Positions 1 to 64,000 of a DNA stretch of 64,000 bases are shown here, one piece after another. The stretch's first letter is position 1. Every line of letters begins with the position of its first letter. The notes under the pieces were generated by a model, which searched no databases, was not told where the DNA came from, and saw only the letters and a list, made by a program, of their open reading frames with translations. Both the position numbers and the translations under genes were made by a program. Source of the stretch: Escherichia phage BYEP02. The stretch is from sequence record OR757454.1; one strand, written 5' to 3'.

Positions 1-2165
<2,165 letters not shown>

Positions 2166-2195
<30 letters not shown>

Positions 2196-2984
2196 TGTTG
2201 GTCTATTTACATTGCTAGTGAAAGTTTGTTTTACTGTTCCATCCCAGTCTTCTGGGTTAATATCTCGAGGAACAACTTCGTTATCGACAGATTCAAAAAC
2301 ACCTTCGCCATCAGGCAAATCTCTTGTATTGGCGTGAAAATCTGTATAAGTAGTACGAATTAATCCTTCTGCATCATCTACCGGAGGATACATCCATCCA
2401 TTTACTTCAAATGTTAGTGACCATTCAATTCTACGACGAGATAAATTATCTCCATCTATAGATTCGTCTATAGCAGCAGACATCAGTACAATTTTAATAT
2501 CCCTTTTAAATGGAATATCATTTCCAAACTGTTCGTACATAGTTGTATTAAAATGAGGTTGAAAATATGGAAGAATCTGTTCAACTATTTGAAACATATC
2601 ATCTTCGTAGCGAGTAAAGATACTCAATTCATAAATCATTTTAATAGGAGATGGATTATACTGCGATACTACAGAAGTTGCACCTTTTTGCAGTAAATTC
2701 TGATTTAAAATGTTTGTTTTAAATGGAGCATTATAGCTAAAATCAACTAAATGTAAATTTATACGAGGTAGAATGGTTTCAACTTTAGCTACATCTTCTT
2801 GTGAATTTATTGATGTCCATTTATTCAATTTCATCATAAAGTGTTCCTTTGATGCATACGTAATAGGAACACGTATAAACTTATCACCAGATTCTAACTG
2901 ACGTTTGATTTGGATATTTGAAAACAAATCGCCCATCAAGGTAGCATATCGTCTAAAAGACGAATTATAAAAATAACCAAACAT
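2166..2984 (-). CDS. 15: Tail sheath stabiliser / tail terminator gp15 (intact, 272 aa)
   Basis: Continuous ORF, length equals T4 gp15; 3' end lies in copy 2 of junction duplication 2042-2195. Confidence 0.88.
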
Positions 2985-3025
2985 GACTTCTCCTAATCTG
3001 GGTTTTAATTAATTTATAATATTTA

Positions 3026-4958
<1,933 letters not shown>

Positions 4959-4990
4959 TTAAAAATCCTTTGGGGCCTTGCGGCCCCATG

Positions 4991-6531
4991 TTATGCTGGT
5001 GATAAAAAGGTAGAAAGTAATACCCATTCGCCGTCTTTACGAACGTAAGCTTGGCCATCTTTTGGAGCTTCAGGAATATAACCTGCTTCTTGAGTAATAC
5101 CCATTCGCCGTCTTTACGAACGTAAGCTTGACCATCTTTTGGAGCTTCAGGAATATAACCTGCTTCTTGTAGAGCTTGAACATCACCTTGCAGAGAAGAT
5201 ATACTACCTTTGGCTGTATTCACTTCTTGTGTAACTGATGCAATGTTGGTTTCGTTAGCTTTTATTGAATTGGTTAATCCGCGTTCTTCGACAGTTGAAC
5301 CGTTTGGGTTAGTTCCATTTACTAAAGTATTTAACGCTACAACTTGCCCTTTAATTCCTGTGCTGTTATTACCAATTTCTACCTGTAGGTTTTGAACATC
5401 GTTATTCAAGCCTGAAACAGAAGTTTCAATTGTAGAAACTCGGTTTAAAAGAGACCCAGGAGGAGACGGTTGTCCACCGCTAGAATCAGTTCCAACAATT
5501 TGGTTTAACCATGAAACATTCGCTCTTAAACCAGATGAAGTGTTTTCACCGACGATTCCATTCAGAGATTCGATTGAAGTTGTATTATCTTTAATTTGAC
5601 CTTTAATACTCGAAGGAATATCATCTGAACCAATGGAAGTTTCAATAACTGTTAAACGCTGTTTAATACCTCCACTTTGATTTAGCTCTAAATTAATAGA
5701 TGCAATATTATCAGTGTTTGTATTAACACTCGTGATAATCGAATTATTTCCTGGATATCCTATTGAGGTCTTAATAGCACTAATGTCAGATTCAAATGTT
5801 GTCTGTTTAGTGTCAATTTCATTTAAACGACTATAAACGTTTTGTGAAAATGATGGTGGTTTCGGTCCAAGCTCTTCACGAAGATTACCAACTTCAATAG
5901 TCAAAGAACCTACATCAGATTCAATAAATTTTGTTTCTAATTCGCTTAAACGTATTCCCTGTGAAGTAATGGCATCAGTATTATTAATAATGCGATGCTT
6001 CATTCCACTACTAGGATTTCCTACAACAGGAAGACCATTAATATCTTGACCTGCGTATTGTCCAAGTTCACGCTTTATCCACAGTAAATCATTTCTGATC
6101 GTTCTGTATACAGAGTTGGCCTCGGAGTTAAATGGACCAATATCAGCAAGAATACTGTCAACCGTACTATTAGTTCCATTTAATATTTCTGTATGTTCAC
6201 TGGTTAGCGTTTTGAGGTCAGAAATATCCTTTTTATTGATACCTATTTGGGCCAAAGCTTCAATATCACCAGATACATCTAAGATGCCCTGAATTGTTTT
6301 AATATCACTATTTGCGGTTTCTAAAGATGTTTTAAGTATTCCAATGTTTTTATCAAGAACTTCAACATTTCTTAGTACAGAAACTGTAGGTCTATTCATT
6401 GAACCTTCGCTTCCATACTGCGTGTCAGCTCCTAATATTTCTTCGCCGTTTTTAATCCAGGAAATGCGGCTCTGGCCCTCTGCAGGAGGGCCGTCAACGA
6501 ATGGTAAGTCATTCAGTACAATATCTGTCAT
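4991..6531 (-). CDS. wac: Fibritin (whisker) Wac; C-terminal foldon frameshifted by 77-bp duplication 5017-5170
   Basis: [34 protein letters not shown]...; foldon [23 protein letters not shown] present, native STFLSPA end readable after removing one copy. Confidence 0.9.
5017..5170. repeat. 77-bp tandem duplication inside wac (foldon region)
   Basis: gtaatacccattcgccgtctttacgaacgtaagcttgGccatc... vs ...cttgAccatc... Confidence 0.9.
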
Positions 6532-8188
6532 TCTTTTACCTTAATTATGTAGTTTAAAGAAATGTTCCATGGACGTGTTTCATTTCCAATTAATTCAGGA
6601 CGATTTAATGTATATTTGGAATTACGCTGCGATTCTGGGTCAATTTCATATCCGTCATTGGTGAAGTATGAACGGTTATCCCAGTCAAGTCCTTTACGTG
6701 TACCAACAAAATTTGATCTACGGGTATTACCGAATGCCCCAGAATCATCATGCTCACCAAATCCACCAGCATGTTTATGATAAGACATCTGCTGTTTTTG
6801 TACTTCACCAACATATCCACCGGTACAACCTACACCTAATCTAGGCTTACCAAATTGGTCATTACCATTAACGTTTGGATTTGTTAAGTGAGAGCCACGA
6901 CCAGAGCCACGAACAAAAAGACCACGCATATCAGGTAATCCAGGATTTGATGAGCTTCCGCCGTATCTTGTTCCAATTCTGAGCCGCGAACAAAAAGACC
7001 ACGCATATCAGGTAATCCAGGATTTGATGAACTTCCGCCGTATCTTGTTCCAATTCTAGAAGCATATAATGGACAATCTGATGCTGAAACAGTTCCACCG
7101 TGGCAAAAACGCCAAGCATCACTAGGAAGACTATCAGCGGCCCACATCATAATAGCTCCGACAGGAATAGTTCTATCAATTTCATTTTGTGTTACGACAC
7201 GCTTACCTTGAATATAACCACCGGTCATGTTAACTGTTCCGGTAATATTTGCTCCACCTGAAGCTATTGTAAGCGTGTTATTAATGCGGAGTGTTCCATT
7301 AATAGTTTGACCGCCTCTTTGATGGATAACGTCAGCATTCCAAGCTAGTGCTGATGAAGCATCACCTCCACTCTGTGAGCCGGCAGTTGTAGTTAATTTA
7401 ACTACGCCTCTCATTGACGTTGTAGAACCACGACCATTAAGAGTTGCACCAGTAACAGCAACAGAAGCATTATTCGAGTTAACTTCTGACTGTGTTCCTA
7501 ATTTAATTACGCCTTTATATTCTTCAGTAGCAGATGAATTCATAAACGTATAAGGAGAAATTGCATAGCCTTCTCTTAAAGTTCCCTGACGAACCTGCGC
7601 TACTGTTGCTAATTGAACAACACCTTGGTCCGATTCGGTAGCTGTGGTTTCAGAAGGAGCAATTTGCGCAATTAATTTAATAGCTAACTGCTGCGTTTTT
7701 AATGGAGTCATTGCAGTAGTATCATCTGCACCAGCTAATGCTTGCGGTAGAGATGATAACTTAATAACGCCAAGTGAACTTTCAGAAGAAATTCGTGTAT
7801 CAAAAATGTGATTAATTGCTGTAGTAAATTTAGCCGGAGTTATAGATGATTCATTATTAACACCAGCTACAGCTTCATCGTCTGTTGAATAACGTGTAAG
7901 TCCATAAACTTCTTCGGTAGCATTTGGATATGATAATCTTGTTGCCAACGTTGCCGGTGTAACTGCTTTGGTATTATTAGTTCCATCTATAACTTCCTGT
8001 TCAGTGGCAAGAAATAAAATTCCCTTTGTTGTTGACGATGCATCAGGAACTCCATTTACGCCAGCAGGAGAAATGGCTGCTATAGCAGCTTGAACATCAG
8101 TAATCTCTTCCGGAAAATTTGTACCAGTTGGATCAAATTTTACATAACGAGATTCATTAGAAACGTGTTGATATGTATTATTACTCAT
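6528..8188 (-). CDS. 12: Short tail fibre gp12; frameshifted by 77-bp duplication 6904-7057
   Basis: ORFs 6884..8188 ([26 protein letters not shown]...) and 6528..6929; span minus 77 = 527 codons + stop. Confidence 0.88.
6904..7057. repeat. 77-bp tandem duplication inside gene 12
   Basis: gagccacgaacaaaaagaccacgcatatcaggtaatccagg... repeated at offset 77 with few substitutions. Confidence 0.9.
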
Positions 8189-8844
8189 GCTGTTCTCTCA
8201 AAATGATAAAGTACTGTAGGAGTCTGCTGATTATCTAAAGTTACAGTTTGTGCGCCTAATAAATTCCATGTACCATAGCCAGGTTTAGACTCAGAAATAA
8301 TTTCCTGCGAAATAGTTATTCCATATGTAGAATATGTGCTTAATACATGTTTTTGATTGTCTAAATAAGTAACTTCTAATTTACTACCATCTGTTGGATG
8401 GTCTTTATATGAATTGATAGCAGTAAATGACGCAATAGCTTCTTGTAGTGCAACACGAACTTTGGCAACAAACTCGATAGCTGTCATTCCGGTTGTTGCT
8501 GAAACTGGAAGACCAAATACTAATACAGTAACAGGAGAACCAGGAGGAAGCGAATCATCTGTCACAGTTCCTGAAAATGCCCAATAATCAGTTTGAGAAA
8601 CACCCTCAGGAGAAACACCAGTTTTATTAGTAATAATTGTACCAACGTCTTTTATAGAAAAATTATGAACGTCATTAATAGCTGATTCTACGTTTGGTTC
8701 ATAAAATCCTTTCGCTAATTGAGAAATTGTCACTGACCCAACTGATTGACGATTCATTACATCTATATTACCAGCTTTAGGTCTAAAACCAAGAAAATCG
8801 GCTAAGCGGGAAATAACTCCCGCTTTATTATTAAGTAAACTCAT
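8185..8844 (-). CDS. 11: Baseplate wedge / short-tail-fibre attachment gp11 (intact reading from copy-1 start)
   Basis: [20 protein letters not shown]...; 219 codons; ATG overlaps gp10 stop inside junction duplication 8801-8954. Confidence 0.85.
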
Positions 8845-8954
8845 TATGCAATCCTTATCCAACGATAAACTGTAATAGCTAAGCGGGAAATAACTCCCGC
8901 TTTATTATTAAGTAAACTCATTATGCAATCCTTATCCAACGATAAACTGTAATA
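8801..8954. repeat. 77-bp tandem duplication at the gene 10 stop / gene 11 start junction
   Basis: gctaagcgggaaataactcccgctttattattaagtaaactcattatgcaatcc... twice. Confidence 0.9.
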
Positions 8955-10729
8955 TATGGTTGAATGTTAGTTATTGATGTTGGCGGAGTGTGAGTAGAGT
9001 TAGTAGATGCTTTAGCTTCACGGTATTTAGTGTAGATTGGACCGGATTCATCTGGATCGTATTGACACCCACCAACAATGACTGATCCATTTTCATCAAC
9101 TATTAGAACTTCTTCATCTGTTTCAGTTGCAGGAAGATTAGCATTTTCCAATGTAACAGAAGTAGAACCACCTGTTCCACCTGCAGTATGTGAAGGATTT
9201 CCACCCGAATCTAAATCGTTGTTATTTAGAGCAAAGTTAGGGTCCGAAATATCTTCATTCCATCCAACTAAAACTTTTCCTTGCCCAAATAATTTCCATG
9301 AGCCGAATCCCATATATGTAACAGGGTTATTTGGATTAACAGCGTTTTCATATATAGTTCCAATAGGATAAATCGTATCAAAGATATTTGAAACAGCATT
9401 AAATTCGCGTTGGTAAGATTGAACTGCTTCTACATTTGGCCAACCAATTTTATCGAAGTCTGTTAAATTTACATCACCAGAAATATCTACTCCCGGTCCT
9501 TGCGATACATAAAGATTATCAGTTTCATCAATAATCTCATCTTTTGTTAATAATGTACCCAAATCATTATTAAACCAGGTGATATTGATAATGTCACCAT
9601 GCTCAAATACTCTATCGAAATGTAAAATTTCCGGTATGCCGTTTTCATCAGTTTCAACTGAATAATCGGTATGAGATTGTTCCCAAGTTCCACCTAAAAC
9701 AGAGCATTCTACTTCATCGTCTGAATCGGCACCAACACAATGAAATAATGGCATTCCAACTGTTCCAGCCAATTCCTGCAAAATCCCGTTAAAACGAACC
9801 TCAAGAGAATTAGGATTAATAGGTTCTCCTGGAATTAATCCAAAAGCAGAAAATGGAATTGATTTCATTGTTGATAAATCAGTAACGTAAATACTTCCTT
9901 CTAAAGAAGTTTTTGACGTTAATTTTGAATCTAACAATCTAATTTGACGTCTTGTATATGAACTTCTCCACTGCGATACACCATCCATAAATGTTTCAAT
10001 TTGAACAGTGTCACCAATATTACAAGGCTGTCTTAATCGAATATTAAATCCATCAAGAGGAACTAGTTCTCCTTCATTTTCGCCCGGAGAGCCAAAATCG
10101 CTGTTTTCGCTAAACACATCGCCGTAATACAATTCGTTACCACGATGTTTTACTCTGATGTTATTTACATTATAACTGGTTCCACGGAAAACATCTAAAA
10201 AGTCTGTTTGTCCTTGGACTTCGACTAAAAATTCTTTACGAGCTACATTACTAATGTCTGAACTGGTAATTTTGTCAATTTGTTTATTTTTGACATATTC
10301 CCAACGTCCTGGGGCACAATACACTAGTTCTAAATCGCTGAATTGAACATTAATTTCAACTGGTACTGCAGACCCTTTAATCGTATCGCCGGAAGCAGCT
10401 ACTAGTGTAACTGGGTTGACGTTCCATGTAGCAAATACGTCTCTAGCTCTAATTACCTTGTTGTAATCATTAACTGTACCCTTTGGAAGATTTATAGTCA
10501 CTCTTCCAGAAGATGTATTAATAGCGTATGATTTTCCCCATTCTGCTGTTAATGTTTGTCCTGATGAAGCATTATAAGTTTTCCAGGCACCAGCTGAATA
10601 TGGAACATCACCATCACCGAGTTCATAATAAAGCTCATCAAAGTTTTCATTTATTTTTATACCACCTTTACGCAGGTAGTCACCGGTACCATCATCTACA
10701 ACATTACCGATATTAATATTTTGTTTCAT
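8921..10729 (-). CDS. 10: Baseplate wedge gp10 (intact, 602 aa)
   Basis: Continuous ORF MKQNINIGNVVDDGTGDYLRKGGIKINENFDELYYELGDGD...; length as T4 gp10. Confidence 0.9.
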   Translation of the reverse strand: MKQNINIGNVVDDGTGDYLRKGGIKINENFDELYYELGDGDVPYSAGAWKTYNASSGQTLTAEWGKSYAINTSSGRVTINLPKGTVNDYNKVIRARDVFATWNVNPVTLVAASGDTIKGSAVPVEINVQFSDLELVYCAPGRWEYVKNKQIDKITSSDISNVARKEFLVEVQGQTDFLDVFRGTSYNVNNIRVKHRGNELYYGDVFSENSDFGSPGENEGELVPLDGFNIRLRQPCNIGDTVQIETFMDGVSQWRSSYTRRQIRLLDSKLTSKTSLEGSIYVTDLSTMKSIPFSAFGLIPGEPINPNSLEVRFNGILQELAGTVGMPLFHCVGADSDDEVECSVLGGTWEQSHTDYSVETDENGIPEILHFDRVFEHGDIINITWFNNDLGTLLTKDEIIDETDNLYVSQGPGVDISGDVNLTDFDKIGWPNVEAVQSYQREFNAVSNIFDTIYPIGTIYENAVNPNNPVTYMGFGSWKLFGQGKVLVGWNEDISDPNFALNNNDLDSGGNPSHTAGGTGGSTSVTLENANLPATETDEEVLIVDENGSVIVGGCQYDPDESGPIYTKYREAKASTNSTHTPPTSITNIQPYITVYRWIRIA

Positions 10730-11672
10730 TATTGAGCCACCCCGATTTTCTGCGTAGCGATAACTTTAACTGCTGCTCTCATACCGACAGTTGAAGAACT
10801 TATAGTCGCCGTTCCACCCCGATTTTCTGCGTAGCGATAACTTTAACTGCTGCTCTCATACCGACAGTTGGAGAACTTATAGTCGCCGTTACATAATTTT
10901 CTTTAATACTAAATGCAATATTAGCGATTTCGTCTTCTTCGGTTTCATTCCCAACTCGCATGACAGCATATTCAGAAGAAATGACCTCTGAATTAACAGT
11001 ATCCACAAGAATATTTATTTCTGCCGTTTTAATTTTTCTTCCATCTACTGATTGGCACGTAACTAGCAATTTAGCCATATTGTATTCAGTGCGATGAAAT
11101 AATGGAATGTCAACTGATCCAGATGTAGAAATATTCCATGTACCTTCAGCTGGTGATTCCTTTTGTCCAAACATACTTTCAATAGAATAATTCCAAACCG
11201 ACGTAGAATTATCAGATGAAATACAGCGTAAAGTTACTTTACTATATGGACTAGTTACTACTAAATTACCCGAAACACCTTTAATTGAATCAATAGCTTG
11301 AATTGTTAAAGGATTAGTAACTGATATTGATCCATTTGAGTTAATGAATTCAACACAATCGCCGAGTTCGCCTCTTTCAATGATAACTTTAACACCTACA
11401 GTAGAGGTATCAATATCATGTCTAGTGCCAACTTTCACTGGAGTTGCGTACTCTGCAATAGAGTGTTTTTGATAATATCCAGTAGCATGAATAATTTGAC
11501 CATCTGCTCCAGTGCCGTTTGCTACTGCCATTTTACGCTGATCGCCAAACGCATTATAAATTGCGTTAAAATCACTATTAATTTTATTACCACCGTCGAA
11601 TAAGATATCACCAGTAGAAGCGTTACCAATTTCGCCGGTATCAATCAATTTCTTTGGTTCTTGAATGAACAT
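10729..11672 (-). CDS. 9: Baseplate protein gp9 (long tail fibre socket); C-terminus frameshifted by 77-bp duplication 10737-10890
   Basis: ORF 10800..11672 MFIQEPKKLIDTGEIGNASTGDILFDGGNKINSDFNAIYNAFGDQ...; span minus 77 = 288 codons + stop. Confidence 0.85.
10737..10890. repeat. 77-bp tandem duplication at the 3' end of gene 9
   Basis: ccaccccgattttctgcgtagcgataactttaactgctgctctcataccgacagttgAagaac... vs ...gttgGagaac... Confidence 0.9.
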
Positions 11673-11696
11673 AGCGGTTTCCTTATGAGTTTATAG

Positions 11697-11704
11697 TATT
11701 TATA
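11697..11704 (-). promoter_or_regulatory. T4-type late promoter (TATAAATA on minus strand) upstream of gene 9
   Basis: Plus-strand tatttata between gene 8 terminator hairpin and gene 9 start. Confidence 0.6.
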
Positions 11705-11712
11705 AAGAAAAA

Positions 11713-11730
11713 GGGAGCCCATGGGCTCCC
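11713..11730 (-). terminator. Intrinsic terminator hairpin downstream of gene 8
   Basis: Palindrome gggagcccatgggctccc followed on the minus strand by a T-run (TTTTTCTTT). Confidence 0.65.
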
Positions 11731-11735
11731 TTAAT

Positions 11736-12817
11736 TTAAAATGTAAACAGAATATTGATTTCTTCTGTTTGATCCATTGCCATGATAATAGGTGGCCTAT
11801 TTTCCATATAAATCATTTCGCCCGAATGCCTCATTAAATCTTCCGGATCATAATAATCCTTTTCAGCTTTAACGTTTGGGTCATTTGGATGAGCTTTAGC
11901 TTCAAGAGGATTCGTGATTATTGATATTTGCCTAAATCCTTTATTTCCCGGCAGTGCAGCTTCAGGAAAATAAACTGAATCTAAATATGCTTTAAAACGG
12001 ATAGTATTTGCCTTAACACGGTAAATTAATCCAAAATCATCTTGTTGCCATGTGAGATTATCTTCATATCCCCATCTAGTCGGGTCTTCTTTTAATTCCT
12101 CAGGCCAAGGAACCACGATATATTCATTCGTGCATCTATTTATAGATACATCAGGCGGAATCTCAAAAAGGTATTCCCAAACATATCCGTCTCCATATAT
12201 TCATTCGTACATCTATTTATAGATACATCAGGCGGAATCTCAAAAAGATATTCCCAAACATATCCGTCCCCAGGTTCAATTGTTCCTTCAGCATCTCCTC
12301 GACCTTCAGGAGGAGTCATTGACCTAGCAGAAGGAGTCCATTTTCCACCTAACTTAAGGCATTCATCCTTATCAGTTAAAGATGCGATTGAACACATTCC
12401 GGTATCAGGAACATCTAAACAACGATATACTAACCAGCCTGCGCCTGATTCAGTAGCGTTGTAAGGAGCTGAGTTACACACTACAATATCGTTAATTCTA
12501 AATGTGTATGGATCCGGATATCTAGTATCTCCCCAATCTCTACGAGGAATAACAGCATCAAGCATTGATGGAAGAACCTTTACTGTTCCCATCATATGCG
12601 TCCACATGTCAGTTACACCTAATACAGAATCAGTGGGATAAGGCGGGGCAAAGCCCGCCTCATTTTCATTTGATGACCACGGTTCTGATCTTCCAAATGT
12701 GATAAAGATAGTGTTTTTATCCGGACCACTTCCAATTGAATTATAAAAATTCAACATTTTTTCTGTTCTAAATTTTGAAGTAACTATCGCACGATAGATA
12801 ACACTTGAATCATTCAT
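11736..12817 (-). CDS. 8: Baseplate wedge gp8; frameshifted by 77-bp duplication 12120-12273
   Basis: ORFs 12140..12817 (MNDSSVIYRAIVTSKFRTEKMLNFYNSIGSGPDKNTIFITFGRSEPW...) and 11736..12116; span minus 77 = 334 codons + stop. Confidence 0.85.
12120..12273. repeat. 77-bp tandem duplication inside gene 8
   Basis: atattcattcgtGcatctatttatagatacatcaggcggaatctcaaaaag... repeated. Confidence 0.9.
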
Positions 12818-15800
12818 CTATTTTAACCTGTGTTGGATTTTCAGGGTCTCTTGGATTTCCTATATTATCTTTTAGACGTTTATTAACTAAATCTCTAAAT
12901 TGCGCAAATGTTGTTCCAGATGCATCAAATAAAGGACTCATTAATTTACGTCGTTCAGACGGCAATTGACCTTGAAATATTGAATTATTATTTTCAGCAT
13001 TATAGTCATCAGGAAGAGGATATTTTACGCCAGCCATTGGGCCAGGCTCATAAATTGCTTCGCCTGTTACTGAATCATGCTCAATTTCACCGGTTGGAGT
13101 CAATTTAGCTACTCTATCAGCGTATTCAGTAGGCAATCCAGAATCCCATTTATAGTTTTTGTATTTATTAATTATAGTCTCTGTATGTTTAAGAGTTAAA
13201 CCGACATTAATAAACATTGTTAAAAGGGTAATTGCTATAAATCCAAATCCTACTGGATGAACAAAACGAATAACGTCAGATTTCCAGCGGGAAGAAGGTA
13301 AATTGGATTTAATTTTCATTACATAGTATGATCTACTTCTATTAATATAGTCTATATTGTTTTGAAGCAAATCCTTTCCTTTAACGCCACGAATAATTTC
13401 GCCTTCAAAACCAGGGAGTCTTTCTGCTTTAACTTCTTGACCAGCAATTAATCGTCCCAAAAGATTATGAATAGTTACGGTCCATTGCAATTTACCATTA
13501 GAATAGCTTCTTTCTATATAAGTAACATTACATCTTCCTGTTGCCGTATAAATCGTTTGTCCTACTAATTACCATTAGAATAGCTTCTTTCTATATAAGT
13601 AACATTACATCTTCCTGTTGCCGTATAAATCGTTTGTCCTACTAAATCTTCAGTCAAAGAATCAGATTGAACGATTATGTCATATTCAGTACCAGCCCCA
13701 GATTCAATTTCAATTTCAACTTCTTCATTATAAAGAACTTTAAAAAGAAATTTGTATGATGCTTCAATTCCTTTAGTAGAATAAAAATCATAGCTACGTG
13801 ATTCAAAGAATCTCGCAACAGCATCGCGTTTGTCAGCATTTAAATAAATGTTTCTTTTATATATCTCTGACCACAAATATTCCCATGCATGCTCTTCTCG
13901 TGGATATTGGTTACGAATTAAATTTCGTAAATTGTTATACTGAGTTCCATATCCATCAGAAAGATATTGAATATATGCTTCGCAAAATGCTTCAAAATTC
14001 GAATCCTGTAACAAATAAGAATCAGGCATCATTGTGCCAATTAATGGTCTTAAATCAGGGTCAGCTAATCCACGCTCTTCTTCTGGTGACCAAGGAGTCT
14101 CATGCTCTTGGTTTTGTAAAAATGCTTTTAAAAATACTTCAGTTGGCTTCCAAATAATTTCTACTGTATCTCTCACACGATAGTTAAAATCATAGTAAGA
14201 AATTATTTCACCGGAGGCTTTGTAGAAAAGCATTCCTGATGCGTATTTTTTAAATCCAGTGAATTTGACATTTGGCATTACTATAGTGCAATCACCATCA
14301 TCCCAGTATTCATGAACTAATCTATCTGGTGATGTTTCCGGAATATTTTCTATAACTTTAGTGTATTTTAAATCGGCATAAACTACTACAGCTCTATCAG
14401 AGTTGTTTATCCAACAACGTGTGTTAGATTTTTTAGACCAATTAAAGAACGGTTCTGCGTAGTATTTCATCGGTTGAGGAGTAAAAGTCTCCCAATCAGA
14501 TTTTTCATCCGCTATAAACGCCATCATATGATAATGTTTATCAGCTAACCATTCACGAGGAAATTCATATTTAACAGCACCGATTAACTGGTATTTTACA
14601 GCAGTTTCAGGGTCATTAACAACGTTATCACTTAAAAATTTAAAATTACTCGAAGACAGAGAAACTAATTTACCATCAGTTGACATATTCGCATATCCGG
14701 GTTGAATACGTCTTCTTTCTTCTTCGGTATTACCAAAAACTCTTTTCCATGTTTTTTCATCATGATTTAAAACATATATTCCTTTATCAGCGGAATCAAT
14801 TATTTTTGATGTTCTAGGATTAGCATTTAATGTTTCAACTTCACCAATAATAAGAGCAAAAACTTTATCACCTCAATTATTTTTGATGTTCTAGGATTAG
14901 CATTTAATGTTTCAACTTCACCAATAATAAGAGCAAAAACTTTATCACCGATAGAATCCATTTTATAACATACTGCTTTAGGATTTCCGGTTATAGTCAT
15001 GGTATCAGGTTCAAAAAGTCTTTCCGAATATGTTGGAGATAATGGATCAGAATCTATAGGTGCATTACTCGTTTTTATGTATCTAACTTTGTCTCTGGCG
15101 ACAACGTAAATGTAATCATCGGTGCAAGTAATAGCTTCTGCAATGCGGTATACATTAGCTGGCAAAGTCGCGTAAGTGGCAAAAATTTCTACATCAAATC
15201 CTAAATGAAGTTGGTCTCCTAATTTAGCAAATGTTATATCCTGTGAACTGAATCTGACATCATCTGCTGACCATCTAACATCAGTAGATTTGCGGCCATA
15301 GAAAATCTTGTCGTATCCTAGAACGTATGTTGTGTTCGCAGATTGGTAATATACTGTCTTAGATAAAGGATATCCTACGCGGTCATTGAAGAGCTTTACA
15401 GCTTTCCAAGTTTGTCCTTTATCATTGGATACTTTAACTACAGGTTGATAGCGCTCAAAAAGGTATAGAATCCCTTCTGATTCCATCAAATAAACTCGGT
15501 TAATATCCTTACATACTTGCTGAATAGAACCTTGTATTTCATGATACTCATTTTCACCAATAATAAAATTACTTATTGATGAAACATCAACATATGATGA
15601 ATAGAACCTTGTATTTCATGATACTCATTTTCACCAATAATAAAATTACTTATTGATGAAACATCAACATACGATGGGCTGAATTGAAATGATTCATTCA
15701 TCAATGCAGCCATTATGGTGTCATTATTAAAATTAACATAATCAGAATTATTAAGAGTGAACTTTTCCTGAATGAATTTATTAGCTAATTGCATTTCAAT

Positions 15801-16139
15801 CATGTTTTGAAATGTGTAAGCATTCGTAGCAAAAGTTTCAAACTCTTCAGTATAAATCCAATCAGACTGCTCAAAATCTTGCGCAGCTGTGGCTACTCTA
15901 ATAATGTATGATGTCAATGGATCAGCATCATCAAAAAAGAAGCTGTTATTTGCAGTATATCCTAAATTAATCCAACGATATTGATTACTCGGGAGATTTT
16001 CCCCCGAGTCTGTTTTTGTCTCAGCGATTTCTACAAAATAGTAGAAATTAGCACCAACGTCATCCCAGCGTACTTGCACCTGATTTGCGGATAACTTGGA
16101 AATTCTGAGACTAGTGACTGAAGGTGCTTTTACTGTCAT
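12810..16139 (-). CDS. 7: Baseplate wedge gp7 (~1032 aa); broken by three 77-bp duplications (13492-13645, 14796-14949, 15524-15677)
   Basis: Four consecutive ORF fragments (15573..16139 MTVKAPSVTSLRISKLSANQVQVRWDDVGANFYYF..., 14827..15489, 13565..14686, 12810..13490); span minus 231 bp = 1033 codons. Confidence 0.85.
13492..13645. repeat. 77-bp tandem duplication inside gene 7
   Basis: ttaccattagaatagcttctttctatataagtaacattacatcttcctgttgccg... twice. Confidence 0.9.
14796..14949. repeat. 77-bp tandem duplication inside gene 7
   Basis: caattatttttgatgttctaggattagcatttaatgtttcaacttcacc... twice. Confidence 0.9.
15524..15677. repeat. 77-bp tandem duplication inside gene 7
   Basis: atagaaccttgtatttcatgatactcattttcaccaataataaaattactt... 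twice. Confidence 0.9.
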
Positions 16140-18195
16140 TGTGATATAGGCTCCAAATCGATAGTTAAGTATTGTGGACGTAAGTCATTTTCAAATACAA
16201 TCAGTGAACCATCGCGAGTAAAGATAACATCATCGGTTGGGTCAGAATATAATTCAATAGTCTGAACTTCAAATTTTTCAGATGTTAAATTAATTTTAGC
16301 GATATTCCAGTAAATCACATCAGCTGGATAATTTATTTCACCGATAACATAGTATTTGTCACGTCCATCAGAATTTGCTAATTTGTTAAAATCGTTGCCT
16401 GTATACGGCTGAATGTTTTCATTTTCTGTAACATCACCCGAAGCAAATGGACCAATAATAACTTTACCAATTCCTTTAGAATCTCGGTCTGTTGATACTA
16501 TGCGAACGTCATATAATACATCTTCTTCTAAACCAGTATCAGGATTTACAACCTTTCGTCCAGAATTAAATGAAAACGTATTAGATTCCATAGAACGGTC
16601 TTTTATTTGATTATTGTATTTAATACCTGCTTCAGGTGTTTTATAGAAGTTTTGTACTTCACGAACAATTTGAATTGTCGCTAATGAACCAATGATAGAA
16701 TGATCTGCATCATCTACATATGTCAACATCTTAGATTTAGCGAAAGATGAGTTAAAAATTTCTACGTCTTCGGTATAATAACGATCAATTTTATCAATTA
16801 TTTGACCTTCGAGCCACTGTTCGGATTCTTGCAGCTTATTTAAAGCATATGTGACTTTTAAATTAGTCTTAATAAAAAGATAATTAGGAGAAATAATTGA
16901 TGGCGTAATAGGAGCTAAATTATAGTCTTTGAGATAATTTTTAATATCTTCGCGCTGTACAGTAGTTAAATACAACCCTGATTTAGGTTTAGCAGCAATA
17001 AATGCATAACCAGGTTTAGTAGAATCAGTGAACGTCTGAACTGCTTGAATAATAGAACCAAATCTCTCTGAAACGAATGTATCATAGTCAGTTGCAGTTA
17101 CGCAGCGTTGCTGGGTTTCGCGTTTAATAGTACCCAATTCGCGAATACGTTCAATATCTTCTGGATCACCGCCGCCATCTGCCCCAACAAAATCTGGGTC
17201 ATCGTTTGGATTTTCATTAATGTTGATGACAGTTATATTTGTTAATGTATCTGCATATGAAAATCCGACTGCGCCATTCGCATCTGCACCGTTAGTACTG
17301 ATGTACTCAATAACAATCGTAGAGTTCTGGGTAGGTTTAAGACCTCCAATATAATTAGCAGTCAATGCTCCTTCTGCCGCATTAACAGAAATCTCGCCTT
17401 CACCAAAATAAAACTCAGTATTTCCATCAATAGTTTCACGCATGTAGTAAATTGTTGATGTAGAACCAGCATGAACCATTGACTTTCTTGTCCAGTTAAT
17501 CCATTCTGCTCCATCAACATATAGTTTAACTTGGTTTCTATCTATATTTTTGTCATAAATGATAATAGGTGTTAATTTATCATAAATGATTTCAGTTCTT
17601 ACTATACGTCCCTGGGCTCAATATTTTTATCATAAATGATAATAGGTGTTAATTTATCATAAATGATTTCAGTTCTTACTATACGTCCCTGGGCCAATTT
17701 TAAACGTGGAAAATATTGGTTATTTTTATCACGAATAGCAATAACGTCTTCGGTAGAAACGAAGTTATATGGATTAACAGAAGTATCTTTTGCATATGCT
17801 AAAAAGCGAGTTCCGCGAGGAATAGTAATGTAATTTCTATTCAATGCATCTGTGCATGTTAACATAATTTCGGTCTGCGCAGCGGATTTTGAAGTAGGTA
17901 AATATCCGTTATCTTGCGCAGCTTGAACAACTGAACTTCGTAAGTTAGCAGTACGCATAAAGCTTTCATACACAGCAGCATTACCAAACTGCTGAATGTA
18001 CAGCGTATTATAAGCCAAAAGGTCACACAGAACGTTTAATCTTGAGCCTTCAAAATCATAATCCAAAAATTCATTTTGGCCATTAAGCCATTCAATGAGG
18101 TTTTGTTTTATTTCAGCAAATGTACCCCCGACGAATATCTCGGGAATAGCATTTGCTGTTCTTGTTAATTGATAATTTACAGGGGTATTTGCCAT
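16136..18195 (-). CDS. 6: Baseplate wedge gp6; frameshifted by 77-bp duplication 17544-17697
   Basis: ORFs 17602..18195 (MANTPVNYQLTRTANAIPEIFVGG...) and 16136..17479; span minus 77 = 660 codons + stop. Confidence 0.85.
17544..17697. repeat. 77-bp tandem duplication inside gene 6
   Basis: atattttt(g/a)tcataaatgataataggtgttaatttatcataaatgatttcag... twice. Confidence 0.9.
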
Positions 18196-18203
18196 TTTAA
18201 ATC

Positions 18204-18574
18204 CTATTTAATGAATACTTTAGATGATGCCTGAGCCACAGTATCACCGCATGATATTGGATCAGCCATTTGAACAGCTTTCTTTCCAGTGACATATACC
18301 TTAGAAGTTCTAGGTTGTGTCACTCCGCCATGTGTTTCATATGGCTTTTTAATTTCTGTATGTTCTGTAATTGGATCACCTGCTACGAGAACAGCAATTC
18401 CTCCAGTGAATACTTTACTTTGTGTAGCATTCACAACTGTTGGAGGCCAGGATCGCCTGCTACTAGAACAGCAATTCCTCCAGTGAATACTTTACTTTGT
18501 GTAGCATTCACAACTGTTGGAGGCCACGCTTCATGGCCAGCAGTAACACACTTATCATAACTTAATCCTGACAT
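18204..18574 (-). CDS. 5.4: PAAR-repeat spike-tip protein gp5.4; frameshifted by 77-bp duplication 18382-18535
   Basis: ...[77 protein letters not shown]; span minus 77 = 97 codons + stop. Confidence 0.75.
18382..18535. repeat. 77-bp tandem duplication inside gene 5.4
   Basis: gctac(g/t)agaacagcaattcctccagtgaatactttactttgtgtagcattcac... twice. Confidence 0.9.
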
Positions 18575-19206
18575 TTATGGCCTCTCATACACATAGCTTC
18601 TCAGTTTATTAGCCCAACGACTCCAATTTCCAACTATAGTTTTAGTATAATTTTTAACGAGAGTTTTTCTTATTGGAGCAGGAGGATCCGTTGGTTCAGT
18701 AGTATCAGAAGATGACCTAGAATTACTGCCAGAACCTCCAGATTCACTTTGTTCTTGGTAGTCATATATTAATGTTACTTCGTAAGTGAATGTCTTCTGG
18801 AGGTTTTGAGGAGCTTTCCATAGATTTGTTCTTGGTAGTCATATATTAATGTTACTTCGTAAGTGAATGTCTTCTGGAGGTTTTTAGGAGCTTTCCACAA
18901 ATACAACTGAGTGTCAGAATCAGTAGGAAGTTCTTCCCATGAAGCAGCAGTTTTAAATTCATCACCTAAACGATATTTCAACGCGTCATTTCCAAATCCA
19001 AACACAGATTCATACGTTCCATATAAACGATTTTCTTCTACTAAAACCCCAGGAGTTTCTTCGTAACTAGTTATATTTATAGATACTAACGTTTCACCTG
19101 TTTCTAATTGAGCGGTAAAGGTGACGTCGATAGAAGAACCTTCCATGGATTCTCCTAAATCAGCGCTCATTGGAAGTATATTAGCCAATGTCAATCCTCG
19201 ATCCAT
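18575..19206 (-). CDS. Hypothetical protein between genes 5 and 5.4 (5.1-like); frameshifted by 77-bp duplication 18748-18901
   Basis: ORF 18775..19209 MMDRGLTLANILPMSADLGESMEGSSIDVTF...; native C-terminus ...NWSRWANKLRSYVYERP readable past the duplication. Confidence 0.6.
18748..18901. repeat. 77-bp tandem duplication inside the 5.1-like gene
   Basis: tttgttcttggtagtcatatattaatgttacttcgtaagtgaatgtcttctggagg... twice. Confidence 0.9.
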
Positions 19207-21293
19207 CAATTGTGTATTGACCAGATGAAATAGAACTCATAGATGCCATTTTTTCTGTCCAATCACCACCAACGTCCCAATCAACTGTCCCAGCAACTTT
19301 CCAAGAAAGATTTCCATTTACTGTATTAGTTTGATTTCCTTCCCACCAACGTCCCAATCAACTGTCCCAGCAACTTTCCAAGAAAGATTTCCATTTACTG
19401 TATTAGTTTGATTACCTTCAACTAAAGTGGTAGCATCTCCTTTAACTGTAATGTCAGCATTACCTTCAACTACAATAGTAACATTACCTTTAACTAGGAT
19501 AGTTCCATTACCTTCAACCGTCTTAGTTTCATCGCCTCTAACAAATATCGTATTGCTTCCATCTATTTGGTGAAGACGATTATCCATGTTGTAATAAATT
19601 TCTGATCCACCGACGTTAGTCTTTTTATCGCCGGCTACCAAAAAATTACCATCAGCATTTGTTATATCATACAAATTATCAACAGTTTTTCTTGTTCTTC
19701 TTCCTGACCGGCTACCAAAAAATTACCATCAGCATTGGTTATATCATACAAATTATCAACAGTTTTTCTTGTTCTTCTTCCTGACGGTGATACTTCCTCA
19801 TACGTTCCAGTCGGATGAACTAATCTGTATCGTTCTTGCCCAGGGGTATCATCAAATTCCTGAATATGCCCACTTTCAGTTTCCATTGTATGCACATAAG
19901 GATATTCGCCTTTATATGAAGAAACTGGTTCTTTGAATAAAATTCTCGAGTCATTTGGAATAGGAGGGTCAGCCGGGTCAGAAGACTTTGCTACAGTAGC
20001 AGCCATTGCTGACAAAGACCTAGCCGGTGTTTTCACTTCAATACCGTATGATTCTCAGAAGATTTAGCTACAGTCGCAGCCATTGCCGATAAAGACCTAG
20101 CTGGAGTTTTCACTTCAACACCATATGATTCCAAATTCCCCGTAAGAATAATCATGGTAACACGGGATGCACGGCCTTTTGTTTGTTGATACCACAATGA
20201 ATCACGACCGGCTTTATATGCTTTTTCCCAATCTCCTGCTAACATAGCAGTTAACATTGTGTTAAATTTAGCTACACCGCCAACACCCATCTGAAATGCC
20301 ATATTTTCTAATGCCATTTGGCGAGAACGGTTGACAGCTTGCCAGACTGGTCCTACTTTAGAATGTGATTTAATGTCGCGTTGCATATCAGCCAAATCAC
20401 GTTCAAATAGAGTCGTCGCTTCTTCCATTGTAATAGAACCTGGATTTCCGGTAATTTCACGACCAACTTGTTTTGATAAAACTTTATTAATTTGGGCCAT
20501 ATCACGAACTGGCTGCTTCATGATAAGATGACCAATACCAATTGTCGGATATCCTTCAGTATCCCAATAAACTTTTAGTCTTAATCCTTCATCACGGCGA
20601 AGCATTTCAGCCATTGACATATTTGGATTATCATCAGTTGGAATCTCTGATAGTGGTCTATCATCGGGTCACGGCGAAGCATTTCAGCCATTGACATATT
20701 TGGATTATCATCAGTTGGAATCTCTGATAGTGGTCTATCATCGGGATTTATTGCGGTGTCTAAGTTACTATCTTGAATAACATTAGAAGAGGAATCATAT
20801 CCTACATCACCACCTTGGTTTAATACGTTCGTATCATTTCCTAAACGTCTAGGATATTGCCCAGTTGGGTCAGAAAATCCTTCAAGTCTATTCGGTTTTT
20901 CGCGAACTATTCCACCATACGTGCCAAGGACAATTCCGTTAGTTTTCCATTTGTCTAAAAAATGACCATAAACTCTAGTTCCTTCTACCGGTCCAGTAAC
21001 AGAACCTCCAATTCCAGACATTGCTGCAGAAGTTATAGGTTGAATAACTGACATCCATGGTAATTTTTCAGTTGGAATACCCATTACATCACCTTGCGCT
21101 CTTTGTGGTGGATGCAGACCAACCACACGAACACGAACACGACCTAATTTTAATGGGTCCATTCTATCTTCAACAACACCAACAAACCAATTGAACCAAC
21201 CACACGAACACGAACACGACCTAATTTTAATGGGTCCATTCTATCTTCAACAACACCAACAAACCAGTTGAGGTTATTACTTATCATTTCCAT
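19181..21293 (-). CDS. 5: Baseplate hub / cell-puncturing protein with lysozyme domain gp5; broken by five 77-bp duplications
   Basis: Fragments contain MDPLKLGRVRVRVVGLHPP..., lysozyme domain MSMAEMLRRDEGLRLKVYWDTEGYPTIGIGHL..., beta-helix VEGNxT repeats; span minus 385 bp = 576 codons. Confidence 0.9.
19266..19419. repeat. 77-bp tandem duplication inside gene 5
   Basis: ccaccaacgtcccaatcaactgtcccagcaactttccaagaaagatttcc... twice. Confidence 0.9.
19631..19784. repeat. 77-bp tandem duplication inside gene 5
   Basis: ccggctaccaaaaaattaccatcagcatt(t/g)gttatatcatacaaattatc... twice. Confidence 0.9.
19978..20131. repeat. 77-bp tandem duplication (several substitutions) inside gene 5
   Basis: tcagaagactttgctacagtagcagccattgctgacaaagacc... 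vs tcagaagatttagctacagtcgcagccattgccgataaagacc... Confidence 0.9.
20592..20745. repeat. 77-bp tandem duplication inside gene 5 (lysozyme domain)
   Basis: tcacggcgaagcatttcagccattgacatatttggattatcatcagttgg... twice. Confidence 0.9.
21118..21271. repeat. 77-bp tandem duplication inside gene 5 (N-terminal region)
   Basis: accaaccacacgaacacgaacacgacctaattttaatgggtccattc... twice. Confidence 0.9.
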
Positions 21294-22021
21294 AAGATTT
21301 CTCCATTATACGTATAAGGTCGTTCATAAATGAATTGATGTCTGATTTTGCTATTATTTTTATTTGACGAAGTTTTTCATTTTCAAGAACAGCAGCTTCA
21401 TACGTATCGACCGCAGCAAGTGCTCCTTCATATTGAGGATATTTTCTAGCTTTATCGCCTTTAGAACAGCAGCTTCATACGTATCGACCGCAGCAAGTGC
21501 TCCTTCATATTGAGGATATTTTCTAGCTTTATCACCTTTGTCATACCAAACATATGGATTATCATCGTATGATATTAAATTATAAAATTTTTCACCATTC
21601 TCATTCACATGATATACTATTTGGTCTCCACCTACGTTTTTGTATTTTTGTATAGATGCTTGATAAGCAGCTTCTTGCGAAGTAATCCATCCATAATACG
21701 GATCATAATTATCATTACACATCAATAAAACCCAATACAACTGGCAGCTTCTTGCGAAGTAATCCATCCATAATACGGATCATAATTATCATTACACATC
21801 AATAAAACCCAATACAACTGCGGATTTCCATATATAGTATTTGCTAATTCTTCCGGGCGTGGTGAACCTTTAATATAATAAGTACGTAAGCGGTATCCCG
21901 CAAGAGCGCGTTTAAAATAGTCTTTATAGTTTCTAAAAATATCTGTCATAGGAATAGTCGGCGCGTTTTTATTCACCGTTTTGGCCGCATATTCAATCGG
22001 ATCAAAAAATGTAAAGAGCAT
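21277..22021 (-). CDS. 53: Baseplate wedge gp53; broken by 77-bp duplications 21386-21539 and 21667-21820
   Basis: ORF 21722..22021 MLFTFFDPIEYAAKTVNKNAPTIPMTDIFRNYKDYFKRALAGYRLRTYYIKG...; span minus 154 = 197 codons. Confidence 0.85.
21386..21539. repeat. 77-bp tandem duplication inside gene 53
   Basis: agaacagcagcttcatacgtatcgaccgcagcaagtgctccttcatattgagg... twice. Confidence 0.9.
21667..21820. repeat. 77-bp tandem duplication inside gene 53
   Basis: gcagcttcttgcgaagtaatccatccataatacggatcataattatc... twice. Confidence 0.9.
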
Positions 22022-22034
22022 GGGCCCTCCTGTT

Positions 22035-22042
22035 TATAAATA
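22035..22042 (+). promoter_or_regulatory. T4-type late promoter TATAAATA for gene 4
   Basis: Exact tataaata ~27 bp upstream of gene 4 ATG in the divergent 53/4 intergenic region. Confidence 0.7.
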
Positions 22043-22049
22043 TATTATC

Positions 22050-22057
22050 TATTTATA
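22050..22057 (-). promoter_or_regulatory. T4-type late promoter (TATAAATA on minus strand) for gene 53
   Basis: Plus-strand tatttata in the 53/4 intergenic region, back-to-back with the gene 4 late promoter. Confidence 0.65.
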
Positions 22058-22068
22058 AGGAGAATCCA

Positions 22069-22521
22069 ATGGCATATTCTGGAAAATGGGTTCCTAAAAA
22101 TATATCAAAATATAGAGGTGACCCTAAAAAAATTACGTATAGATCAAATTGGGAAAAATTCTTTTTTGAATGGTTAGATAAAAATCCAGAAATTATTGCA
22201 TGGGGTAGTGAAACAGCAGTAATTCCTTATTTTTGTAATGCAGAAGGGAAAAAACGTAGATACTTCATGGATATTTGGATGAAAGATTCTTCTGGACAAG
22301 AATTTTTTATTGAAATAAAGCCTAAAAAAGAAACACAACCACCAGTTAAACCAGCACATCTAACAACTGCAGCGAAGAAAAGATTTATGAATGAAATTTA
22401 TACATATTCCGTTAATACTGACAAATGGAAAGCAGCTCAAGCTTTAGCTGAAAAGCGTGGAATAAAATTTAGAATTCTAACAGAAGATGGATTACGAGCT
22501 CTTGGCTTTAAGGGGGCATAA
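22069..22521 (+). CDS. 4: Head completion protein gp4 (intact, 150 aa)
   Basis: [48 protein letters not shown]...; matches recalled T4 gp4. Confidence 0.88.
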
Positions 22522-23422
22522 TGGCTATTTTTCAAATAATTAATGAAAGCACTCCCCAAGTTCCAAAGGTTAAGCAATCATTAAACGAAAAGAAATGGAT
22601 TCAGATAGGTCTTGAATACAGAAAGGCCAAAGCAAAAGGAATGACAGGAAAGCAATTTGCTGAAGAAAGAGGAATCAAATACTCTACGTTTACTTCGGCA
22701 ATGTCAAAATATGCTTCAGGAATTAAAACGGCTGAAAAGATTCAAAAGCTTGAATCAAAACCAATGAATAAACTCAATAAGCAAGAAAGACAACTGCTTA
22801 TGATAAATTCATTCAGGCAAACATTGCGTGATAAAATTCGTAATGAAGGTGCAGCAATTAATAATAAAACCAGAAAGTGGTTTGCTGAAACTATTAAGCA
22901 AGTAAAAGGACATAAAGTTGTTCGCCCGCAGCCGGGACGAATATATGCTTTTGCTTATGATGCTAAACACAAGGAAACTCTTCCTTACTGGGATAAATTT
23001 CCTTTGATAATTTACCTTGGTTTAGGTAAACATAATTTAATGTACACAAGGAAACTCTTCCTTACTGGGATAAATTTCCTTTGATAATTTACCTTGGTTT
23101 AGGTAAGCATAATTTAATGTACGGATTGAACTTGCACTATATTCCACCTAAAGCTCGTCAGCAATTCCTAGAAGAGCTTTTAAAGCAATATGCAAATACA
23201 CCTACTATTACTAATAAAACGAAATTAAAAATTGATTGGAGTCAAGTGAAAGGATTTAGGGGTGCAGACCAAATGATTAAGGCATATATACCTGGTAATA
23301 TTATGGGTAGCCTTGTTGAAATCGCCCCGAAAGACTGGGCGAACGTTGTGTTAATGCCACTTCAGCAGTTCGTTTCAAAAGGAAAACGTTTCTCTGCAAA
23401 CAAAGTCTGGTCAAATATCTAA
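22521..23422 (+). CDS. 2: DNA end-protector protein gp2; frameshifted by 77-bp duplication 22967-23120
   Basis: ORFs 22521..23084 ([30 protein letters not shown]...) and 23081..23422; span minus 77 = 274 codons + stop. Confidence 0.85.
22967..23120. repeat. 77-bp tandem duplication inside gene 2
   Basis: acacaaggaaactcttccttactgggataaatttcctttgataatttacc... twice. Confidence 0.9.
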
Positions 23423-23572
23423 TTCTATTATCTTCCATTCTTTTCTATTGTTTGTTCTAATTGGAATTGAATGGAAGGGACTTAGACCCATTATACTAAT
23501 TCTATTATCTTCCATTCTTTTCTGTTGTTTGTTCTAAATGGAATTGAATGGAAGGGACTTAGACCCATTATA
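23419..23572. repeat. 77-bp tandem duplication in the gene 2 / gene 3 intergenic region
   Basis: ctaattctattatcttccattcttttct(a/g)ttgtttgttctaa... twice. Confidence 0.9.
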
Positions 23573-23605
23573 CCACCAACAGTTATAAAGCATTATGAGG
23601 AATAT

Positions 23606-24213
23606 ATGTCGCAAGCACTACAACAAATTTTTAACCAAGCAAATACAACTAACTTTGTAGTATCAATACCGCATAGTAATACTACATCTGCTTTTACTTT
23701 AAATGCTCAGTCAGTTCCTATTCCGGGAATTAGGTAGTATCAATACCACATAGTAATACTACATCTGCTTTTACTTTAAATGCTCAGTCAGTTCCTATTC
23801 CAGGAATTAGAATACCTGTTACTGATACCGTGACTGGGCCGTTTGGACTGGGCCGAGCACAGCGTCCAGGTGTTACATTTGAGTATGATCCACTCATTGT
23901 GAGATTTATAGTTGATGAAGAACTTAAGTCGTGGATAGGAATGTATGAATGGATGCTAGGAACTAGCAACTATCTTACAGGTGAAAATACTGCTCAAAAA
24001 ACAGGTCCTGAATACATTACGCTTTACATCTTAGATAATAGTAAAACTGAAATCGTGATGTCAATAAATTTTTATAAGCCTTGGGTTTCTGACCTGTCTG
24101 AAGTAGAATTTAGCTACACGGAAGATTCAGACCCAGCTTTAGTATGTACAGCAACGATTCCTTATACGTATTTTCAAGTAGAAAAAGATGGCAAAATTAT
24201 AGCAGAAGTTTAA
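23606..24213 (+). CDS. 3: Tail tube terminator / tail completion gp3; frameshifted by 77-bp duplication 23657-23810
   Basis: MSQALQQIFNQANTTNFVVSIPHSNTTSAFTLNAQSVPIPGIR then ...GPFGLGRAQRPGVTFEYDPLIVRF...; span minus 77 = 176 codons + stop. Confidence 0.85.
23657..23810. repeat. 77-bp tandem duplication inside gene 3
   Basis: gtagtatcaatacc(g/a)catagtaatactacatctgcttttactttaaatgctc... twice. Confidence 0.9.
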
Positions 24214-24248
24214 TGCTTCAGTTTCATGTGTTATAATCTTAACTAAAT

Positions 24249-24402
24249 TTGAGGAGAAACATATGAAACTAATCTTTTTAAGTGGTGTAAAGCGTAGTGG
24301 AAAAGATACTACTGCAGATTTTATTTTGAGGAGAAACACATGAAACTAATCTTTTTAAGCGGTGTAAAGCGTAGTGGAAAAGATACTACTGCTGATTTTA
24401 TC
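24249..24402. repeat. 77-bp tandem duplication covering the gene 1 RBS/start (real start in copy 2)
   Basis: ttgaggagaaaca(t/c)atgaaactaatctttttaag(t/c)ggtgtaaagcgtagtgg... twice. Confidence 0.9.
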
Positions 24403-25052
24403 ATGAGCAATTATTCTGCAGTTAAATACCAACTTGCTGGTCCTATTAAGGATGCATTGGCTTATGCATGGGGAGTATTTGCAGCAAACACTGACTATCC
24501 TTGCTTAACTCGTAAAGAGTTTGAAGGAATTGACTATGATCGTGAGACTAATTTAAATCTGACTAAATTAGAAGTAATTACGATTATGGAACAAGCATTT
24601 TGCTATCTTAATAGTAAAAGCCCAATTAAAGGTGTGTTTGTTTTTGATGACGCAGTTAATTTCGTAGCATTTAACAAGATTGCTGACGTTATAAATAATA
24701 TTGAAGATCAATGGTCAGTCCGTCGTCTGATGCAAGCCCTAGGTACGGATTTGATTGTTAATAACTTCGACCGCATGTATTGGGTAAAATTATTTGCTTT
24801 AGATTATCTTGATAAATTTAACTCAGGTTATGATTATTATATCGTTCCTGATACTCGTCAAGATCATGAAATGGATGCGGCTAGGGCGATGGGTGCTACA
24901 GTAATTCATGTAGTTCGTCCTGGTCAAAAATCCAATGATACTCATATTACAGAAGCTGGATTGCCAATTCGTGATGGTGATTTAGTAATTACAAACGATG
25001 GTTCTCTTGAAGAACTTTTTTCTAAAATTAAAAATACACTAAAGGTACTATA

Positions 25053-25053
<1 letters not shown>
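24340..25053 (+). CDS. 1: Deoxynucleoside monophosphate kinase gp1 (intact)
   Basis: MKLIFLSGVKRSGKDTTADF... P-loop; 237 aa; a truncated duplicate of the start sits in copy 1 of duplication 24249-24402. Confidence 0.9.
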
Positions 25054-25904
<851 letters not shown>

Positions 25905-25916
25905 TTTCACAAAGTT

Positions 25917-25946
25917 GTTTACACGTTGATGAGGTAGTGATACTAT
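25917..25946 (+). promoter_or_regulatory. T4 early-type promoter (-35 GTTTAC, -10 TACTAT) for the ipI-like gene
   Basis: aaagttGTTTACacgttgatgaggtagtgaTACTATtatc ~30 bp upstream of the ATG. Confidence 0.6.
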
Positions 25947-25976
25947 TATCTCATCAAAATTAATTAGGAAAATAAA

Positions 25977-26341
25977 ATGAAAACTTTCAAAGAGTTTACT
26001 ACAAAAACTACCCCGGTTTCTACTATTACTGAAGCTACTCTTACTTCTGAAGTTATTAAAGCAAATAAAGGACGAGAAGGTAAACCAATGATTAGTTTGG
26101 TTGATGGCGAAGAAATCAAAGGTACTGTTTACCTAGGTGATGGGTGGTCTGCTAAAAAGGATGGTGCTACAATCTGGTTGATGGCGAAGAAATCAAAGGT
26201 ACTGTTTACCTAGGTGATGGGTGGTCTGCTAAAAAGGATGGTGCTACAATCGTTATCTCTCCTGCTGAAGAAACTGCGTTGTTTAAAGCTAAACACATTT
26301 CTGCGGCACATCTCAAGATTATTGCTAAAAATCTTTTGTAA
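25977..26341 (+). CDS. ipI: Internal head protein (IPI-like, capsid-targeting sequence at N-terminus); frameshifted by 77-bp duplication 26099-26252
   Basis: MKTFKEFTTKT... N-terminus typical of T-even internal proteins; ~95 codons after removing one copy; position adjacent to 57B as in T4. Confidence 0.7.
26099..26252. repeat. 77-bp tandem duplication inside the ipI-like gene
   Basis: ggttgatggcgaagaaatcaaaggtactgtttacctaggtgatgggtgg... twice. Confidence 0.9.
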
Positions 26342-26359
26342 TAAATATTTCACAAAGTT

Positions 26360-26389
26360 GTTTACATAGGGTTTTAGTTGTGATACTAT
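26360..26389 (+). promoter_or_regulatory. T4 early-type promoter (-35 GTTTAC, -10 TACTAT)
   Basis: cacaaagttGTTTACatagggttttagttgtgaTACTATtacc. Confidence 0.55.
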
Positions 26390-26417
26390 TACCCTATCAA
26401 CTACTGAGGAGAATAAA

Positions 26418-26680
26418 ATGAAACGTTGTGAATTAATTCGAAATGTTGCTATTGCAATTTCTGCTTCTGCTTTTAGTTTTTCAATGTTTGTTGGATTTAT
26501 ATGTGGATTATTAACTACAGCAGAAAATGTGTTTTCACTTGTAGTAGCATTTTTAATTGGTTTAATGTTGGATTTATATGTGGATTATTAACTACAGCAG
26601 AAAATGTGTTTTCACTTGTAGTAGCATTTTTAATTGGTTTAATTGCTGTCGTTATGGATAAAATTTCTAAAGGTGAATAG
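26418..26680 (+). CDS. Small hydrophobic protein; frameshifted by 77-bp duplication 26490-26643
   Basis: MKRCELIRNVAIAISASAFSFSMFVGFICGLLTTAENVFSLVVAFLIGLI... Confidence 0.5.
26490..26643. repeat. 77-bp tandem duplication inside small membrane-protein gene
   Basis: gttggatttatatgtggattattaactacagcagaaaatgtgttttcac... twice. Confidence 0.9.
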
Positions 26681-26681
26681 A

Positions 26682-27065
26682 ATGTATAAAGTGTACGCGG
26701 ATTATCAGGCTAATCCATCTGAAAAGCCAGGTTGTCAAATTGGATGGGCTCATGATACTTTGCTTGAAGCAGTAGATGCTGCTCAAAAATTAGGATATAA
26801 ATATGTAGAGATTGTTCAACTACCATCAGGAACAGTTATTACTCTTGAAGAGTTCAATAACATTAAACCAAACTTTTTACTTTTTGCAGGTGATAATTAT
26901 TATCCTCGTGGTGGATATGCTGATTTAATCGCGAAAGCCGCTACTGAAGATGAACTTCGTGATATTATCAAAGAAAATGAAAACAAACCGATGTATGGTT
27001 CTAATCGCTTTGATTGGTGGCAAATTGTAAATGCCCATACTCATACTATTGTTGATGAAGGTTGA
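26682..27065 (+). CDS. Hypothetical protein (127 aa)
   Basis: MYKVYADYQANPSEKPGCQIGWAHDTLLEAVDAAQKLGYKYVEIVQLPSG...; ORF 26643..27065. Confidence 0.55.
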   Translation: MYKVYADYQANPSEKPGCQIGWAHDTLLEAVDAAQKLGYKYVEIVQLPSGTVITLEEFNNIKPNFLLFAGDNYYPRGGYADLIAKAATEDELRDIIKENENKPMYGSNRFDWWQIVNAHTHTIVDEG

Positions 27066-27355
27066 TAATGATTCTTTATGCTAAAGTATCATCCATTGAA
27101 AATGGATATAAATATGATCAAGAAGCAGTTAAAGCCTTGATTGATGATTATGGCATTTTAACATGTTTTGAAGTTGAAAAGGTTTATGTTGACCGTTCAT
27201 CTTCTCAAGTTAAATTAGTGAAGGAAGACCGTAAATTTAATACAGTAAATTTTGATTTCTTTATTGAAACAGAAAAAGGTCCTCTTGAATATGATATTTT
27301 CAAGAATCCTTTGGGTCTTGAATGCATCGTAAATATGTATTATCATAAATGGTAA
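27062..27355 (+). CDS. Hypothetical protein (97 aa)
   Basis: ORF MIMILYAKVSSIENGYKYDQEAVKALIDDYGILTCFEVEKVYVDR...; start overlaps upstream stop. Confidence 0.5.
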   Translation: MIMILYAKVSSIENGYKYDQEAVKALIDDYGILTCFEVEKVYVDRSSSQVKLVKEDRKFNTVNFDFFIETEKGPLEYDIFKNPLGLECIVNMYYHKW

Positions 27356-27507
27356 ATATGCTTTAAGAATTATTTGTTATTATTAACTCATATCGCACTG
27401 ATTAATACCCTCTATCATCAAGGGTTCTTTAAATATGCTTTAAGAATTATTTGTTATTATTAACTCATACCGCACTGATTAATACCCTCTATCATCAAGG
27501 GTTCTTG
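27354..27507. repeat. 77-bp tandem duplication in the intergenic region upstream of the HNH endonuclease gene
   Basis: aaatatgctttaagaattatttgttattattaactcata(t/c)cgcactgattaataccc... twice. Confidence 0.9.
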
Positions 27508-27542
27508 TTTGAGAGCCTTTGTTAATAATTGGGAATCATATT

Positions 27543-28151
27543 ATGGATACTAAATTAGCTGAAATTTTTGAAGGAAAACATCCAAATTTTAGTACAGGAA
27601 AGCTGAAAGATAAAATAATAAAAGAAAATATTTTTCCATATGAGTGTGCAATTTGTAAAATTTCAAAATGGCAAAATAAGCATATTGTTCTGCAATTAGA
27701 CCATATTGACGGAAATAACAAAAATCATCTTAAATCAAATTTAAGATTATTATGTCCAAATTGCCATTCGCAAACTGATACTTTTGCTGGTAAAAATATT
27801 AAAAATAATAAAAAGCGTTATAATGTTAGTGATGAAGAAATTTTAAACGCATTATTAAATTCTGCTACTATATCATCTGCAATTACTTCATTAGGTTTAA
27901 GTAAAGGCGGAAACTATAAAAGATTCATTAAAATTGCTAATGATAATAAATTATATCATTTACTGGTAAATATTAATGAAAACATTTTAACTGATGAAAT
28001 TTACGAAGAATTAGTTAAAATTGATTATTCTAAATTTGGATGGGTTAGTAAAGCTGCTAAAATAATAGGTATAAGCCCACAAAAAGCTAGAAAATGGATA
28101 GAACGAAAGTGTCCAGAATTGATAGAACAATCTTTTTCACGTAATAAATAA
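27543..28151 (+). mobile_element. Free-standing HNH homing endonuclease gene immediately upstream of the tRNA cluster
   Basis: MDTKLAEIFEGK... with HNH motif DHIDGNNKNHLKSNLRLLCPNCH and C-terminal helix-turn-helix-like region. Confidence 0.7.
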
Positions 28152-28157
28152 TATAGA

Positions 28158-28244
28158 GCGAGAATGGTCAAATTGGTAAAGGCACAGCACTTAAAATGCT
28201 GCGGAATGATTTCCTTGTGGGTTCGAGTCCCACTTCTCGCACCA
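28158..28244 (+). tRNA. tRNA-Leu (anticodon TAA), type II
   Basis: Manual fold: acceptor gcgagaa/ttctcgc, anticodon loop cttaaaa, long variable arm, T-loop ggttcgagtcc, CCA encoded. Confidence 0.8.
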
Positions 28245-28249
28245 AATTT

Positions 28250-28323
<74 letters not shown>

Positions 28324-28477
28324 ATTTAATTTACTCCGTGTAGCTCAGTTTGGTAGAGCGTCTGCTTTGGGAGCAGAATGTCGCAGGTTCAAATCCTGCA
28401 ATTTAATTTACTCCGTGTAGCTCAGTTTGGTAGAGCGCCTGATTTGGGATCAGGAGGTCCAAGGTTCAAATCCTTGT
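28324..28477. repeat. 77-bp tandem unit covering tRNA-Pro; first 37 bp identical, remaining 40 bp diverged with compensatory stem changes
   Basis: atttaatttactccgtgtagctcagtttggtagagcg then tctgc..gcaga / cgcagg..cctgc versus cctga..tcagg / caagg..ccttg. Confidence 0.85.
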
Positions 28478-28484
28478 ATGGAGA
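28411..28484 (+). tRNA. tRNA-Pro (anticodon TGG); a partial divergent duplicate of its 5' half lies in the upstream repeat copy 28324-28400
   Basis: Anticodon stem-loop cctga-tttggga-tcagg, T-arm caagg-ttcaaat-ccttg, acceptor ctccgtg/tatggag (two G-U pairs); directly abuts tRNA-Ser. Confidence 0.7.
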
Positions 28485-28486
28485 CT

Positions 28487-28576
28487 GGAGGCGTGGCAGA
28501 GTGGTTTAATGCACCGGTCTTGAAAACCGGCAGTCGCTCCGGCGACTCATAGGTTCAAATCCTATCGCCTCCGCCA
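28487..28576 (+). tRNA. tRNA-Ser (anticodon TGA), type II
   Basis: Acceptor ggaggcg/cgcctcc, anticodon loop cttgaaa, long variable arm, T-loop ggttcaaatcc, CCA encoded. Confidence 0.8.
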
Positions 28577-28686
28577 GTTTTGCTGATTTAGCTCAGTAGG
28601 TAGAGCACAGTCGCTCCGGCGACTCATAGGTTCAAATCCTATCGCCTCCGCCAGTTTTTGCTGATTTAGCTCAGTAGGTAGAGCAC
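28532..28686. repeat. 77-bp tandem duplication spanning 3' half of tRNA-Ser and 5' half of tRNA-Thr (1-bp indel between copies)
   Basis: agtcgctccggcgactcataggttcaaatcctatcgcctccgccagtttt(t)gctgatttagctcagtaggtagagcac twice. Confidence 0.9.
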
Positions 28687-28735
28687 CTCACTTGTAATGA
28701 GGACGTCGGCGGTTCGATTCCGTCAATCAGCACCA
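28660..28735 (+). tRNA. tRNA-Thr (anticodon TGT)
   Basis: Acceptor gctgatt/aatcagc, anticodon loop cttgtaa, T-loop ggttcgattcc, CCA encoded; intact only via copy 2 of duplication 28532-28686. Confidence 0.78.
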
Positions 28736-28736
28736 A

Positions 28737-28811
28737 GGCCCTGTAGCTGGAAGGTTCAAGCAAGCGACTCATAATCGCCAGATGGTGGTTCAATTCCACC
28801 CAGGGCCACCA
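28737..28811 (+). tRNA. tRNA with anticodon CAT (Ile-lysidine type as in T4, or Met)
   Basis: Acceptor ggccctg/cagggcc, anticodon loop ctcataa, T-arm ggtgg-ttcaatt-ccacc, CCA encoded. Confidence 0.7.
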
Positions 28812-28820
28812 AATTAATTT

Positions 28821-28907
28821 GGGGAGTTATCCCGTAGAGGTAGCGGTGTGGACTGTAAATTCATTGTCATTGCGACTCGGGTGGTTCGACTCCACCACTC
28901 CCCACCA
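28821..28907 (+). tRNA. tRNA-Tyr (anticodon GTA), type II
   Basis: Acceptor ggggagt/actcccc, anticodon loop ctgtaaa, long variable arm, T-arm ggtgg-ttcgact-ccacc, CCA encoded. Confidence 0.65.
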
Positions 28908-28911
28908 ATTT

Positions 28912-28986
28912 GGATGTGTAGCTCAATGGCAGAGCGATCGCCTGTTAAGCGATTGGTTATAGGTTCGAATCCTATCACGTCCGCCA
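28912..28986 (+). tRNA. tRNA-Asn (anticodon GTT)
   Basis: Acceptor ggatgtg/cacgtcc, D-arm gctc-aatggca-gagc, anticodon loop ctgttaa, T-arm atagg-ttcgaat-cctat, CCA encoded. Confidence 0.75.
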
Positions 28987-29100
28987 AATTTGTGACAACT
29001 GTCACATTAATATCTACTTGACGCGATTATAGGGGTTGAACTGATCACTCTTCTCTTAATTTCGTGTGAAGACATCTTGATTGTTGGAGTAGGTATTAAT

Positions 29101-29166
29101 GTGGCCGTAGTTCAGTTGGTAGAACTCGAGATTGTGATTCTCGTAGTCATGGGTTCGACTCCCATC
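29101..29166 (+). tRNA. tRNA-His (anticodon GTG)
   Basis: Acceptor gtggccg/cggtcac, D-arm gttc-agttggta-gaac, anticodon stem-loop cgaga-ttgtgat-tctcg, T-arm atggg-ttcgact-cccat. Confidence 0.7.
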
Positions 29167-29170
29167 GGTC

Positions 29171-29246
29171 ACCCCAATTACGGGGCATAGCTCAGAAGGA
29201 AGAGCAAGGACCTTCTAAGTCCTAGGTCGTAGGTTCGATCCCTACT
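29171..29246 (+). tRNA. tRNA-Arg (anticodon TCT)
   Basis: Acceptor cggggca/tgcctcg, D-arm gctc-agaaggaa-gagc, anticodon loop cttctaa, T-loop ggttcgatccc, CCA encoded. Confidence 0.75.
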
Positions 29247-29274
29247 GCCTCGACCAATTATAAGTGAGGAAAAT

Positions 29275-29625
29275 ATGAAAGGTAATGTTTATTTAGTAGT
29301 TCATGATTTAACATTTTACTTCAATGAATATGAAAAACATATCTCATTTCGTGAAATTAATTTACTTTATCAACATGCGGATTATATTTATATTCAAAAC
29401 GAATTTGGTCATTGGCAATTTCTCAAAAATCGTTCATTTGGCTTAGATGGTTACGAATACTTTGAACGTAAAGACCTTTTAGATAAAATTCCGTTATCTA
29501 CGCAATATCAAAATCACAAATCTTTATATAAATGCCGTCCAATTCGAAATGTTGAATCCGCGTATGAAGCAATTGATTTATGGCGTGAACGCCGTAAACA
29601 GATTGATGCTTTAAAAGAATATTAA
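29275..29625 (+). CDS. Hypothetical protein (116 aa) within tRNA region
   Basis: ORF MKGNVYLVVHDLTFYFNEYEKHISFREINLLYQHADYIYIQNEFGHWQF... Confidence 0.5.
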   Translation: MKGNVYLVVHDLTFYFNEYEKHISFREINLLYQHADYIYIQNEFGHWQFLKNRSFGLDGYEYFERKDLLDKIPLSTQYQNHKSLYKCRPIRNVESAYEAIDLWRERRKQIDALKEY

Positions 29626-29886
29626 GAAACCGGGTCGCTACCGGTAAGTCGTCGGACTGATGTTCCCTGAGTAAGGAATTGCGTTAATAATCTTTGCGTT
29701 TATTGATGCCCTCTTACATCACAGCAGAAACGGCGCACCGAATTATCGATTCGAGGAAATATCTTTGCCGTAAGCCGAGTAGCGTTTTTGACGGAACGTT
29801 CGGATATGGTCGAGATATGGCCTTTTAAAAATATTGAGTAGCGTCAACTGCTTAATAACCGGGTTCGAATCCCGGCGTTTCGTACA
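29626..29886 (+). ncRNA. Candidate small stable RNA with tRNA-like T-arm (possibly analogous to T4 RNA species 1/2)
   Basis: Non-coding, GC-richer segment ending in ...ccgggttcgaatcccggcg (T-stem/loop-like) directly downstream of the tRNA cluster and followed by terminator hairpins. Confidence 0.35.
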
Positions 29887-29934
29887 AACACTTGCCTTAG
29901 CAGGTGGAACCCCGACAAGGTTGCCGCAAGGCTT

Positions 29935-29962
29935 AGCCCCGACCGAAAGGTTGGGGCTTTTT
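29935..29962 (+). terminator. Rho-independent terminator (first repeat copy)
   Basis: agccccgacc-gaaa-ggttggggct 10-bp stem, GAAA loop, TTTTT. Confidence 0.75.
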
Positions 29963-30015
29963 GGTATAACACTTGCCTTAGCAGGTGGAACCCCGACAAG
30001 GTTGCCGCAAGGCTT

Positions 30016-30043
30016 AGCCCCAGCCGAAAGGTTGGGGCTTTTT
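30016..30043 (+). terminator. Rho-independent terminator (second repeat copy)
   Basis: agccccagcc-gaaa-ggttggggct then ttttt. Confidence 0.7.
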
Positions 30044-30089
30044 AGTATAAATAAGTATATTAAATCTACAAATTAAAACAGGAAATAAG

Positions 30090-30563
30090 ATGAAATCATA
30101 TGCTCAATTTTTAAATGAAGCGGTGTTAAATGAAGCATCTAGCACTGAAATTCAAGCTGTTGCAAAAGCTGCCATTGCCGCGGGTAAATATTCCTATAAA
30201 GATGCTTCCGATGAATCACGATTCCAATTTGCTCGTGATATGAAAGCCGAAGGATTTACAGGGAATGCAGTTAGTATGGCTTGGAAAAGTTTAGTTGCTA
30301 CTGGAGCTGCTTTTGCAAAGGCTTCAGGTAAACCTGCTCCTAAGGCTGACCCTAAAGCAGCACAAGAAAAAAATATTGCTAAAGGAATTATCTCTAGGTA
30401 TGAAGCAATTCTTAAAGAACTTTTGATAATTAAGACCGAAGGCCAGAAACTTGCGCGTGCTTATAGTTTCAAAGATAATCCACATGCTCATGACCTAGAG
30501 TATGTTGAAGACCTCCAAAAAATCATCAAAGACCGCATTTGGTCTGCTAAACAAATCAAATAA
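30090..30563 (+). CDS. Internal-protein-like injected protein (N-terminal capsid-targeting sequence MKSYAQFLNEA), 157 aa
   Basis: N-terminus MKSYAQFLNEAVLNEA matches the MKTYxEFxxEA leader shared with the other internal-protein ORFs; Ala/Lys-rich. Confidence 0.6.
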   Translation: MKSYAQFLNEAVLNEASSTEIQAVAKAAIAAGKYSYKDASDESRFQFARDMKAEGFTGNAVSMAWKSLVATGAAFAKASGKPAPKADPKAAQEKNIAKGIISRYEAILKELLIIKTEGQKLARAYSFKDNPHAHDLEYVEDLQKIIKDRIWSAKQIK

Positions 30564-30570
30564 CATTCTT

Positions 30571-30598
30571 AGCCCCGACCAAAAGGTTGGGGCTTTTT
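30571..30598 (+). terminator. Rho-independent terminator (third copy of the same hairpin)
   Basis: agccccgacc-aaaa-ggttggggct + ttttt immediately after the stop at 30563. Confidence 0.75.
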
Positions 30599-30731
30599 GG
30601 TATCTAGGCCTTTCCGGGCCTCTCTAGGCATCATTTAGTTTATACCCTTTATAATATATTATCCTACCTTTTAATTGCCCCTCCTGACCCTAGAATTCCC
30701 TAAAACTTTTTAAAAATTTTTTCACAAAACT

Positions 30732-30761
30732 GTTTACATCCCTGTTCTTCCATGGTACTAT
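30732..30761 (+). promoter_or_regulatory. T4 early-type promoter
   Basis: tttttcacaaaactGTTTACatccctgttcttccatggTACTATacaac. Confidence 0.6.
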
Positions 30762-30803
30762 ACAACTATCAACTACTGATACAGAAAATAACTTGGAGAA
30801 TGA

Positions 30804-31145
30804 AATGGATAATTACGGCGAACTGTTCAACTTCTTTATGAAATGCGTTTCAGAAGATTTCGGTCGTACAGTGAATGATATTAAAGTCATCGGTCCTGAC
30901 CATCCAACTTCTTTATGAAATGTGTTTCAGAAGATTTTGGTCGTACAGTGAATGATATTAAAGTTATCGGTCCTGATCATCCGATGTTTGAAACTTACGC
31001 AGTAATGGGTAATGAAGATGGTCAGTGGTATACTGTAAAGGTTGTGATTAACATGTTCACTGCTGAAGGTTATGTTAAACTGTCTTCTAAAGTTTACCAT
31101 GATAACGATGAAATCGCAGAAGAATATTTCAATAATATGAAATAA
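30804..31145 (+). CDS. Hypothetical small protein; frameshifted by 77-bp duplication 30828-30981
   Basis: MDNYGELFNFFMKCVSEDFGRTVNDIKVIGPDHP...MFETYAVMGNEDGQWYTVKVVINMF... Confidence 0.55.
30828..30981. repeat. 77-bp tandem duplication inside small gene 30804..31145
   Basis: caacttctttatgaaatg(c/t)gtttcagaagattt(c/t)ggtcgtacagtgaatg... twice. Confidence 0.9.
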
Positions 31146-31175
31146 GTTTACACAGGCTCATGATTGAGATATTAT
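31146..31175 (+). promoter_or_regulatory. T4 early-type promoter
   Basis: GTTTACacaggctcatgattgagaTATTAT. Confidence 0.5.
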
Positions 31176-31201
31176 GAGCCTATAACTTTGAGGAGAACAT
31201 T

Positions 31202-31537
31202 ATGAAACGTAACTTTAGTAAAGCTTTTTGTAATAGAAATTATTATCCTGAAGAGCTTTTTGAATCTAAGGACTTTAAAGAGTTTAACGAACGTTCTCAA
31301 AACATGCCTGTACAATGGGTGTTAGATTATGCCAAACGTATCTTTGAAGGTGTACGTTGGTTCAGTCCTGATGATGAAGCCCCATATTTTCAAAGGGCAT
31401 GGTCTATAGTCAATCAAGCTTATATTGATGCTTTAGAAAATATTAATATTATGGATGATGATGATGCTTTGTTAATCATCGATGAGTCTATTAATAGTAG
31501 TATCGATAAATTTATTGATGAATTGGACGAAGAATAA
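31202..31537 (+). CDS. Hypothetical acidic protein (111 aa)
   Basis: ORF MKRNFSKAFCNRNYYPEELFESKDFKEFNERSQNMPVQWVLDYAKRIFEG... Confidence 0.55.
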   Translation: MKRNFSKAFCNRNYYPEELFESKDFKEFNERSQNMPVQWVLDYAKRIFEGVRWFSPDDEAPYFQRAWSIVNQAYIDALENINIMDDDDALLIIDESINSSIDKFIDELDEE

Positions 31538-31567
31538 GTTTACAAACTCTTGGGAGTAGAGTATAAT
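31538..31567 (+). promoter_or_regulatory. T4 early-type promoter
   Basis: GTTTACaaactcttgggagtagagTATAAT. Confidence 0.6.
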
Positions 31568-31612
31568 ACTCCCACGGATTATAAAAACCCTTAATTAACT
31601 AAAGGAAATGCT

Positions 31613-32206
31613 ATGAACATGCTGAAGAAAATTGTTGAGTTTATTCGCACTAAACTTGGTTCTGCTATGGCTAAAAATTTATCTGTTGAAGAACAGTATA
31701 CTGCTGCGGCAGCAAAACTACTTGATAAGATTAAAGATCTAAAAACTGCTTCTGTTAAATCTATTAATGAAGAAAAACGTATTCGTGAACTTATTGTCGA
31801 AAAGAATCGACAGGCCGAATCAAAAGAGCGTGAAATTCGCAAGCTTCTTTCTGAAGGTCAAGATGTAACAATGCATGCTAAACTCGGCTTGCTATATCGT
31901 CGAACAGCTGAACAGTTGACTACTAAAGCTGATGGTTATGCTGAAATGCGAATTGAAATCGCCAAGAAAGTAGTTGAATTGGATGATGCTCGCCAAGAAC
32001 TTGCAGTTAAATTGGAATATATCCGTGAAACTCGTGCAGCAAATGCCCTTGGAATTAGTACTGCTGATGATGTAGTTGAAATTGCAGCGCTAACTAAAGT
32101 TGATATTGAAGATACTCTCGCCCGAGTTGAAACCTTTAATGGTAATATTTCTGGGGTTGAAACTACCTCTGCCGATGTTCAGGAATATATTAATTCTCTG
32201 AAATAA
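31613..32206 (+). CDS. Coiled-coil protein, possibly PspA/IM30-like (197 aa)
   Basis: Long heptad-rich sequence ...[31 protein letters not shown]...; overall architecture resembles PspA family; no enzymatic motif. Confidence 0.4.
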
Positions 32207-32211
32207 TGATA

Positions 32212-32227
32212 AGGGGCTTCGGCCCCT
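32212..32227 (+). terminator. Hairpin aggggc-ttcg-gcccct after the coiled-coil gene (weak T-run)
   Basis: GC-rich perfect hairpin 5 bp after the stop codon. Confidence 0.4.
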
Positions 32228-32247
32228 ATTACTTGGAGTAAGTAGGA

Positions 32248-32856
32248 ATGAAAATGCAAAGTGATTTCAATTCAATGTTTGAAGAGTTCCAAAGACAGGT
32301 TGATGTTCCAGATCAATTATTAAATGCTCTTAAACGTATGGCAGAAGGACGTAATTATTATTGGGGTTCTTCATATGAAACTGATGAAAGTCTTTCTAGA
32401 GGATTTTCTAGAGGTAAAAAGTCTTTAATACGTCCTGGAATACTTATTAACAGTATTGAATCAATTCATTTATTAACATGCGATTTTGACGTTGAATTTA
32501 CTGATTTTGTTTCTCCTGAATGGACGGTCTGTTATTTAAACGACGATTATGATTATCTTGGCGTTTATAGTTTAAGTGATGCACGGTTTAAACGTAATTT
32601 ACAAAAGTCAAATTTATTTTATATTGATACTACTGTAAAATTTCAGGGCAAGAAATATTTCTTTACTCTTATAGTTGATTCTGAAACGAAGCATGAAAAT
32701 AAACGTATTCTTAGTAAAAAGAATATCTTGAATATTGTTGATGATCTTTTTGATAAATTCGTAGAAAATCTCAATTTTGAAAGCGATTTATTATTAGAAA
32801 AATTTGTTAAGGAATGTAGAGAATATGTCAAAGCCATCAATGTATCTTCCAAGTAA
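32248..32856 (+). CDS. Hypothetical protein (202 aa)
   Basis: ORF MKMQSDFNSMFEEFQRQVDVPDQLLNALKRMAEGRNYYWGSSYETDESL... Confidence 0.6.
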   Translation: MKMQSDFNSMFEEFQRQVDVPDQLLNALKRMAEGRNYYWGSSYETDESLSRGFSRGKKSLIRPGILINSIESIHLLTCDFDVEFTDFVSPEWTVCYLNDDYDYLGVYSLSDARFKRNLQKSNLFYIDTTVKFQGKKYFFTLIVDSETKHENKRILSKKNILNIVDDLFDKFVENLNFESDLLLEKFVKECREYVKAINVSSK

Positions 32857-33187
32857 ACCGTTGAAGTATGAATTAAAGCGCCAGCTAATTTCTACTGATG
32901 TATTAATAGGTCCTGTAATAGCTGTATCATTTGTAATTCTACTGGGGGTTGGAATAGTTATAGATGTTATGACTGATATTGAATCTAATATAATATTTGC
33001 GTCAACATTAATTCTTCCAATGATAGTTCCATTTTTATTAGTACCTGTAAATTGGGTAGGATACTGGTATCAAGGAAGACATTATCGTAAACGTGTACGT
33101 GAATGGAAAGCTCAGTGTAAAAAGATTAAAAAGGAACACCAGCTTAAACTTGCTGCGTATGAATTTGATGAAATTATGAAATTATGA
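32825..33187 (+). CDS. Small membrane protein (two hydrophobic helices)
   Basis: MSKPSMYLPSKPLKYELKRQLISTDVLIGPVIAVSFVILLGVGIVIDVM...; ATG with in-frame upstream extension in ORF 32804..33187. Confidence 0.5.
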   Translation: MSKPSMYLPSKPLKYELKRQLISTDVLIGPVIAVSFVILLGVGIVIDVMTDIESNIIFASTLILPMIVPFLLVPVNWVGYWYQGRHYRKRVREWKAQCKKIKKEHQLKLAAYEFDEIMKL

Positions 33188-33206
33188 AATTTGTTAAGGA
33201 ATCACG

Positions 33207-33646
33207 ATGCAAAAGCCAAAACTAAATAAAGTCAAATATTCGCTTCCTGAGTCATTTTTAATTTTTGCTGTGGCGTTGGCTGTAGCTCTTGCTGGTAGTC
33301 TTATTGGATTAATGATTGACTGTATTATTTTAAACATCGATGGCACAGTAATTATAACAGATGTTTGGAGTGAACTTCGTTTTACTATAGCGATTTCATT
33401 ATTTTCATTCTTTGGTACCATGTTATATTTTCATTATGATAATTTTAAAATAAATTGGCAAAGAAAAAAGGATTACAAAATACAATTAAAAGAATATAAT
33501 AATATTTTCATTATGATAATTTTAAAATAAATTGGCAAAGAAAAAAGGATTACAAAATACAATTAAAAGAATATAATAACTACATGTCTTATATTGAAAA
33601 TGAATCAATGGAAGAGTTTGTGAGTGATTGTAGGAAAATTAAATGA
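33207..33646 (+). CDS. Small membrane protein; frameshifted by 77-bp duplication 33427-33580
   Basis: MQKPKLNKVKYSLPESFLIFAVALAVALAGSLIGLMIDCIILNIDGTVI... Confidence 0.5.
33427..33580. repeat. 77-bp tandem duplication inside membrane-protein gene
   Basis: attttcattatgataattttaaaataaattggcaaagaaaaaaggattac... twice. Confidence 0.9.
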
Positions 33647-34127
33647 TTTTAAAAACTCGCTGGTATGATTTAGATGATGGGGATGATGGCATTTCAGTTG
33701 ATAGAGTTGACTGGAATGGTTGTTCCGAAGATATGAAAAATTTGTTGATTAGGGAGTTTAGAATGGGATATCAACCAGTTAAGCCATCTACTATAACAGA
33801 TGATAAGTTCGTATGTATTCATAATGGTCGCGCTAAGTTAACGAACGCTAATTGGTTCACAGATAAAATTATGATTCTGTGGTACATTATTAGTTTTCCT
33901 GTGACATCATTTGTATTTTGCTTCTTTGGAGAAAGTCCAGTAGGCAGAACGGAAGATTGGATTCTTTTAATTATACTTGTTAATATTTTTACAGCAGCAA
34001 TATTATCTGGGATATGGTACACGTTCATTGAAATGCCATGGCGGCTACGCAGACAACAAAAGATTTTTGATGAAAAGAAATACACTCAAAATTTAAATAA
34101 CTTTATCACTGAATGCAGGAAATTAAA

Positions 34128-34131
<4 letters not shown>
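33643..34131 (+). CDS. Membrane protein (162 aa)
   Basis: ORF MILKTRWYDLDDGDDGISVDRVDWNGCSEDMKNLLIREFRMGYQPVKP... with hydrophobic segments. Confidence 0.55.
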
Positions 34132-35526
<1,395 letters not shown>

Positions 35527-35557
35527 TGTTTACTTCCTCCAAGGACTTTGATACTAT
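35527..35557 (+). promoter_or_regulatory. T4 early-type promoter for denV
   Basis: GTTTACttcctccaaggactttgaTACTATacat. Confidence 0.6.
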
Positions 35558-35584
35558 ACATTCATCAACTACTTGGAGGAAATT

Positions 35585-36001
35585 ATGACTCGTATCAATT
35601 TAACACTTGTTTCTGAACTGACCGACCAACATCTTATGGCTGAGTATCGTGAATTGCCGCGTGTTTTTGGTATAGTTCGTAAACATGTGGCAAATGGTAA
35701 GCGGGTTAAAGATTTTAAAATATCTTCCGAGTTTATTTTAGGCTCTGGTCATGTTAAGTTCTTTTACGATAAGTTAGAATTTTTGCGAAAGCGTCAATCA
35801 GACATTATAACGGAATGCTTAAAACGTGGGTTTAGTATAAAAGATACTGAAGTTCCTGACATCAGCGATATTCCAGCAGAATGGAAAAATGATTATAATC
35901 CATGCAAATCAGCTATTAAATTGAGTCAACAACGACTCGATGAAAAAATTTTAATGAAGCCACACTGGTACAAGTATTACGGCAAAAATATTTACATTTA
36001 A
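35585..36001 (+). CDS. denV: Endonuclease V, pyrimidine-dimer DNA glycosylase DenV (intact)
   Basis: [71 protein letters not shown]... Confidence 0.9.
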
Positions 36002-36010
36002 AGGAAACAT

Positions 36011-36484
36011 ATGAAAACATATCAAGAATTTATCACTGAAGCAGCTATTAATTCTCAAATTATTGCTGAATCTTTTACTGATCTTTTGAAATTTAAAAAA
36101 GGTCAAAAAATTACTGCTGTATTGGATGATGGTACAGAAGTTGAGATGGATGTACAGGGATATAATTATGCAGTAGATGGAAAACTGTATAATAAATCCC
36201 ATGCTAAATTTGATTCATTTGACGACTTTGTTAATACAGTTGAAGATGAAAAAACTCGTAGATCAATTTCAACTGGTGATGCTAAGGTTCTTATGGCACA
36301 CGGTCATGAACGTATTCGCGCTAAACAGAATAAAATGGGTGAAGATAATTTCGCATTAGTTGGTTATCAATCTGGTAAACAAACTTATGGCTATCAGCGT
36401 ACTGCTACCATGTATAATAAAAATGGTAAAATCGCTTTCGTGAATAGTAAAGGTTCTATTCAGTACGTCAAATCATTCAAATAA
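36011..36484 (+). CDS. Internal head protein-like (CTS leader MKTYQEFITEA), 157 aa
   Basis: N-terminus MKTYQEFITEAAINSQ; basic protein immediately downstream of denV. Confidence 0.6.
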   Translation: MKTYQEFITEAAINSQIIAESFTDLLKFKKGQKITAVLDDGTEVEMDVQGYNYAVDGKLYNKSHAKFDSFDDFVNTVEDEKTRRSISTGDAKVLMAHGHERIRAKQNKMGEDNFALVGYQSGKQTYGYQRTATMYNKNGKIAFVNSKGSIQYVKSFK

Positions 36485-36637
36485 GCAAATAAGAAATATG
36501 GGAACAAGCTGGACCTCATGATTCTGTGAGGGATTCCCGCCAACCTGTAATAAGGTCGAGCCCAAGTGCGGTAATGGGTAAATACAGAAATGGACAATTC
36601 ATGCGCCATGGAATGGCCCAAATTTAGAGAGAATAAA

Positions 36638-37254
36638 ATGAGAACATTTTTAACTGGACCTTATCTATCCCTGATGAATGCTTTTACACACCATTCTGAT
36701 GCTAGAGTAGAAGAAATTTGTAAAAACGATTATATCCCACCATTTGAAGACTTACTCAAACAGTATTGCACACTTCGACTAGATGGTGGACGTCAATCCG
36801 GTAAATCAACTGCCCGCCATTTGAAGAATTACTTAAACAGTACTGCACACTTCGACTAGATGGTGGACGTCAATCTGGTAAATCAATTGCTGTGACTAAC
36901 TTTGCTGCTAATTGGTTGTATGATGGCGGAACAGTTATTGTTCTTTCTAATACTTCAGCTTACGCTAAAATTTCTGCAAATAACATTAAAAAGGAATTTT
37001 CGCGTTATTCTAATGATGATATACGTTTTCGTTTATTTACTGATTCTGTGCGCAGTTTTATTGGTAATAAAGGAAGCAAGTTCAGAGGTTTATCGCTTTC
37101 GCGAATTTTGTATATAATCGATGAGCCTGTTAAATCTCCTGATATGGATAAAATTTACGATATTCATATTGAAACTGTGCACCACTGTTGCAATAGTAAA
37201 TGCTGCATTGGTGGTATTACTCGTCCACAGTTTTTCATAATCGGAATGCAATGA
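36638..37254 (+). CDS. P-loop NTPase-like hypothetical protein; frameshifted by 77-bp duplication 36740-36893
   Basis: Walker A-like GGRQSGKST and Walker B-like LYIIDEP; ORFs 36590..36859 + 36892..37254. Confidence 0.5.
36740..36893. repeat. 77-bp tandem duplication inside P-loop protein gene
   Basis: ccatttgaaga(c/a)ttact(c/t)aaacagta(t/c)tgcacacttcgactagatggtgg... twice. Confidence 0.9.
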
Positions 37255-37580
37255 TGACAGACACGCAACTTTTCGAATATCTTTATTTTTCGCCAAAAAC
37301 TATTAAAAATAAATTGGTGAATCATTTTGAAATTTTGGCAAATAACAACGTCTTGAGCGAATTTTATCCTAAGCAATACAAATTACAAAAAGGCGTATTC
37401 AAAGGATGCAGAGTTTTGTGCACTGCTCCTAATGCAAGATTAATGAATAAAATTCCATATTTTACCATGGAATTTATTGATGGGCCTTTTAAAGGACTAA
37501 TTACCCAAAGTTTAATGGCATATGATTCTGAGCCATTTTTAATTAAAGAGCAATCTTGGATAAATTTATTTTCTAATTGA
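37251..37580 (+). CDS. Hypothetical protein (~109 aa)
   Basis: [48 protein letters not shown]... Confidence 0.5.
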
Positions 37581-37588
37581 GAGGTTAT

Positions 37589-37951
37589 ATGAAAGCATAT
37601 CAAATTCTTGAAGGCACGCATAAAGGTACTATTTATTTTGAAGACGGTATTCAAGCACGAATTATTGTCTCTAAAACCTTTAAAGAGGACTCTTTTGTAG
37701 ACCCAGAAATTTTCTACGGTTTGCATGCCCGTGAAATTGAAATTGAAACACAACCTACAGTTAAAATTGAAGGTGGTCAACACTTGAACGTTAATGTTCT
37801 GCGTCGTGAAACTCTGGAAGATGCAGTTAAGCATCCGGAAAAATATCCGCAGCTGACCATCCGTGTATCCGGTTATGCAGTTCGCTTTAACTCTCTGACT
37901 CCGGAACAGCAGCGCGACGTTATCGCTCGTACCTTTACTGAGAGTTTGTAA
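37589..37951 (+). CDS. Autonomous glycyl-radical cofactor protein (GrcA/YfiD-like; T4 Y06I-like)
   Basis: C-terminal ...[60 protein letters not shown] contains the glycyl-radical RVSGY motif, near-identical to E. coli YfiD C-terminus. Confidence 0.8.
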
Positions 37952-38249
37952 TGGCAAAGATAATTATTGAAGGTTCTGAAGATGTGCTAAATGCTTTCGC
38001 CGAATGGTTTAGTAATTCAGGCGAACAGCAATTTAATGAAGCGTGGAAGGTTCTAAAGATGTGCTAAATGCTTTCGCCGAATGGTTTAGTAATTCAGGCG
38101 AACAGCAATTTAACGAAGCATGGAACATGGGTGATATTAATGGAATTTATCCTACTACAGAAATTTCTGTTCAAGGATATGGCATTCATGAACCTATTCG
38201 TTTAGTTGAATACGATTTATGTACTGGTGAGGAAGTCAAATATGATTGA
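37951..38249 (+). CDS. Hypothetical small protein; frameshifted by 77-bp duplication 37969-38122
   Basis: [73 protein letters not shown]. Confidence 0.5.
37969..38122. repeat. 77-bp tandem duplication inside small gene 37951..38249
   Basis: gaaggttct(g/a)aagatgtgctaaatgctttcgccgaatggtttagtaattcagg... twice. Confidence 0.9.
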
Positions 38250-38508
38250 AGATATTAAAGGTTATAAGCCACATACCGACGAAAAAATCGGTAAAGTAAA
38301 TGCTATTAAAGACGCTGAAGTTCGTTTAGGACTTATCTTTGATGCTTTATACGATGAATTTTGGGAAGCACTAGATAATTGTGAAGACTGTGAATTCGCG
38401 AAGAATTATGCTGAAAGCCTCGATCAGTTAACCATTGCTAAAACGAAACTCAAAGAAGCCAGTATGTGGGCTTGTCGTGCTGTGTTCCAACCAGAGGAAA
38501 AATATTAA
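38241..38508 (+). CDS. Hypothetical small protein (88 aa); candidate for the vs.4/Acb2 position
   Basis: [88 protein letters not shown]. Confidence 0.5.
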
Positions 38509-38786
38509 TGGCTCAATTAAGCGCAGGGTTTGGTTATGAGTATTATACTGCCCCTCGTCGTGTATCTGTTGCTCCTAAGAAAATTCAAAGTCTTGATGAC
38601 TTCCAGGAAGTAGTCCGTAAAGCTTTCCAGGACTATGCACGTTATCTTAAAGAAGATTCACAGGACTGTCTCGAAGAAGATGAAATTGCTTACTATGAGC
38701 AACGTCTTGAACAGCTCAAAAACCTACATGAGGTTCGTGCAGAAGTTTCAAAGTCTATGAATAAATTGATTAGATTTAAAGAATAA
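38508..38786 (+). CDS. Hypothetical small protein (92 aa)
   Basis: [92 protein letters not shown]. Confidence 0.5.
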
Positions 38787-38788
38787 CT

Positions 38789-38818
38789 GTTTACTTTTCC
38801 TCTTGACTGTGGTATAAT
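38789..38818 (+). promoter_or_regulatory. T4 early-type promoter for regB
   Basis: GTTTACttttcctcttgactgtggTATAAT. Confidence 0.6.
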
Positions 38819-38845
38819 TTTTCTATCAGTTAAGAGGAGAATAAC

Positions 38846-39307
38846 ATGACTATCAATACAGAAGTTTTTATCCGTCGAAATAAGCTCCGTCGTCACTTTG
38901 AGTCGGAGTTTCGTCAAATTAACAATGAGATTCGTGAGGCATCAAAAGCAGCAGGGGTCTCATCGTTTCATCTAAAATATTCTCAACATCTTCTTGATCG
39001 TGCAATTCAACGGGAGATTGATGAGACATACGTTTTTGAATTATTCCATAAAATAAAAGACCATGTTTTAGAAGTTAATGAATTCCTGAGTATGCCTCCG
39101 CGTCCTGACATTGACGAGGATTTTATTGATGGGGTTGAATATCGTCCTGGACGTTTAGAAATCACAGATGGAAATCTTTGGCTTGGATTTACAGTTTGTA
39201 AACCTAACGCGAAGTTCAAAGACCCGTCACTTCAGTGTAGGATGGCAATTATCAACAGTCGTCGTTTACCGGGAAAGGCTTCTAAAGCAGTAATTAAAAC
39301 TCAATGA
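38846..39307 (+). CDS. regB: Sequence-specific endoribonuclease RegB (intact, 153 aa)
   Basis: MTINTEVFIRRNKLRRHFESEFRQINNEIREASKAAGVSSFHLKYSQHLLDRAIQREIDETYVFELF...; matches recalled T4 RegB. Confidence 0.85.
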   Translation: MTINTEVFIRRNKLRRHFESEFRQINNEIREASKAAGVSSFHLKYSQHLLDRAIQREIDETYVFELFHKIKDHVLEVNEFLSMPPRPDIDEDFIDGVEYRPGRLEITDGNLWLGFTVCKPNAKFKDPSLQCRMAIINSRRLPGKASKAVIKTQ

Positions 39308-39314
39308 GGTAAGC

Positions 39315-39860
39315 ATGAGAAAAGCACTACTCGCTGGTCTATTGGCCATTTCAATGATGGCACATAGCTCCGAGCATACTTTCAGTAATGTCCAACTCGA
39401 TAACATGCGTTACGCGTATCAATTCGGGGAACAATTTTCTAAGGATGGAAAATATAAAACACACAAAAATATCCACAAGAGCGGATTGGGTCATATAATG
39501 GCTGCTATTTTATGGCAAGAAAGCTCTGCCGGAGTTAATTTAAAATCTAAACCAAAGCATCATGCCTATGGAATGTTCCAAAATTATTTGCCGACTATGC
39601 GAGCAAGAGTTAAGGAACTTGGTTATAATATGACCGATGCTGAAATAAAAAGAATGTTGAATAAACGGTCCAATTCAGCTTCATGGGCGTACATTGAACT
39701 TTCTTATTGGTTAAATATACATAAGGGCGATATAAGAAAGGCAATATCCTCTTATAATTCGGGATGGAATGTTAAAGCAGGTTCTAAATATGCTTCTGAA
39801 GTCCTAGAAAAGGCTAATTACCTTAAAAATAATAAACTTTTGGAAATAGTAAATGACTAA
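39315..39860 (+). CDS. Secreted protein with signal peptide (vs.1-like), 181 aa
   Basis: MRKALLAGLLAISMMAHSSEH... signal peptide; follows regB. Confidence 0.55.
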   Translation: MRKALLAGLLAISMMAHSSEHTFSNVQLDNMRYAYQFGEQFSKDGKYKTHKNIHKSGLGHIMAAILWQESSAGVNLKSKPKHHAYGMFQNYLPTMRARVKELGYNMTDAEIKRMLNKRSNSASWAYIELSYWLNIHKGDIRKAISSYNSGWNVKAGSKYASEVLEKANYLKNNKLLEIVND

Positions 39861-40194
39861 AATTTTGGTTTTATGTATAGGATTAATTTCATTTTCTGCG
39901 TTAGCAAATACATCATACACTGAAATTAGAGAGTATGTAAACCGTACTGCCGCGGATTATTGTGGGAAAAATAAAGCATGCCAAGCTGAATTTGCGCAGA
40001 AATTAATATATGCATATAAAGACGGAGAAAGAGATAAATCAAGTAGATACAAAAATGATACTTTATTAAAACGATATGCTAAAAAGTGGAATACCTTAGA
40101 ATGTTCAGTTGCGGAGGAGAAAGATAAAGCCGCTTGTCATTCAATGGTTGACCGTTTGGTAGATTCTTATAATCGAGGATTGAGTACTAGATGA
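39853..40194 (+). CDS. Secreted small protein with signal peptide (113 aa)
   Basis: MTKILVLCIGLISFSALANTSYTEIREYVNRTAADYCGKNKACQAEF...; 3' end lies in copy 1 of junction duplication 40152-40305. Confidence 0.55.
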   Translation: MTKILVLCIGLISFSALANTSYTEIREYVNRTAADYCGKNKACQAEFAQKLIYAYKDGERDKSSRYKNDTLLKRYAKKWNTLECSVAEEKDKAACHSMVDRLVDSYNRGLSTR

Positions 40195-40305
40195 TTGTAA
40201 AATATATCAAGGGCGATATTGTCGCCCTCCGTTTGGTAGATTCTTATAATCGAGGATTGAGTACTAGATGATTGTAAAATATATCAAGGGCGATATTGTC
40301 GCCCT
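40152..40305. repeat. 77-bp tandem duplication at the junction of the secreted-protein gene and macrodomain-like gene
   Basis: ccgtttggtagattcttataatcgaggattgagtactagatgattgtaaaatatatcaagg... twice. Confidence 0.9.
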
Positions 40306-40735
40306 TTTCGCTGAAGGTAAAAATATTGCGCATGGATGTAATTGTTTTCACACGATGAAAGCTGGAGTCGCAGGTCAATTAACTAAAGCTTTCCCTAAAA
40401 TTTTGGAAGCTGATAAATTACAGACAGAATGGGGCGATGTAACTAAACTCGGTTCTTACTCAGTCTATGAAAAATACTTTAGGACTCATAAAGCTTACTG
40501 CTTCAATCTTTATACTCAATTTCAACCGGGGCCAAATTTTGAGTATTCCGCTTTAATGAATTGTATGTTAGAATTAAATGAGTTTGGTGAAAATAAACTG
40601 ATTAAACCTACAATCTATATGCCTAGGATTGGTGCAGGCATAGGTAAAGGGAACTGGGATATTATTGAGGGGATTTTAGATACATATTCCTCTAAATTAG
40701 AAATTGTGATTGTTGATTGGGAACCGTTATTATGA
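40268..40735 (+). CDS. Macrodomain-like (ADP-ribose binding/processing) protein, 155 aa
   Basis: MIVKYIKGDIVALFAEGKNIAHGCNCFHTMKAGVAGQLTKAFP... and glycine-rich loop PRIGAGIGKGNWDIIEGIL resemble macrodomain motifs (compare YmdB VQGDIT...VNAAH and AFPAISTGVYG). Confidence 0.5.
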   Translation: MIVKYIKGDIVALFAEGKNIAHGCNCFHTMKAGVAGQLTKAFPKILEADKLQTEWGDVTKLGSYSVYEKYFRTHKAYCFNLYTQFQPGPNFEYSALMNCMLELNEFGENKLIKPTIYMPRIGAGIGKGNWDIIEGILDTYSSKLEIVIVDWEPLL

Positions 40736-40944
40736 ATATACATTATCCACATCCGTATGACCCAAAGAATAAGGCAGTAATTATTCGTCAATGGGAACGC
40801 ATTTGCCGTACTAAATGTCCAATTAATAGTCCACATGATGTAGATAAAGACTACATTGGAACATTCGTTGAATATACCTTTATTGATAAGAAAGGTCGTA
40901 AACAACATGTAGAAGAATATTGCTTAAAGGTTACATGGTTATGA
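40732..40944 (+). CDS. Hypothetical small protein
   Basis: MNIHYPHPYDPKNKAVIIRQWERICRTKCPINSPHDVDKDYIGTFVEYTFIDKKGRKQHVEEYCLKVTWL. Confidence 0.5.
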   Translation: MNIHYPHPYDPKNKAVIIRQWERICRTKCPINSPHDVDKDYIGTFVEYTFIDKKGRKQHVEEYCLKVTWL

Positions 40945-41147
40945 GCCAAACTAGTATTCTTAAAAATGCCCACTGCGAAAAGTGTAAGTGGCCGGTTGTT
41001 TTTGCTTTATGCAACGATGAAATGACTTGTGATTTCGATTATTGGTGCTATTGTTCTAATAAAGGATGCATCAATCATAAAGGTGAAGGATTTTATTCAG
41101 GATTTTATCCTTATCCTGATTTCGTTAAAGAAGGTAAACCAAAATGA
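40941..41147 (+). CDS. Cys-rich small protein (putative Zn-binding)
   Basis: MSQTSILKNAHCEKCKWPVVFALCNDEMTCDFDYWCYCSNKGCINHKGEG... Confidence 0.5.
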   Translation: MSQTSILKNAHCEKCKWPVVFALCNDEMTCDFDYWCYCSNKGCINHKGEGFYSGFYPYPDFVKEGKPK

Positions 41148-41320
41148 ATGATGATTTAAAATATCAATTATTACGTGAACTTGATGTTTTGATTAAACTT
41201 TCTGCGCAAAAAGGATTTATAATTGGATCAGGTCAAAAAGACCCCAACGGTCATTCAATCGTAGCAGTTATGAATCAGAAACGAGTCATTTTAAAACTTT
41301 TGGGGATTGACATACTGTGA
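41144..41320 (+). CDS. Hypothetical small protein (58 aa)
   Basis: MNDDLKYQLLRELDVLIKLSAQKGFIIGSGQKDPNGHSIVAVMNQKRVILKLLGIDIL. Confidence 0.45.
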   Translation: MNDDLKYQLLRELDVLIKLSAQKGFIIGSGQKDPNGHSIVAVMNQKRVILKLLGIDIL

Positions 41321-41502
41321 GCCTAAGCAAAGAACAAAAAGATAAATTGTTTGAGCTTATCCATGAACTTCTAGATGAGCATACAGAAGCAAACACCTTT
41401 TATGATGAATACGGCCCGCTATCTCCTGAACAGCAGGAAGAATTTGCTGATCGGTTTGATAAGAAAGAAAATGAATTAATAGCTTATGTGAATACGCTTT
41501 AA
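41317..41502 (+). CDS. Hypothetical small acidic protein (GTG start)
   Basis: ORF MSLSKEQKDKLFELIHELLDEHTEANTFYDEYGPLSPEQQEEFADRFDKKENELIAYVNTL. Confidence 0.45.
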   Translation: MSLSKEQKDKLFELIHELLDEHTEANTFYDEYGPLSPEQQEEFADRFDKKENELIAYVNTL

Positions 41503-41511
41503 GAAGGTGAT

Positions 41512-42093
41512 ATGGCGAGTTTAATTTTTACTTATGCAGCAATGAATGCTGGAAAATCTGCTTCTCTTTTGACTGCTGCGCATAATTATAAAGAACGCGG
41601 AATGAGTGTATTAGTTCTTAAGCCTGCTATTGATACTCGCGATTCTGTCTGTGAAGTCGTTTCTCGCATTGGAATTAAGCAGGAAGCGAATATTATTACG
41701 GATGATATGGATATTTTTGAGTTCTATAAATGGGCTGAAGCACAAAAAGATATTCATTGCGTATTTGTAGATGAAGCTCAGTTTTTAAAAACTGAACAGG
41801 TGCATCAATTAAGCCGAATTGTTGATACATATAATGTTCCTGTTATGGCTTATGGGCTAAGGACTGATTTCGCTGGAAAATTATTTGAAGGTTCTAAAGA
41901 ACTTTTGGCGATTGCAGATAAACTTATTGAACTAAAAGCAGTTTGTCATTGTGGTAAAAAAGCTATTATGACAGCTCGATTAATGGAAGATGGAACACCA
42001 GTTAAAGAAGGTAATCAAATCTGTATTGGTGATGAAATTTATGTTTCTTTGTGTAGAAAACATTGGAATGAATTAACTAAAAAGCTCGGTTAG
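41512..42093 (+). CDS. tk: Thymidine kinase (intact, 193 aa)
   Basis: MASLIFTYAAMNAGKSASLLTAAHNYKERGMSVLVLKPAIDTRD...VFVDEAQFL...; P-loop and C-terminal Zn-ribbon CHCGKKA...C. Confidence 0.92.
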   Translation: MASLIFTYAAMNAGKSASLLTAAHNYKERGMSVLVLKPAIDTRDSVCEVVSRIGIKQEANIITDDMDIFEFYKWAEAQKDIHCVFVDEAQFLKTEQVHQLSRIVDTYNVPVMAYGLRTDFAGKLFEGSKELLAIADKLIELKAVCHCGKKAIMTARLMEDGTPVKEGNQICIGDEIYVSLCRKHWNELTKKLG

Positions 42094-42135
42094 TGCAAAA
42101 GTTATAAATAGGTTTATCTAACTAAAGGGGTATAT

Positions 42136-42348
42136 ATGCTACAATTAACTGAAAAGCAACTTCGCAATCTTACTGTTCTTCAATTAGATGAAATTCGTAG
42201 GGAAGTTGGAAATATCATTTCAGCTTTGCGTCGAGAAGTATCACTCAACCAATCTCCGGCAGACTATACTAGATTGCGAAATTTTGAAAAATACCTTGAT
42301 AGAGTTAAGGCCGTGCATCGGCATAAAGTAAATACAGGACAAAAATGA
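42136..42348 (+). CDS. Hypothetical small protein (rI.1 position)
   Basis: [73 protein letters not shown]. Confidence 0.5.
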
Positions 42349-42360
42349 TAGGAGGCCTTT

Positions 42361-42654
42361 ATGGCCTTAAAAGCAACGGCACTATTTGCCATGCTAGGAT
42401 TGTCATTTGTTTTATCTCCATCGATTGAAGCGAATGTCGATCCTCATTTTGATAAATTTATGGAATCTGGTATTAGGCACGTTTATATGCTTTTTGAAAA
42501 TAAAAGCGTAGAATCGTCTGAACAATTCTATAGTTTTATGAGAACGACCTATAAAAATGACCCGTGCTCTTCTGATTTTGAATGCATAGAACGAGGCGCG
42601 GAGATGGCACAATCATACGCTAGAATTATGAACATTAAATTGGAGACTGAATGA
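42361..42654 (+). CDS. rI: Lysis-inhibition regulator RI (antiholin), 97 aa
   Basis: [97 protein letters not shown]; signal peptide, size and position as T4 RI. Confidence 0.8.
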   Translation: MALKATALFAMLGLSFVLSPSIEANVDPHFDKFMESGIRHVYMLFENKSVESSEQFYSFMRTTYKNDPCSSDFECIERGAEMAQSYARIMNIKLETE

Positions 42655-43114
42655 AATTCAGCGACTTTTCACAAAGTGGAAAACCTTCAAAGGCAGATGA
42701 ATACTTAGGTTTATTAATGGCTGCACAAGCTTATTTTCATTCTGCTCACAAAGTGGAAAACCTTCAAAGGCAGATGAATACTTAGGTTTATTAATGGCTG
42801 CACAAGCTTATTTTCATTCTGCACATTTTGAAACTAAAAGTTATGCTAGACACAAAGCATACGATTTTATTTTCTCCGAGTTGCCAGATTTGATTGATAA
42901 ATTTGGTGAGCAATATTTGGGGTATTCTGGTAGAAAATACACACCTTCAATTCCAGATGCTAGTAAACTTCCTACCGACACAATTAAAATGATTGATCGC
43001 ATACTAGACCAATCTAACAGCATTTATAAAGAAATGCCTCCAGCCATCCAAAGCACGATAGATGATATTACTGGAATGTTTTACCAGAGTAAGTATCTTC
43101 TTTCCCTCGAATAA
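42651..43114 (+). CDS. Hypothetical protein (rI.-1 position); frameshifted by 77-bp duplication 42670-42823
   Basis: [49 protein letters not shown]... Confidence 0.5.
42670..42823. repeat. 77-bp tandem duplication inside rI.-1-position gene
   Basis: cacaaagtggaaaaccttcaaaggcagatgaatacttaggtttattaatgg... twice. Confidence 0.9.
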
Positions 43115-43118
43115 CGTT

Positions 43119-43143
43119 AGTCTCCTTCGGGAGACTTTTTTCA
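43119..43143 (+). terminator. Rho-independent terminator
   Basis: agtctcc-ttcg-ggagact followed by ttttttt. Confidence 0.75.
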
Positions 43144-43151
43144 TTTTACCG

Positions 43152-43182
43152 GTTTACTTTCCATTTGAGCTGTGATACTATA
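43152..43182 (+). promoter_or_regulatory. T4 early-type promoter
   Basis: GTTTACtttccatttgagctgtgaTACTATacaac. Confidence 0.6.
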
Positions 43183-43209
43183 CAACCATCGGATAAAGAG
43201 GAGAACATC

Positions 43210-43398
43210 ATGAAAATTGAAGCACTCAATCAAGAAGGAAATATCTACGTCATCATTAATGGTGATTTTTTCGTCGACATGGATGAAGTTACTAGTGAAG
43301 AACTTGTAGAACTTCTTAAGAAACGTTATAATATGTGTGATGAAGTTGCAACTCACATGGCGTGTGCAATATTCTCTCTTTCATATGTGGTGGAATAA
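43210..43398 (+). CDS. Hypothetical small protein
   Basis: [62 protein letters not shown]. Confidence 0.5.
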
Positions 43399-43601
43399 TG
43401 ATTAGTATCGAACAAGCTGATAAAATTAAGGAATTGGTAGCTTTAATTCGTAAAGCAGACGAGGAGCGCATTAACTTTGCTTGGTATTCATCGGGTATTT
43501 CGAATAAAGGCATTAAAGACTTTGAAACTAAAGTGGATAATGCTTTAGAAGCGTTAGATATGTTTCTTGATGAAATTATCGATCATAATACGAGAGTTTA
43601 A
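43398..43601 (+). CDS. Hypothetical small protein
   Basis: [67 protein letters not shown]. Confidence 0.45.
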   Translation: MISIEQADKIKELVALIRKADEERINFAWYSSGISNKGIKDFETKVDNALEALDMFLDEIIDHNTRV

Positions 43602-43603
43602 GT

Positions 43604-43798
43604 ATGCTAACACGCGAACAGTTTGAAAAAATCATTAAATTAGCACGTGATATTGAAATAGATTCATATCAATTAGCAGTTGAGCATTGTGAAGGATATT
43701 CATACGACGGTATAGAAGCAGCTAAAAAGGATTTGGATAAATCTAAAGCTAAGTTAGTTCAATATCTTGAAATGATTAGGTGGAATAATGAAAACTGA
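43604..43798 (+). CDS. Hypothetical small protein
   Basis: ORF MLTREQFEKIIKLARDIEIDSYQLAVEHCEGYSYDGIEAAKKDLDKSKAKLVQYLEMIRWNNEN. Confidence 0.45.
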   Translation: MLTREQFEKIIKLARDIEIDSYQLAVEHCEGYSYDGIEAAKKDLDKSKAKLVQYLEMIRWNNEN

Positions 43799-43961
43799 AA
43801 AGCAGATGTTTTTAATGAAACTAATTGAAGAATATGCTAATGCAGTTTCTGACTATGAGTATTCTGCTCGGGAAAGAGGTACAGCTTTCGCAAAAGAAGA
43901 AATGAAAATCATGGTTGATGCTCACACAAAGCTTCAGAATTTTATTGAAAACGTCATTTAA
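43788..43961 (+). CDS. Hypothetical small protein
   Basis: MKTEKQMFLMKLIEEYANAVSDYEYSAREEGTAFAKEEMKIMVDAHTKLQNFIENVI. Confidence 0.4.
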   Translation: MKTEKQMFLMKLIEEYANAVSDYEYSARERGTAFAKEEMKIMVDAHTKLQNFIENVI

Positions 43962-43963
43962 TG

Positions 43964-43993
43964 GTTTACAAGTTGGCAAGGTTATGGTATAGT
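43964..43993 (+). promoter_or_regulatory. T4 early-type promoter
   Basis: GTTTACaagttggcaaggttatggTATAGT. Confidence 0.5.
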
Positions 43994-44125
43994 AATCTTG
44001 TCAACTGCCAAGGAGAAGAGAATGAAAGTTTTGTTTGTTGTGTATGTGATGATTCAATATAATTACCCAATGTTTACTTATAATCTGGTGAACAACATTA
44101 TTGATATTATTCAAAGGAGTATGTA

Positions 44126-44311
44126 ATGACAAGTGAGCAGGCTTTTAAATTAAGAGAATTAATTGAGACGTATAGTAAAGCTGTTCATACATCAACAATT
44201 ATTGATGAATCAGCTTTCTCCGGACATGCTAACAAGATTAAATACAAAACTCTTATGGAAGAAGCTAAAGTAAATCTTGATTCTTATATTGAAACTTTAA
44301 TTGGTGAATAA
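44126..44311 (+). CDS. Hypothetical small protein
   Basis: ORF MTSEQAFKLRELIETYSKAVHTSTIIDESAFSGHANKIKYKTLMEEAKVNLDSYIETLIGE. Confidence 0.45.
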   Translation: MTSEQAFKLRELIETYSKAVHTSTIIDESAFSGHANKIKYKTLMEEAKVNLDSYIETLIGE

Positions 44312-44312
44312 T

Positions 44313-44579
44313 ATGAGTTTTCCTAAATTAGAAGTAGGTGACTTAGTTTTAACAAAATTATGGAATGGTGTTCAATCAGTAGAAATCTGCCAATATCGTG
44401 GAGCAACAGGTAATTTGATGTACACGATTTATAATCCAGAAATTTTGTTAGAGTGTCATTTGGAACGCTTTATAAAAGACACCGATAGTATGCCTTATAG
44501 TGTATCAATTGTACGTAAATCTGATACAAAGGAATACTCTAAAATTTTAGAACAAATCAGCGCAAATAAAAAGGATTAA
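44313..44579 (+). CDS. Hypothetical small protein
   Basis: MSFPKLEVGDLVLTKLWNGVQSVEICQYRGATGNLMYTIYNPEILLECHLERFIKDTDSMPYSVSIVRKSDTKEYSKILEQISANKKD. Confidence 0.45.
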   Translation: MSFPKLEVGDLVLTKLWNGVQSVEICQYRGATGNLMYTIYNPEILLECHLERFIKDTDSMPYSVSIVRKSDTKEYSKILEQISANKKD

Positions 44580-44580
44580 T

Positions 44581-45191
44581 ATGAAACGATTAGTATTAGA
44601 AGTTAGTTCATTTTTTGGTGAATTGGCTATAGAAAAAGTAAATAATATGTATCGTTTGACGCAAGAAGACGATATGCTATATTTTACGCCTAGCGAAATT
44701 ATTCATTTAACCCAAATTGAAAAACCTTACACTGATAAAATTGTAAGCATTAATGATGAGCATAAAATTCATTTCTATTCTTTATGCCCAGGATTTAACA
44801 TTGAAAGCGAGTCAATATGCTTATCAGTTATCCATTGGGATAGTTTTATAGCTAAGATTAAATATTTTTATTATTCTAATGAAAGAAAACATAGTTTAAA
44901 ATGGCTCAAAAATTGCAATGCTATTATTACTAACGCTTGCAATCAGAATGATGAAACTGTTTTAAACATAGTTTAAAATGGCTCAAAAATTGCAATGCTA
45001 TTATTACTAACGCTTGCAATCAGAATGATGAAACTGTTTTAAATGTATCAAAATGTTATGAAGATGGAGATGTCTTAACTATTCGTCAAATTGATGATTT
45101 TCGAGCGCATATTGTCACATTTACCAAAGACGAAGCTATTGCGTTAAAGACTTATCTTGATTCTGTCATTCCAACTATGATTTCAAAGTGA
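44581..45191 (+). CDS. Hypothetical protein (~177 aa); frameshifted by 77-bp duplication 44890-45043
   Basis: MKRLVLEVSSFFGELAIEKVNNMYRLTQEDDMLYFTPSEIIHLTQIEKPY...; C-terminus ...TKDEAIALKTYLDSVIPTMISK readable past the duplication. Confidence 0.5.
44890..45043. repeat. 77-bp tandem duplication inside gene 44581..45191
   Basis: catagtttaaaatggctcaaaaattgcaatgctattattactaacgcttgc... twice. Confidence 0.9.
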
Positions 45192-45197
45192 GGAAAT

Positions 45198-45719
45198 ATG
45201 TTTATTTCAAGTGGAAGCGGTTTAATTCGTGTTGAATTTAAAAATGACATCTTTCTTAGTCAAGGAGATGATATTATTAAAATGAGTTATGACGAAATCA
45301 AGAAAATTTGTCATGCTCTTGAAAGTCATGGAAAGGAAAATGCTACTATCGATATAGGTGATTTATGGGTGACACTTTATGAAGTATCCGAAGGATTTAA
45401 CATTGAAGATGAAAACAACATTTTAGCTATTGATAAAAGAAGTGATTTGTTTGATGTATTAAAAGTTTATGAACAGTCAAATGGTGGAAGAAAAGCTGTA
45501 TTGATTTATCAAAAACCACATTCGTGTGGAACTGCTTCAATCATTTCAAATATTGAAGATGAAACTGATACTTATATGTGTGTTTTAAAAGCCGGTGGTG
45601 ACCGTCATCCGGATTTTATTTCTATTCGTCAAAACAATGGAGAAATTTCATTATCAAAATCAGAAGCTGAAGCTATGATTAAGTATTTAACAACCGTTAC
45701 GCCTTCAATGAAAGGATGA
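45198..45719 (+). CDS. Hypothetical protein (173 aa)
   Basis: ORF MFISSGSGLIRVEFKNDIFLSQGDDIIKMSYDEIKKICHALESHGKENATIDIGDLWVTLYEVSEGFNIEDENN... Confidence 0.55.
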   Translation: MFISSGSGLIRVEFKNDIFLSQGDDIIKMSYDEIKKICHALESHGKENATIDIGDLWVTLYEVSEGFNIEDENNILAIDKRSDLFDVLKVYEQSNGGRKAVLIYQKPHSCGTASIISNIEDETDTYMCVLKAGGDRHPDFISIRQNNGEISLSKSEAEAMIKYLTTVTPSMKG

Positions 45720-46189
45720 TTATAATTATGATTATTAATGAAAACTCTTGGCACTATAAATTATTCAAATTGTTTAACGATGAATGGCAACGACCTAAGA
45801 CACTGTGCGCGTATTTTTGGTCTATTGTTATTCCTACATTTTTCGTTTCTTTTTTCGGATGTACTATACTCGTAGGTCTAACTATTATCTGCGCAGAAAT
45901 CATGCAGAAATGGCTTATTTTTGGTAGTTTATGGACTCTTATTCCATCAGCATTTATACTTGCCATTTTGCTTGTTTTACTTATTATCGGTTCATTTGTT
46001 ATTCCTGCACAACTGCGTGAAAAATATAAAGATTATAAATGGAAAAAGGATTATGCTTTACACGTAGAAAATATTGATAGGGCGTATAAAGGTTTACCTC
46101 CTATTCAACCTAAGAAATCGATTATCGTCGAATTTTTAAAAGCTCGTAAAGCTAAAGTATGTCCTGTTATTGAATATAAGGCTGAATGA
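45716..46189 (+). CDS. Integral membrane protein (157 aa)
   Basis: ORF with hydrophobic helices ...TLCAYFWSIVIPTFFVSFFGCTILVGLTIICAEIMQKWLIFGSLWTLIPSAFILAILLVLLIIGSFVIP... Confidence 0.55.
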   Translation: MIIIMIINENSWHYKLFKLFNDEWQRPKTLCAYFWSIVIPTFFVSFFGCTILVGLTIICAEIMQKWLIFGSLWTLIPSAFILAILLVLLIIGSFVIPAQLREKYKDYKWKKDYALHVENIDRAYKGLPPIQPKKSIIVEFLKARKAKVCPVIEYKAE

Positions 46190-47276
46190 TGAAAACAGTA
46201 ATGAAAAGCTATTTTGGTAGTCATCTTTATGGAACTTCTACTCCAGAATCTGATGTAGATTTTAAAGAAATCTTTGTTCCTCCTGCTCGTGATATTCTTA
46301 TTGGAAATGTTAAAGAGCATATGAGCAAAAACACTAACAACACATCATCTAAAAACACTAAAGATGATATTGACCATGAACTATACAGTCTTAAGTATTT
46401 CTTTAAATTAGCAGCAGATGGTGAAACTGTAGCATTGGATATGCTCCACACTCCACCTGAACTAGTCTTAAATATTTCTTTAAATTAGCAGCAGATGGTG
46501 AAACCGTAGCATTGGATATGCTTCACACTCCACCTGAACTAGTGGTTAAATCTGATTTGCCTGATGTGTGGAAGTTTATTCAAGACAACCGTTCTCGTTT
46601 TTATACGACTAACATGAAATCCTATTTAGGATATGTCCGTAAGCAAGCTTCTAAATATGGCGTCAAGGGTTCTCGTTTGGCTGCATTACGTGATGTATTG
46701 AAAGTAGTTAATCAAATCCCTGAGCAATGGATTGATTACCAAGAAGATGGTTCTATTAAGCAGCGTCGTACTAAAGTTGAAGATATTAAGCATCGTCTTC
46801 CAGAAAACGAATTCTGTGAATGGGTGTTCCATAATCATGAGAAAACAGGCCCACAAACGTTCTACACTGTGTTGGGTCGTAAATATCAGACAACGCTTTC
46901 TCTTATTGAGCTTAAGCAGTCACTGAACAAATTAGATGCTGAATACGGTGAACGCGCTCGTAAGGCCGAAGCCAATGAAGGCATTGACTGGAAAGCTCTG
47001 AGCCATGCCTGCCGTGGTGGACTCCAACTATTGGAAATTTACAAAACTGGTGACTTGGTTTATCCACTCCAAGATGCTCCATTTATTCTCGACGTGAAGT
47101 TGGGTAAACACCCATTTAAAACAGTTCAAGAGTTTTTGGAAGATGTGGTCGATCAAGTAGAAGCAGCATCTACTGAAGCTTCTAAGAACGGTATGCAGCA
47201 AAAAGTAGACATGGGTTTCTGGGATGACTTCCTTGAGAAGGTTTATCTTGAAAACCACCGAAGCTATTATAAATGA
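46186..47276 (+). CDS. Nucleotidyltransferase-like protein (pol-beta superfamily motif), ~337 aa; frameshifted by 77-bp duplication 46390-46543
   Basis: N-terminal GSHLYGTSTPESDVDFKEIF matches the GS-x(9-13)-D-x-D/E nucleotidyltransferase signature; later acidic motif ETVALDMLH. Confidence 0.5.
46390..46543. repeat. 77-bp tandem duplication inside the nucleotidyltransferase-like gene
   Basis: cttaa(g/a)tatttctttaaattagcagcagatggtgaaac(t/c)gtagcattggatatgct... twice. Confidence 0.9.
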
Positions 47277-47278
47277 TA

Positions 47279-47303
47279 GGGAGCCCGAAGGCTCCCTTTT
47301 TTT
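47279..47303 (+). terminator. Rho-independent terminator
   Basis: gggagcccgaaggctccc + ttttttt after the stop at 47276. Confidence 0.75.
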
Positions 47304-47327
47304 ATTTCAAAAATTTTTCACAAAACT

Positions 47328-47357
47328 GTTTACAAGCATAAAGCTTTATGGTACTAT
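47328..47357 (+). promoter_or_regulatory. T4 early-type promoter
   Basis: tttttcacaaaactGTTTACaagcataaagctttatggTACTATacaac. Confidence 0.6.
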
Positions 47358-47393
47358 ACAACTATCAAAACAAACACTTAAACGGAAAACAAA

Positions 47394-47543
47394 ATGAAAA
47401 TTACACCAATTGAAGTAAAAAAGTTGATTGATACAGAAGAAATTTCAGAGTGTTTTGAAAGTTTCTTAGAAGACGCAACTGAAGATAACGCGGTTTATCT
47501 CGCCCAGAAAATTATCGAAACTTATTTGGAGAAGAATCAATGA
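47394..47543 (+). CDS. Hypothetical small acidic protein
   Basis: MKITPIEVKKLIDTEEISECFESFLEDATEDNAVYLAQKIIETYLEKNQ. Confidence 0.4.
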   Translation: MKITPIEVKKLIDTEEISECFESFLEDATEDNAVYLAQKIIETYLEKNQ

Positions 47544-47803
47544 CAGTTTACGTAGATGTTTTAATGAATCATGGATGGAAACTTCGCGGTCATCCAACTA
47601 AAAATTGTCATATGTTCACTGATGGAGATATTGAAGAGCTTCACGAAATGGCAGAAGCAATAGGAATGAAACGTTCTTGGTTTCAAGATAAACGCATTAA
47701 ACATTATGACTTACGTGCAAGTCGTCGTCAAAAAGCTATAGAACTTGGCGCCGTAGAAGTATCGAGGCGAGAAGCAGTAAAAATTTGGCGAAAATTAAAA
47801 TAA
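47540..47803 (+). CDS. Small conserved protein (DUF4031-like N-terminus MTVYVD...), 87 aa
   Basis: MTVYVDVLMNHGWKLRGHPTKNCHMFTDGDIEELHEMAEAIGMKRSWFQDKRIKHYDLRASRRQKAIELGAVEVSRREAVKIWRKLK. Confidence 0.45.
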   Translation: MTVYVDVLMNHGWKLRGHPTKNCHMFTDGDIEELHEMAEAIGMKRSWFQDKRIKHYDLRASRRQKAIELGAVEVSRREAVKIWRKLK

Positions 47804-47806
47804 ATT

Positions 47807-47836
47807 GTTTACATGGTCTGTAGTTGTTGATACTAT
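47807..47836 (+). promoter_or_regulatory. T4 early-type promoter
   Basis: GTTTACatggtctgtagttgttgaTACTAT. Confidence 0.55.
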
Positions 47837-47874
47837 AGACCTATCAAAACAAATGAGTAAATTGGAGATACAAA

Positions 47875-48075
47875 ATGACTACTTTGAATAAACGTTTCGG
47901 TAAAGCTAAATCTGGTTGTGCAGCTGAACGTCGTTATGTTTTCGCTCAGTTAGAAGATGTAGAGTATCAGATTAATCAAGTTCACATTACTGGTATCGAG
48001 CCTATGTGTGGCCTTGAAGCTCTTCGTGAAGTTCGTGACGGGTATCGTCGTGACATCGAAGAAATGTCAAAATAA
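47875..48075 (+). CDS. Hypothetical small protein
   Basis: ORF MTTLNKRFGKAKSGCAAERRYVFAQLEDVEYQINQVHITGIEPMCGLEALREVRDGYRRDIEEMSK. Confidence 0.45.
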   Translation: MTTLNKRFGKAKSGCAAERRYVFAQLEDVEYQINQVHITGIEPMCGLEALREVRDGYRRDIEEMSK

Positions 48076-48132
48076 GTATACAAACTGATAGGACTATGTT
48101 ATAGTAGTCCTATCAAATCATTGGAGAATAAA

Positions 48133-49178
48133 ATGAAAACTGTAACTATCAATAAGGGTATCTACTTCGGTAAAGAAATCTCTGGAACTTTTGAGCTCTT
48201 AGGCGAATGGTTCCCAGATAATGCTCCGGTAGATGCACAAGGAGATGGTAAAGTTTTTGTTGAAATTGACGGTAAACGTCGCGGTGTTTGGGTTTACAAA
48301 TCAGACATTTCATATGATGGTGTAAAAGTTGAAGAAGTTAAAGAATCGTATGAAGATATGAAAACCCGCATTAATAAAAGATTTAATGTTATGGGAATGA
48401 TGACGAATGGTATTATTAATGGAAACATTCGTTCATTAATTATCTCTGGTGCGGCGGGTATTGGTAAAACGTATTCTTTAGATAAAGCTTTGAATAAAGC
48501 AAATGATAATGGATACATTGAATATAAAAGCATTAACGGTAAAATCTCTGGTATTGGTCTTTATGAGCAGCTTTGGAATAATCGTGAAGAGAATTCTGTC
48601 CTTTTGATTGATGATGTGGATGTTTTCTCTGATATGGACATTCTTAATCTTCTAAAAGCCGCTCTGGACACTGGAGAGACCCGTAAAGTCTGCTGGAGCA
48701 CTGCATCTTCTTACTTAGAAGAAAAAGGCATTGAGCGTGAGTTTGAATTTAAAGGAACGATTGTTTTTATCACAAACGTTGACATTGACCGCGAATTAGA
48801 CCGTGGTACTAAACTTGCTCCACACTTACAAGCATTAGTGTCCCGCTCAGTTTATTTGGATTTGGGTGTTCATACTAATGAAGAAATTATGGTCAGGGTT
48901 GAAGATGTTATTCTTTCAACTGACATGATGCAAAAGCGCGGTCTTTCTACACTAATGAAGAAATTATGGTCAGGGTTGAAGATGTTATTCTTTCAACCGA
49001 CATGATGCAAAAGCGCGGTCTTTCTGATGAAGAAACTTATAAAGCATTATCATGGATGAAAGTCAATGTTAACCGTTTACGCAATGTTTCACTGCGTACT
49101 GCACTTTATCTTGCTGACTTTATTATGACCGACAAAAACGGCTGGCAAGAAATCGCTGAGGTTACTCTTCTGAAATAA
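48133..49178 (+). CDS. AAA+ family ATPase, ~322 aa; frameshifted by 77-bp duplication 48874-49027
   Basis: Walker A ISGAAGIGKTYSL, Walker B VLLIDDVD, sensor-like FITNVD; ORFs 48121..49005 + 48966..49178. Confidence 0.6.
48874..49027. repeat. 77-bp tandem duplication inside the AAA+ ATPase gene
   Basis: actaatgaagaaattatggtcagggttgaagatgttattctttcaac... twice. Confidence 0.9.
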
Positions 49179-49279
49179 TTCATAAGAGGACTTCTATGAC
49201 AAAAAGGCAGTTCAGAAATAGATTATATGGACTGCCATCAAAAAGATGATTAGAATTAAACTGGTAAATGGAGGTAGTG

Positions 49280-49582
49280 ATGTTATACTCAAAGGCTCGT
49301 GAAATTTACGAAACTAAAATTAAAGACGCGGTTCATCAGTTCGCAACGACAATGCGTTGGACAAATGACTGGGAATACTCCAAGAATCATAAGAAGCCCT
49401 TGGTGACAAGAAAGGCTCATGTGTTAGTGTTAATAGACCGTGAGCAGATTAAAGCCCGAGAAGCCCTCCAGAATCATAAAAAGGCTGCCTTTGAATGGTT
49501 TATGGATAACACTGCTCCTGAGACTAAGAAAGCAGTGAGTGCGTGGTTCAGTGGAAAAAATTGTGAAAGAAGTTTCTTTTAG
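49280..49582 (+). CDS. Hypothetical protein (~100 aa)
   Basis: MLYSKAREIYETKIKDAVHQFATTMRWTNDWEYSKNHKKPLVTRKAHVLVLIDREQIKAREALQNHKKAAFEWFMDN... Confidence 0.45.
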   Translation: MLYSKAREIYETKIKDAVHQFATTMRWTNDWEYSKNHKKPLVTRKAHVLVLIDREQIKAREALQNHKKAAFEWFMDNTAPETKKAVSAWFSGKNCERSFF

Positions 49583-49584
49583 TT

Positions 49585-49614
49585 GTTTACAAGACCGTTC
49601 CTCTGTGGTACTAT
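49585..49614 (+). promoter_or_regulatory. T4 early-type promoter
   Basis: GTTTACaagaccgttcctctgtggTACTAT. Confidence 0.6.
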
Positions 49615-49642
49615 ACAACTATCAACTACGGAGGAACACAAA

Positions 49643-49957
49643 ATGAACGCTAAAGATATTTTCAACTTGGTAAATTACAACGATGGTAAATTTAAATCTG
49701 AAGCACAAAGCAAGTTCTTTAATGACATCTCAATCGGAGGTGAAATCACTGTTGATGGAGGACAAATTTACAAATCCCGTTGGAATTGGATCGTTATTAT
49801 TGATGAGATCGGTATTGTAGAAATTTACAAAAATACGAATAAAAATCGTACATTGCACTGGTCTCGTGATACTAACGAACAGTACAAAAAGGATAAAGCA
49901 TCTAAATTATCTCGTGTAACTCAAGAAGATATTGAGTTCATCAAGAAGATATTTTAA
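49643..49957 (+). CDS. Hypothetical protein (104 aa)
   Basis: MNAKDIFNLVNYNDGKFKSEAQSKFFNDISIGGEITVDGGQIYKSRWNWIVIIDEIGIVEIYKNTNKNRTLHWSRDTNEQYKKDKASKLSRVTQEDIEFIKKIF. Confidence 0.5.
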   Translation: MNAKDIFNLVNYNDGKFKSEAQSKFFNDISIGGEITVDGGQIYKSRWNWIVIIDEIGIVEIYKNTNKNRTLHWSRDTNEQYKKDKASKLSRVTQEDIEFIKKIF

Positions 49958-50169
49958 TGTATGATAACTTAATTGCTGAAGAGCAAGCTGTTATTGATAA
50001 ATTTGACGAGATTAAAGCTTCTCGTGAAATTCCTGATTTTATGAAAGAATCAGTAAATGAACGATACACTCTCATTTCAGAGCGTATTGAAACTTACAAA
50101 AAGCAAAGAGCTGAACGCCAAAATACTCTTCGGAAGTTTGAAGAACGGTTAAAGACGGTACTCGCATAA
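49957..50169 (+). CDS. Hypothetical small coiled-coil protein
   Basis: ORF MYDNLIAEEQAVIDKFDEIKASREIPDFMKESVNERYTLISERIETYKKQRAERQNTLRKFEERLKTVLA. Confidence 0.45.
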   Translation: MYDNLIAEEQAVIDKFDEIKASREIPDFMKESVNERYTLISERIETYKKQRAERQNTLRKFEERLKTVLA

Positions 50170-50221
50170 CCGCTTTATACCAAGGATGGTATAATGGTTC
50201 TAAGCCCTTTTAATTGAGATT

Positions 50222-50608
50222 ATGAAACAGTTGATAATTAAAAGATTGAATTTATTGATATGTTGTTTATGTGTAGTAGTTGCATACGGTTATTATGCTA
50301 TTAATGATTATATGCATTATAAAGATTATGATGTTACTGTAGTTAATACCATTACAGGAACACAAGGAAAAGGGTCTAGTTTATCGTTTATTGCCGTATA
50401 TGAACTCAAAGACGGTTATAGATTTAGTGAATATATTTCCCCAGAGATGTATTCTTCAATAGAAAAAGGTGATAATATTACTGTAAGTTTACGTCCTTTC
50501 GACGTAAAACAGACACTGTTTGATAATATTGTTTGGTTCTTTGGAATGGTATTAGTTCAATCTGTGTGGTGCTTATATAGTCTGTTCAATCATATTCTGT
50601 ATATTTAG
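50222..50608 (+). CDS. Membrane-anchored protein (128 aa)
   Basis: ORF MKQLIIKRLNLLICCLCVVVAYGYYAINDYMHYKDYDVTVVNTITGTQGKGSS... N- and C-terminal hydrophobic segments. Confidence 0.5.
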   Translation: MKQLIIKRLNLLICCLCVVVAYGYYAINDYMHYKDYDVTVVNTITGTQGKGSSLSFIAVYELKDGYRFSEYISPEMYSSIEKGDNITVSLRPFDVKQTLFDNIVWFFGMVLVQSVWCLYSLFNHILYI

Positions 50609-50636
50609 TAAAATTGAAATTGAGTGAGGAAAATAT

Positions 50637-51608
50637 ATGTCAGCAGTAATTAATAATGTCAATGCAGTAATTAAATCTTTAGTTAATAAAAAAATGATGA
50701 ATGAATGGACTGTATTTCGTCGTGGAGAGCCAGATAAATTTTTTCATAGATTTAACCCAACTTTGGATTTGAATGTTATCGACAAAGATGTTCATGCTGA
50801 AATTTTAGATAAGTTTAAAGTTGATATTGGATTTGGATTAGAAAAACATCTACAGCGAACAAATGGGTCTGGAATGAGTTTATCTAATCGCATTATGAAA
50901 GCCCTTAATAAAATTGGAGCATTGTCTCGTATTAAGCGAACAAACGGGTCTGGAATGGGTTTATCTAATCGCATTATGAAAGCCCTTAATAAAATTGGAG
51001 CATTGTCTCGTATTAATGCAAGTGAAATTCTTCGCAATTATAATAAAGGCTATGATCTTTACGGTCGACTAATGCCGAAATTATCATTTGACCAAATGAT
51101 CGCAGATTTGTGGGAAAATCAACGACGATTATTAGCATTAGGCGCTCGATTAGCTAAAGGTCTAGATAAACAAATGATTTTTAAGACCAATAATACAGAA
51201 GACCTTAAATGCTTTAAATTTAGTATTCGCGGCGATGATTATTACGTCAGAGCTCGCTCTACAGATTATGTTAATATGGGGCATCATCTCTGTTTAGCTT
51301 TTGAAGTTTTAAAAGAAGCCGGAACATTAGAATATGTGTCTGGTGCTAAATGCCCGATTGGTTCAAGTTGTATTTTAATTTATCGCCCGGATGAATCCAG
51401 TTTAACTAAATTGCCTACAAAACCTGTACCAGTTCGCAGTAATGAAAAACATTCTGAGCAAATTGATTATTTTAATAAGCAAATTGAAGAGCTGAATATT
51501 TCTATTCAACAGTATGACGATGAAATTTTCAGACTATCTGGATTGAGTAGTAAAGCTAAATCTGAGCGTGAAAAATTAATTAAAATTGTTGATTTACTTA
51601 AATCTTAA
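50637..51608 (+). CDS. Paralog-array protein 1 (323 aa), C-terminal coiled coil; contains an in-frame 27-aa tandem repeat
   Basis: Continuous ORF; internal RTNGSGM(S/G)LSNRIMKALNKIGALSRI(K/N) x2 encoded by an 81-bp tandem repeat at 50855-51016; C-terminus ...QIEELNISIQQYDDEIFRLSGLSSKAKSEREKLIKIVDLLKS. Confidence 0.65.
   Translation: MSAVINNVNAVIKSLVNKKMMNEWTVFRRGEPDKFFHRFNPTLDLNVIDKDVHAEILDKFKVDIGFGLEKHLQRTNGSGMSLSNRIMKALNKIGALSRIKRTNGSGMGLSNRIMKALNKIGALSRINASEILRNYNKGYDLYGRLMPKLSFDQMIADLWENQRRLLALGARLAKGLDKQMIFKTNNTEDLKCFKFSIRGDDYYVRARSTDYVNMGHHLCLAFEVLKEAGTLEYVSGAKCPIGSSCILIYRPDESSLTKLPTKPVPVRSNEKHSEQIDYFNKQIEELNISIQQYDDEIFRLSGLSSKAKSEREKLIKIVDLLKS
50855..51016 (+). repeat. In-frame tandem repeat 2 x 81 bp inside paralog-array gene 1
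   Basis: gcgaacaaatgggtctggaatgagtttatctaatcgcattatgaaagcccttaataaaattggagcattgtctcgtattaa repeated with 3 substitutions; 81 = 27 codons so the frame is kept. Confidence 0.85.
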
Positions 51609-51616
51609 GGAACACC

Positions 51617-52642
51617 ATGAAAACTCGTTCTCAAATTGAAGATATGGTTCGTAATGCCAGCTATACTCGTGATGTTATGACATTTTTGTGCCAAAATAAT
51701 TTAGACCCTGATAAAGTTAATCGTGATATTCACTTTAAGTATATGAATAGCAGTGAATGGTTACGTCATTTTAGTAAAGCTGGGTATATTACACAAATGA
51801 CTGCTCGTGAGCAGCTCACCGATTTCTGTAAAACTATTGATTATAAAAATCCTCTATTTGTTCAAGGCGTTGGTCAAAGTAAGGTTGATTTATCATCTGG
51901 ATTTTTCAATCCAAATCATTATCGTCTTGAATGGAGATTTATTGCTCTATTCCGTAAACAATTAAAGCAAATTTTGTCTACTGCTAGTCGATTAAAAGGT
52001 TCTGATATTAACTTAAAGAACCTGAAATTTGATGGTTATACTCTTCAGATGGAAGTAAGACCGTTAAAAGAAAATAATAGAACTGCACGAATTAGCTTTA
52101 AACCTAATACAAAAAATTCTCTTTCAATTTGTGAATGCCTTAAATCACAGTTGACAGAAGCATTTAAGTATATGGATGTTGTTGCTGCTGTTCAATCTAA
52201 GATTTTACCTCGTTTTGAACGATTTAAGTTAGATACAACATCATATGAACTTGATATGATCGTTTCATTTAAATATGAATTTTTGAGAAAGGACGAAGTC
52301 CCGCAAGAGAAAAAGCAGGAAGTACAAGATAACTTAAATTTAAATTTATCCAATTACTTATCAAACGATCCTAAATTTTGGATGTATAGTTCAGGTAATA
52401 AAGATGCATGGAAATTCAATAAAGTGAATTTTCTTCCTGTTGAAAATCCGAGTCTTAAACCTGTTGAAAAATGGCACGCGGATGCGATTGAGAAGTCTCT
52501 TAAGGCAGTAGATGATGAACTCGTTAAAGCAACTAATGAAGTGCTAGAAGCTGAAAAGGTGTTAAAACAAGCTCAGTCAAGGGTTCAAAATCTGACAAAG
52601 CAACGTTCTAAACTGAACAATGCACTAAATGCACTGAACTAG
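51617..52642 (+). CDS. Paralog-array protein 2 (341 aa), C-terminal coiled coil
   Basis: Continuous ORF MKTRSQIEDMVRNASYTRDVMTFLCQNNLDPDKVNRDIHF...; C-terminus ...ATNEVLEAEKVLKQAQSRVQNLTKQRSKLNNALNALN. Confidence 0.65.
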   Translation: MKTRSQIEDMVRNASYTRDVMTFLCQNNLDPDKVNRDIHFKYMNSSEWLRHFSKAGYITQMTAREQLTDFCKTIDYKNPLFVQGVGQSKVDLSSGFFNPNHYRLEWRFIALFRKQLKQILSTASRLKGSDINLKNLKFDGYTLQMEVRPLKENNRTARISFKPNTKNSLSICECLKSQLTEAFKYMDVVAAVQSKILPRFERFKLDTTSYELDMIVSFKYEFLRKDEVPQEKKQEVQDNLNLNLSNYLSNDPKFWMYSSGNKDAWKFNKVNFLPVENPSLKPVEKWHADAIEKSLKAVDDELVKATNEVLEAEKVLKQAQSRVQNLTKQRSKLNNALNALN

Positions 52643-52671
52643 TTTACTTTGCCACAAGGATGTGGTATAAT
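52642..52671 (+). promoter_or_regulatory. T4 early-type promoter for paralog-array gene 3
   Basis: GTTTACtttgccacaaggatgtggTATAAT. Confidence 0.6.
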
Positions 52672-52699
52672 GTTCTTACTTTCTACTGAGGAGATTAAT

Positions 52700-53701
52700 A
52701 TGACTCGTAACGAATATATCAAATCATTCAATAGCGTTATTGATGATAAAGCTATACCGATGTTTGGTCAAAATATCGTTCTTTCTATTATCAATCAATG
52801 GCTCAATAGTGTTGATGCAAGTATTGTTTCTTCTACTAAATTTATTCATGAAATTCGTAAAATTTCTAGTCGTGTAGATAAAGATGTTATCAAGAAAACC
52901 TTTAAAGAGTCTCGTCTTCTTTCATATTTGGTTAATCGGGATATTCTTGGTAATTTTGGGAAAGAAATTAAACGAACTAAAGATGTAGTAGGATATAATT
53001 GGTTCGGTGATGTTAATTCTTATCATCTTAATAATAAAGAAGACCCTGAGAATATTTTTACTCGTCGTTGGATTAGTAATTTCAGACTTTTCAAAGGACA
53101 GATTCTAAAATCAGCTTCTAAATTATGTTATGGCGATTATCGTCAAATTCATCCTTTGGCTTCTGATATGATTATCGTAAAAGAATATGAACTTGATAAA
53201 AATAAAGTATCTATTTTTGTGAATTATGGATTTTTTACACCAGAAACTAACCAAAAGAATATTAATAAATTTTTCTCAATTGCTAGCACTATAACTCGTC
53301 AATTAGAGACCGCATTACTTTGTATGGAAACAGTAGAAAATATTCATACTTATCCTTTTAAGAATATATGCGGTTGGGAAGGATATAAAATTGTAATTAG
53401 TCTTCGTGAAGTGAAATGTGCTTATTCACCTACTGATAAAGAAATTTACCAACAAAAATGTGATGAAATTGTGAATACTCCTAAAGAAGAAACTACCCTT
53501 GAGGAACTAATGGAATGTCTTGACGATTCACCTGAACCGGTAGAAATTCGTCCAGAAGTTATTGCACTAGAAAAAGCTTATAAAGAAGTTCTAGAAATTT
53601 CTAATAAAGCGCAGAAAGAATATGAGAAGGCTAAAAGGATTTGGGAAGAATCTGTTAATCGCCTTGATCGTTTGGAACAAGCTTTACAGTTAATTAAGTA
53701 A
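52700..53701 (+). CDS. Paralog-array protein 3 (~333 aa), C-terminal coiled coil
   Basis: MTRNEYIKSFNSVIDDKAIPMFGQNIVLSIINQWLNSVDASIVSSTKF...; C-terminus ...EKAYKEVLEISNKAQKEYEKAKRIWEESVNRLDRLEQALQLIK. Confidence 0.65.
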   Translation: MTRNEYIKSFNSVIDDKAIPMFGQNIVLSIINQWLNSVDASIVSSTKFIHEIRKISSRVDKDVIKKTFKESRLLSYLVNRDILGNFGKEIKRTKDVVGYNWFGDVNSYHLNNKEDPENIFTRRWISNFRLFKGQILKSASKLCYGDYRQIHPLASDMIIVKEYELDKNKVSIFVNYGFFTPETNQKNINKFFSIASTITRQLETALLCMETVENIHTYPFKNICGWEGYKIVISLREVKCAYSPTDKEIYQQKCDEIVNTPKEETTLEELMECLDDSPEPVEIRPEVIALEKAYKEVLEISNKAQKEYEKAKRIWEESVNRLDRLEQALQLIK

Positions 53702-53807
53702 TTTAAAGCCAAGGATGGCTCGGAGTATAAGTTAATCGTCTTGATCGTCTGGAACAAGCTTTACAGTTAATTAAGTAATTTAAAGCCAAGGATGGCTCGG
53801 AGTATAA
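53654..53807. repeat. 77-bp tandem duplication spanning the 3' end of paralog-array gene 3 and downstream intergenic
   Basis: gttaatcg(c/t)cttgatcgt(t/c)tggaacaagctttacagttaattaagtaatttaaagcc... twice. Confidence 0.9.
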
Positions 53808-53830
53808 ATCATTAACCAAGTGAGAAGAAC

Positions 53831-54760
53831 ATGAAAACTCGTAAACATTATATTGATTATTTTGACAGTCTTATTACTAAACACCGTAATTATCAGATCG
53901 GACACAGAGCAGTAATCAATAATATTCTTCGTGATTTCCTTCAATATGTTGGCCAGGAAAATCATATCTGTAAAGATACTCAAAACGCTTATTCTCATTC
54001 GTTGGGCAATTTGCTTCAATGGTTTAAACGTTCTCGTATGTTATCTTCTACTGTAGCTCGCGATAACATTAAAAACTTTATGAAGCCGAGCTTTATTAAA
54101 TCTGAGACATCTATAACTGATTTGGTTGAATTTACTATTGTTAACGATGTTAAAAAGACCCATTTGGCTGATTGGTTATCTACCATTCCTGAAACTAAAT
54201 TTGCTGATAAATTTGCTTGTCAATTCAATGACCAAGTGAATATGCTTTTTAAGCATGCTCGCAAACTATTTACCGCGGGCGATGACCGTACAAATACAGT
54301 TCATGTTAAGGATTGGGTTATTGCTGATGAAGTAACACACAAGCCAGGTGGTTCATCAGTATTAATTAATATCCAGGTTCCTTATTATTACTCACGTAAT
54401 CTCGGCACCATGAACTCTAGAGAAATTAATAAGCACAACAAAACTATTCGTTCGTTATCTTATAAACTCCGCATGATGTTAAAAATCATGGACGTAGTAG
54501 AAATGTATGACGAAACCGAAGATAATGGTTCAATGTTATACAGTTCACGCATTTTAATTAAACTGAAGAACCCTAATACATATAAGACAGTTGTAAAAGA
54601 GCCTAAAGTAGAAAAGATTGATAACTTGAGCGAAGAACGTGAATACCTCAAATCTCGACTAGTTGAAGTTGAAGCTCAGATTGCCGAACACACTAAATTG
54701 TTAAAAGCTCTTAATGCAAAAGCAAATGGTTTACGTAATGCTATTGAGGTATTGAAATGA
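53831..54760 (+). CDS. Paralog-array protein 4 (309 aa), C-terminal coiled coil
   Basis: MKTRKHYIDYFDSLITKHRNYQIGHRAVINNILRDFLQYVGQENH...; C-terminus ...[42 protein letters not shown]. Confidence 0.65.
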   Translation: MKTRKHYIDYFDSLITKHRNYQIGHRAVINNILRDFLQYVGQENHICKDTQNAYSHSLGNLLQWFKRSRMLSSTVARDNIKNFMKPSFIKSETSITDLVEFTIVNDVKKTHLADWLSTIPETKFADKFACQFNDQVNMLFKHARKLFTAGDDRTNTVHVKDWVIADEVTHKPGGSSVLINIQVPYYYSRNLGTMNSREINKHNKTIRSLSYKLRMMLKIMDVVEMYDETEDNGSMLYSSRILIKLKNPNTYKTVVKEPKVEKIDNLSEEREYLKSRLVEVEAQIAEHTKLLKALNAKANGLRNAIEVLK

Positions 54761-55146
54761 AAAAGCGTCTATTAGAAGATATTGCAGCTTCAAGTAATTC
54801 CAGTCTAATTAAAATTATTATGGCTGGTGAAGAAGACGATCTGGAAATGCGCGGAAAGATTCATGGTTGTGATGATTTAGATTTTAAACCTCCAGCCTGG
54901 GATGCTATTATGGTTATGGTTAAACGTCGCGAAAGGGCTTCTAAAAACGTTCCTAATTGTCCTGAATGCGGTACTGAACAAGTTCAATTGATTAACTGGC
55001 GTAAACCGGAACTTGAATATAAATGCCGTCATTGCAAACATAAATTTAGTAAGCATGCTCCGGAAATGGTTAAATTACCTGACTCTACTGAGTTCTTTAA
55101 AGAACTTGCGAGTGTTCAACCAATGCCTAATAATATTTTGGATTAA
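54757..55146 (+). CDS. Zn-ribbon-containing small protein (129 aa)
   Basis: Cys pairs CPECGTEQ...CRHCKHKF; [63 protein letters not shown]... Confidence 0.5.
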
Positions 55147-55148
55147 AA

Positions 55149-55391
55149 ATGACCAAGCGTAAAGAATATATGGAGACTGCTGAAAAGGCAGTCCGTGAAT
55201 TAGCAATAGCTTATTATAATGAACACGGTAAATTTCCTGATAGATACAGCGTGCTTAAATCTGCTTTAACTCGTTCATATAAAAATATGCTATCAGAAGT
55301 AAGTGATATTATATACAAACATAAAGAACAAACGGGCCAAAGTCTTGATTACGACGAGACTTTTAAACAAGTACTAGGAATTAAGGAATAA
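55149..55391 (+). CDS. Hypothetical small protein (80 aa)
   Basis: [83 protein letters not shown]. Confidence 0.5.
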
Positions 55392-55392
55392 T

Positions 55393-55656
55393 ATGTTTAA
55401 AGTATATGGTTATGATAGCAACATCCACAAATGTGTGTATTGCGATAATGCAAAACGTCTTTTGACAGTGAAGAAACAACCGTTTGAATTTATCAACATT
55501 ATGCCGGAAAAAGGTGTTTTTGATGATGAGAAAATCGCTGAGCTTCTGACTAAACTAGGTCGTGATACTCAAATCGGCTTGACAATGCCCCAGGTATTTG
55601 CTCCTGATGGAAGTTATATTGGTGGATTTGACAAATTGCGGGAATACTTTAAATGA
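55393..55656 (+). CDS. nrdC: Thioredoxin/glutaredoxin NrdC (intact, 87 aa)
   Basis: MFKVYGYDSNIHKCVYCDNAKRLLTVKKQPFEFINIMPEKGVFDDEKIAELLTKLGRDTQIGLTMPQVFAPDGSYIGGFDKLREYFK; CVYC active site; near-identical to T4 NrdC. Confidence 0.92.
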   Translation: MFKVYGYDSNIHKCVYCDNAKRLLTVKKQPFEFINIMPEKGVFDDEKIAELLTKLGRDTQIGLTMPQVFAPDGSYIGGFDKLREYFK

Positions 55657-55868
55657 TTCTCGAAGGAACTGATTATATCCATGACTACCGCGGAAGCGCG
55701 GTATATGTAGGTGATGAGGTTGCAGTTTATTACGGGTATGGAACTTTGATGACAGCCAAAGTTATTCAAATTAAAAATAACCGTGCTAAACTCGAAGTTT
55801 ATTATTCTAACGGTGAAAAGTCTATTTCTAAATGGAAATATGGCGATTGTATGGTCAAACTGGGGTAA
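55653..55868 (+). CDS. Hypothetical small protein (71 aa)
   Basis: ORF MILEGTDYIHDYRGSAVYVGDEVAVYYGYGTLMTAKVIQIKNNRAKLEVYYSNGEKSISKWKYGDCMVKLG. Confidence 0.5.
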   Translation: MILEGTDYIHDYRGSAVYVGDEVAVYYGYGTLMTAKVIQIKNNRAKLEVYYSNGEKSISKWKYGDCMVKLG

Positions 55869-55870
55869 AT

Positions 55871-56041
55871 ATGATTTACGATATTAGTGTATCAAGAACT
55901 CCGTCAATGGTTACTATTCCAGCCGAAGAACTAGATCGTCTTCAGAAAATTGAAGAACTTCTTTGGGAAATTGAATCTGATTTGCCATCAGGACTAGAAT
56001 CCTGGATTGATTATGAAGAACTTAATAAGCTTCGGGGTTAA
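55871..56041 (+). CDS. Hypothetical small protein (56 aa)
   Basis: MIYDISVSRTPSMVTIPAEELDRLQKIEELLWEIESDLPSGLESWIDYEELNKLRG; stop lies in copy 1 of junction duplication 55966-56119. Confidence 0.45.
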   Translation: MIYDISVSRTPSMVTIPAEELDRLQKIEELLWEIESDLPSGLESWIDYEELNKLRG

Positions 56042-56119
56042 AGGAAATTGAATCTGATTTGCCATCAGGACTAGAATCCTGGATTGATTATGAAGAACTT
56101 AATAAGCTTCGGGGTTAAA
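55966..56119. repeat. 77-bp tandem duplication (identical) at the 3' end of gene 55871..56041
   Basis: ggaaattgaatctgatttgccatcaggactagaatcctggattgattatg... twice. Confidence 0.9.
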
Positions 56120-56240
56120 CCTTGGTGGGCGGTTAGATGGGAAACTGTAGAGCCAGAGCCGGAAGAACCGGTTTACACTGATGAAGAAACAGTATATAAT
56201 GAACCAACGATAAATGACTTAATTGATATGGAGATGGGAC

Positions 56241-56726
56241 ATGATTACAGTAGATAAGTGGTTTAGAATTAATCGTGCTGATACAGGGCTGTGTAATTAC
56301 TGGCCGGAACTTAGTGCAGGTACTGTCTTTAAAGTTCGTGAACTTGCAAAAGAATGTGAAGATGATATAGAGCCTGATACTGGAATTATTGAAATTGAAC
56401 TTTCCGACGGAAAGATTATTAACATCTATGATAAGCCAATTACGTATTGGTGCTTGTGGAATACTGAATCAGTAGAAAATGGCGAAATTGAAGAAGTTGT
56501 AGAGCGAACTAATCAAGTTGTTCAGAAGCCTAAAGCCGATTTTCAAGGTGAACGTATTTCATACGCATTAGCTAAATTAGCTGCACAAGAAAATAACGAT
56601 GGTTATGAAGGAAATTTGATGCAAGCTGCGGCAGAATATATTGAATGGCTTGAAACTCAAATTTCTTTTTCTGACCAAAAGATTCGGCAATATAAGCGAT
56701 TGAATCAAATGTTTTACAATACTTGA
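56241..56726 (+). CDS. pin: Probable protease inhibitor Pin (161 aa)
   Basis: MITVDKWFRINRADTGLCNYWPELSAGTVFKVRELAKECEDDIEPDTG...; size and position between nrdC and gene 49 as T4 pin. Confidence 0.5.
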   Translation: MITVDKWFRINRADTGLCNYWPELSAGTVFKVRELAKECEDDIEPDTGIIEIELSDGKIINIYDKPITYWCLWNTESVENGEIEEVVERTNQVVQKPKADFQGERISYALAKLAAQENNDGYEGNLMQAAAEYIEWLETQISFSDQKIRQYKRLNQMFYNT

Positions 56727-56733
56727 AAATAAT

Positions 56734-56810
56734 GCTGCGGCAGAATATATTGAATGGCTTGAAACTCAAATTTCTTTTTCTGACCGAGCGTTTTAATACT
56801 TGAAAATAAT
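56734..56810. repeat. 77-bp inserted segment homologous to 56625-56733 (pin 3' end) but with ~32 bp replaced by 5 bp
   Basis: gctgcggcagaatatattgaatggcttgaaactcaaatttctttttctgacc shared; copy then has gagcg instead of aaaagattcggcaatataagcgattgaatcaaatg, then ttttaatacttgaaaataat. Confidence 0.85.
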
Positions 56811-56845
56811 AAATACCCTTATCTATTTAAGGTAAGGGTTTTATT

Positions 56846-57396
56846 ATGTTATTGACTGGCAAATTATACAAAGAAGAAAAACAGAAATTTTATGATGCAC
56901 AAAACGGTAAATGCTTAATTTGCCAACGAGAACTAAATCCTGATGTTCAAGCTAATCACCTTGACCATGACCATGAATTAAATGGACCGAAAGCTGGAAA
57001 GGTGCGTGGATTGCTCTGTAATCTTTGCAATGCTGCGGAAGGTCAAATGAAGCATAAATTTAATCGTTCTGGCTTAAAGGGACAAGGTGTTGATTATCTT
57101 GAATGGTTAGAAAATTTACTTACTTATTTAAAATCCGATTACACCCAAAATAATATTCACCCTAACTTTGTTGGAGATAAATCAAAGGAATTTTCTCGTT
57201 TAGGAAAAGAGGAAATGATGGCTGAGATGCTTCAAAGAGGATTTGAATATAATGAATCTGACACGAATTTTCTCGTTTAGGAAAAGAGGAAATGATGGCC
57301 GAGATGCTTCAAAGAGGATTTGAATATAATGAATCTGACACAAAAACACAGTTAATAGCTTCATTCAAGAAGCAGCTTAGAAAGAGTTTAAAATGA
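56846..57396 (+). CDS. 49: Endonuclease VII (Holliday junction resolvase) gp49; frameshifted by 77-bp duplication 57189-57342
   Basis: MLLTGKLYKEEKQKFYDAQNGKCLICQRELNPDVQANHLDHDHELNGPKAGKVRGLLCNLCNAAEG...; span minus 77 = 157 codons + stop. Confidence 0.88.
57189..57342. repeat. 77-bp tandem duplication inside gene 49
   Basis: aattttctcgtttaggaaaagaggaaatgatggc(t/c)gagatgcttcaaagagg... twice. Confidence 0.9.
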
Positions 57397-59287
57397 CAAT
57401 TGAAAAAGAAATTGAAGGATTGATTCATAAAACTAATAAAGACCTTTTGAACGAGAATGCTAATAAAGATTCTCGTGTTTTTCCAACTCAACGGGACCTT
57501 ATGGCTGGTATTGTGTCTAAACACATTGCCAAAAATATGGTCCCGTCTTTTATTATGAAAGCGCATGAAAGCGGAATTATTCATTTCCATGATATTGATT
57601 ATTCCCCTGCTCTTCCATTTACTAATTGCTGTTTAGTAGATTTAAAAGGAATGCTTGAGAACGGATTTAAGCTTGGTAATGCACAGATTGAAACTCCTAA
57701 ATCAATTGGCGTTGCTACTGCAATTATGGCACAAATTACTGCACAGGTTGCTTCCCATCAATATGGCGGAACGACTTTTGCGAATGTAGATAAAGTACTT
57801 TCTCCTTATGTTAAACGCACATATGCAAAACATATTGAGGATGCAGAAAAATGGCAAATCGCTGATGCGTTGAATTATGCTCAATCTAAAACAGAAAAAG
57901 ACGTATACGATGCATTCCAAGCTTATGAATATGAAGTAAATACTCTCTTTAGTTCAAACGGGCAAACACCTTTTGTAACAATTACATTTGGTACGGGAAC
58001 TGACTGGACTGAACGAATGATTCAGAAAGCAATTCTGAAAAATCGTATTAAAGGTCTTGGTCGTGATGGGATAACTCCTATTTTCCCTAAGCTTGTTATG
58101 TTTGTTGAAGAAGGTGTTAATCTTTACAAAGACGATCCGAACTATGATATTAAGCAGCTTGCTCTAGAGTGTGCAAGCAAAAGGATGTATCCTGATATTA
58201 TTTCAGCTAAGAACAATAAAGCTATCACTGGTTCATCTATTCCTGTTTCTCCAATGGGATGCCGTAGTTTCTTGAGCGTATGGAAAGATTCGACTGGCAA
58301 TGAAATTCTTGATGGACGTAATAATCTTGGTGTTGTAACACTGAATCTTCCTCGCATCGCGTTAGATTCTTATATTGGAACACAGTTCAATGAACAGAAA
58401 TTTGTTGAATTATTCAATGAACGAATGGATTTGTGTTTTGAAGCTTTGATGTGTAGAATTAGTTCCTTAAAAGGAGTTAAAGCTACTGTTGCTCCTATTC
58501 TTTACCAAGAAGGTGCATTCGGGGTTCGTCTTAAACCTGATGACGATATAATTGAGTTATTTAAAAACGGTAGAAGTTCAGTCAAGAAGGTGCATTCGGG
58601 GTTCGTCTTAAACCTGATGACGACATAATTGAGTTATTTAAAAACGGTAGAAGTTCAGTGTCCTTAGGATACATTGGTATTCACGAATTGAATATTCTTG
58701 TCGGTCGTGATATTGGACAAGAAATTTTAACTAAGATGAATGCTCATCTTAAACAGTGGACCGAAAGAACCGGTTTTGCTTTTAGCTTGTATTCTACTCC
58801 TGCTGAAAACCTTTGCTATCGCTTCTGTAAACTTGATACTGAAAAATATGGAAGCGTAAAAGATGTTACTGATAAAGGTTGGTACACTAATAGTTTCCAT
58901 GTTTCAGTAGAAGAAAATATCACTCCGTTTGAAAAGATTTCTCGTGAAGCACCATATCATTTCATTGCGACAGGTGGTCACATTTCTTATGTTGAACTTC
59001 CTGATATGAAAAATAACCTAAAAGGTCTTGAGGCTGTATGGGATTATGCTGCACAACATTTAGATTATTTTGGTGTTAACATGCCAGTAGATAAATGTTT
59101 TACGTGTGGAAGCACTCATGAAATGACTCCTACTGAAAACGGATTTGTTTGTTCTATTTGTGGAGAAACTGATCCTAAAAAGATGAACACAATAAGAAGA
59201 ACATGCGGCTATCTTGGAAACCCGAACGAACGCGGATTTAATCTCGGCAAAAATAAAGAAATCATGCATAGGGTTAAACACCAATGA
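57393..59287 (+). CDS. nrdD: Anaerobic ribonucleoside-triphosphate reductase NrdD (no intron); frameshifted by 77-bp duplication 58506-58659
   Basis: MTIEKEIEGLIHKTNKDLLNENANKDSRVF...; C-terminal Zn-ribbon CFTCGSTHE...CSICGE and glycyl-radical site RRTCGYLGN; span minus 77 = 605 codons + stop. Confidence 0.9.
58506..58659. repeat. 77-bp tandem duplication inside nrdD
   Basis: caagaaggtgcattcggggttcgtcttaaacctgatgacga(t/c)ataattgag... twice. Confidence 0.9.
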
Positions 59288-59754
59288 ATTATGATAGATT
59301 TTATCCTTGCGATTTTATTAATGGTCCTGGCTGCAGGACCGTTCTTTTCGTTACAGGTTGTTTGCATAAATGTGAAGGGTGTTATAATAAATCAACATGG
59401 AATGCTAGAAATGGTATTCCATTCACTGGTGAAACACTAGAGCAATTAATTGAATGTTTGAATAATGATTATATAGAAGGATTGACTATAACTGGAGGTG
59501 ACCCTCTCTATCCTGATAACCGAGATGTTATTCATTGCATTGTTCAAACAGTAAAAAATCTTTATCCCAATAAAAGCATTTGGTTGTGGACAGGATATAA
59601 GTTTGAAGATATTAAACAACTAGAAATGCTTAAATATGTTGATGTTATTATTGATGGGAAGTATGAGAAAAATCTTCCGACCAAAAAGCTGTGGCGAGGT
59701 TCAGATAATCAGCGACTTTGGTCAAATACCGATGGGGTGTGGAAACATGATTAA
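59284..59754 (+). CDS. nrdG: Anaerobic ribonucleotide reductase activating protein NrdG (radical SAM)
   Basis: MNYDRFYPCDFINGPGCRTVLFVTGCLHKCEGCYNKSTWN...; Cys cluster CLHKCEGC. Confidence 0.85.
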   Translation: MNYDRFYPCDFINGPGCRTVLFVTGCLHKCEGCYNKSTWNARNGIPFTGETLEQLIECLNNDYIEGLTITGGDPLYPDNRDVIHCIVQTVKNLYPNKSIWLWTGYKFEDIKQLEMLKYVDVIIDGKYEKNLPTKKLWRGSDNQRLWSNTDGVWKHD

Positions 59755-59868
59755 ACTGAATTATATTATTGATACTATAAATGATATGATTTTTCATTTT
59801 GGTCCAGAATTTTATTCGCAGTATAGTTTAGTACTTATCAATGCTTGGTTAATCAATTAAGGGTAAAT

Positions 59869-60158
59869 ATGTATAAATTTCGTAAAGGTTTAGCTGATTT
59901 TCTTACAACTGTAACGTTCTTTTTGTTTATGGCAGTTGGAGCTATTTTCCTTATTCCTTTTATTGCTATATTTTTCGTGATTAGCTTAATTTCTCCAGAA
60001 AAAGGCTTATCTTCTAGGCTATTTTCCTTATTCCTTTTATTGCTATATTTTTCGTGATTAGTTTGATTTCTCCAGAAAAGGGCTTATCTTCTAGTGAGTT
60101 CAATGAGCGTCTGGATAAAATTACTAACAAGCTGAATGCTGCTCTTAGTAAGGAATAG
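59869..60158 (+). CDS. Small membrane protein; frameshifted by 77-bp duplication 59941-60094
   Basis: MYKFRKGLADFLTTVTFFLFMAVGAIFLIPFIAIFFVISLISPEKGLSSSEFNERLDKITNKLNAALSKE after removing one copy. Confidence 0.5.
59941..60094. repeat. 77-bp tandem duplication inside small membrane-protein gene
   Basis: gctattttccttattccttttattgctatatttttcgtgattag(c/t)tt(a/g)atttctcc... twice. Confidence 0.9.
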
Positions 60159-60160
60159 TT

Positions 60161-60469
60161 GTGAAACAAAATAAGATTGAAGTCTATGGAATTCCAGATG
60201 AAGTTGGTCGTTGTCCTGGATGTCAATCAGTTACAAAACTTCTAAAGGAGCTCAATGCTCCTTTTACTTTCTATAAAGTTCTTACAAATAATGGTAAGAT
60301 TGAGTATGATCGTCCACTGATTGTATCTCTTGCTAAACGCGCTGGATTCACATCTCTTAACATTCGTTATCCAGTCATTTTCATCAATGATTCCAGACAA
60401 AAGAACATTAAACACTTCAAAGAAACTCTCATTTCACTTGGATATGATAGAGATATCATAGAAGACTAA
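60161..60469 (+). CDS. nrdH: Glutaredoxin-like protein NrdH (102 aa)
   Basis: MKQNKIEVYGIPDEVGRCPGCQSVTKLLKELNAPFTFYKVL...; CPGC redox motif; follows nrdG. Confidence 0.75.
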   Translation: MKQNKIEVYGIPDEVGRCPGCQSVTKLLKELNAPFTFYKVLTNNGKIEYDRPLIVSLAKRAGFTSLNIRYPVIFINDSRQKNIKHFKETLISLGYDRDIIED

Positions 60470-60473
60470 GACG

Positions 60474-60495
60474 GGCCCTCTGGGCCTTTCTTTCT
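60474..60495 (+). terminator. Rho-independent terminator after nrdH
   Basis: ggccc-tct-gggcc followed by tttctttc. Confidence 0.55.
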
Positions 60496-60567
60496 CGCAT
60501 TCTGTATATTACCATTCTAAGCTATCGTTCCTTTCTTATCATTCCCTAAAATAATTTTCACAAAGTT

Positions 60568-60598
60568 GTTTACAACGAGCTCAAACTGTGGTATTATT
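60568..60598 (+). promoter_or_regulatory. T4 early-type promoter
   Basis: ttttcacaaagttGTTTACaacgagctcaaactgtggTATTAT. Confidence 0.55.
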
Positions 60599-60627
60599 AA
60601 CATATGAATTGCCTTTGAGGAATTGAT

Positions 60628-60810
60628 ATGGTTATGGTTGATAAAGAAATTAAAAAGGGACAGTATTATCTCATTAATGGTAATGCTGTTCGTGTTACTC
60701 ATGTAAATAGTTTTGAAGTTTGCTATATTATACTCAAGTTACATAAACGCATGATTTGTGATCGTGCTGTATTTAGTTCAGTTGCTAAGGAAATTAAACT
60801 CCATGGGTAA
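60628..60810 (+). CDS. Hypothetical small protein (60 aa)
   Basis: ORF MVMVDKEIKKGQYYLINGNAVRVTHVNSFEVCYIILKLHKRMICDRAVFSSVAKEIKLHG. Confidence 0.45.
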   Translation: MVMVDKEIKKGQYYLINGNAVRVTHVNSFEVCYIILKLHKRMICDRAVFSSVAKEIKLHG

Positions 60811-61096
60811 AACGTATCGTCGTAAAGACTTAAAAGTGCGTGATTATGACTATTTCGGAAAGCGTAAAGCTCCTGATGGGGTAAGTCATAAAGATATGGT
60901 TGAAAACATTTTTCGCTCAGATAAATGGCGTAGAATGAAAGGCATTGATTCAGAAGTTAAAGATGAGCTAAATCGTCAATTACGCGGTGAAGTAAGAAAG
61001 TTGAAAAAATCAGTTTACATTGACGATGATTTTGATTACAATACTTCTCAACGAGTTGCTAAGCGTAAATCAAACGAGTGCTATCGTTACAGCTGA
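60803..61096 (+). CDS. Hypothetical basic protein (97 aa)
   Basis: MGKTYRRKDLKVRDYDYFGKRKAPDGVSHKDMVENIFRSDKWRRMKGIDSEVKDELNRQLRGEVRKLKKSVYIDDDFDYNTSQRVAKRKSNECYRYS. Confidence 0.5.
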   Translation: MGKTYRRKDLKVRDYDYFGKRKAPDGVSHKDMVENIFRSDKWRRMKGIDSEVKDELNRQLRGEVRKLKKSVYIDDDFDYNTSQRVAKRKSNECYRYS

Positions 61097-61103
61097 GGAA
61101 AAT

Positions 61104-61235
61104 ATGAATATCAAACGCATGCTTTTTAAACAAGGATTATACACTTTAAATATTGCTCCAAAAGGCGATACGACCAAGTGGTCAGTAAATGACTGGATTA
61201 AATTTATTGATGAAAACGGTAACTGGAAAATTTAA
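61104..61235 (+). CDS. Hypothetical small protein (43 aa)
   Basis: MNIKRMLFKQGLYTLNIAPKGDTTKWSVNDWIKFIDENGNWKI. Confidence 0.4.
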   Translation: MNIKRMLFKQGLYTLNIAPKGDTTKWSVNDWIKFIDENGNWKI

Positions 61236-61436
61236 ATGAATCCTGAATCTAAATTATCACAACGAATTGCCGAAGCTCGTCGTCAGTTCTTTGAAAATAT
61301 GATAGCCCAAGGTATTGATGACGAAGTTTTTCTGAACTGGTTTTGGAATCACAAATATTCAAGTTGCTCAGGAGCAATATTAATATCAGCCGCAATGATG
61401 TACGAAGGCTGGAAGGGTGCCAAAAAGTTTAGCTAA
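61236..61436 (+). CDS. Hypothetical small protein (66 aa)
   Basis: ORF MNPESKLSQRIAEARRQFFENMIAQGIDDEVFLNWFWNHKYSSCSGAILISAAMMYEGWKGAKKFS. Confidence 0.45.
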   Translation: MNPESKLSQRIAEARRQFFENMIAQGIDDEVFLNWFWNHKYSSCSGAILISAAMMYEGWKGAKKFS

Positions 61437-61453
61437 GGGCTTCGGCCCTTTTT
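61436..61453 (+). terminator. Rho-independent terminator
   Basis: aagggc-ttcg-gccctt + ttttgg immediately after the stop. Confidence 0.65.
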
Positions 61454-61488
61454 GGATAATAAAATTTTAACGTAATTGAGGATAATGT

Positions 61489-61815
61489 ATGACTATTCAA
61501 ATTAAAAACGTCATTAATTCTTACGCATATGATAAAGTAGTTTCTTTGCTAGAAAAAGGCGATATTGTAACTCCTCAAATTTTGGATAAATGGGAAAAAG
61601 AGCTTCATCAAATGATGAAACAGAATGATCAGAAGATTGGACGCAATACTGTCCGTGAATTGTTGGTTCAATATATCTTGTCAGAATTTGATGTTAAAGT
61701 TTTTGGTGTAGAATCTAAAGCTTATCAAAAGCATGAAATTTCCGATAAAACTATTCGTCGCATGAAAAATCAACGCAAGAAAAAATTTGCAGACCGGAAA
61801 ATTGCTAAGGTATAA
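61489..61815 (+). CDS. Hypothetical protein (108 aa)
   Basis: ORF MTIQIKNVINSYAYDKVVSLLEKGDIVTPQILDKWEKELHQMMKQNDQKIGRNTVRELLVQYILSEFDVKVFG... Confidence 0.5.
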   Translation: MTIQIKNVINSYAYDKVVSLLEKGDIVTPQILDKWEKELHQMMKQNDQKIGRNTVRELLVQYILSEFDVKVFGVESKAYQKHEISDKTIRRMKNQRKKKFADRKIAKV

Positions 61816-61817
61816 TT

Positions 61818-62033
61818 ATGAACGAAGCTCTTATTAACGATTTGCGTCTTGCTGGATATGAAGTAAATACAAATGGCATTGGTTTAACTCAAATTGAAGG
61901 AAATGGATTCATCCTTGAGTATGAATTTAGCCAATGGTGGTTATACGCTAATTACGGCGAATTGATTGAATACGTTGACCAATTTGATTCACTAGATGCA
62001 GCTCTTGAAGCGGCTAAGTTGATGAATGCATGA
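61818..62033 (+). CDS. Hypothetical small protein (71 aa)
   Basis: ORF MNEALINDLRLAGYEVNTNGIGLTQIEGNGFILEYEFSQWWLYANYGELIEYVDQFDSLDAALEAAKLMNA. Confidence 0.45.
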   Translation: MNEALINDLRLAGYEVNTNGIGLTQIEGNGFILEYEFSQWWLYANYGELIEYVDQFDSLDAALEAAKLMNA

Positions 62034-62299
62034 AATTAATTAATATTTCTATTGCTATTGAAAATTTTGGTATTTTCTATGTTGACCAATACATGAAAAT
62101 TTCATTTTTCCCAAATAAGATTGGTGTTGGATATTGGGAAAGCCATGTTTCTGAATTAAATGAAAGTAAATATTCTAACACCCATAAAAAGTTTTTAGAC
62201 TTTTTATATCGTGCTGATATTAATGATCATTACATAGATATTCATGAATTTAAAAAGATGATGGAGAAAGTATTCCAAGCATACTGTTTACTTAGATAA
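62030..62299 (+). CDS. Hypothetical small protein (89 aa)
   Basis: ORF MKLINISIAIENFGIFYVDQYMKISFFPNKIGVGYWESHVSELNESKYSNTHKKFLDFLYRADINDHYIDIHEFKKMMEKVFQAYCLLR. Confidence 0.45.
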   Translation: MKLINISIAIENFGIFYVDQYMKISFFPNKIGVGYWESHVSELNESKYSNTHKKFLDFLYRADINDHYIDIHEFKKMMEKVFQAYCLLR

Positions 62300-62377
62300 C
62301 TGATATCCTCTATGCTTTAAGATAGATCTTCAAATATTATGATATAATAGATCTATGAATTGAGCTAAGAGGTGAAA

Positions 62378-62935
62378 ATGTCAGAAACTAAGCCTAAATA
62401 TAATTACGTAAACAATAAAGAGCTTTTACAAGCTATTATTGATTGGAAAACAGAATTAGCAAATAATAAAGACCCAAATAAAGTAGTTCGTCAGAATGAT
62501 ACTATCGGATTAGCCATTATGCTTATTGCAGAAGGCTTATCTAAACGTTTCAACTTTTCAGGATACACCCAATCCTGGAAACAAGAAATGATTGCAGATG
62601 GTATAGAAGCTTCTATTAAGGGGCTTCATAATTTTGACGAAACGAAATATAAAAACCCACATGCATATATAACTCAAGCTTGTTTTAATGCATTCGTCCA
62701 ACGTATTAAAAAAGAACGTAAGGAAGTTGCAAAGAAATATAGTTACTTCGTTCACAATGTCTATGACAGTCGTGACGACGATATGGTTGCGTTAGTAGAT
62801 GAAACTTTTATTCAAGACATCTACGATAAAATGACGCATTACGAAGAATCAACCTATAGAACACCGGGGGCTGAAAAGAAAAGTGTTGTAGACGATTCTC
62901 CTAGTTTGGATTTTTTATATGAGGCTAACGATTAA
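62378..62935 (+). CDS. 55: Late-transcription sigma factor gp55 (intact, 185 aa)
   Basis: [60 protein letters not shown]...; matches recalled T4 gp55. Confidence 0.9.
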
Positions 62936-63137
62936 CCTCTCCGGATTCTTGGAAGAAATACCTGAAGTTGAAGCTATTCCCTATTTACTTAAAATGTATC
63001 TCAGGGAAGTTTTAGCTCTTGACATTGATATTGATCCAGAAAATCCGTATGATACCGCTTTTAAATCTAATGGTGTAGAATTAAACTATCGGTATCATTT
63101 AACAGATGATGATTTTTATTTTATATTAGAGAAATAA
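62919..63137 (+). CDS. Hypothetical small protein (72 aa)
   Basis: [75 protein letters not shown]. Confidence 0.45.
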
Positions 63138-63138
63138 T

Positions 63139-63456
63139 ATGACTGATAAACCCGAAATTAATGATGAAGTGGAAAAGCTTATTTCTTCTATTGAAGAAAA
63201 GAACCGTCTTGAAGCAGAAAGAAAAGCAAATAAGTTATTGTCTAAAAATAAACGCGAACTGAACCGTCTTTATAAGCACGCTCAGATTGCAGCTGAAAAT
63301 AATAATTTTGCTCAATACGAATATGCTATCAAGAAAAGTCGGGATATTCTAAAACAGCCATATAACGATGAACTCATTAGTATTCTTTGGAAGACTACTA
63401 GATCGCAGATTGAGGATATGATTGATGCTTACACACGTAAAATTCAAGCGTCTTAA
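63139..63456 (+). CDS. Hypothetical coiled-coil protein (105 aa)
   Basis: ORF MTDKPEINDEVEKLISSIEEKNRLEAERKANKLLSKNKRELNRLYKHAQIAAENNNFAQYEYAIKKSRDILKQPYNDELISILW... Confidence 0.5.
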   Translation: MTDKPEINDEVEKLISSIEEKNRLEAERKANKLLSKNKRELNRLYKHAQIAAENNNFAQYEYAIKKSRDILKQPYNDELISILWKTTRSQIEDMIDAYTRKIQAS

Positions 63457-63628
63457 AATTAATGCAGGATTTACTGAATCTTTGAATGGTCATCTTTGTG
63501 TGAAAATTTCTGAAAAAGAATACCATGATAGTTCAATTAAAGAAGTTAATCCTCCTATTGTAAGAGCAGACCCTAATATGAAAGTGTGGGTTGATTCTTA
63601 TCAAGTCAAAAAATGGTGGCAACTGTGA
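63422..63628 (+). CDS. Possible small protein overlapping the previous gene end (start uncertain)
   Basis: ORF ...VKISEKEYHDSSIKEVNPPIVRADPNMKVWVDSYQVKKWWQL; stop lies in copy 1 of duplication 63620-63773. Confidence 0.3.
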   Translation: MMLTHVKFKRLKINAGFTESLNGHLCVKISEKEYHDSSIKEVNPPIVRADPNMKVWVDSYQVKKWWQL

Positions 63629-63773
63629 AAGATGAACACCCAGACTTCTGAAATAGATTATAATAAAATTCGTTCCTCTAAAGTAGAAATGATGAGCAAC
63701 TGTGAAAGATGAACGCCCAGACTTGTGAAATAGATTATAATAAAATTCGTTCCTCTAAAGAGGAAATGATGAG
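63620..63773. repeat. 77-bp tandem duplication at a gene junction near the right end
   Basis: caactgtgaaagatgaac(a/g)cccagactt(c/g)tgaaatagattataataaaattcgttcc... twice. Confidence 0.9.
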
Positions 63774-63882
63774 ACGCTTTAAAGAGTCTCATGATAAAGC
63801 TAAAGCAGAAGGAACTATAACATATAAGCGCATAAAATTTAAAAGTTCTAATGAGCCTCTGTATGGCGTATTATGCGGATAG
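63766..63882 (+). CDS. Hypothetical small protein (38 aa)
   Basis: MMRRFKESHDKAKAEGTITYKRIKFKSSNEPLYGVLCG with RBS aaagaggaaATG; followed by hairpin ggagc-ttcg-gctcc. Confidence 0.4.
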   Translation: MMRRFKESHDKAKAEGTITYKRIKFKSSNEPLYGVLCG

Positions 63883-63948
63883 GAGCTTCGGCTCCTATAT
63901 TGCTTTATAAATTTTTGATAAAATAAACCAAAACAAAGAGGATATTAA

Positions 63949-64000
63949 ATGAAAGTATGTATTTTTATGGCTCGAGGTCTTGAAGGTTGTGGTGTAACTA
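63949..64000 (+). CDS. a-gt: Alpha-glucosyltransferase, N-terminal fragment (continues beyond window end)
   Basis: MKVCIFMARGLEGCGVT matches recalled T4 alpha-glucosyltransferase N-terminus MRICIFMARGLEGCGVTKF. Confidence 0.7.
   Translation, partial: MKVCIFMARGLEGCGVT

Follow-up and report, generated by a model that had tools for sequence, protein, structure and literature searches.

The HNH gene and its surroundings

An ORF for an HNH endonuclease is located between trna.2 and tRNA-Leu in the window, by which we mean the whole 64,000-nucleotide stretch of Escherichia phage BYEP02 that was analysed, and the features of the locus are collected in Table 1. The mechanical start given in the ORF list is an alternative TTG at 27519, eight codons 5′ of the ATG. 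The motif DHIDGNNKNHLKSNLRLLCPNCH, which the earlier note had described as a clear HNH motif, is present in the translation of this ORF, and the coordinates given for it were borne out.

A 4-kb query around the ORF was 99.5-99.6% identical to the Escherichia phages slur03, slur08 and slur14 (Tequatrovirus, T4-like), and the RefSeq record of slur03 carries the same 609-nt ORF under the label 'HNH endonuclease' (YP_009625111.1). When phage records were searched by tblastn, a protein at least 95% identical was obtained in 63 of them, with a full-length ORF in all 63, and phage PBM-1 was found to encode an identical protein (100%). The labels across the matching records are hypothetical protein, HNH endonuclease, homing endonuclease and 'H-N-H endonuclease F-TflIV'; the gene and its annotation are thus already public in RefSeq/GenBank. 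A search of the literature yielded no paper on this particular HNH gene, and nothing relevant was found on T4_ev151 and T4_ev240, two records which carry it. The ORF is real and not a chance reading frame, because it matches PHROG 14736 from end to end, has 5520 homologs at E≤0.001 in a large-database search, and nearly all substitutions among its Tequatrovirus copies are synonymous.

With regard to expression, a T4 middle-promoter-like motif was found about 85 nt 5′ of the ORF, ahead of the tRNA cluster, and in T4 the same motif sequence precedes tRNA-Gln. The pattern TGCTTYA-N11-13-TANNNT occurs 13 times in the window, where 2.3 occurrences were expected. These matches lie at 27359-27383, 27436-27460 and 11 other sites, and two pairs of them are copies produced by the 77-bp artefact described below. 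Judged by its sequence, the motif at 27436-27460 would act as a promoter. A scan for sigma-70 promoters gave no more signal than shuffled sequence did, the search for intrinsic terminators at the locus was negative, and the fold of the leader RNA was ordinary (z=-0.8). In the tRNA precursor transcript, the HNH ORF probably comes as the first cistron, and in that case the mRNA would be cut by RNase P 6 nt past the stop codon when tRNA-Leu is processed, by analogy with the proposal made for segB in the literature.

Table 1. Features at the HNH locus, in coordinates of the window
Feature	Position	Strand	Basis
HNH endonuclease ORF	27543..28151	+	ATG 27543, TAA 28149-28151, stop included; 202 aa
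HNH catalytic and predicted zinc core, aa 35-75	27645..27767	+	C35-x2-C38, D53-H54, N66, C71-x2-C74-H75
Middle three-helix module (predicted), aa 96-135	27828..27947	+	AF2 helices 97-105, 110-116, 121-134
C-terminal helix-turn-helix module (predicted), aa 159-195	28017..28127	+	AF2 helices 167-175, 179-189
Left junction TGGGAAT, first 7 nt of tRNA-Gln	27530..27536	+	Alignment with T4 and Aplg8 tRNA-Gln alleles
tRNA-Leu(UAA), right cassette boundary	28158..28244	+	ARAGORN, Rfam; identical to T4 tRNA-Leu in junction alignment
tRNA cluster, 10 genes: Leu, Gly, Pro, Ser, Thr, Met, Tyr, Asn, His, Arg	28158..29256	+	ARAGORN
T4 middle-promoter-like motif: MotA box TGCTTTA, 12 nt, TATTAT	27436..27460	+	Pattern search
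Artefactual 77-bp duplication, upstream intergenic	27353..27506	.	Tandem Repeats Finder; promoter-like motif doubled

The HNH ORF takes the place of tRNA-Gln

In T4, the transcript order is ipI, trna.4, trna.3, trna.2, tRNA-Gln, Leu, Gly, Pro, Ser, Thr, Ile, segB, tRNA-Arg, rnaD and rnaC, and in the window and slur03 it is ipI, trna.4, trna.3, trna.2, HNH and then tRNA-Leu onward. The junctions were compared in a six-way alignment. The shared sequence runs through …TTAATAATTGGGAAT, after which the remainder of tRNA-Gln (73 nt) follows in T4 and Aplg8; in the HNH alleles (window, slur03, CM8 and JEP6), …CATATTATG and the HNH ORF come next. All aligned alleles rejoin at GCGAGAATGG, which is the start of tRNA-Leu. 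The stub of tRNA-Gln kept at the left junction is listed for the window in Table 1, and in slur03 it amounts to 9 nt (TGGGAATTA). With identical flanks and precise junctions in this alignment, the HNH ORF replaces tRNA-Gln; it is a free-standing gene and an exact allelic substitute for that tRNA gene. ARAGORN found no tRNA-Gln in the tRNA cluster of the window.

The earlier note had called the gene a free-standing HNH nuclease next to the tRNA cluster, and this description was upheld: the tRNA-Leu gene begins 6 nt past the stop codon, and in 27000-30700 Rfam at the gathering threshold gave tRNAs alone and no intron. The same note had suggested that the gene may explain local cassette differences in tRNA content and upstream ORFs, which holds true for the missing tRNA-Gln. 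It does not extend to the Met-Tyr-Asn-His tRNA set; because this set is also present in Aplg8, which is HNH-less, the gene explains the loss of tRNA-Gln only. The upstream trna.4, trna.3 and trna.2 are likewise as in T4.

A 114-bp gap without any tRNA call separates tRNA-Asn from tRNA-His (28987-29100), and slur03 and Aplg8 have the gap too. A degenerate tRNA might be present in it, or else a small RNA.

Duplications of 77 bp in the window

Across the window (1-64000), Tandem Repeats Finder gave some 50 tandem duplications, each with two copies of 77 bp that are 88-100% identical, at intervals of 0.2-4.8 kb; examples are 437-594, 25438-25591, 26489-26643, 27353-27506, 28322-28474, 28531-28686, 29887-30050 and 58506-58659. 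They are absent from slur03 and Aplg8. These duplications are almost certainly an assembly artefact, in which graph nodes or contigs were joined with a 77-base overlap left untrimmed, and the differences of a few bases between copies suggest mixed strains. Because a length of 77 is not divisible by 3, the duplications shift reading frames falsely and break up ORFs (57B, trna.4 and nrdD).

The HNH ORF is free of such duplications, the nearest ones being 27353-27506 and 28322-28474. The upstream intergenic gap measures 187 bp in the window against 110 bp in slur03. Two of the artefacts (28322-28474 and 28531-28686) are inside the tRNA cluster, where a partial extra tRNA-Pro appears at 28341-28399. 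An '81-bp repeat' at 29887-30050 was considered as a possibly genuine RNA element and was rejected, as it is another instance of the 77-bp artefact and slur03 and Aplg8 lack it. At 57393-59754, nrdG directly follows nrdD, and nrdD appears split at about 58628-58658 through the 77-bp artefact only. This arrangement is unlike that of T4, as there is no mobC between nrdD and nrdG and apparently no I-TevII intron in nrdD.

The protein belongs to the HNH superfamily

PHROG 14736, 'HNH endonuclease', matched the protein over its entire length (E=2.5e-123), and another 13 PHROGs, annotated as HNH or endonuclease VII, matched it less strongly. The best PADLOC match was 'HEase' (homing endonuclease) at aa 16-92 (E=2.2e-19), followed by ZorE HNH (E=6.4e-10), and the top NCBIfam match was the IscB HNH region (E=4.8e-6). 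Pfam HNH (PF01844) matched the protein itself at aa 45-77 with 17.3 bits, which is under the 21.4-bit cut-off; among the aligned homologs at E≤0.001, PF01844 was found in 39 of 58 and HNH_3 in 26 of 58.

In alignments of 46 and 58 homologs, C35, C38, H54, G57, N66, C71, N73 and C74 were invariant, and D53, H75 and W43 were at least nearly invariant. The catalytic His (D53-H54), the structural Asn (N66) and the metal-binding helix residues (N73/H75) are all present. The two invariant CxxC pairs, C35-x2-C38 and C71-x2-C74, make up a predicted Cys4 zinc site, as in the McrA/endonuclease VII-like subgroup. As read from the sequence, CxxC…DH…N…CxxCH is the classic arrangement of an HNH nuclease with a putative structural zinc site, and the protein is a member of the HNH / His-Me finger superfamily. 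A non-nuclease zinc-finger family, which the earlier note had named as the contrary case, was ruled out by the invariance of the catalytic His/Asn/His and of both CxxC pairs together with the Pfam HNH matches among the homologs.

No GIY-YIG domain was detected in the protein by Pfam. Sequence searches of the PDB, both with the single sequence and with a profile, gave nothing beyond chance, and the matches to ComM, cytochrome c552 and TraI were dismissed as such. A weak tblastn match at 58907-59029 lies inside NrdD and was also put down to chance.

Predicted structure and DNA-binding modules

The AF2 model of the whole protein (pLDDT 85.8, pTM 0.44) consists of well-folded modules joined by flexible linkers. 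When the N-domain was modelled alone (pLDDT 88, pTM 0.74), the motif was covered by two predicted strands, 51-54 and 67-70, and a helix; in the core, the helix at 72-75 comes after the two strands, with pLDDT above 90. Both the full and the N-domain models were compared with the PDB by Foldseek, and the best match had E=0.11, with none below E=0.1. The top of the list was made up nearly entirely of HNH nucleases (EcoKMcrA, ScoMcrA, Cap5, PacI, Gme HNH, Cas9 HNH and I-HmuI), at values that are not significant. The models are consistent with membership in the beta-beta-alpha-metal fold and do not prove it; because no Foldseek match fell below E=0.1, fold membership rests on the motif and profile evidence.

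Behind the nuclease domain, two helical modules were predicted (Table 1). The middle one contains a block conserved in the homologs, SDEELL..A...GL...GNY.R, and from the model it is predicted to bind DNA. For the C-terminal one, weak matches to Pfam HTH_29, P22_Cro and HTH_17 were obtained at aa 164-192, and PHROG 16521 matches the protein at aa 76-188. An HNH domain (aa 1-90) with two helical modules behind it (aa 96-135 and 159-195) is the predicted layout, and homing endonucleases typically have this arrangement.

The C-terminal helix-turn-helix (aa 159-195) also resembles a stretch of the slur07 GIY-YIG endonuclease (L010 4317-4922, aa 171-194), with 12 of 24 residues identical (E=2e-4). 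PHROG 16521 is matched by the HNH protein, by this GIY-YIG endonuclease and by a 160-aa ORF of T4_ev240 (L011 5047-5526). Such sequence likeness hints at a DNA-binding module common to different nuclease families.

Distribution of the two alleles

The query for the tRNA-Gln allele was 121 nt of T4 sequence comprising the flank, tRNA-Gln and the tRNA-Leu start, and records with a coverage of at least 80% were counted. By this measure, the tRNA-Gln allele was found in 448 phage records and the HNH allele, at the same query coverage (≥80%), in 63, or about 12%. When each allele query was matched to the other allele, only the shared flank of 37-38 nt was aligned, and the HNH and tRNA-Gln alleles are therefore mutually exclusive at the site.

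The HNH allele occurs in two upstream contexts, with (CM8) or without (slur03) an extra 171-aa ORF, and in at least four downstream arrangements. In slur03 it is combined with a T2-type tRNA set, in CM8 with a GIY-YIG gene replacing tRNA-Pro, in JEP6 with a T4-type segB, and in T4_ev240 with a 160-aa ORF replacing tRNA-Thr. Independent assortment of this kind is as expected of a mobile cassette, and ordinary recombination could also yield it.

Other slots of the cluster were seen to be occupied as well. In slur07 (L010 4317-4925) and CM8 (L004 4432-5040), the gene that replaces tRNA-Pro encodes a 202-aa GIY-YIG/NUMOD3 endonuclease. In the product of the T4_ev240 ORF at tRNA-Thr (L011 5047-5529), which belongs to PHROG 16521, no nuclease domain was detected, and in JEP6 segB (L005 3957-4622) stands before tRNA-Arg. 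The Tequatrovirus tRNA cluster is a multi-slot hotspot for tRNA-to-ORF swaps.

Selection and orthologs

The Tequatrovirus copies of the gene differ by 4-11 synonymous vs 0-1 nonsynonymous substitutions (dN/dS ≤0.05), and towards orthologs at 58-68% identity dN/dS was 0.10-0.28, with dS being saturated. Judging by these substitutions, the gene is under strong purifying selection and its function appears to be retained.

The orthologs (58-68% identity) were found in three uncultured T4-like contigs (L007 3911-4603; L008 and L009 4001-4609), in a slot after gp2, gp3, dNMP kinase, 57A, 57B and small ORFs and before the tRNAs. They are about as divergent as the core genes on either side (45-76% identity). 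In L007, the ortholog lies 15 nt 3′ of an intact, divergent tRNA-Gln, and hence the cleavage target need not be inside tRNA-Gln; in L008 and L009, the sequence TAATTGGAAT just 5′ of the ortholog resembles the Tequatrovirus left junction. When tblastn was run with the distant orthologs P0002 and P0004 against the phage collection, Tequatrovirus copies alone were recovered, so that the phages of contigs L007-L009 are absent from this collection.

Because purifying selection is combined with same-slot orthologs that diverged like core genes, the protein is, as far as sequences can indicate, functional and of long standing at the 5′ border of the tRNA array. Same-slot orthologs with core-like divergence are compatible with active homing and equally with long vertical residence or with domestication. 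In the few flanks that were compared, no sign of co-conversion was detected.

Proposed mechanism and alternatives

We regard the protein as probably an active free-standing HNH homing endonuclease, which would cut or nick the HNH-less allele and spread by repair. The enzyme would be modular, with a beta-beta-alpha-metal nuclease stabilised by zinc at the N-terminus and two helical modules for DNA binding in the C-terminal part. In a mixed infection, its nick or cut would fall within or close to tRNA-Gln on the HNH-less allele, and recombinational repair off the HNH-bearing genome would copy the gene in, with tRNA-Gln being replaced. The carrier would be immune, since the site is deleted. We infer the enzymatic activity, the target site, the nick or double-strand break and homing itself.

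The occupation of the same 5′-edge slot under strong purifying selection, in phages with core-gene identities of only 45-76%, would also suit a domesticated nuclease which is kept for the benefit of the phage and is not purely a selfish spreading element. Such an enzyme might exclude tRNA-region markers of co-infecting T-even phages, or its breaks might, by analogy, drive recombination or amplification of the tRNA locus; according to a recent report, SegB-induced breaks amplify the tRNA locus against the Septu defence (PMC13096335). We consider domestication rather unlikely, however, as the gene is patchy (about 12% of the Tequatrovirus-type records, 63 vs 448) in the way a selfish element is, it costs the phage one tRNA gene, and no defence-related partner gene adjoins it. 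That the protein has lost catalysis and persists as an inactive relic or as a DNA-binding regulator is highly improbable, since the catalytic and zinc ligands are all intact and invariant and the ORF is full-length in 63 of 63 records with dN/dS ≤0.05 within the genus. The Pfam HNH score under the gathering threshold and the non-significant structure matches do point towards a relic, and many homing endonuclease genes decay after fixation.

The gene sits in the tRNA/internal-protein region, far from the terminase genes, and most Tequatrovirus genomes are without it, so that it is not essential; moreover, the predicted helix-turn-helix modules are typical of site-specific homing enzymes. These points leave only the slightest chance for a packaging-associated HNH protein like HK97 gp74, which assists terminase, or for a general DNA-degrading nuclease, even though the combination of HNH and CxxC is common to such proteins (discussed in PMC10448857).

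A wider view, which we hold to be unlikely, takes the T-even tRNA cluster to have at least four slots in which a tRNA is exchanged for a nuclease-type ORF, with a PHROG 16521-like C-terminal DNA-binding module that is common to the occupants, specialised for tRNA-gene DNA and shuffled between catalytic domains of the HNH and GIY-YIG types, and the HNH gene to be an ancient beneficial resident retained across T4-like genera. If this were true, HNH breaks would help the phage, for example by marker exclusion or by amplification of the tRNA locus against tRNA-targeting defences. The HNH gene fits the familiar picture of homing endonuclease genes in T-even phages and matters little alone. The additions are small, namely the exact swap with tRNA-Gln, the multi-slot pattern, and kinship with F-TflIV and none with SegB or MobC; no new kind of system is introduced. 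In T-even phages, the two alleles provide a clean natural pair on which HNH-driven homing and marker exclusion could be tested, and they may be relevant to changes in the tRNA repertoires of phages facing host defences that target tRNAs.

Comparison with known endonucleases

The copies in slur03 and about 60 other Tequatrovirus records, grouped in PHROG 14736, share 98-100% protein identity, equal length and the position between trna.2 and tRNA-Leu with the window copy, which differs from that of slur03 by one amino acid and otherwise in nothing of substance.

The earlier note had likened the position of the gene to that of T4 segB and had proposed a synteny comparison with segB and the mob genes. 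Part of this stood, as SegB is also encoded by a free-standing endonuclease gene in the same tRNA operon. The slots, however, are different: segB is found at the 3′ end of the cluster, flanked by tRNA-Ile and tRNA-Arg, the HNH gene has the place of tRNA-Gln at the 5′ end, and the two coexist in JEP6. SegB cuts within the tRNA genes of T2L, which is SegB-less, and the region is inherited preferentially (PMC2330249). The homing mechanism proposed here for the HNH protein would be analogous to that of SegB, but SegB is a GIY-YIG enzyme of another nuclease superfamily and has no sequence similarity to the HNH protein (E=2.0). Membership in the T4 Seg (GIY-YIG) family was rejected, given the lack of both a GIY-YIG match in Pfam and any similarity to SegB.

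The T4 MobA-E proteins are encoded by free-standing HNH genes of T-even phages, as is the protein described here. Membership in the Mob family was rejected on a BLASTP comparison with MobC (E=1.1), the sole Mob protein compared. MobC matches Pfam HNH through a different short stretch. A classification of His-Me finger nucleases places MobA-E in the same broad HNH group as F-TflIV.

I-HmuI (PDB 1u3e) has an N-terminal HNH domain followed by helical and helix-turn-helix DNA-binding modules, which is similar to the layout predicted for the HNH protein. Its Foldseek match to the N-domain was not significant (E=1.0, 34 columns). It differs in that it is an intron-encoded nicking enzyme and in that its group, HNH_3, lacks the double CxxC zinc site.

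The closest named relative is F-TflIV (HegA) of T5/BF23, with 34% identity over 169 aa (E=5e-22) in an alignment which spans the HNH core and the C-terminal helix-turn-helix; in T5-like phages, tblastn covered 84% of the HNH query. Papers name F-TflIV among the site-specific endonucleases that phage T5 encodes in its region of tRNA genes. In BF23, its gene is free-standing, about 1 kb 5′ of a T5-type tRNA run with small ORFs between, and no tRNA is replaced. F-TflIV is 227 aa long, carries an extra N-terminal helix-turn-helix of the LuxR/GerE type, is without the middle helical module and belongs to a different phage family.

What the first reader, a model, noticed from the sequence alone, without database searches (positions are those of the whole stretch)
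28324..56810. Some inserted copies look like alleles from a second, closely related genome rather than random errors
In the tRNA-Pro unit (28324-28477) the two copies differ at about ten positions in the anticodon and T stems, and the changes are compensatory (ctgc/gcag vs ctga/tcag; gcagg/cctgc vs caagg/ccttg), as expected between homologous tRNA genes. At 56734-56810 the 77-bp copy matches 56625-56733 except that ~32 bp are replaced by 5 bp. In gene 16 (1637-1790) three of four differences are third-position transitions. Random sequencing or copy errors would not produce base-pair covariation or clean indel variants; this suggests two co-existing haplotypes collapsed into one sequence.
Basis: partly seen in the sequence, partly recalled or inferred. 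Interest (0 to 1): 0.7.

Follow-up and report, generated by a model that had tools for sequence, protein, structure and literature searches.

The report
Untrimmed contig overlaps from mixed phages
The divergent "inserted copies" are real alleles from related T4-like phages, but they lie side by side only because about 56 assembly fragments from a mixed phage sample were joined without removing their 77-base overlaps, so this is an assembly artefact and not biology.

Summary
There are 55 tandem duplications: 51 of period 77, two of period 81, one 77/78 and one 109/77. None occurs in slur03, the closest genome, or in 14 other natural T4-like loci. Removing one copy at each join gives a single colinear alignment to slur03 and restores 97-98 of 103 genes, against 69 intact in the raw window.

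The 88 differences between paired copies look like natural divergence. They are 86% third-codon, 90% synonymous and 3:1 transitions. About 90% of alleles on either side occur in a panel of 17 natural phage loci. The variant tRNA-Pro copy is the VEc74 allele, with four compensated stem pairs. The short copy at 56734 is a common natural indel allele.

The base just after or just before the 77-mer is naturally polymorphic at 30 of 51 joins, against an 8% background. That is the mark of branch points in a k=77 de Bruijn graph.

Best explanation: contigs from a mixed population of T4-like phages, one about 99.8% slur03-like where it is visible, were chained without overlap trimming. Where the chain changes haplotype, the two copies differ. 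The copies are untrimmed overlaps, not insertions. Biological interest is low.

The parts
437..590 (.). 77-nt join duplicate, copies identical
   Evidence: 0 differences; both copies equal slur03
1634..1787 (.). 77-nt join duplicate in gene 16 (small terminase), 4 differences
   Evidence: all transitions, 3 third-position synonymous; copy 1 has 2 and copy 2 has 4 mismatches to slur03, so three allele combinations are visible
2042..2195 (.). 77-nt join duplicate, identical
   Evidence: the base after the 77-mer is polymorphic in the panel
3492..3645 (.). 77-nt join duplicate, identical
   Evidence: the base after the 77-mer is polymorphic
3801..3954 (.). 77-nt join duplicate, identical
4024..4177 (.). 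77-nt join duplicate, 6 differences, all in one codon phase
   Evidence: the copy 1 haplotype occurs in 3 panel genomes; copy 2 is slur03-like
5016..5169 (.). 77-nt join duplicate, 1 difference
   Evidence: copy 2 equals slur03
6904..7057 (.). 77-nt join duplicate, 2 differences
   Evidence: the left 231 nt have 0 mismatches to gut-metagenome contig ERZ917836 (L044); copy 2 equals slur03
8801..8954 (.). 77-nt join duplicate, identical
   Evidence: both flanking bases are polymorphic
10737..10890 (.). 77-nt join duplicate, 1 difference
12118..12271 (.). 77-nt join duplicate, 3 differences
   Evidence: copy 2 equals slur03
13492..13645 (.). 77-nt join duplicate, identical
   Evidence: the base after is polymorphic
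14796..14949 (.). 77-nt join duplicate, identical
   Evidence: the base after is polymorphic
15518..15671 (.). 77-nt join duplicate, 1 difference near the boundary
17541..17694 (.). 77-nt join duplicate, 2 differences
   Evidence: natural genomes with the copy 1 haplotype carry T at the next base, those with the copy 2 haplotype carry C; the window shows C
18373..18526 (.). 77-nt join duplicate, 2 differences
   Evidence: the left 231 nt have 0 mismatches to PinkRuby, BGP and an IMG/VR contig; copy 2 equals slur03
18748..18901 (.). 77-nt join duplicate, 3 differences
19266..19419 (.). 77-nt join duplicate, 1 difference
19631..19784 (.). 77-nt join duplicate, 1 difference
19978..20131 (.). 77-nt join duplicate in gene 5 (baseplate hub/lysozyme), 9 differences
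   Evidence: the copy 1 haplotype matches BGP and PinkRuby at 9 of 9 sites; copy 2 equals slur03
20592..20745 (.). 77-nt join duplicate, identical
21118..21271 (.). 77-nt join duplicate, 1 difference
   Evidence: copy 2 has 2 mismatches to slur03, so copy 2 is not simply slur03 sequence
21386..21539 (.). 77-nt join duplicate, 1 difference
21667..21820 (.). 77-nt join duplicate, identical
22967..23120 (.). 77-nt join duplicate, 1 difference
23419..23572 (.). 77-nt join duplicate, 2 differences
23657..23810 (.). 77-nt join duplicate, 2 differences
24248..24401 (.). 77-nt join duplicate, 3 differences
25192..25345 (.). 77-nt join duplicate, 1 difference at the boundary
25438..25591 (.). 77-nt join duplicate, 1 difference
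26098..26251 (.). 77-nt join duplicate, identical
26489..26642 (.). 77-nt join duplicate, identical
27353..27506 (.). 77-nt join duplicate, 1 difference
28322..28475 (.). 77-nt join duplicate across the Gly-Pro spacer and tRNA-Pro, 8 differences. Copy 1 is a truncated VEc74-type allele; copy 2 is the slur03 allele and runs on into the intact tRNA-Pro at 28411-28485.
28531..28685 (.). Join duplicate across the 3' end of tRNA-Ser, the spacer and the 5' end of tRNA-Thr. Copy 1 is 77 nt (TTTT); copy 2 is 78 nt (TTTTT, the slur03 form).
29889..30050 (.). Join duplicate of period 81, 3 differences. Single copy in all panel genomes.
   Evidence: the left end is 100% VEc74 / IMG/VR-like and the right part is Kelasse-like; the length of 81 is unexplained
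30828..30981 (.). 77-nt join duplicate, 4 differences
   Evidence: copy 2 equals slur03
33425..33578 (.). 77-nt join duplicate, identical
34319..34472 (.). 77-nt join duplicate, 2 differences
   Evidence: the left 231 nt have 0 mismatches to PinkRuby; copy 2 equals slur03
35183..35336 (.). 77-nt join duplicate, identical
36736..36889 (.). 77-nt join duplicate, 6 differences
   Evidence: the copy 1 haplotype occurs in 2 panel genomes; copy 2 equals slur03
37969..38122 (.). 77-nt join duplicate, 3 differences
40152..40305 (.). 77-nt join duplicate, identical
42669..42822 (.). 77-nt join duplicate, identical
44887..45040 (.). 77-nt join duplicate, identical
46387..46540 (.). 77-nt join duplicate, 3 differences
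48872..49025 (.). 77-nt join duplicate, 2 differences
50854..51015 (.). Join duplicate of period 81, 2 differences. Copy 2 equals slur03. Single copy in all panel genomes.
53654..53807 (.). 77-nt join duplicate, 2 differences
55966..56119 (.). 77-nt join duplicate, identical
56625..56810 (.). Join duplicate at the 3' end of the pin (Lon inhibitor) gene. Copy 1 is 109 nt (slur03 long allele); copy 2 is 77 nt (common short allele with an earlier stop codon).
57188..57341 (.). 77-nt join duplicate, 1 difference
58506..58659 (.). 77-nt join duplicate, 1 difference
59941..60094 (.). 77-nt join duplicate, 3 differences
63619..63772 (.). 77-nt join duplicate, 4 differences

Best explanation
The window is not the sequence of one phage genome. 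It is a chain of about 56 short-read contigs, 212-3,678 nt long with a median of 955 nt.

Inferred origin: the contigs come from a de Bruijn-graph assembly with k = 77, of DNA holding more than one closely related Tequatrovirus genotype. One genotype is about 99.8% identical to Escherichia phage slur03 wherever it can be seen.

Such assemblers break contigs where the graph branches, that is, at sites that vary within the sample. Neighbouring contigs are left sharing k nucleotides at their ends. Here the contigs were placed in genome order and concatenated without trimming, so each join shows the same 77-nt interval twice.

Where both contigs carry the same haplotype at the join, the copies are identical (17 joins). 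Where the chain changes haplotype at the join, the copies differ by the natural SNPs and indels that separate the haplotypes (34 joins of 77 nt and the 4 special joins).

What is shown: the fixed length, absence of the duplications from relatives, gene breakage and its repair on de-duplication, the natural-allele character of the differences, and polymorphic sites directly flanking the 77-mers.

What is inferred: the assembler type, the reference-guided ordering of contigs that are not true graph neighbours, and the presence of at least 3 haplotype combinations in the read set or in the multi-k graph.
For: Fixed period. 51 duplications have period exactly 77 and none has period 55, 76, 78, 99 or 127. 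There are none at all in the homologous slur03 region or in 383 kb of 14 other natural loci.

Colinearity. The window maps to slur03 as consecutive blocks that overlap by 77 nt in reference coordinates. Deleting one copy per join gives a single 59.8-kb colinear alignment.

Gene breakage. 77 is not a multiple of 3, and 34 of 103 slur03 proteins are broken in the raw window. 97-98 of 103 are intact after de-duplication.

Natural spectrum. The 88 differences fall at codon positions 1/2/3 as 8/2/62. They are 65 synonymous to 7 non-synonymous and 66 transitions to 22 transversions. The other 476 window-versus-slur03 mismatches have the same spectrum.

Natural alleles. Of 80 differing sites covered by a panel of 17 natural loci, the copy 1 allele is present at 72 and the copy 2 allele at 70. 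Background polymorphism is 7.3%.

Haplotype matches. Whole copy 1 haplotypes match other phages, for example 9 of 9 sites to BGP and PinkRuby at 19978. Left fragment ends match other phages with 0-2 mismatches per 231 nt. Right fragment starts match slur03 with 0 mismatches in 15 of 19 cases.

Branch-point signature. The base just after the 77-mer is polymorphic in the panel at 21 of 51 joins, and the base just before at 12 of 51. Background is 8.2% (p = 1.6e-10 and 7e-4).

Literature. De Bruijn assemblers break at within-population variation and leave shared contig ends of length maxK (PMC10914622).

Own knowledge: 77 is the largest default k of SPAdes for 150-nt reads.
Against: In a strict de Bruijn graph, neighbouring contigs share an identical k-mer, yet 34 of 51 overlaps differ at up to 9 sites. 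The chained contigs therefore cannot all be true graph neighbours. This needs extra assumptions: ordering against a reference, and branch points on both haplotype backgrounds (at least 3 haplotypes, or chimeric k-mers carried over from smaller-k rounds).

Two joins are 81 nt, not 77, and I could not explain that.

The joins are strongly directional. There are 241 mismatches to slur03 in the 231 nt before a join and 48 in the 231 nt after (p = 3.6e-6). A strand-symmetric assembler does not predict this by itself.

No reads, assembly graph or record metadata were available. The junction sequence was not found in IMG/VR or JGI metagenomes. The window was not found as such in the phage collection, and a junction-containing stretch had no match in the plasmid or E. 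coli collections.
Confidence: 0.8

Rival explanations
1. Reference-patched assembly. Contigs of one non-slur03 phage were laid on a slur03-like reference and the gaps were filled with reference sequence. Each filler piece starts with the reference version of the last 77 nt of the preceding contig. On this view the second genome is a reference file, not a co-existing strain.
For: Copy 2 is identical to slur03 in 29 of 34 non-identical joins. Nearly every fragment starts with a long run of zero mismatches to slur03 and only later becomes divergent. This directionality is what a contig-then-filler layout would give.
Against: Breakpoints sit directly next to naturally polymorphic sites. That fits graph branching within a polymorphic read set, not random contig ends. 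At 1634 and 21118 copy 2 differs from slur03, and at 1634, 29889 and 56625 the fragment after the join is divergent from its first bases. Seventeen joins are duplicated even though both sides are identical, so overlap-blind concatenation is needed in any case.
Confidence: 0.12
2. Deliberately or accidentally constructed chimera. For example, a simulated or benchmark sequence built from two or more real genomes in overlapping pieces.
For: The source could not be found in any collection searched. The overlaps behave as if set by coordinate, not by sequence identity.
Against: The enrichment of natural polymorphism exactly at the base flanking the 77-mer, and the irregular piece lengths, are what a real assembly graph produces. 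An arbitrary cutting scheme would not give them.
Confidence: 0.05
3. Genuine tandem duplications in a viable phage genome, which then diverged or arose by recombination between co-infecting phages.
For: The copy differences are natural alleles. T-even phages recombine very frequently (own knowledge).
Against: There are 55 events of one fixed length. Each shifts the reading frame. They break 34 of 103 genes, including terminase, neck, baseplate and tail-fibre genes and tRNAs. They are absent from every relative examined.
Confidence: 0.01
4. Random sequencing or copying errors in duplicated blocks.
For: None beyond the existence of mismatches. The single T-run length difference at 28531 could be a homopolymer error.
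Against: The differences are 86% third-codon, 90% synonymous and 3:1 transitions. About 90% of alleles are seen in natural genomes against a 7% background. The tRNA stem changes are compensated.
Confidence: 0.01

Closest known systems
Shared contig ends of length maxK in de Bruijn-graph assemblies (SPAdes/metaSPAdes, MEGAHIT), as used by COBRA to re-join viral contigs (PMC10914622)
   Same: The overlap has a fixed length equal to a k-mer size. Breaks occur at within-population variation. The fragments are in the kilobase range. The overlaps appear as tandem repeats if contigs are concatenated without trimming.
   Different: True graph neighbours share an identical k-mer. Here two thirds of the overlaps differ by natural alleles, and two overlaps are 81 nt.
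Haplotypic (heterotype) false duplications at contig ends in assemblies of heterozygous or mixed samples, the problem addressed by purge_haplotigs and purge_dups (own knowledge)
   Same: Two allelic versions of one locus are kept side by side at a contig boundary. The differences between them are genuine polymorphisms.
   Different: Those artefacts have variable, usually kilobase lengths and come from diploid genomes. Here the length is fixed at k, and the source is a phage population.
Escherichia phage slur03 / slur08 / slur14 (Tequatrovirus slur03; LN881728.1)
   Same: After de-duplication the window is colinear with slur03 73,771-133,516 at about 99% identity. It has the same 10-tRNA set and the same gene order.
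   Different: About 500-560 substitutions lie clustered in patches. In those patches other Tequatroviruses (VEc74, BGP, PinkRuby, Kelasse, metagenome contigs) match better.

Membership tests
Untrimmed k-mer overlap between de Bruijn-graph contigs | All overlaps have one length, equal to the assembler's k | tested here: met
   51 of 55 joins have period exactly 77. Two more are 77 nt on one copy (77/78 and 109/77). Two are 81.
Untrimmed k-mer overlap between de Bruijn-graph contigs | The two overlapping ends are identical in sequence | tested here: not met
   Only 17 of 51 are identical; 34 differ at 1-9 sites. Many chained contigs are therefore not true graph neighbours.
Untrimmed k-mer overlap between de Bruijn-graph contigs | Contig ends lie at graph branch points, so the base next to the terminal k-mer is variable in the sample | tested here: met
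   Tested by proxy with natural genomes. The base after the 77-mer is polymorphic at 21 of 51 joins and the base before at 12 of 51, against an 8.2% background.
Untrimmed k-mer overlap between de Bruijn-graph contigs | The duplication is absent from the real genome: no reads span copy 1 into copy 2 | not testable with these tools
   No reads were available. Indirect support: the duplications are absent from all relatives and they break genes.
Haplotypic false duplication (mixed-strain assembly) | The two copies are allelic, and their differences are natural polymorphisms | tested here: met
   Codon-position, synonymous and transition spectra. Alleles present in natural genomes. Compensated tRNA stem pairs.
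Haplotypic false duplication (mixed-strain assembly) | Each copy is in phase with its own flank, so the two sides belong to different haplotypes | tested here: met
   Left ends match non-slur03 phages with 0-2 mismatches per 231 nt. Right starts match slur03 with 0 mismatches in 15 of 19 cases.
Haplotypic false duplication (mixed-strain assembly) | Both haplotypes are present in the same read set | not testable with these tools
   No reads were available. The rival is a slur03-like reference used as filler.
Genuine tandem duplication in a phage genome | Compatible with gene function and found in related genomes | tested here: not met
   34 of 103 proteins are broken. There are no such duplications in slur03 or in 14 other loci.

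The most novel reading that the evidence does not exclude
The read set may come from a real co-infecting or co-circulating population of slur03-like and other Tequatroviruses. The branch points on both haplotype backgrounds less than 77 nt from the neighbouring SNP would then reflect true recombinant genomes, with all allele combinations between very close sites. The broken assembly would be an accidental record of very fine-scale recombination among T-even phages in one sample.
Probability: 0.1. Interest if true: 0.3.

Novelty: not a real feature. Interest (0 to 1): 0.1.

Why it matters
The value is for data quality. This sequence has about 55 false duplications per 64 kb. They frameshift a third of its genes, truncate copies of tRNA genes, and splice together haplotypes that may never have existed in one genome.

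Used as it stands, the sequence would produce false pseudogenes, false repeats, false recombination signals and false "novel" proteins.

The check also gives a simple recipe for spotting the problem elsewhere. Look for many tandem repeats of one length equal to an assembler k, with the flanking base at naturally variable sites. It has no bearing on an open biological question.

Tried and rejected
Provenance. An exact junction 40-mer was absent from IMG/VR and from JGI metagenome contigs. A junction-containing stretch had no match in the plasmid or complete E. coli collections. An ORF spanning a join was not on record. The phage collection holds only clean relatives.

Search for a single donor genome. 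I looked for one genome that explains all the non-slur03 stretches. None in the panel does so. Different patches match different phages best, and one 347-nt fragment (19708-20054) matches nothing above 96.8%.

IMG/VR as a comparison panel.

Strict two-haplotype de Bruijn model. This predicts that the last SNP lies exactly one base before copy 1. It does not.

Junction density versus local divergence. I expected a correlation at the 4-kb scale. It was not significant (rho 0.26, p = 0.32).

The 81-nt joins. I tried to explain them by nearby indels or by paired branch points. The flanking polymorphisms do not fit either idea.

Literature. A search for a described 77-bp artefact in phage genomes found nothing specific.

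Full report
WHAT THE WINDOW IS

The window is a T4-like phage (Tequatrovirus) segment. It runs from the large terminase gene through the neck, baseplate and tail genes and a 10-gene tRNA cluster to the nrd/alpha-gt region. Its closest relative in the phage collection is Escherichia phage slur03, which is identical to slur08 and slur14. The match is about 99% but comes in many pieces.

CHECKING THE OBSERVATION

- tRNA-Pro. In the 77-nt register, 28322-28398 and 28399-28475 differ at 8 positions. Four are in the anticodon stem as two fully compensated pairs. One is in the variable loop. Three are in the T stem as two compensated pairs, with one 3' partner on the base at the copy boundary. The first copy is truncated. 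Together with its upstream flank it is 100% identical over 200 nt to phages VEc74 and ESh28, and at least 99% identical in 205 records. The second copy is the slur03 allele and continues into the intact gene. Both full alleles fold to the same cloverleaf and are called tRNA-Pro(TGG).
- 56625-56810. A 109-nt copy (the slur03 allele) is followed by a 77-nt copy. In the short copy a 41-nt stretch is replaced by 9 nt. The short form with its right flank aligns without gaps at 99.6% to phage CJY920 and at 95-99% to about 500 records, so it is the common natural allele. Read directly, both forms end the pin gene in frame, at different stop codons.
- Gene 16. The four differences are all transitions. 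Three are third-position synonymous and one is a first-position Ile/Val change.

THE PATTERN IS GENERAL

The window holds 51 tandem duplications of period exactly 77. It also holds two of period 81 (29889-30050 and 50854-51015), one 77/78 pair (28531-28685) and the 109/77 pair. They are spread from 437 to 63772. No other period between 60 and 129 gives any. The homologous 64 kb of slur03 and 383 kb of 14 other natural T4-like loci have none at all.

Against slur03 the window breaks into consecutive blocks that overlap by 77 nt in reference coordinates. Removing one copy at each of the 55 joins gives one colinear alignment of 59.8 kb, to slur03 73,771-133,516.

Because 77 is not a multiple of three, the raw window breaks 34 of 103 slur03 proteins. 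After de-duplication 97-98 are intact, whichever copy is removed. The duplications are therefore not part of a working genome.

THE DIFFERENCES ARE NATURAL ALLELES

Of the 51 period-77 joins, 17 are exact. The other 34 differ at 1-9 sites, 88 sites in all. The character of those sites is as follows.

- Of the 72 sites in unambiguous coding sequence, codon positions 1/2/3 hold 8/2/62.
- 65 are synonymous and 7 are not.
- Over all 88 sites, transitions outnumber transversions 66 to 22.
- The remaining 476 substitutions between the window and slur03 have the same spectrum.

I assembled a panel of 17 natural loci (GenBank phages, IMG/VR contigs, and metagenome and SRA-derived contigs). Eighty of the 88 sites are covered by it. 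The copy 1 allele is present at 72 of them, the copy 2 allele at 70, and both at 62. Only 7.3% of neighbouring positions vary in the panel.

Whole haplotypes match. At 19978 all nine copy 1 alleles are those of phages BGP and PinkRuby. The last 231 nt before a join often match some other natural phage with 0-2 mismatches. The 231 nt after the join match slur03 with no mismatch in 15 of 19 cases tested. Random error is excluded, and the two copies really do trace to different genomes.

WHY THE LENGTH IS 77, AND WHERE THE JOINS FALL

I asked whether the positions flanking the duplicated 77-mer are special. They are.

- The base immediately after the 77-mer is polymorphic in the panel at 21 of 51 joins.
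- The base immediately before it is polymorphic at 12 of 51.
- Background is 8.2% (p = 1.6e-10 and 7e-4).
- Positions in the same codon phase a few bases away vary at only about 16% and 9%.

A terminal k-mer bounded by a variable site is the defining geometry of a branch vertex in a de Bruijn graph. Such assemblers break contigs at within-population variation and leave neighbouring contigs sharing maxK bases (PMC10914622). From my own knowledge, 77 is the largest default k of SPAdes for 150-nt reads. The shortest fragment is 212 nt and the median is 955 nt.

BEST EXPLANATION

Contigs from a k = 77 assembly of a mixed population of closely related Tequatroviruses were put in genome order and concatenated without trimming their overlaps. 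Where the chain stays on one haplotype, the copies are identical. Where it switches, they differ by the natural polymorphisms between the haplotypes.

WHAT DOES NOT FIT CLEANLY

- Non-identical overlaps. True graph neighbours share an identical k-mer, so the 34 non-identical joins cannot be graph neighbours. They are probably contigs from different haplotype backgrounds that end or begin at the same SNP and were placed next to each other by reference-guided ordering. That needs branch points on both backgrounds: at least three haplotype combinations in the sample, or chimeric k-mers inherited from smaller-k rounds of a multi-k assembler. At several joins, natural genomes with the copy 1 haplotype carry the other allele at the next base than the window shows after copy 2. 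At 1634 three allele combinations are directly visible. This step is inference.
- Directionality. Copy 2 equals slur03 in 29 of 34 non-identical joins. Fragments start with long zero-mismatch runs to slur03 and end divergent. There are 241 mismatches in the 231 nt before joins against 48 after (p = 3.6e-6). A chaining step that prefers contigs whose start aligns perfectly to a slur03-like reference would produce this, and so would reference filler.
- The 81-nt joins. These are also single copy in every natural genome, but I could not explain their length.

RIVALS

- Reference filler. A slur03-like reference used as filler between contigs of one other phage explains the directionality. It does not explain the polymorphism at the flanking base, the joins where copy 2 is not slur03 (1634, 21118), or the fragments that are divergent from their first base (1711, 29970, 56734). 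I give it about 0.12.
- Constructed chimera. This cannot be excluded because the source was not found. It would not naturally place cuts beside variable sites.
- Genuine duplications, and random errors. Both are refuted.

VERDICT

The inference that the variant copies are alleles of a second, closely related genome is right. The framing needs correcting: these are untrimmed, haplotype-switching contig overlaps in a chimeric assembly, not insertions into a genome, and more than two haplotypes are probably involved. The feature is an artefact of a known kind. Biological interest is low. Its practical value is as a warning about this sequence and as a recipe for spotting the same fault elsewhere.

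Noticed in passing
window 19404-19554: A natural 24-nt (8-codon) periodic repeat lies on the minus strand of gene 5, next to one of the 77-nt joins. It is probably the repeat of the C-terminal beta-helix needle of the baseplate hub/lysozyme. It is unrelated to the artefact.
   Followed up: no
window 25904-25957, 26347-26400, 47315-47368, 47794-47847: Four copies of a roughly 54-nt family contain GTTTACA, a spacer, and GATACTAT or GGTACTAT. From my own knowledge this resembles T4 early-promoter consensus. They lie in intergenic positions.
   Followed up: no
window about 49,900 and about 61,800 (slur03 120073 and 131404): After de-duplication, two single-base deletions relative to slur03 still truncate the homologues of slur03 CDS 119770-120297 and 131081-131626. 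They could be natural frameshifts or further assembly errors.
   Followed up: partly
window 33158-33191: An 8-nt microsatellite (TATGAAAT, about 4 copies) carries one extra unit relative to slur03. It lies inside a stretch with many small indels, in the e.4 / slur03 104056-104242 region.
   Followed up: no
window 27500-28160 versus L039, L040, L041: Like slur03 and VEc74, the window has a roughly 600-nt ORF directly upstream of tRNA-Leu and no tRNA-Gln. RefSeq annotates that ORF as an HNH endonuclease. BGP, Kelasse and PinkRuby carry tRNA-Gln at that place.
   Followed up: no
all joins, for example 17541-17694, 18373-18526, 57188-57341: The joins are directional. Sequence before a join is divergent from slur03 and sequence after it is slur03-identical. 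Natural genomes with the copy 1 haplotype carry the other allele at the very next base. This suggests that every such join is a haplotype switch placed exactly at a SNP.
   Followed up: partly
window 29889-30050 and 50854-51015: Two joins have period 81 instead of 77. Both are single copy in all natural genomes checked, and nearby indels or SNPs do not explain the length.
   Followed up: partly

Follow-up and report, generated by a model that had tools for sequence, protein, structure and literature searches.

The vs.6 locus and its product

The gene under study occupies positions 37,589−37,951 on the forward strand of the window, by which we mean the whole 64,000-nt stretch of Escherichia phage BYEP02 (OR757454.1) that was analysed. 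Read from the sequence, it is an intact open reading frame (ORF) of 120 amino acids, with its ATG at 37,589 and its TAA stop codon at 37,949−37,951. A Shine-Dalgarno-like GAGG is located on the same strand 4 nt 5′ of the ATG (37,581−37,584), just after the TGA stop codon of a vs.7 homolog (37,578−37,580), and this arrangement is alike in phages T4 and 236Ecol005PP. At the other end of the gene, the stop codon overlaps the start codon of a vs.5 homolog in the sequence TAATG (37,949−37,953, forward strand), which is also the point where blastn similarity to E. coli DNA ends.

T4 harbours a single homolog of this ORF, the orthologous gene vs.6 (T4 positions 63,557−63,919; NP_049730.1), whose product is named autonomous glycyl radical cofactor GrcA in RefSeq and is also known as Y06I. 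The two proteins are of the same length (120 aa) and are 98% identical; they differ by only two substitutions, Thr54 and Arg73 in the window against Pro and His in T4, of which Arg73 is also the E. coli state. The phrog_1209 profile matches the window protein over its full length (profile positions 1−121 of 121, E = 5.4e-63). The DNA around the gene shares 97−98% identity with that of hundreds of T4-like phages (Tequatrovirus), and vs.6 sits in the same slot as in T4, between vs.7 and vs.5/vs.4 and upstream of regB, in a block (vs.8, vs.7, vs.6, vs.5, vs.4, vs.3, regB) that keeps the T4 gene order in reverse orientation and is also syntenic with 236Ecol005PP. The window gene is vs.6 (Y06I) of a T4-like Tequatrovirus, a gene that is already well known; an earlier reading of the letters alone had placed a YfiD/GrcA-like gene here and had pointed to a counterpart in T4, and both statements are borne out.

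Further along the block, the ORF at 38,242−38,508 is the counterpart of T4 vs.4, which is annotated as anti-CBASS protein 2 (Acb2) in the close relative 236Ecol005PP, and it is followed by regB at 38,846−39,307. On the reverse strand, a 197-aa antisense ORF (37,364−37,957) was rejected as spurious, having no PHROG match and being unannotated in T4. An Rfam scan of positions 37,000−38,600 gave no match, and the sites found in a promoter and terminator scan of positions 36,400−39,400 were not more numerous than in shuffles.

The C-terminal half of the protein is recognized by Pfam as a Gly_radical domain (PF01228, residues 60−101, E = 2.2e-18; 67.2 bits, against a cut-off of 22.2). The near-identity to E. 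coli YfiD that had been predicted for the last 60 residues proved to be complete: residues 61−120 agree with E. coli GrcA 68−127 at every position (100% identity) and are preceded by an Ile at residue 60 where GrcA has Val, and these 60 residues match the GrcA structure 6owr with an E-value of 4.6e-42. Residues 58−120 also align with residues 697−759 of PflB, with 48 of 63 positions identical (76%, E = 4.8e-26). The RVSGY glycyl-radical motif, located at residues 92−96 (37,862−37,876, forward strand), is found in the alignments to both GrcA (6owr) and PflB (1h16), and its Gly95, encoded by the GGT codon at 37,871−37,873, is equivalent to GrcA Gly102 and PflB Gly734. The radical glycine and its flanking motif are strictly conserved among the vs.6 homologs that were compared.

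The window also encodes an anaerobic ribonucleotide reductase, NrdD, whose glycyl-radical domain (58,658−59,287) belongs to the same Pfam family, PF01228. Pairwise BLASTP between Vs.6 and this C-terminal piece of NrdD gave no significant similarity (E = 2.9), and the two domains therefore represent different subfamilies. Vs.6 lacks the similarity to the C-terminus of class III ribonucleotide reductases that would mark an NrdD-type glycyl-radical domain, and the BLASTP result rules out such a reading.

The structural hallmarks of GrcA are all present. Vs.6 is a small (~14 kDa) stand-alone protein in which the C-terminal ~60 residues form the Gly_radical domain; its radical glycine is within RVSGY, close to the PFL C-terminus; and its N-terminal half (residues 22−59) is homologous to that of GrcA (residues 28−66). 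The layout, an N-terminal half followed by a glycyl-radical domain, is that of E. coli GrcA/YfiD (P68066; NMR structure 6OWR), but the N-terminal half of Vs.6 is 7 residues shorter and is without DNA similarity to its E. coli counterpart, and the gene is carried by a phage, outside the ung-grcA context of the host locus. With the C-terminal domain of PflB (residues 697−759; 1H16/2PFL) the protein shares the RVSGY radical loop and the C-terminal helix region, although in PflB this domain is part of an 85-kDa enzyme whereas Vs.6 stands alone. Against the NCBIfam GrcA equivalog model, TIGR04365, the whole protein scores 154.6 bits, below the cut-off of 170, because its N-terminal half is shorter and diverged; taken in isolation, that half had no NCBIfam match. 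Within the GrcA family (TIGR04365 / IPR011140), the protein is best placed in a phage branch of its own, Vs.6 (phrog_1209).

Mosaic structure and origin of the two halves

When the 363-nt gene was compared by blastn with 5426 complete E. coli genomes, it matched only over gene nucleotides 179−363 (37,767−37,951, forward strand), which are 97.3% identical to grcA in all 5426 genomes (E = 2e-81). This 3′ tract corresponds to grcA nt 200−384 and encodes residues 60−120 and the stop codon, that is, the structured glycyl-radical domain. For the 5′ 178 nt (37,589−37,766, forward strand; residues 1−59) there was no DNA match among the same genomes. This AT-rich half is of phage lineage and corresponds to the disordered half of YfiD, the one that binds cleaved PFL. 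The GC3 of vs.6 is 0.22 for the 5′ half and steps up to 0.41 for the 3′ half, as compared with 0.42 and 0.43 in the two halves of E. coli grcA. Past vs.6, host homology as seen in a sensitive blastn with E. coli grcA and its flanks extends only ~7 nt beyond the stop codon and, weakly, ~38 nt upstream. Two other possible sources of the tract, pflB and tdcE, were ruled out, as the best E. coli matches are all to grcA (97.3%) and other places in the genome reach 60−80%.

The N-terminal halves of Vs.6 and GrcA, compared alone over the residues given above, are 36% identical across 39 aligned residues (BLASTP E = 5e-6). Because they are still detectably homologous, the change was a replacement inside a pre-existing homolog and not a fusion to an unrelated N-terminus. 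These comparisons show vs.6 to be a mosaic, in which a grcA-like phage gene, itself old and diverged, has had its catalytic 3′ 185 nt replaced from Escherichia grcA. The horizontal acquisition from the host that the original prediction saw in the whole gene thus applies to 37,767−37,951, while the 5′ half is a phage version that diverged long ago.

The same structure recurs across phages. A search of phage sequences with the whole E. coli grcA matched 752 records, none of which extends into the 5′ half; nearly all of these matches start at grcA nt 199−202, and 638 of the records share 95% identity or more with E. coli grcA. The 5′ boundary of the host-like tract is essentially shared by about 640 T4-like phage genomes, and T4 itself has the same boundary as the window. 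Since the mosaic is common to T4 and to hundreds of independent genomes, it is not an assembly chimera. No earlier account of it was found in the literature that was searched, a search that did not extend to Wagner et al. 2001 itself.

A neighbour-joining tree was built for the 183-nt segment from 81 bacterial grcA genes and 12 phages; in all 200 bootstraps, T4, the window phage and a Mosigvirus cluster with E. coli and a cryptic Escherichia species. In the 3′ segment, the window and T4 lie at synonymous distances (dS) of 0.12 and 0.045, respectively, from E. coli, and the distances from E. coli to Citrobacter (Citrobacter amalonaticus) and to Salmonella are 0.39 and 0.98, in a comparison of 61 codons (57 of them within the tract as delimited) with about 45 synonymous sites. 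E. coli grcA diverges from its relatives to an equal degree in both halves, which points to a transfer from host to phage. The comparisons with these relatives also speak against codon-level selection as the cause of the high 3′ identity. The donor, as judged from these sequences, was an Escherichia, after the split of that genus from Citrobacter and Salmonella.

The window tract differs from E. coli at five positions, four of which are C-to-T changes, and none of the five differences is present in any of the 5426 E. coli genomes. They read as slight drift toward phage composition following acquisition, mostly from GC to AT. Among phages, dN/dS is about 0.15−0.18 for the 5′ half and close to 0 for the tract, in which no amino-acid change separates the window and Mosigvirus copies; the vs.6 family is under purifying selection. 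Homologs of vs.6 are found in 1588 phage records, T5-like and jumbo phages among them, and the gene as a whole is old in phages.

A single ancestral replacement is not the only conceivable history, as repeated gene conversion might instead keep the host-like 3′ half in step with the current host. Such conversion would fit the variation in tract identity to E. coli, which among phages ranges from 95.7% to 99.5% (98.4% in T4, 99.5% in the best phage), and the finding that Klebsiella phages of two genera carry a Leu/Glu variant as in Klebsiella GrcA, where E. coli phages carry the Glu/Lys of E. coli. It would also fit the GC3 step, which is seen in several other genera. In the same direction, dS between T4 and Mosigvirus is 0.17 in the tract and 0.45 in the 5′ half, and two Pseudotevenvirus phages have a larger dS in the 3′ half (1.46) than in the 5′ half (0.64), but these comparisons contain few synonymous sites, and 183 nt is too short to tell one event from repeated conversion.

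Other observations argue against repeated conversion. The five tract differences of the window, absent from the 5426 E. coli genomes and mostly C-to-T, fit drift after a single event, and the 5′ boundary is essentially identical across the roughly 640 phages. When Salmonella grcA was searched against phages there was no match above 90% identity, and with the one Klebsiella sp. (MAG) grcA sequence tested none exceeded 95%, the best full-tract matches being E. coli phages at 86−87%. Recent host-specific patches in other phages were therefore discarded as a candidate, as neither the Salmonella nor the Klebsiella sp. (MAG) query showed a second recent event. We consider repeated conversion improbable. 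It is likewise a doubtful proposition that the catalytic half of vs.6 is a host-tracking module, in which T4-like phages repeatedly overwrite the 3′ half from the grcA of their current host by recombination; if this were true, the domain would stay an exact fit to the PFL and PflA of the host while the N-terminal recognition half remained the phage's own.

Several T4-like genera outside the E. coli phages discussed above deserve mention here. A GC3 jump between the two halves of vs.6 is seen in some of them, for example in KP179 (0.20 versus 0.54). In phages IME-CF2, leB and KP179 (positions 1,501−1,863 in each of the extracted loci L087, L092 and L084, respectively), the 3′ halves are 82−87% identical to enterobacterial grcA, and these may possibly be older host-derived replacements or ones from unsampled hosts.

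Predicted role as a spare part for pyruvate formate-lyase

T4 Y06I and E. coli YfiD have both been reported to restore the activity of PFL that was cleaved by O2 at Gly734 (Wagner et al. 2001, from Knappe's group; PMC8683613), and according to the same source the rescue of cleaved PFL follows installation of a glycyl radical on the small protein by PFL-AE. Residues 61−127 of YfiD take the fold of PFL residues 693−759, and residues 1−60 are disordered and promote both the binding of cleaved PFL and radical installation (PMC8683613). In phages, vs.6 has been listed among the few uncharacterised ORFs that are conserved in all T4-like genomes examined (PMC1524935). Mapped onto YfiD, the host-derived tract (GrcA residues 67−127) corresponds to most of the structured half (61−127); the disordered half, which serves recognition, has its counterpart in the phage-specific half.

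Because Vs.6 of the window is 98% identical to Y06I and, in the catalytic domain, 100% identical to GrcA, it very probably acts by the Y06I/YfiD mechanism, as a 14-kDa spare part for the pyruvate formate-lyase of the host. By this mechanism, oxygen would cleave active PFL at its radical glycine, Gly734, and Vs.6 would bind the cleaved enzyme, its N-terminal half assisting recognition and its C-terminal domain substituting for PFL residues ~696−759. The host activase PflA would put a glycyl radical on Gly95 of Vs.6, and the activity that turns pyruvate into acetyl-CoA and formate would be regained.

A rationale can be suggested along the same lines. Shut-off of host gene expression, as by T4, would leave the cell unable to remake PFL or GrcA, so that the phage would have to supply the part; this would sustain fermentative energy metabolism in a microaerobic infection, beside the phage's own anaerobic ribonucleotide reductase. 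We infer that the benefit to the phage lies in keeping the fermentative metabolism of the host alive. The original prediction had spoken of repair of oxygen-damaged glycyl-radical enzymes at large. Rescue of PFL is what has been reported for Y06I (PMC8683613), and since the domain is PFL-type and not NrdD-type, our results support the repair of host PFL and not that of glycyl-radical enzymes in general.

The same prediction had joined vs.6 with nrdD and nrdG in an anaerobic-growth module. In the window, nrdD, the gene for the class III ribonucleotide reductase, is located at 57,393−59,287 on the forward strand; it is intron-less and is read as two pieces of 411 and 209 aa, with positions 1−358 and 358−562 of Pfam NRDD falling on the first and the second piece, the latter of which also carries Gly_radical. 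It is followed by nrdG (59,284−59,754, forward strand; Pfam Fer4_12 and Radical_SAM), encoding the radical-SAM activase of NrdD. The predicted distance of ~20 kb agrees with the 19.4 kb by which these genes lie downstream of vs.6, with many unrelated genes between, so the module stands as a thematic link and falls as a physical one. Linkage does occur elsewhere: in Aeromonas phage PX29 the vs.6 homolog (1,501−1,878 of locus L094) lies in the order nrdD-nrdG-vs.6-nrdC-nrdH, and in Yersinia phage fHe-Yen9-04 the homolog (1,495−1,857 of locus L093) is found between nrdD and nrdG, an association that is absent from T4-type genomes.

These neighbourhoods leave room for a role related to ribonucleotide reduction, in which Vs.6 would serve the phage's own NrdD, either as a spare glycyl-radical domain or as a radical relay for O2-damaged NrdD, and would be activated by NrdG. 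The presence of vs.6 and nrdD/nrdG in one genome agrees with such a role, as does the speculation, in a comparative paper from 2006, that vs.6 functions in nucleotide metabolism (PMC1524935). We nevertheless hold this role to be very unlikely, given that Vs.6 has no significant similarity to the NrdD C-terminus of the window, that its domain is 100% identical to GrcA and 76% identical to PflB, that the rescue reported is of PFL with PFL-AE (PMC8683613), and that 19.4 kb separate the two genes in the window. Least probable of all is that Vs.6 is a decoy or modulator that titrates host PflA or occupies PFL and so redirects fermentation (for example, formate or acetyl-CoA flux): its host-identical domain would indeed be recognised by host PflA and PFL, and its N-terminal half differs from that of the host, where in YfiD this half governs the binding of cleaved PFL, but the reported effect of T4 Y06I is to restore PFL activity, not to inhibit it (PMC8683613), and strict conservation of the radical glycine and its flanking motif would be superfluous in a pure decoy.

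Both the gene and the function assigned to it have been described before. As vs.6 is a textbook-level T4 accessory gene, its presence in a T4-like genome adds nothing new, and the exact mosaic structure is a modest evolutionary footnote. This footnote does delimit the host-derived part to the base, at 37,767−37,951 (grcA nt 200−384), and it shows that the region to which a role in recognising damaged PFL has been assigned in YfiD is, in vs.6, the phage's own. It provides a clean, datable case in which virulent phages have had part of a gene replaced from Escherichia, a kind of host-to-phage replacement that is thought to be rare because these phages degrade host DNA, and a natural chimera with which to ask about the role of the N-terminal half in spare-part proteins.

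Cyanophage psbA (D1) is another phage-carried replacement of a damage-prone host protein for which patchy intragenic recombination between host and phage has been described. In both systems a component that wears out in the course of infection is provided by the phage, and intragenic exchange with the host copy is seen. They differ in the protein, the host and the chemistry of the damage, and psbA is a full-length copy whereas vs.6 encodes a protein of the size of a fragment.

Duplications of 77 bp in the window

Tandem duplications of two copies recur through the window, roughly one per 1.2 kb: about 54 have a period of exactly 77 bp and two more have one of 81 bp, and the copies are 88−100% identical. 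Examples are found at 437−594, 2,042−2,195, 36,736−36,890, 37,969−38,125 and 58,506−58,659. Neither T4 nor 236Ecol005PP has the duplication beside vs.6 (37,969−38,125); the alternative alleles seen in these two phages are represented in its two copies. As a k-mer length, 77 is common among assemblers. The duplications are most likely an assembly artefact, in which k = 77 overlaps were left untrimmed when contigs or graph edges of a mixed-strain sample were joined, and as a consequence many ORFs of the window would be falsely frameshifted. The vs.6 gene lies wholly between two duplication junctions and is unaffected.

The division of nrdD into two ORFs in different frames (411 and 209 aa) results from the duplication at 58,506−58,659, which rules out an intron or a programmed frameshift as its cause. 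With the duplication removed, the gene measures 1895 − 77 = 1818 nt, or 605 codons and a stop codon. The nrdD of T4 has a group I intron, which the window gene is without.

Two neighbours of vs.6 are interrupted in a similar way. The vs.5 homolog (37,951−38,249; phrog_1986, a 76-aa profile) is split into ORFs of 38 and 68 aa by the duplication at 37,969−38,125, and the vs.8 homolog (36,590−37,254) appears as two ORFs (89 and 120 aa) on either side of the duplication at 36,736−36,890, a split that is probably due to the same 77-bp artefact. Among the repeats, the consensus units at 28,322−28,686 are tRNA-like and those at 29,887−30,050 (period 81) resemble a stem-loop followed by a T-run; the phage tRNA cluster has probably been struck by the duplication artefact as well.

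What the first reader, a model, noticed from the sequence alone, without database searches (positions are those of the whole stretch)
40268..40735. Macrodomain-like protein between regB and tk
N-terminal KGDIVALFAEGKNIAHGCNC and a glycine-rich loop PRIGAGIGKGNWDIIEGIL resemble macrodomain motifs (compare YmdB VQGDIT...VNAAH and AFPAISTGVYG). A phage macrodomain could reverse ADP-ribosylation imposed by host defence toxins, or process ADP-ribose-derived signals, and it sits in the region that in T4 also holds the Acb2 (vs.4) position.
Basis: partly seen in the sequence, partly recalled or inferred. Interest (0 to 1): 0.6.

Follow-up and report, generated by a model that had tools for sequence, protein, structure and literature searches.

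The report
Phage T4 Tk.4/AdfM macrodomain gene

The parts
40268..40735 (+). tk.4 / adfM coding sequence, 155-aa single-domain macrodomain protein
40340..40342 (+). Codon of N25, invariant in the family; aligns with DarG N22 and SCO6735 N27
   Evidence: 87/87 conserved; hhalign to Taq DarG and SCO6735; N27S in SCO6735 nearly abolishes activity (PMC9411070).
40355..40372 (+). Loop 1 of the ADP-ribose cleft, M30-K31-A32-G33-V34-A35. T4 has M-G-S-G-V-A, so this window carries the natural K31/A32 variant
   Evidence: G33 and A35 are invariant. Position 31 is G in 75/87 and K in 5/87. The only differences from T4 are G31K and S32A. The exact protein occurs in many T4-like phage genomes.
40517..40519 (+). 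Codon of Q84, invariant in the family, at the position of the catalytic lysine of TARG1 (K84), DarG (K80) and PhiKZ AdfM (K78); equals Q85 of SCO6735
   Evidence: 87/87 conserved; alignments; Q85A in SCO6735 is inactive (PMC9411070).
40622..40657 (+). Loop 2 of the cleft (diphosphate-binding), P119-R-I-G-A-G-I-G-K-G-N-W130
   Evidence: P119, I121, G122 and G124 are invariant; G128 and W130 are at least 90% conserved; aligns with PRIGCGL of TARG1, SCO6735 and BT1257.
39853..40194 (+). vs (valyl-tRNA synthetase modifier), the upstream gene. In all relatives its stop overlaps the tk.4 start (ATGA)
   Evidence: PF26829 ValRS_modifier; the gene ends at 1504 and tk.4 starts at 1501 in all 8 related loci.
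40152..40305 (.). Perfect 77-bp tandem duplication (40152-40228 and 40229-40305) across the vs stop and tk.4 start. It separates the two genes by 73 bp but leaves both intact
   Evidence: the repeat finder, 100% identity; BLAST to 9 related loci shows that they carry one copy; the junction is absent from all collections searched.
40191..40271 (+). 26-codon mini-ORF created by the duplication (first 13 codons of tk.4 fused to the last 13 codons of vs). Its TGA overlaps the real tk.4 ATG
   Evidence: Translation MIVKYIKGDIVALRLVDSYNRGLSTR*.
40286..40306 (+). 8-bp G+C-rich hairpin inside codons 7-13 of tk.4. The right edge of the duplication lies at its 3' foot, and a second copy is at 40209-40229
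   Evidence: Terminator-like scan; sequence.

Best explanation
The gene is the orthologue of phage T4 tk.4, now called adfM (anti-DarT factor, macrodomain). It is an early-region, single-domain macrodomain enzyme. It most likely binds ADP-ribose attached by the host DarT2 toxin to thymidines in single-stranded phage DNA and hydrolyses the N-glycosidic link, restoring replicable DNA and so defeating the DarTG2 defence. Its active site is not the DarG type. The catalytic lysine is replaced by an invariant glutamine (Q84), probably positioned by the invariant N25. This is the arrangement of Streptomyces coelicolor SCO6735, where Gln85 and Asn27 are needed for cleavage of thymidine-linked ADP-ribose. 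Shown here: the identity, the fold, the conserved residues and the synteny. Shown elsewhere: the genetic requirement of T4 tk.4 for growth on a DarTG2 host. Inferred: that the protein acts catalytically on ADP-ribosylated DNA, and that the K31/A32 variant in this window behaves like the T4 protein.
Against: No biochemical assay of T4 Tk.4 or of this variant was found in the library searched, and the preprint itself only calls enzymatic removal 'likely'. The protein lacks the DarG catalytic lysine. It also lacks the 5-residue-longer lysine-bearing mobile loop that SCO6735 is proposed to use for DNA binding. In this window the first glycine of the loop-1 G-x-G motif is a lysine. This is a widespread natural variant, but it has not been tested. 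The genetic evidence comes from a preprint and from one DarTG2 system.
Confidence: 0.8

Rival explanations
1. The protein neutralises DarT2 mainly without catalysis, by binding the toxin or its DNA substrate, as the second domain of DarG does.
For: Catalytically dead SCO6735 Q85A inhibited DarT activity in vitro, more strongly than dead DarG or TARG1 macrodomains (PMC9411070). The lack of a catalytic lysine in Tk.4 makes a binding role conceivable.
Against: Q84, N25 and both ADP-ribose-binding loops are invariant across a family only about 35-55% identical overall, which is the pattern of a working active site. The protein has no DarT-binding domain (155 aa, one domain). The related Gln-type enzyme is catalytic.
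Confidence: 0.1
2. It is an ADP-ribose-1''-phosphate phosphatase or another processor of soluble ADP-ribose derivatives (RNA-repair by-products or NAD-derived immune signals). This is what the database label 'phosphatase / A1pp motif' implies.
For: RefSeq and PHROG call it a phosphatase, following the 2006 A1pp match. It shares the H-x-C-N-C stretch with yeast Poa1p, and Poa1p is the second-best structural match. In distant T4-like contigs the homologue lies near Rnl1 and Pnkp. A survey of viral NAD/ADPr systems argued that phage Macro domains mostly target small ADPr derivatives (PMC9503650).
Against: The only phenotype reported is specific to DarTG2, a DNA-modifying system. The label comes from domain naming, not from an assay. 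No source of Appr-1''-p during T4 infection is known (my own knowledge). The proximity to RNA-repair genes may simply reflect T4-like gene order.
Confidence: 0.07
3. It erases protein or RNA ADP-ribosylation, made either by the phage's own transferases (Alt, ModA, ModB) or by another host defence. Protection from DarTG2 would then be a side activity.
For: TARG1 and SCO6735 act on both protein and DNA substrates. T4-like phages carry ADP-ribosyltransferases (my own knowledge).
Against: No data were found. tk.4 is dispensable on a host without DarTG2 and was singled out only with DarTG2.
Confidence: 0.05

Closest known systems
Phage T4 Tk.4 = AdfM (NP_049723; bioRxiv 10.1101/2025.11.20.689424)
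   Same: 155 aa, 153/155 identical, the same position between vs and tk.3, and the same invariant residues.
   Different: G31K and S32A in loop 1, a natural variant shared with many T4-like phages. A 77-bp tandem duplication upstream is unique to this window.
Streptomyces coelicolor SCO6735 (PDB 5E3B) and Bacteroides BT1257 (2FG1/2AFC), stand-alone Gln-type ALC1-like macrodomains
   Different: Identity is only about 21-29%. Tk.4 lacks the 5-residue-longer mobile loop with Lys89/Lys94. G23 replaces Val25. Tk.4 is phage-encoded.
DarG antitoxin macrodomain (T. aquaticus 5M31/5M3E, M. tuberculosis 5M3I)
   Different: DarG has catalytic Lys80 where Tk.4 has Gln84. DarG has a second, DarT-binding domain and an adjacent darT gene, and Tk.4 has neither. 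The NCBIfam DarG score is 25 against a cut-off of 250.
PhiKZ gp104 AdfM (chimallivirus macrodomain, PMC13309987)
   Same: A phage-encoded single macrodomain that counters DarTG2, with the same name. Removal of DarT2 marks was shown in vitro for PhiKZ.
   Different: It is a different subfamily: Lys-type (K78) and closely DarG-like (E 9e-25 to M. tuberculosis DarG). It is the weakest of the three profile matches to the Tk.4 family (96.6%). It is imported into the phage nucleus.
Human TARG1/OARD1 and yeast Poa1p
   Same: Same ALC1-like branch. TARG1 also removes DarT-type thymidine ADP-ribosylation (title and abstract of PMC8501950).
   Different: The TARG1 catalytic dyad K84/D125 is Q84/G126 in Tk.4. 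Poa1p is a phosphatase for Appr-1''-p.

Membership tests
Macro domain (Pfam PF01661) | Score at or above the curated gathering cut-off | tested here: met
   25 bits against 22, residues 22-132.
Macro domain (Pfam PF01661) | Three-layer alpha/beta/alpha macro fold | tested here: met
Macro domain (Pfam PF01661) | Conserved ADP-ribose-binding loops (N...G-x-G-[IV]-A and P-x-I-G-x-G) | tested here: met
   N25, G33, A35, P119, I121, G122 and G124 are invariant. The first Gly of loop 1 is Lys in this window.
Macro domain (Pfam PF01661) | Binds ADP-ribose | not testable with these tools
   No docking or binding assay is available.
T4 Tk.4 / AdfM orthologue group | High identity and conserved position vs - tk.4 - tk.3 | tested here: met
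   99% identity. The same neighbours occur in T4 and in 8 related loci.
T4 Tk.4 / AdfM orthologue group | Needed for growth on a DarTG2 host | not testable with these tools
   Shown for T4 only, in a preprint.
DarG antitoxin (NCBIfam NF048014) | Score at or above the curated cut-off, and two-domain architecture (macro plus DarT-binding domain) | tested here: not met
   25.1 bits against 250. Only profile positions 2-146 of 338 are matched, and the protein is 155 aa.
DarG antitoxin (NCBIfam NF048014) | Catalytic lysine (K80 of T. aquaticus DarG) | tested here: not met
   Q84 aligns with K80 and is invariant in the family.
DarG antitoxin (NCBIfam NF048014) | Adjacent darT toxin gene | tested here: not met
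   The neighbours are vs and tk.3.
SCO6735/BT1257-type (Gln-type) ALC1-like macrodomains | Gln at the catalytic-lysine position plus the Asn that positions it | tested here: met
   Q84 aligns with Q85 and N25 with N27. The same holds for BT1257. The role of these residues is from PMC9411070.
SCO6735/BT1257-type (Gln-type) ALC1-like macrodomains | Extended mobile loop with Lys89/Lys94 | tested here: not met
   There is a 5-residue gap in Tk.4 opposite GMKTGSKG of SCO6735.
SCO6735/BT1257-type (Gln-type) ALC1-like macrodomains | Hydrolysis of thymidine-linked ADP-ribose on ssDNA | not testable with these tools
   This needs an enzyme assay.
Poa1p-type ADP-ribose-1''-phosphate phosphatase | Phosphatase activity on Appr-1''-p | not testable with these tools
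   Only a shared H-x-C-N-C stretch and fold similarity were seen. The paper on the Poa1p mutants is not in the library.

The most novel reading that the evidence does not exclude
T4-type AdfM is not a captured DarG antitoxin. It would be an independently recruited, lysine-less (Gln84/Asn25) macrodomain of the SCO6735/BT1257 kind that removes DarT2 marks by a different chemistry from DarG and PhiKZ AdfM. Phages would then have arrived at anti-DarT2 macrodomains at least twice, and the roughly 2,700 phage genomes carrying this family would share that lysine-independent enzyme.
Probability: 0.55. Interest if true: 0.35.

Novelty: already known. Interest (0 to 1): 0.15.

Why it matters
The gene shows how T-even phages stack counter-defences against DNA ADP-ribosylation: AdfA and AdfN against DarTG1, and Tk.4/AdfM against DarTG2. 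For annotation, the common label 'phosphatase' for this gene in about 2,700 phage records is probably misleading, and 'DNA ADP-ribosylglycohydrolase, anti-DarT2' is better supported. The only new point is mechanistic. The T4-type protein carries the glutamine-type active site of SCO6735 rather than the lysine of DarG. This tells an experimenter which residues to mutate (Q84, N25). It also suggests that two unrelated phage lineages recruited different macrodomain subtypes for the same job.

Tried and rejected
1. The single-sequence phmmer alignment to BT1257 placed Q84 out of register. The profile alignments corrected this, so I relied on those.

I rebuilt it without that row.

3. I looked for the Poa1p structure paper to learn what the H23A and S30A mutants do. 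It is not in the library, so the phosphatase rival could not be examined at residue level.

4. I looked up two family members labelled as bacterial MAG proteins, to see whether bacterial relatives sit next to darT. Both contigs turned out to be T4-like phage DNA, so nothing was learned about a bacterial origin.

5. I scanned IMG/VR, metagenome and genome collections for the duplication junction, and all scans were negative.

6. I considered the antisense ORF 40615-40908 (97 aa) as a gene and rejected it. It lies wholly inside conserved sense-strand genes of a one-directional early region and is not called in any relative.

7. I considered the hairpin at 40286-40306 as a terminator. On the sense strand only four T follow it, and it lies inside the coding sequence, so I do not claim a function.

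8. The large representative-protein search and the third fold search were not used, because the answer did not depend on them.

Full report
**Observation**

The ORF at 40268-40735 on the + strand is present, starts with ATG and encodes 155 residues. The gene order around it is:

- regB, 38846-39307
- a 181-aa SLT-like gene (vs.1), 39315-39860
- vs, 39853-40194
- this gene
- four small ORFs
- tk, 41512-42093

This is the T4 order regB - vs.1 - vs - tk.4 - tk.3 - tk.2 - tk.1 - tk. The protein is 153/155 identical to T4 Tk.4 (NP_049723). The only differences are G31K and S32A. The exact sequence is on record in many T4-like phage genomes and metagenomic contigs. In the phage collection 656 records match the DNA, nearly all from Escherichia, Shigella, Yersinia and Salmonella phages.

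The vs.4 homologue (87/88 identical to T4) is at 38242-38508, upstream of regB and not between regB and tk.

**Is it a macrodomain?**

Yes, by every test run:

- Pfam Macro scores 25 bits against a gathering cut-off of 22.
- PHROG 335 matches at 1.4e-64.
- NCBIfam and PADLOC give weak hits to DarG only.
- The single sequence already finds solved macrodomains: BT1257 at 2e-8, then Poa1p, TARG1, SCO6735 and DarG.
- A profile of 86 homologues raises these to 3e-19 (BT1257), 1e-15 (TARG1), 1e-14 (SCO6735), 6e-14 (M. tuberculosis DarG) and 8e-14 (Poa1p). Viral MacroD-type domains appear only near E 1e-3.
- The AlphaFold2 model is confident, with mean pLDDT 95.8 and pTM 0.91.
- Foldseek returns TARG1, Poa1p, BT1257 and DarG at probability 1.0.

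**What is already known**

The A1pp/macro match of tk.4 has been in the literature since at least 2006 (PMC1524935). It appears in the T4 RefSeq record as 'phosphatase; contains A1pp phosphatase motif'.

Work on DarTG1 showed that T4 lacking adfA and adfN is still resistant to DarTG2, and predicted a further factor (PMC11257639). A 2025 preprint (10.1101/2025.11.20.689424) found tk.4 as the single significant hit when a T4 transposon library was grown on a DarTG2 host. It also showed that a clean knockout is sensitive to DarTG2, and named the gene adfM. Its authors state only that enzymatic removal of ADP-ribose from DNA 'seems likely'.

Independently, a chimallivirus macrodomain (PhiKZ gp104) was also named AdfM and was shown in vitro to remove DarT2 marks from DNA (PMC13309987).

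**Active site**

In an alignment of 87 family members, only about 35-57% identical outside the closest T4-like relatives, eleven positions are invariant: G23, N25, G33, A35, D49, Y82, Q84, P119, I121, G122 and G124.

Q84 aligns with residues of known importance in four relatives:

- the catalytic K84 of TARG1
- K80 of T. aquaticus DarG (the chain carries a 10-residue tag, so chain K90 is K80)
- K78 of PhiKZ AdfM
- Q85 of SCO6735 and the equivalent Gln of BT1257

N25 aligns with DarG N22 and SCO6735 N27. The TARG1 partner D125 is G126 here.

The SCO6735 paper (PMC9411070) shows that this lysine-less enzyme cleaves DarT-made thymidine-linked ADP-ribose from DNA. It also shows that Q85A is dead, that N27S is almost dead, and that the enzyme protects Streptomyces from DarT. 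Its authors propose a water-mediated mechanism in which Gln85 positions the distal ribose.

Tk.4 carries exactly this Gln/Asn pair. SCO6735 is also the best of the three profile matches: 98.6% against 97.9% for DarG and 96.6% for PhiKZ AdfM.

Tk.4 differs from SCO6735 in lacking the five-residue-longer mobile loop with Lys89/Lys94. It is therefore not a simple copy of that enzyme either. T4-type AdfM and PhiKZ-type AdfM share a name and a target but belong to different macrodomain subtypes.

**The K31/A32 variant**

In this window the first glycine of the loop-1 motif M-G-x-G is a lysine. That position is G in 75 of 87 sequences but K in 5, A in 3 and N in 2, whereas G33 never varies. The exact protein is common in natural T4-like phages. 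I take the variant to be functional, but this is an inference.

**Mechanism and rivals**

The best-supported account has the protein made from the early regB-tk transcription unit. A promoter-like site with an extended -10 lies at 38790-38818, and none is convincing directly upstream of tk.4. The protein would bind ADP-ribosyl-thymidine in single-stranded phage DNA and hydrolyse it through the Gln84/Asn25 site.

- Shown here: identity, fold, invariant residues and synteny.
- Shown elsewhere: the DarTG2 phenotype of T4 delta-tk.4, and the chemistry of SCO6735.
- Inferred: that Tk.4 is catalytic on DNA.

The rivals are:

- stoichiometric inhibition of DarT2, since dead SCO6735 does inhibit DarT in vitro;
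- a role on soluble ADP-ribose derivatives, as the 'phosphatase' label and the Poa1p similarity suggest;
- erasure of protein or RNA ADP-ribosylation.

None of these has direct support, and the invariance of the active-site residues argues for catalysis.

**Distribution**

tblastn finds the family in 2,733 of 50,697 phage records. These include T4-like, rV5-like and Felix O1-like phages and phages of Vibrio, Acinetobacter and Pseudomonas. Two members labelled as bacterial MAG proteins are on T4-like phage contigs.

**A side observation**

A perfect 77-bp tandem duplication (40152-40228 and 40229-40305) spans the vs stop and the tk.4 start. All nine related loci have one copy, with the vs stop overlapping the tk.4 start as ATGA. 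The junction sequence is absent from those loci, from IMG/VR, and from the metagenome and genome collections. No phage record matches the region in one piece.

Both genes stay intact. A 26-codon mini-ORF is created whose TGA again overlaps the tk.4 ATG, so translational coupling could be kept. The right edge lies at the foot of a G+C-rich hairpin. Whether the duplication is real or an assembly error cannot be told from the sequence.

**Verdict**

The feature is an already described gene, T4 tk.4/adfM. The incremental point is that its active site is of the SCO6735 glutamine type rather than the DarG lysine type. Interest is low.

Noticed in passing
window 40152-40305: Perfect 77-bp tandem duplication across the vs stop and tk.4 start. 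It is absent from all related phage loci and from every collection scanned. It leaves vs and tk.4 intact and creates a 26-codon mini-ORF (40191-40271) whose stop overlaps the tk.4 start. It could be a recent real duplication or an assembly artefact.
   Followed up: yes
window 40286-40306 (second copy 40209-40229): 8-bp G+C-rich hairpin (AAGGGCGA-TATTG-TCGCCCTT) inside codons 7-13 of tk.4. The duplication ends at its 3' foot. With two copies present, the RNA is predicted to form a long composite stem (z -3.8). No function is known.
   Followed up: partly
window 38242-38508: vs.4 (Acb2, the anti-CBASS sponge) homologue, 87/88 identical to T4. It lies upstream of regB, about 1.8 kb from tk.4, so two anti-defence genes sit in the same early region.
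   Followed up: partly
window 40355-40363: Loop-1 motif reads M-K-A-G instead of T4's M-G-S-G. A lysine replaces the first glycine of the G-x-G motif, next to the position where DarG, SCO6735 and BT1257 carry a lysine (G-K-G). This is a common natural variant whose effect on activity is untested.
   Followed up: partly
window 39853-40194: vs is 113 aa here, as in two of the eight related loci (one of them KM607004), but 115 aa in T4 and most other relatives. The same HIDEN-SEQ preprint reports vs as the gene most depleted in minimal medium.
   Followed up: no
L010 1-6397 and L011 1-8480: Distant homologues of the macrodomain, labelled as proteins of bacterial MAGs, lie on T4-like phage contigs close to RNA ligase 1, Pnkp and a Dda-like helicase. 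This may be mere synteny or a link to RNA repair.
   Followed up: no
window 40732-41502: The small ORFs between tk.4 and tk vary in number among relatives, with 4 or 5 genes and one or two DUF7438 copies. The window has the 4-ORF arrangement, and the left and right halves of the region have different closest relatives (97.5% against 99.65% to slur03), which suggests mosaicism.
   Followed up: no

Follow-up and report, generated by a model that had tools for sequence, protein, structure and literature searches.

The nrdC.11 gene of Escherichia phage BYEP02: a probable RlaP-family nucleotidyltransferase with a candidate role in tRNA repair

RlaP enzymes and the nrdC.11 gene

RNA repair was first discovered in phage T4. 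For the RlaP family of nucleotidyltransferases (NTases), the activity of two members, from P. fluorescens and P. aeruginosa (PfRlaP and PaRlaP), is described in an unreviewed preprint of December 2025 by Carruthers, Fatma and Huang (10.64898/2025.12.29.696909). Specifically, the two enzymes add 1–2 NMPs to RNA 3′-OH ends in vitro, do not use 3′-phosphate RNAs as substrates, and act preferentially on the 5′ half of a mimic of cleaved tRNA, with single-stranded RNAs also serving as substrates in vitro (10.64898/2025.12.29.696909). The crystal structure of RlaP comprises an NTase domain and a helical domain, and the discussion of the preprint itself lists unresolved problems with the model (10.64898/2025.12.29.696909). 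T4 NrdC.11 is named there as an RlaP "of unknown function" and is assigned to a separate SSN cluster (5, not 1a; 10.64898/2025.12.29.696909). Iyer and colleagues predicted that phage RlaP proteins restore, prior to ligation, nucleotides that have been cut out by nucleases such as RloC (PMC7824862). T4 tolerates deletion of the nrdC.11–mobD.3 block, and nrdC.11 is hence dispensable in T4 (PMC9825161); a literature search by the gene name "nrdC.11" returned no functional data. The NTase encoded by nrdC.11 is thus already known, being annotated as such and placed in RlaP in the literature, and nrdC.11 is a well-conserved T4 gene from a family whose activity has been described only in the December 2025 preprint.

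In the stretch of BYEP02 DNA that we analysed (64,000 nt of sequence record OR757454.1; hereafter, the window), the corresponding gene lies in the T4 tk–nrdC region and is written as two open reading frames on the + strand, one at 46186–46488 (100 aa, with N-terminus MMKTVMKSYFGSHLYGTSTPESDVDFKEIF) and one at 46512–47276 (254 aa). ATG start codons are present at 46186 and 46189, and the stop codon is at 47274–47276. Between the two frames, a 77-nt sequence is present in two head-to-tail copies that are identical at 74 of 77 positions (Table 1), within a repeated block spanning 46387–46551; since 77 is not a multiple of 3, the reading frame breaks in the sequence as written. An earlier note on this DNA had described gene 46186–47276 as frameshifted by a duplication at 46390–46543, which is the same feature in another register.

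Deleting either copy yields an open frame. Without the extra copy, the gene is 1011 nt long. Its product has 336 aa if translation begins at the second ATG (337 aa if it begins at 46186); the 336-aa form is 100% identical to YP_009625153.1 of Escherichia phage slur03, annotated "nucleotidyltransferase", and 99% identical to the T2/T4 cluster representative. The protein matches PHROG 388 with an E value of ~1e-136 to 2e-136; T4 nrdC.11, located between mobD and nrdC.10, is likewise annotated "nucleotidyltransferase" and assigned to PHROG 388. The NTase open reading frame is uninterrupted in all 78 related viral loci. The intact BYEP02 gene is orthologous to T4 nrdC.11 and is the same gene as the Tequatrovirus orthologs, in the same position between the tk/rI/mobD region and nrdC.10, and is set apart from them only by the artefactual 77 nt and a few synonymous changes. 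The sequence immediately upstream differs, in that T4 has the homing endonuclease gene mobD, whereas the BYEP02 window has a small membrane-protein open reading frame.

Table 1. Coordinates of nrdC.11, its active-site codons, and other features of the window
Feature	Position	Strand	Basis or remark
nrdC.11 ortholog, very probable RlaP-family nucleotidyltransferase gene	46189–47276	+	Identity of repaired product; PHROG and Pfam matches
Codons for G10-S11 through D22-x-D24 (pol-beta NTase signature)	46216–46260	+	Homolog conservation
Codon for D62 (third acidic residue)	46372–46374	+	Homolog conservation
Copy 1 of 77-nt overlap	46387–46463		End of left contig (segment 44964–46463)
Copy 2 of 77-nt overlap	46464–46540		Start of right contig (segment 46464–48948)
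Upstream ORF, 157 aa, with two strongly hydrophobic segments	45716–46189	+	No Pfam match; stop overlaps NTase start (ATGA)
Two tandem paralogs of T4 y05I-like putative transcription factor	44581–45191, 45198–45719		PF24449 and PF24448
Terminator-like hairpin AGGGAGCCCGAAGGCTCCCT plus T run	47278–47304	+	Directly after NTase stop codon
Promoter-like site TTTACA-17-TACTAT	47329–47357		After the hairpin
DUF4031 gene	47540–47803		Among small ORFs between nrdC.11 and nrdC.10
nrdC.10 homolog, 322 aa after repair	48133–49178		Split by 77-nt junction at 48872
10 tRNA genes	28158–29256		Leu, Gly, Pro, Ser, Thr, Met, Tyr, Asn, His, Arg
53 junction sites	437–63773		E.g. 437, 1634, 2042, 44887, 46387, 48872, 53654; 81-nt at 29887 and 50854

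Active site, fold and family

The repaired protein matches the Pfam RlaP profile (PF10127) with a score of 44.2 bits (cut-off 23; E 2.5e-11), the match being confined to residues 7–135 and to profile positions 23–142 of 249; RlaP is one of the families in which the earlier note had proposed to look. An exhaustive HMMER search returned 3322 cluster representatives at E ≤1e-3, 818 of them at E ≤1e-30. We aligned 136 diverse full-length homologs, with 34–55% identity, of which 135 match PF10127 themselves. In this alignment, G10 and S11 are present in all 136 homologs, D22 and D24 in 135, and position 62 is Asp in 132 and Glu in the remaining four, confirming that the N-terminal pol-beta-superfamily motif recognised in the earlier note is real and not a chance resemblance. 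Near-invariant basic and aromatic residues are also found in the C-terminal part of the protein, namely K130, Y131, R137, R230, K243, H247, R250, and K278. D62 falls in the same alignment column as the Asp that is conserved in canonical RlaP.

The AlphaFold2 model (pLDDT 95.2, pTM 0.86) has an alpha/beta NTase core, followed by helices at 99–150, a five-strand beta insertion at 154–208, and helices at 213–335, including a terminal helix at 316–335. The earlier note's description of the region after the motif as a helical domain of ~250 aa is accordingly only approximate, given the beta insertion between the two helical stretches. The catalytic acids are located on the expected strands of this high-confidence model: D22 and D24 at the start of strand 23–30, and D62 in strand 61–67.

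Profile–profile alignment with canonical short RlaP (hhalign) gives a probability of 92.5% and an E value of 4.7e-7 over residues 4–139 only, with no profile match for the C-terminal ~200 residues beyond residue 139. In the model, NrdC.11 appears to share with canonical RlaP the general layout of an NTase domain, a helical domain and a terminal helix, but it is ~80 residues longer and contains the five-strand beta insertion. Judged from these profiles, the protein is a divergent "long" form of RlaP, with a catalytic domain clearly homologous to that of the canonical enzymes and a C-terminal region of ~200 aa that is specific to its clade; these C-terminal 200 residues should be the part that binds substrate. 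NCBIfam and PADLOC yielded no usable family for the protein, and searches of the PDB with the single sequence and with a profile, in a copy of the PDB without an RlaP structure, retrieved no meaningful relative. Many phage "nucleotidyltransferase" models in BFVD match the model over its full length; phage RlaP-type models in BFVD also align over the full length, with low TM-scores (0.38–0.46 for PaBG). Taken with the conserved residues, the profile match makes it very probable that the protein belongs to the RlaP family of NTases and has kept its active site intact.

The Hailong protein HalB (PDB 9dbh) and the NTase-like protein 3c18 have only 12–15% identity to NrdC.11, for which the Pfam and PADLOC searches revealed neither a sequence-family match to them nor a defence-system context. 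Kanamycin, lincosamide and other aminoglycoside nucleotidyltransferases (ANT(4′), LinB, and AadA), whose substrates are small molecules, give TM-scores of 0.2–0.37 and have no detectable sequence relationship to NrdC.11.

Genomic context and proposed role

In 78 phage loci, the NTase gene sits in the usual T4-type gene order, in the company of rI, tk, y05I-like genes, and small open reading frames, with the nrdC.10 P-loop NTPase gene downstream in 37. Neighbourhood clustering detected no RNA-repair gene near the NTase gene in any of the 78; the pseT gene, encoding Pnkp, is also present in T4 and in many relatives that carry nrdC.11, and in T4 is located ~78 kb from it. Canonical RlaP differs in this respect, since the phage nrdC.11 gene does not adjoin a ligase gene.

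Full-length homologs are also encoded in bacterial and archaeal genomes, and the 80 best such loci (32–54% identity) have a different context. RtcB, Pnkp or Hen1 is encoded within 6 kb in 14 of the 80, a frequency far above chance because repair genes are rare in genomes; some bacterial loci have the operon order Hen1–Pnkp–long NTase–short RlaP, and the long/short pair is sometimes located inside RtcB operons. The association of canonical RlaP with RtcB and with Pnkp/Hen1 thus extends to the bacterial members of the NrdC.11 clade itself. A canonical short RlaP paralog is present in 25 of the 80 loci, immediately downstream in nearly all of them (median gap −3; PF10127 246 bits), and in most such loci the stop codon of the long gene and the start codon of the short gene overlap (L081–L160; e.g. 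L132 2244–7802, L151 1251–7799, and L112 3709–13381). The bacterial long form therefore often co-occurs with canonical RlaP and does not take its place, which suggests that long and short RlaP constitute a module of two NTases, with T4-like phages retaining just the long one. A tblastn search at E ≤1e-3 found no canonical short RlaP in T4-like phages; one is encoded by jumbo phages, phiKZ-like and other, that infect Pseudomonas, Burkholderia, Caulobacter, and Brevundimonas (records H51–H75; in phiKZ, AF399011.1 233829–234518).

The most likely role of NrdC.11 is that of a terminal RNA nucleotidyltransferase supporting phage tRNA repair as a counter-defence. According to this proposal, NrdC.11 would be an active, metal-dependent NTase that lengthens RNA 3′-OH ends by 1–2 nt; its main candidate substrates would be tRNA halves, or trimmed tRNA ends, made by host anticodon nucleases; and, after addition, phage Pnkp and RNA ligase (RNA ligase 1) would reseal a full-length, functional tRNA. 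We give a probability of roughly 0.6 to the complete reading, in which the gene is an nrdC.11 ortholog encoding an RlaP-type NTase that supports tRNA repair and its frameshift is artefactual. By analogy with the characterised enzymes, NrdC.11 probably adds nucleotides to RNA 3′ ends. The tRNA-repair hypothesis is already in the literature, and the window adds nothing to it. At the level of the family, nonetheless, the statement in the earlier note that function cannot be assigned was too pessimistic, RlaP enzymes having a defined activity on RNA 3′-OH ends in vitro. Against the proposal stand the restriction of homology with the characterised enzymes to the N-terminal ~140 residues, the position of the phage gene, which is beside no RNA-repair gene and far from pseT in T4, the product of the best structural match, HalB, which makes oligodeoxyadenylate and does not extend RNA, and the unreviewed status of the work on RlaP.

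A narrower version, which we advance tentatively and consider somewhat unlikely, is that long-form RlaP serves in counter-defence specifically by putting back the nucleotide or nucleotides that RloC and other "smart" anticodon nucleases cut out. Were it true, the phage Pnkp/Rnl1 pathway could rebuild a functional tRNA after such excision, and NrdC.11 would be a third component of the classical T4 tRNA-repair system; the clade-specific C-terminal region would then be responsible for substrate recognition, a task that in bacteria may be shared with the partner short RlaP.

Also unlikely, though resting on the same family chemistry, is a terminal RNA nucleotidyltransferase with another target, which would rebuild the 3′-CCA ends of the phage's own tRNAs or alter the stability of host or phage transcripts by adding tails to them. 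The 10 tRNA genes clustered in the phage genome and the use of single-stranded RNAs by RlaP in vitro would suit such targets, but the bacterial neighbourhoods point instead to ligase-dependent repair of internal breaks.

It is very improbable that NrdC.11 works like HalB or a CD-NTase, releasing a free nucleotide or oligonucleotide as a signal or decoy against host defence; in one version of this idea, oligodeoxyadenylate would keep a Hailong-type channel closed. The single observation in its favour is the generic fold match to HalB, with which NrdC.11 has 15% identity and shares a generic minimal-NTase fold, whereas its sequence family is RlaP and its bacterial homologs are found in RNA-repair operons and not beside effectors. 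In addition, no CD-NTase family was found in the Pfam search of the protein and its homologs, PADLOC gave no match at E up to 1, including its CBASS cyclase models, and no effector gene is present near the NTase gene in the window or in the phage neighbourhoods; the cyclic-nucleotide-signalling context raised in the earlier note is thus not borne out. T4 has mobD in place of the 157-aa membrane open reading frame upstream, which directly adjoins the NTase gene in only ~11 of the 78 phage loci. A functional connection between this open reading frame and the NTase is improbable, and linkage that is inconsistent across phages tells against a Hailong-like pairing of the two.

The other context suggested there, toxin–antitoxin, fares no better: that the enzyme is an MNT-type protein nucleotidyltransferase, AMPylating and thereby neutralising a host HEPN or other RNase toxin in the manner of the MntA antitoxin, is highly improbable, since the score against the MntA model (NF047752), 13.2 bits, falls short of the cut-off of 60, the resemblance to HEPN is non-specific (unrelated four-helix bundles, including CheA P1 and designed proteins, give the same Z), no gene for HEPN or another partner toxin is nearby (the neighbours encode y05I-like proteins, the membrane protein, DUF4031, and the P-loop NTPase), and the bacterial context is one of RNA ligases, not toxins.

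Assembly origin of the duplication and local features

Tandem Repeats Finder and an independent scan identified 53 tandem duplications in the 64-kb window, 51 of them exactly 77 nt long and two of 81 nt, and no other tandem period between 60 and 99 nt. The junctions have a median spacing of ~1.1 kb, roughly one per 1.2 kb, and the copies at each differ at 0–9 positions, which suggests that two or more related haplotypes are present in the data. The segments between junctions are colinear with slur03, the closest relative, and consecutive segments overlap in that genome by 77 nt (by 81 nt at one junction), so that the overlap sequence is single-copy there. In particular, positions 34–24000 of the window equal slur03 73771–95658 plus exactly 27 × 77 nt, in 28 pieces. 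This region encodes baseplate, tail-fibre, fibritin and terminase genes, and such genes are frameshifted by 77-nt duplications too; an extra 77 nt in every one of these essential structural genes would be fatal to the phage.

With 150-nt reads, the default k-mer sizes of SPAdes run up to 77, and neighbouring contigs taken from a graph of that kind share k nucleotides at their ends. When such contigs are joined untrimmed, exactly the observed 77-nt pattern results, and the window is a chain of contigs joined in this way. In a strict de Bruijn graph the overlap should be exact; our guess is that the inexact overlaps reflect a mixed population of related phages or contigs that were polished separately.

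The junction in nrdC.11 conforms to this pattern. In slur03, the alignment of the left segment ends with the very 77 nt that open the right segment; the left segment differs from slur03 at seven synonymous positions between 46242 and 46446, all of them third codon positions: three are located within the duplicated copy and four just upstream (46242–46326), and five of the seven carry the T4 allele. Positions 46464–48120 of the window are identical to slur03. With mostly T4 alleles among the differences on the left side and slur03 sequence on the right, two natural haplotypes meet at the joint. The frameshift is thus present in the sequence as written, as the earlier note had it, but as a product of contig concatenation across the window and not as a property of the gene, and we regard its artefactual origin as virtually certain.

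That the duplication is instead a real mutation, making nrdC.11 a pseudogene or two separate proteins in BYEP02, is scarcely credible: the duplication is indeed present as written, and the three differences between its copies argue against a trivial copy-paste, but its period recurs 51 times in 64 kb, each time as an overlap of colinear segments, the frameshifts in essential structural genes would not be tolerable in a viable phage, the junction between copies 1 and 2 occurs as one piece in none of 589 phage records carrying the gene, and the three differences are synonymous natural alleles, as expected where two haplotypes meet. A pseudogene or a programmed frameshift in nrdC.11 is rejected on the strength of the window-wide 77-nt pattern. 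By extension, any "frameshift", "duplication" or "split gene" that falls on one of the 53 junctions is to be discounted.

Several neighbouring features are affected in the same way. The first of the y05I-like paralogs is interrupted by the junction at 44887, and the count and spacing of the tRNA genes as written may be distorted by two 77-nt junctions inside the cluster (~28319 and ~28531). The nrdC.10 homolog, once repaired, is a P-loop NTPase with only sub-threshold Pfam matches to STAND/AAA families and no match in PADLOC.

Downstream, the strong hairpin and T run that follow the stop codon, and the promoter-like site after them, indicate that the NTase gene closes a transcription unit. A 26-nt element, TGGTACTATACAACTATCAAAACAAA, is repeated in this region, with copies at 47329–47374 and 47808–47853 that are 88% identical; each coincides in part with a TTTACA-17-TACTAT promoter-like site that has a TG upstream of it, and the two look like paired early promoters and leaders for the small open reading frames between nrdC.11 and nrdC.10.
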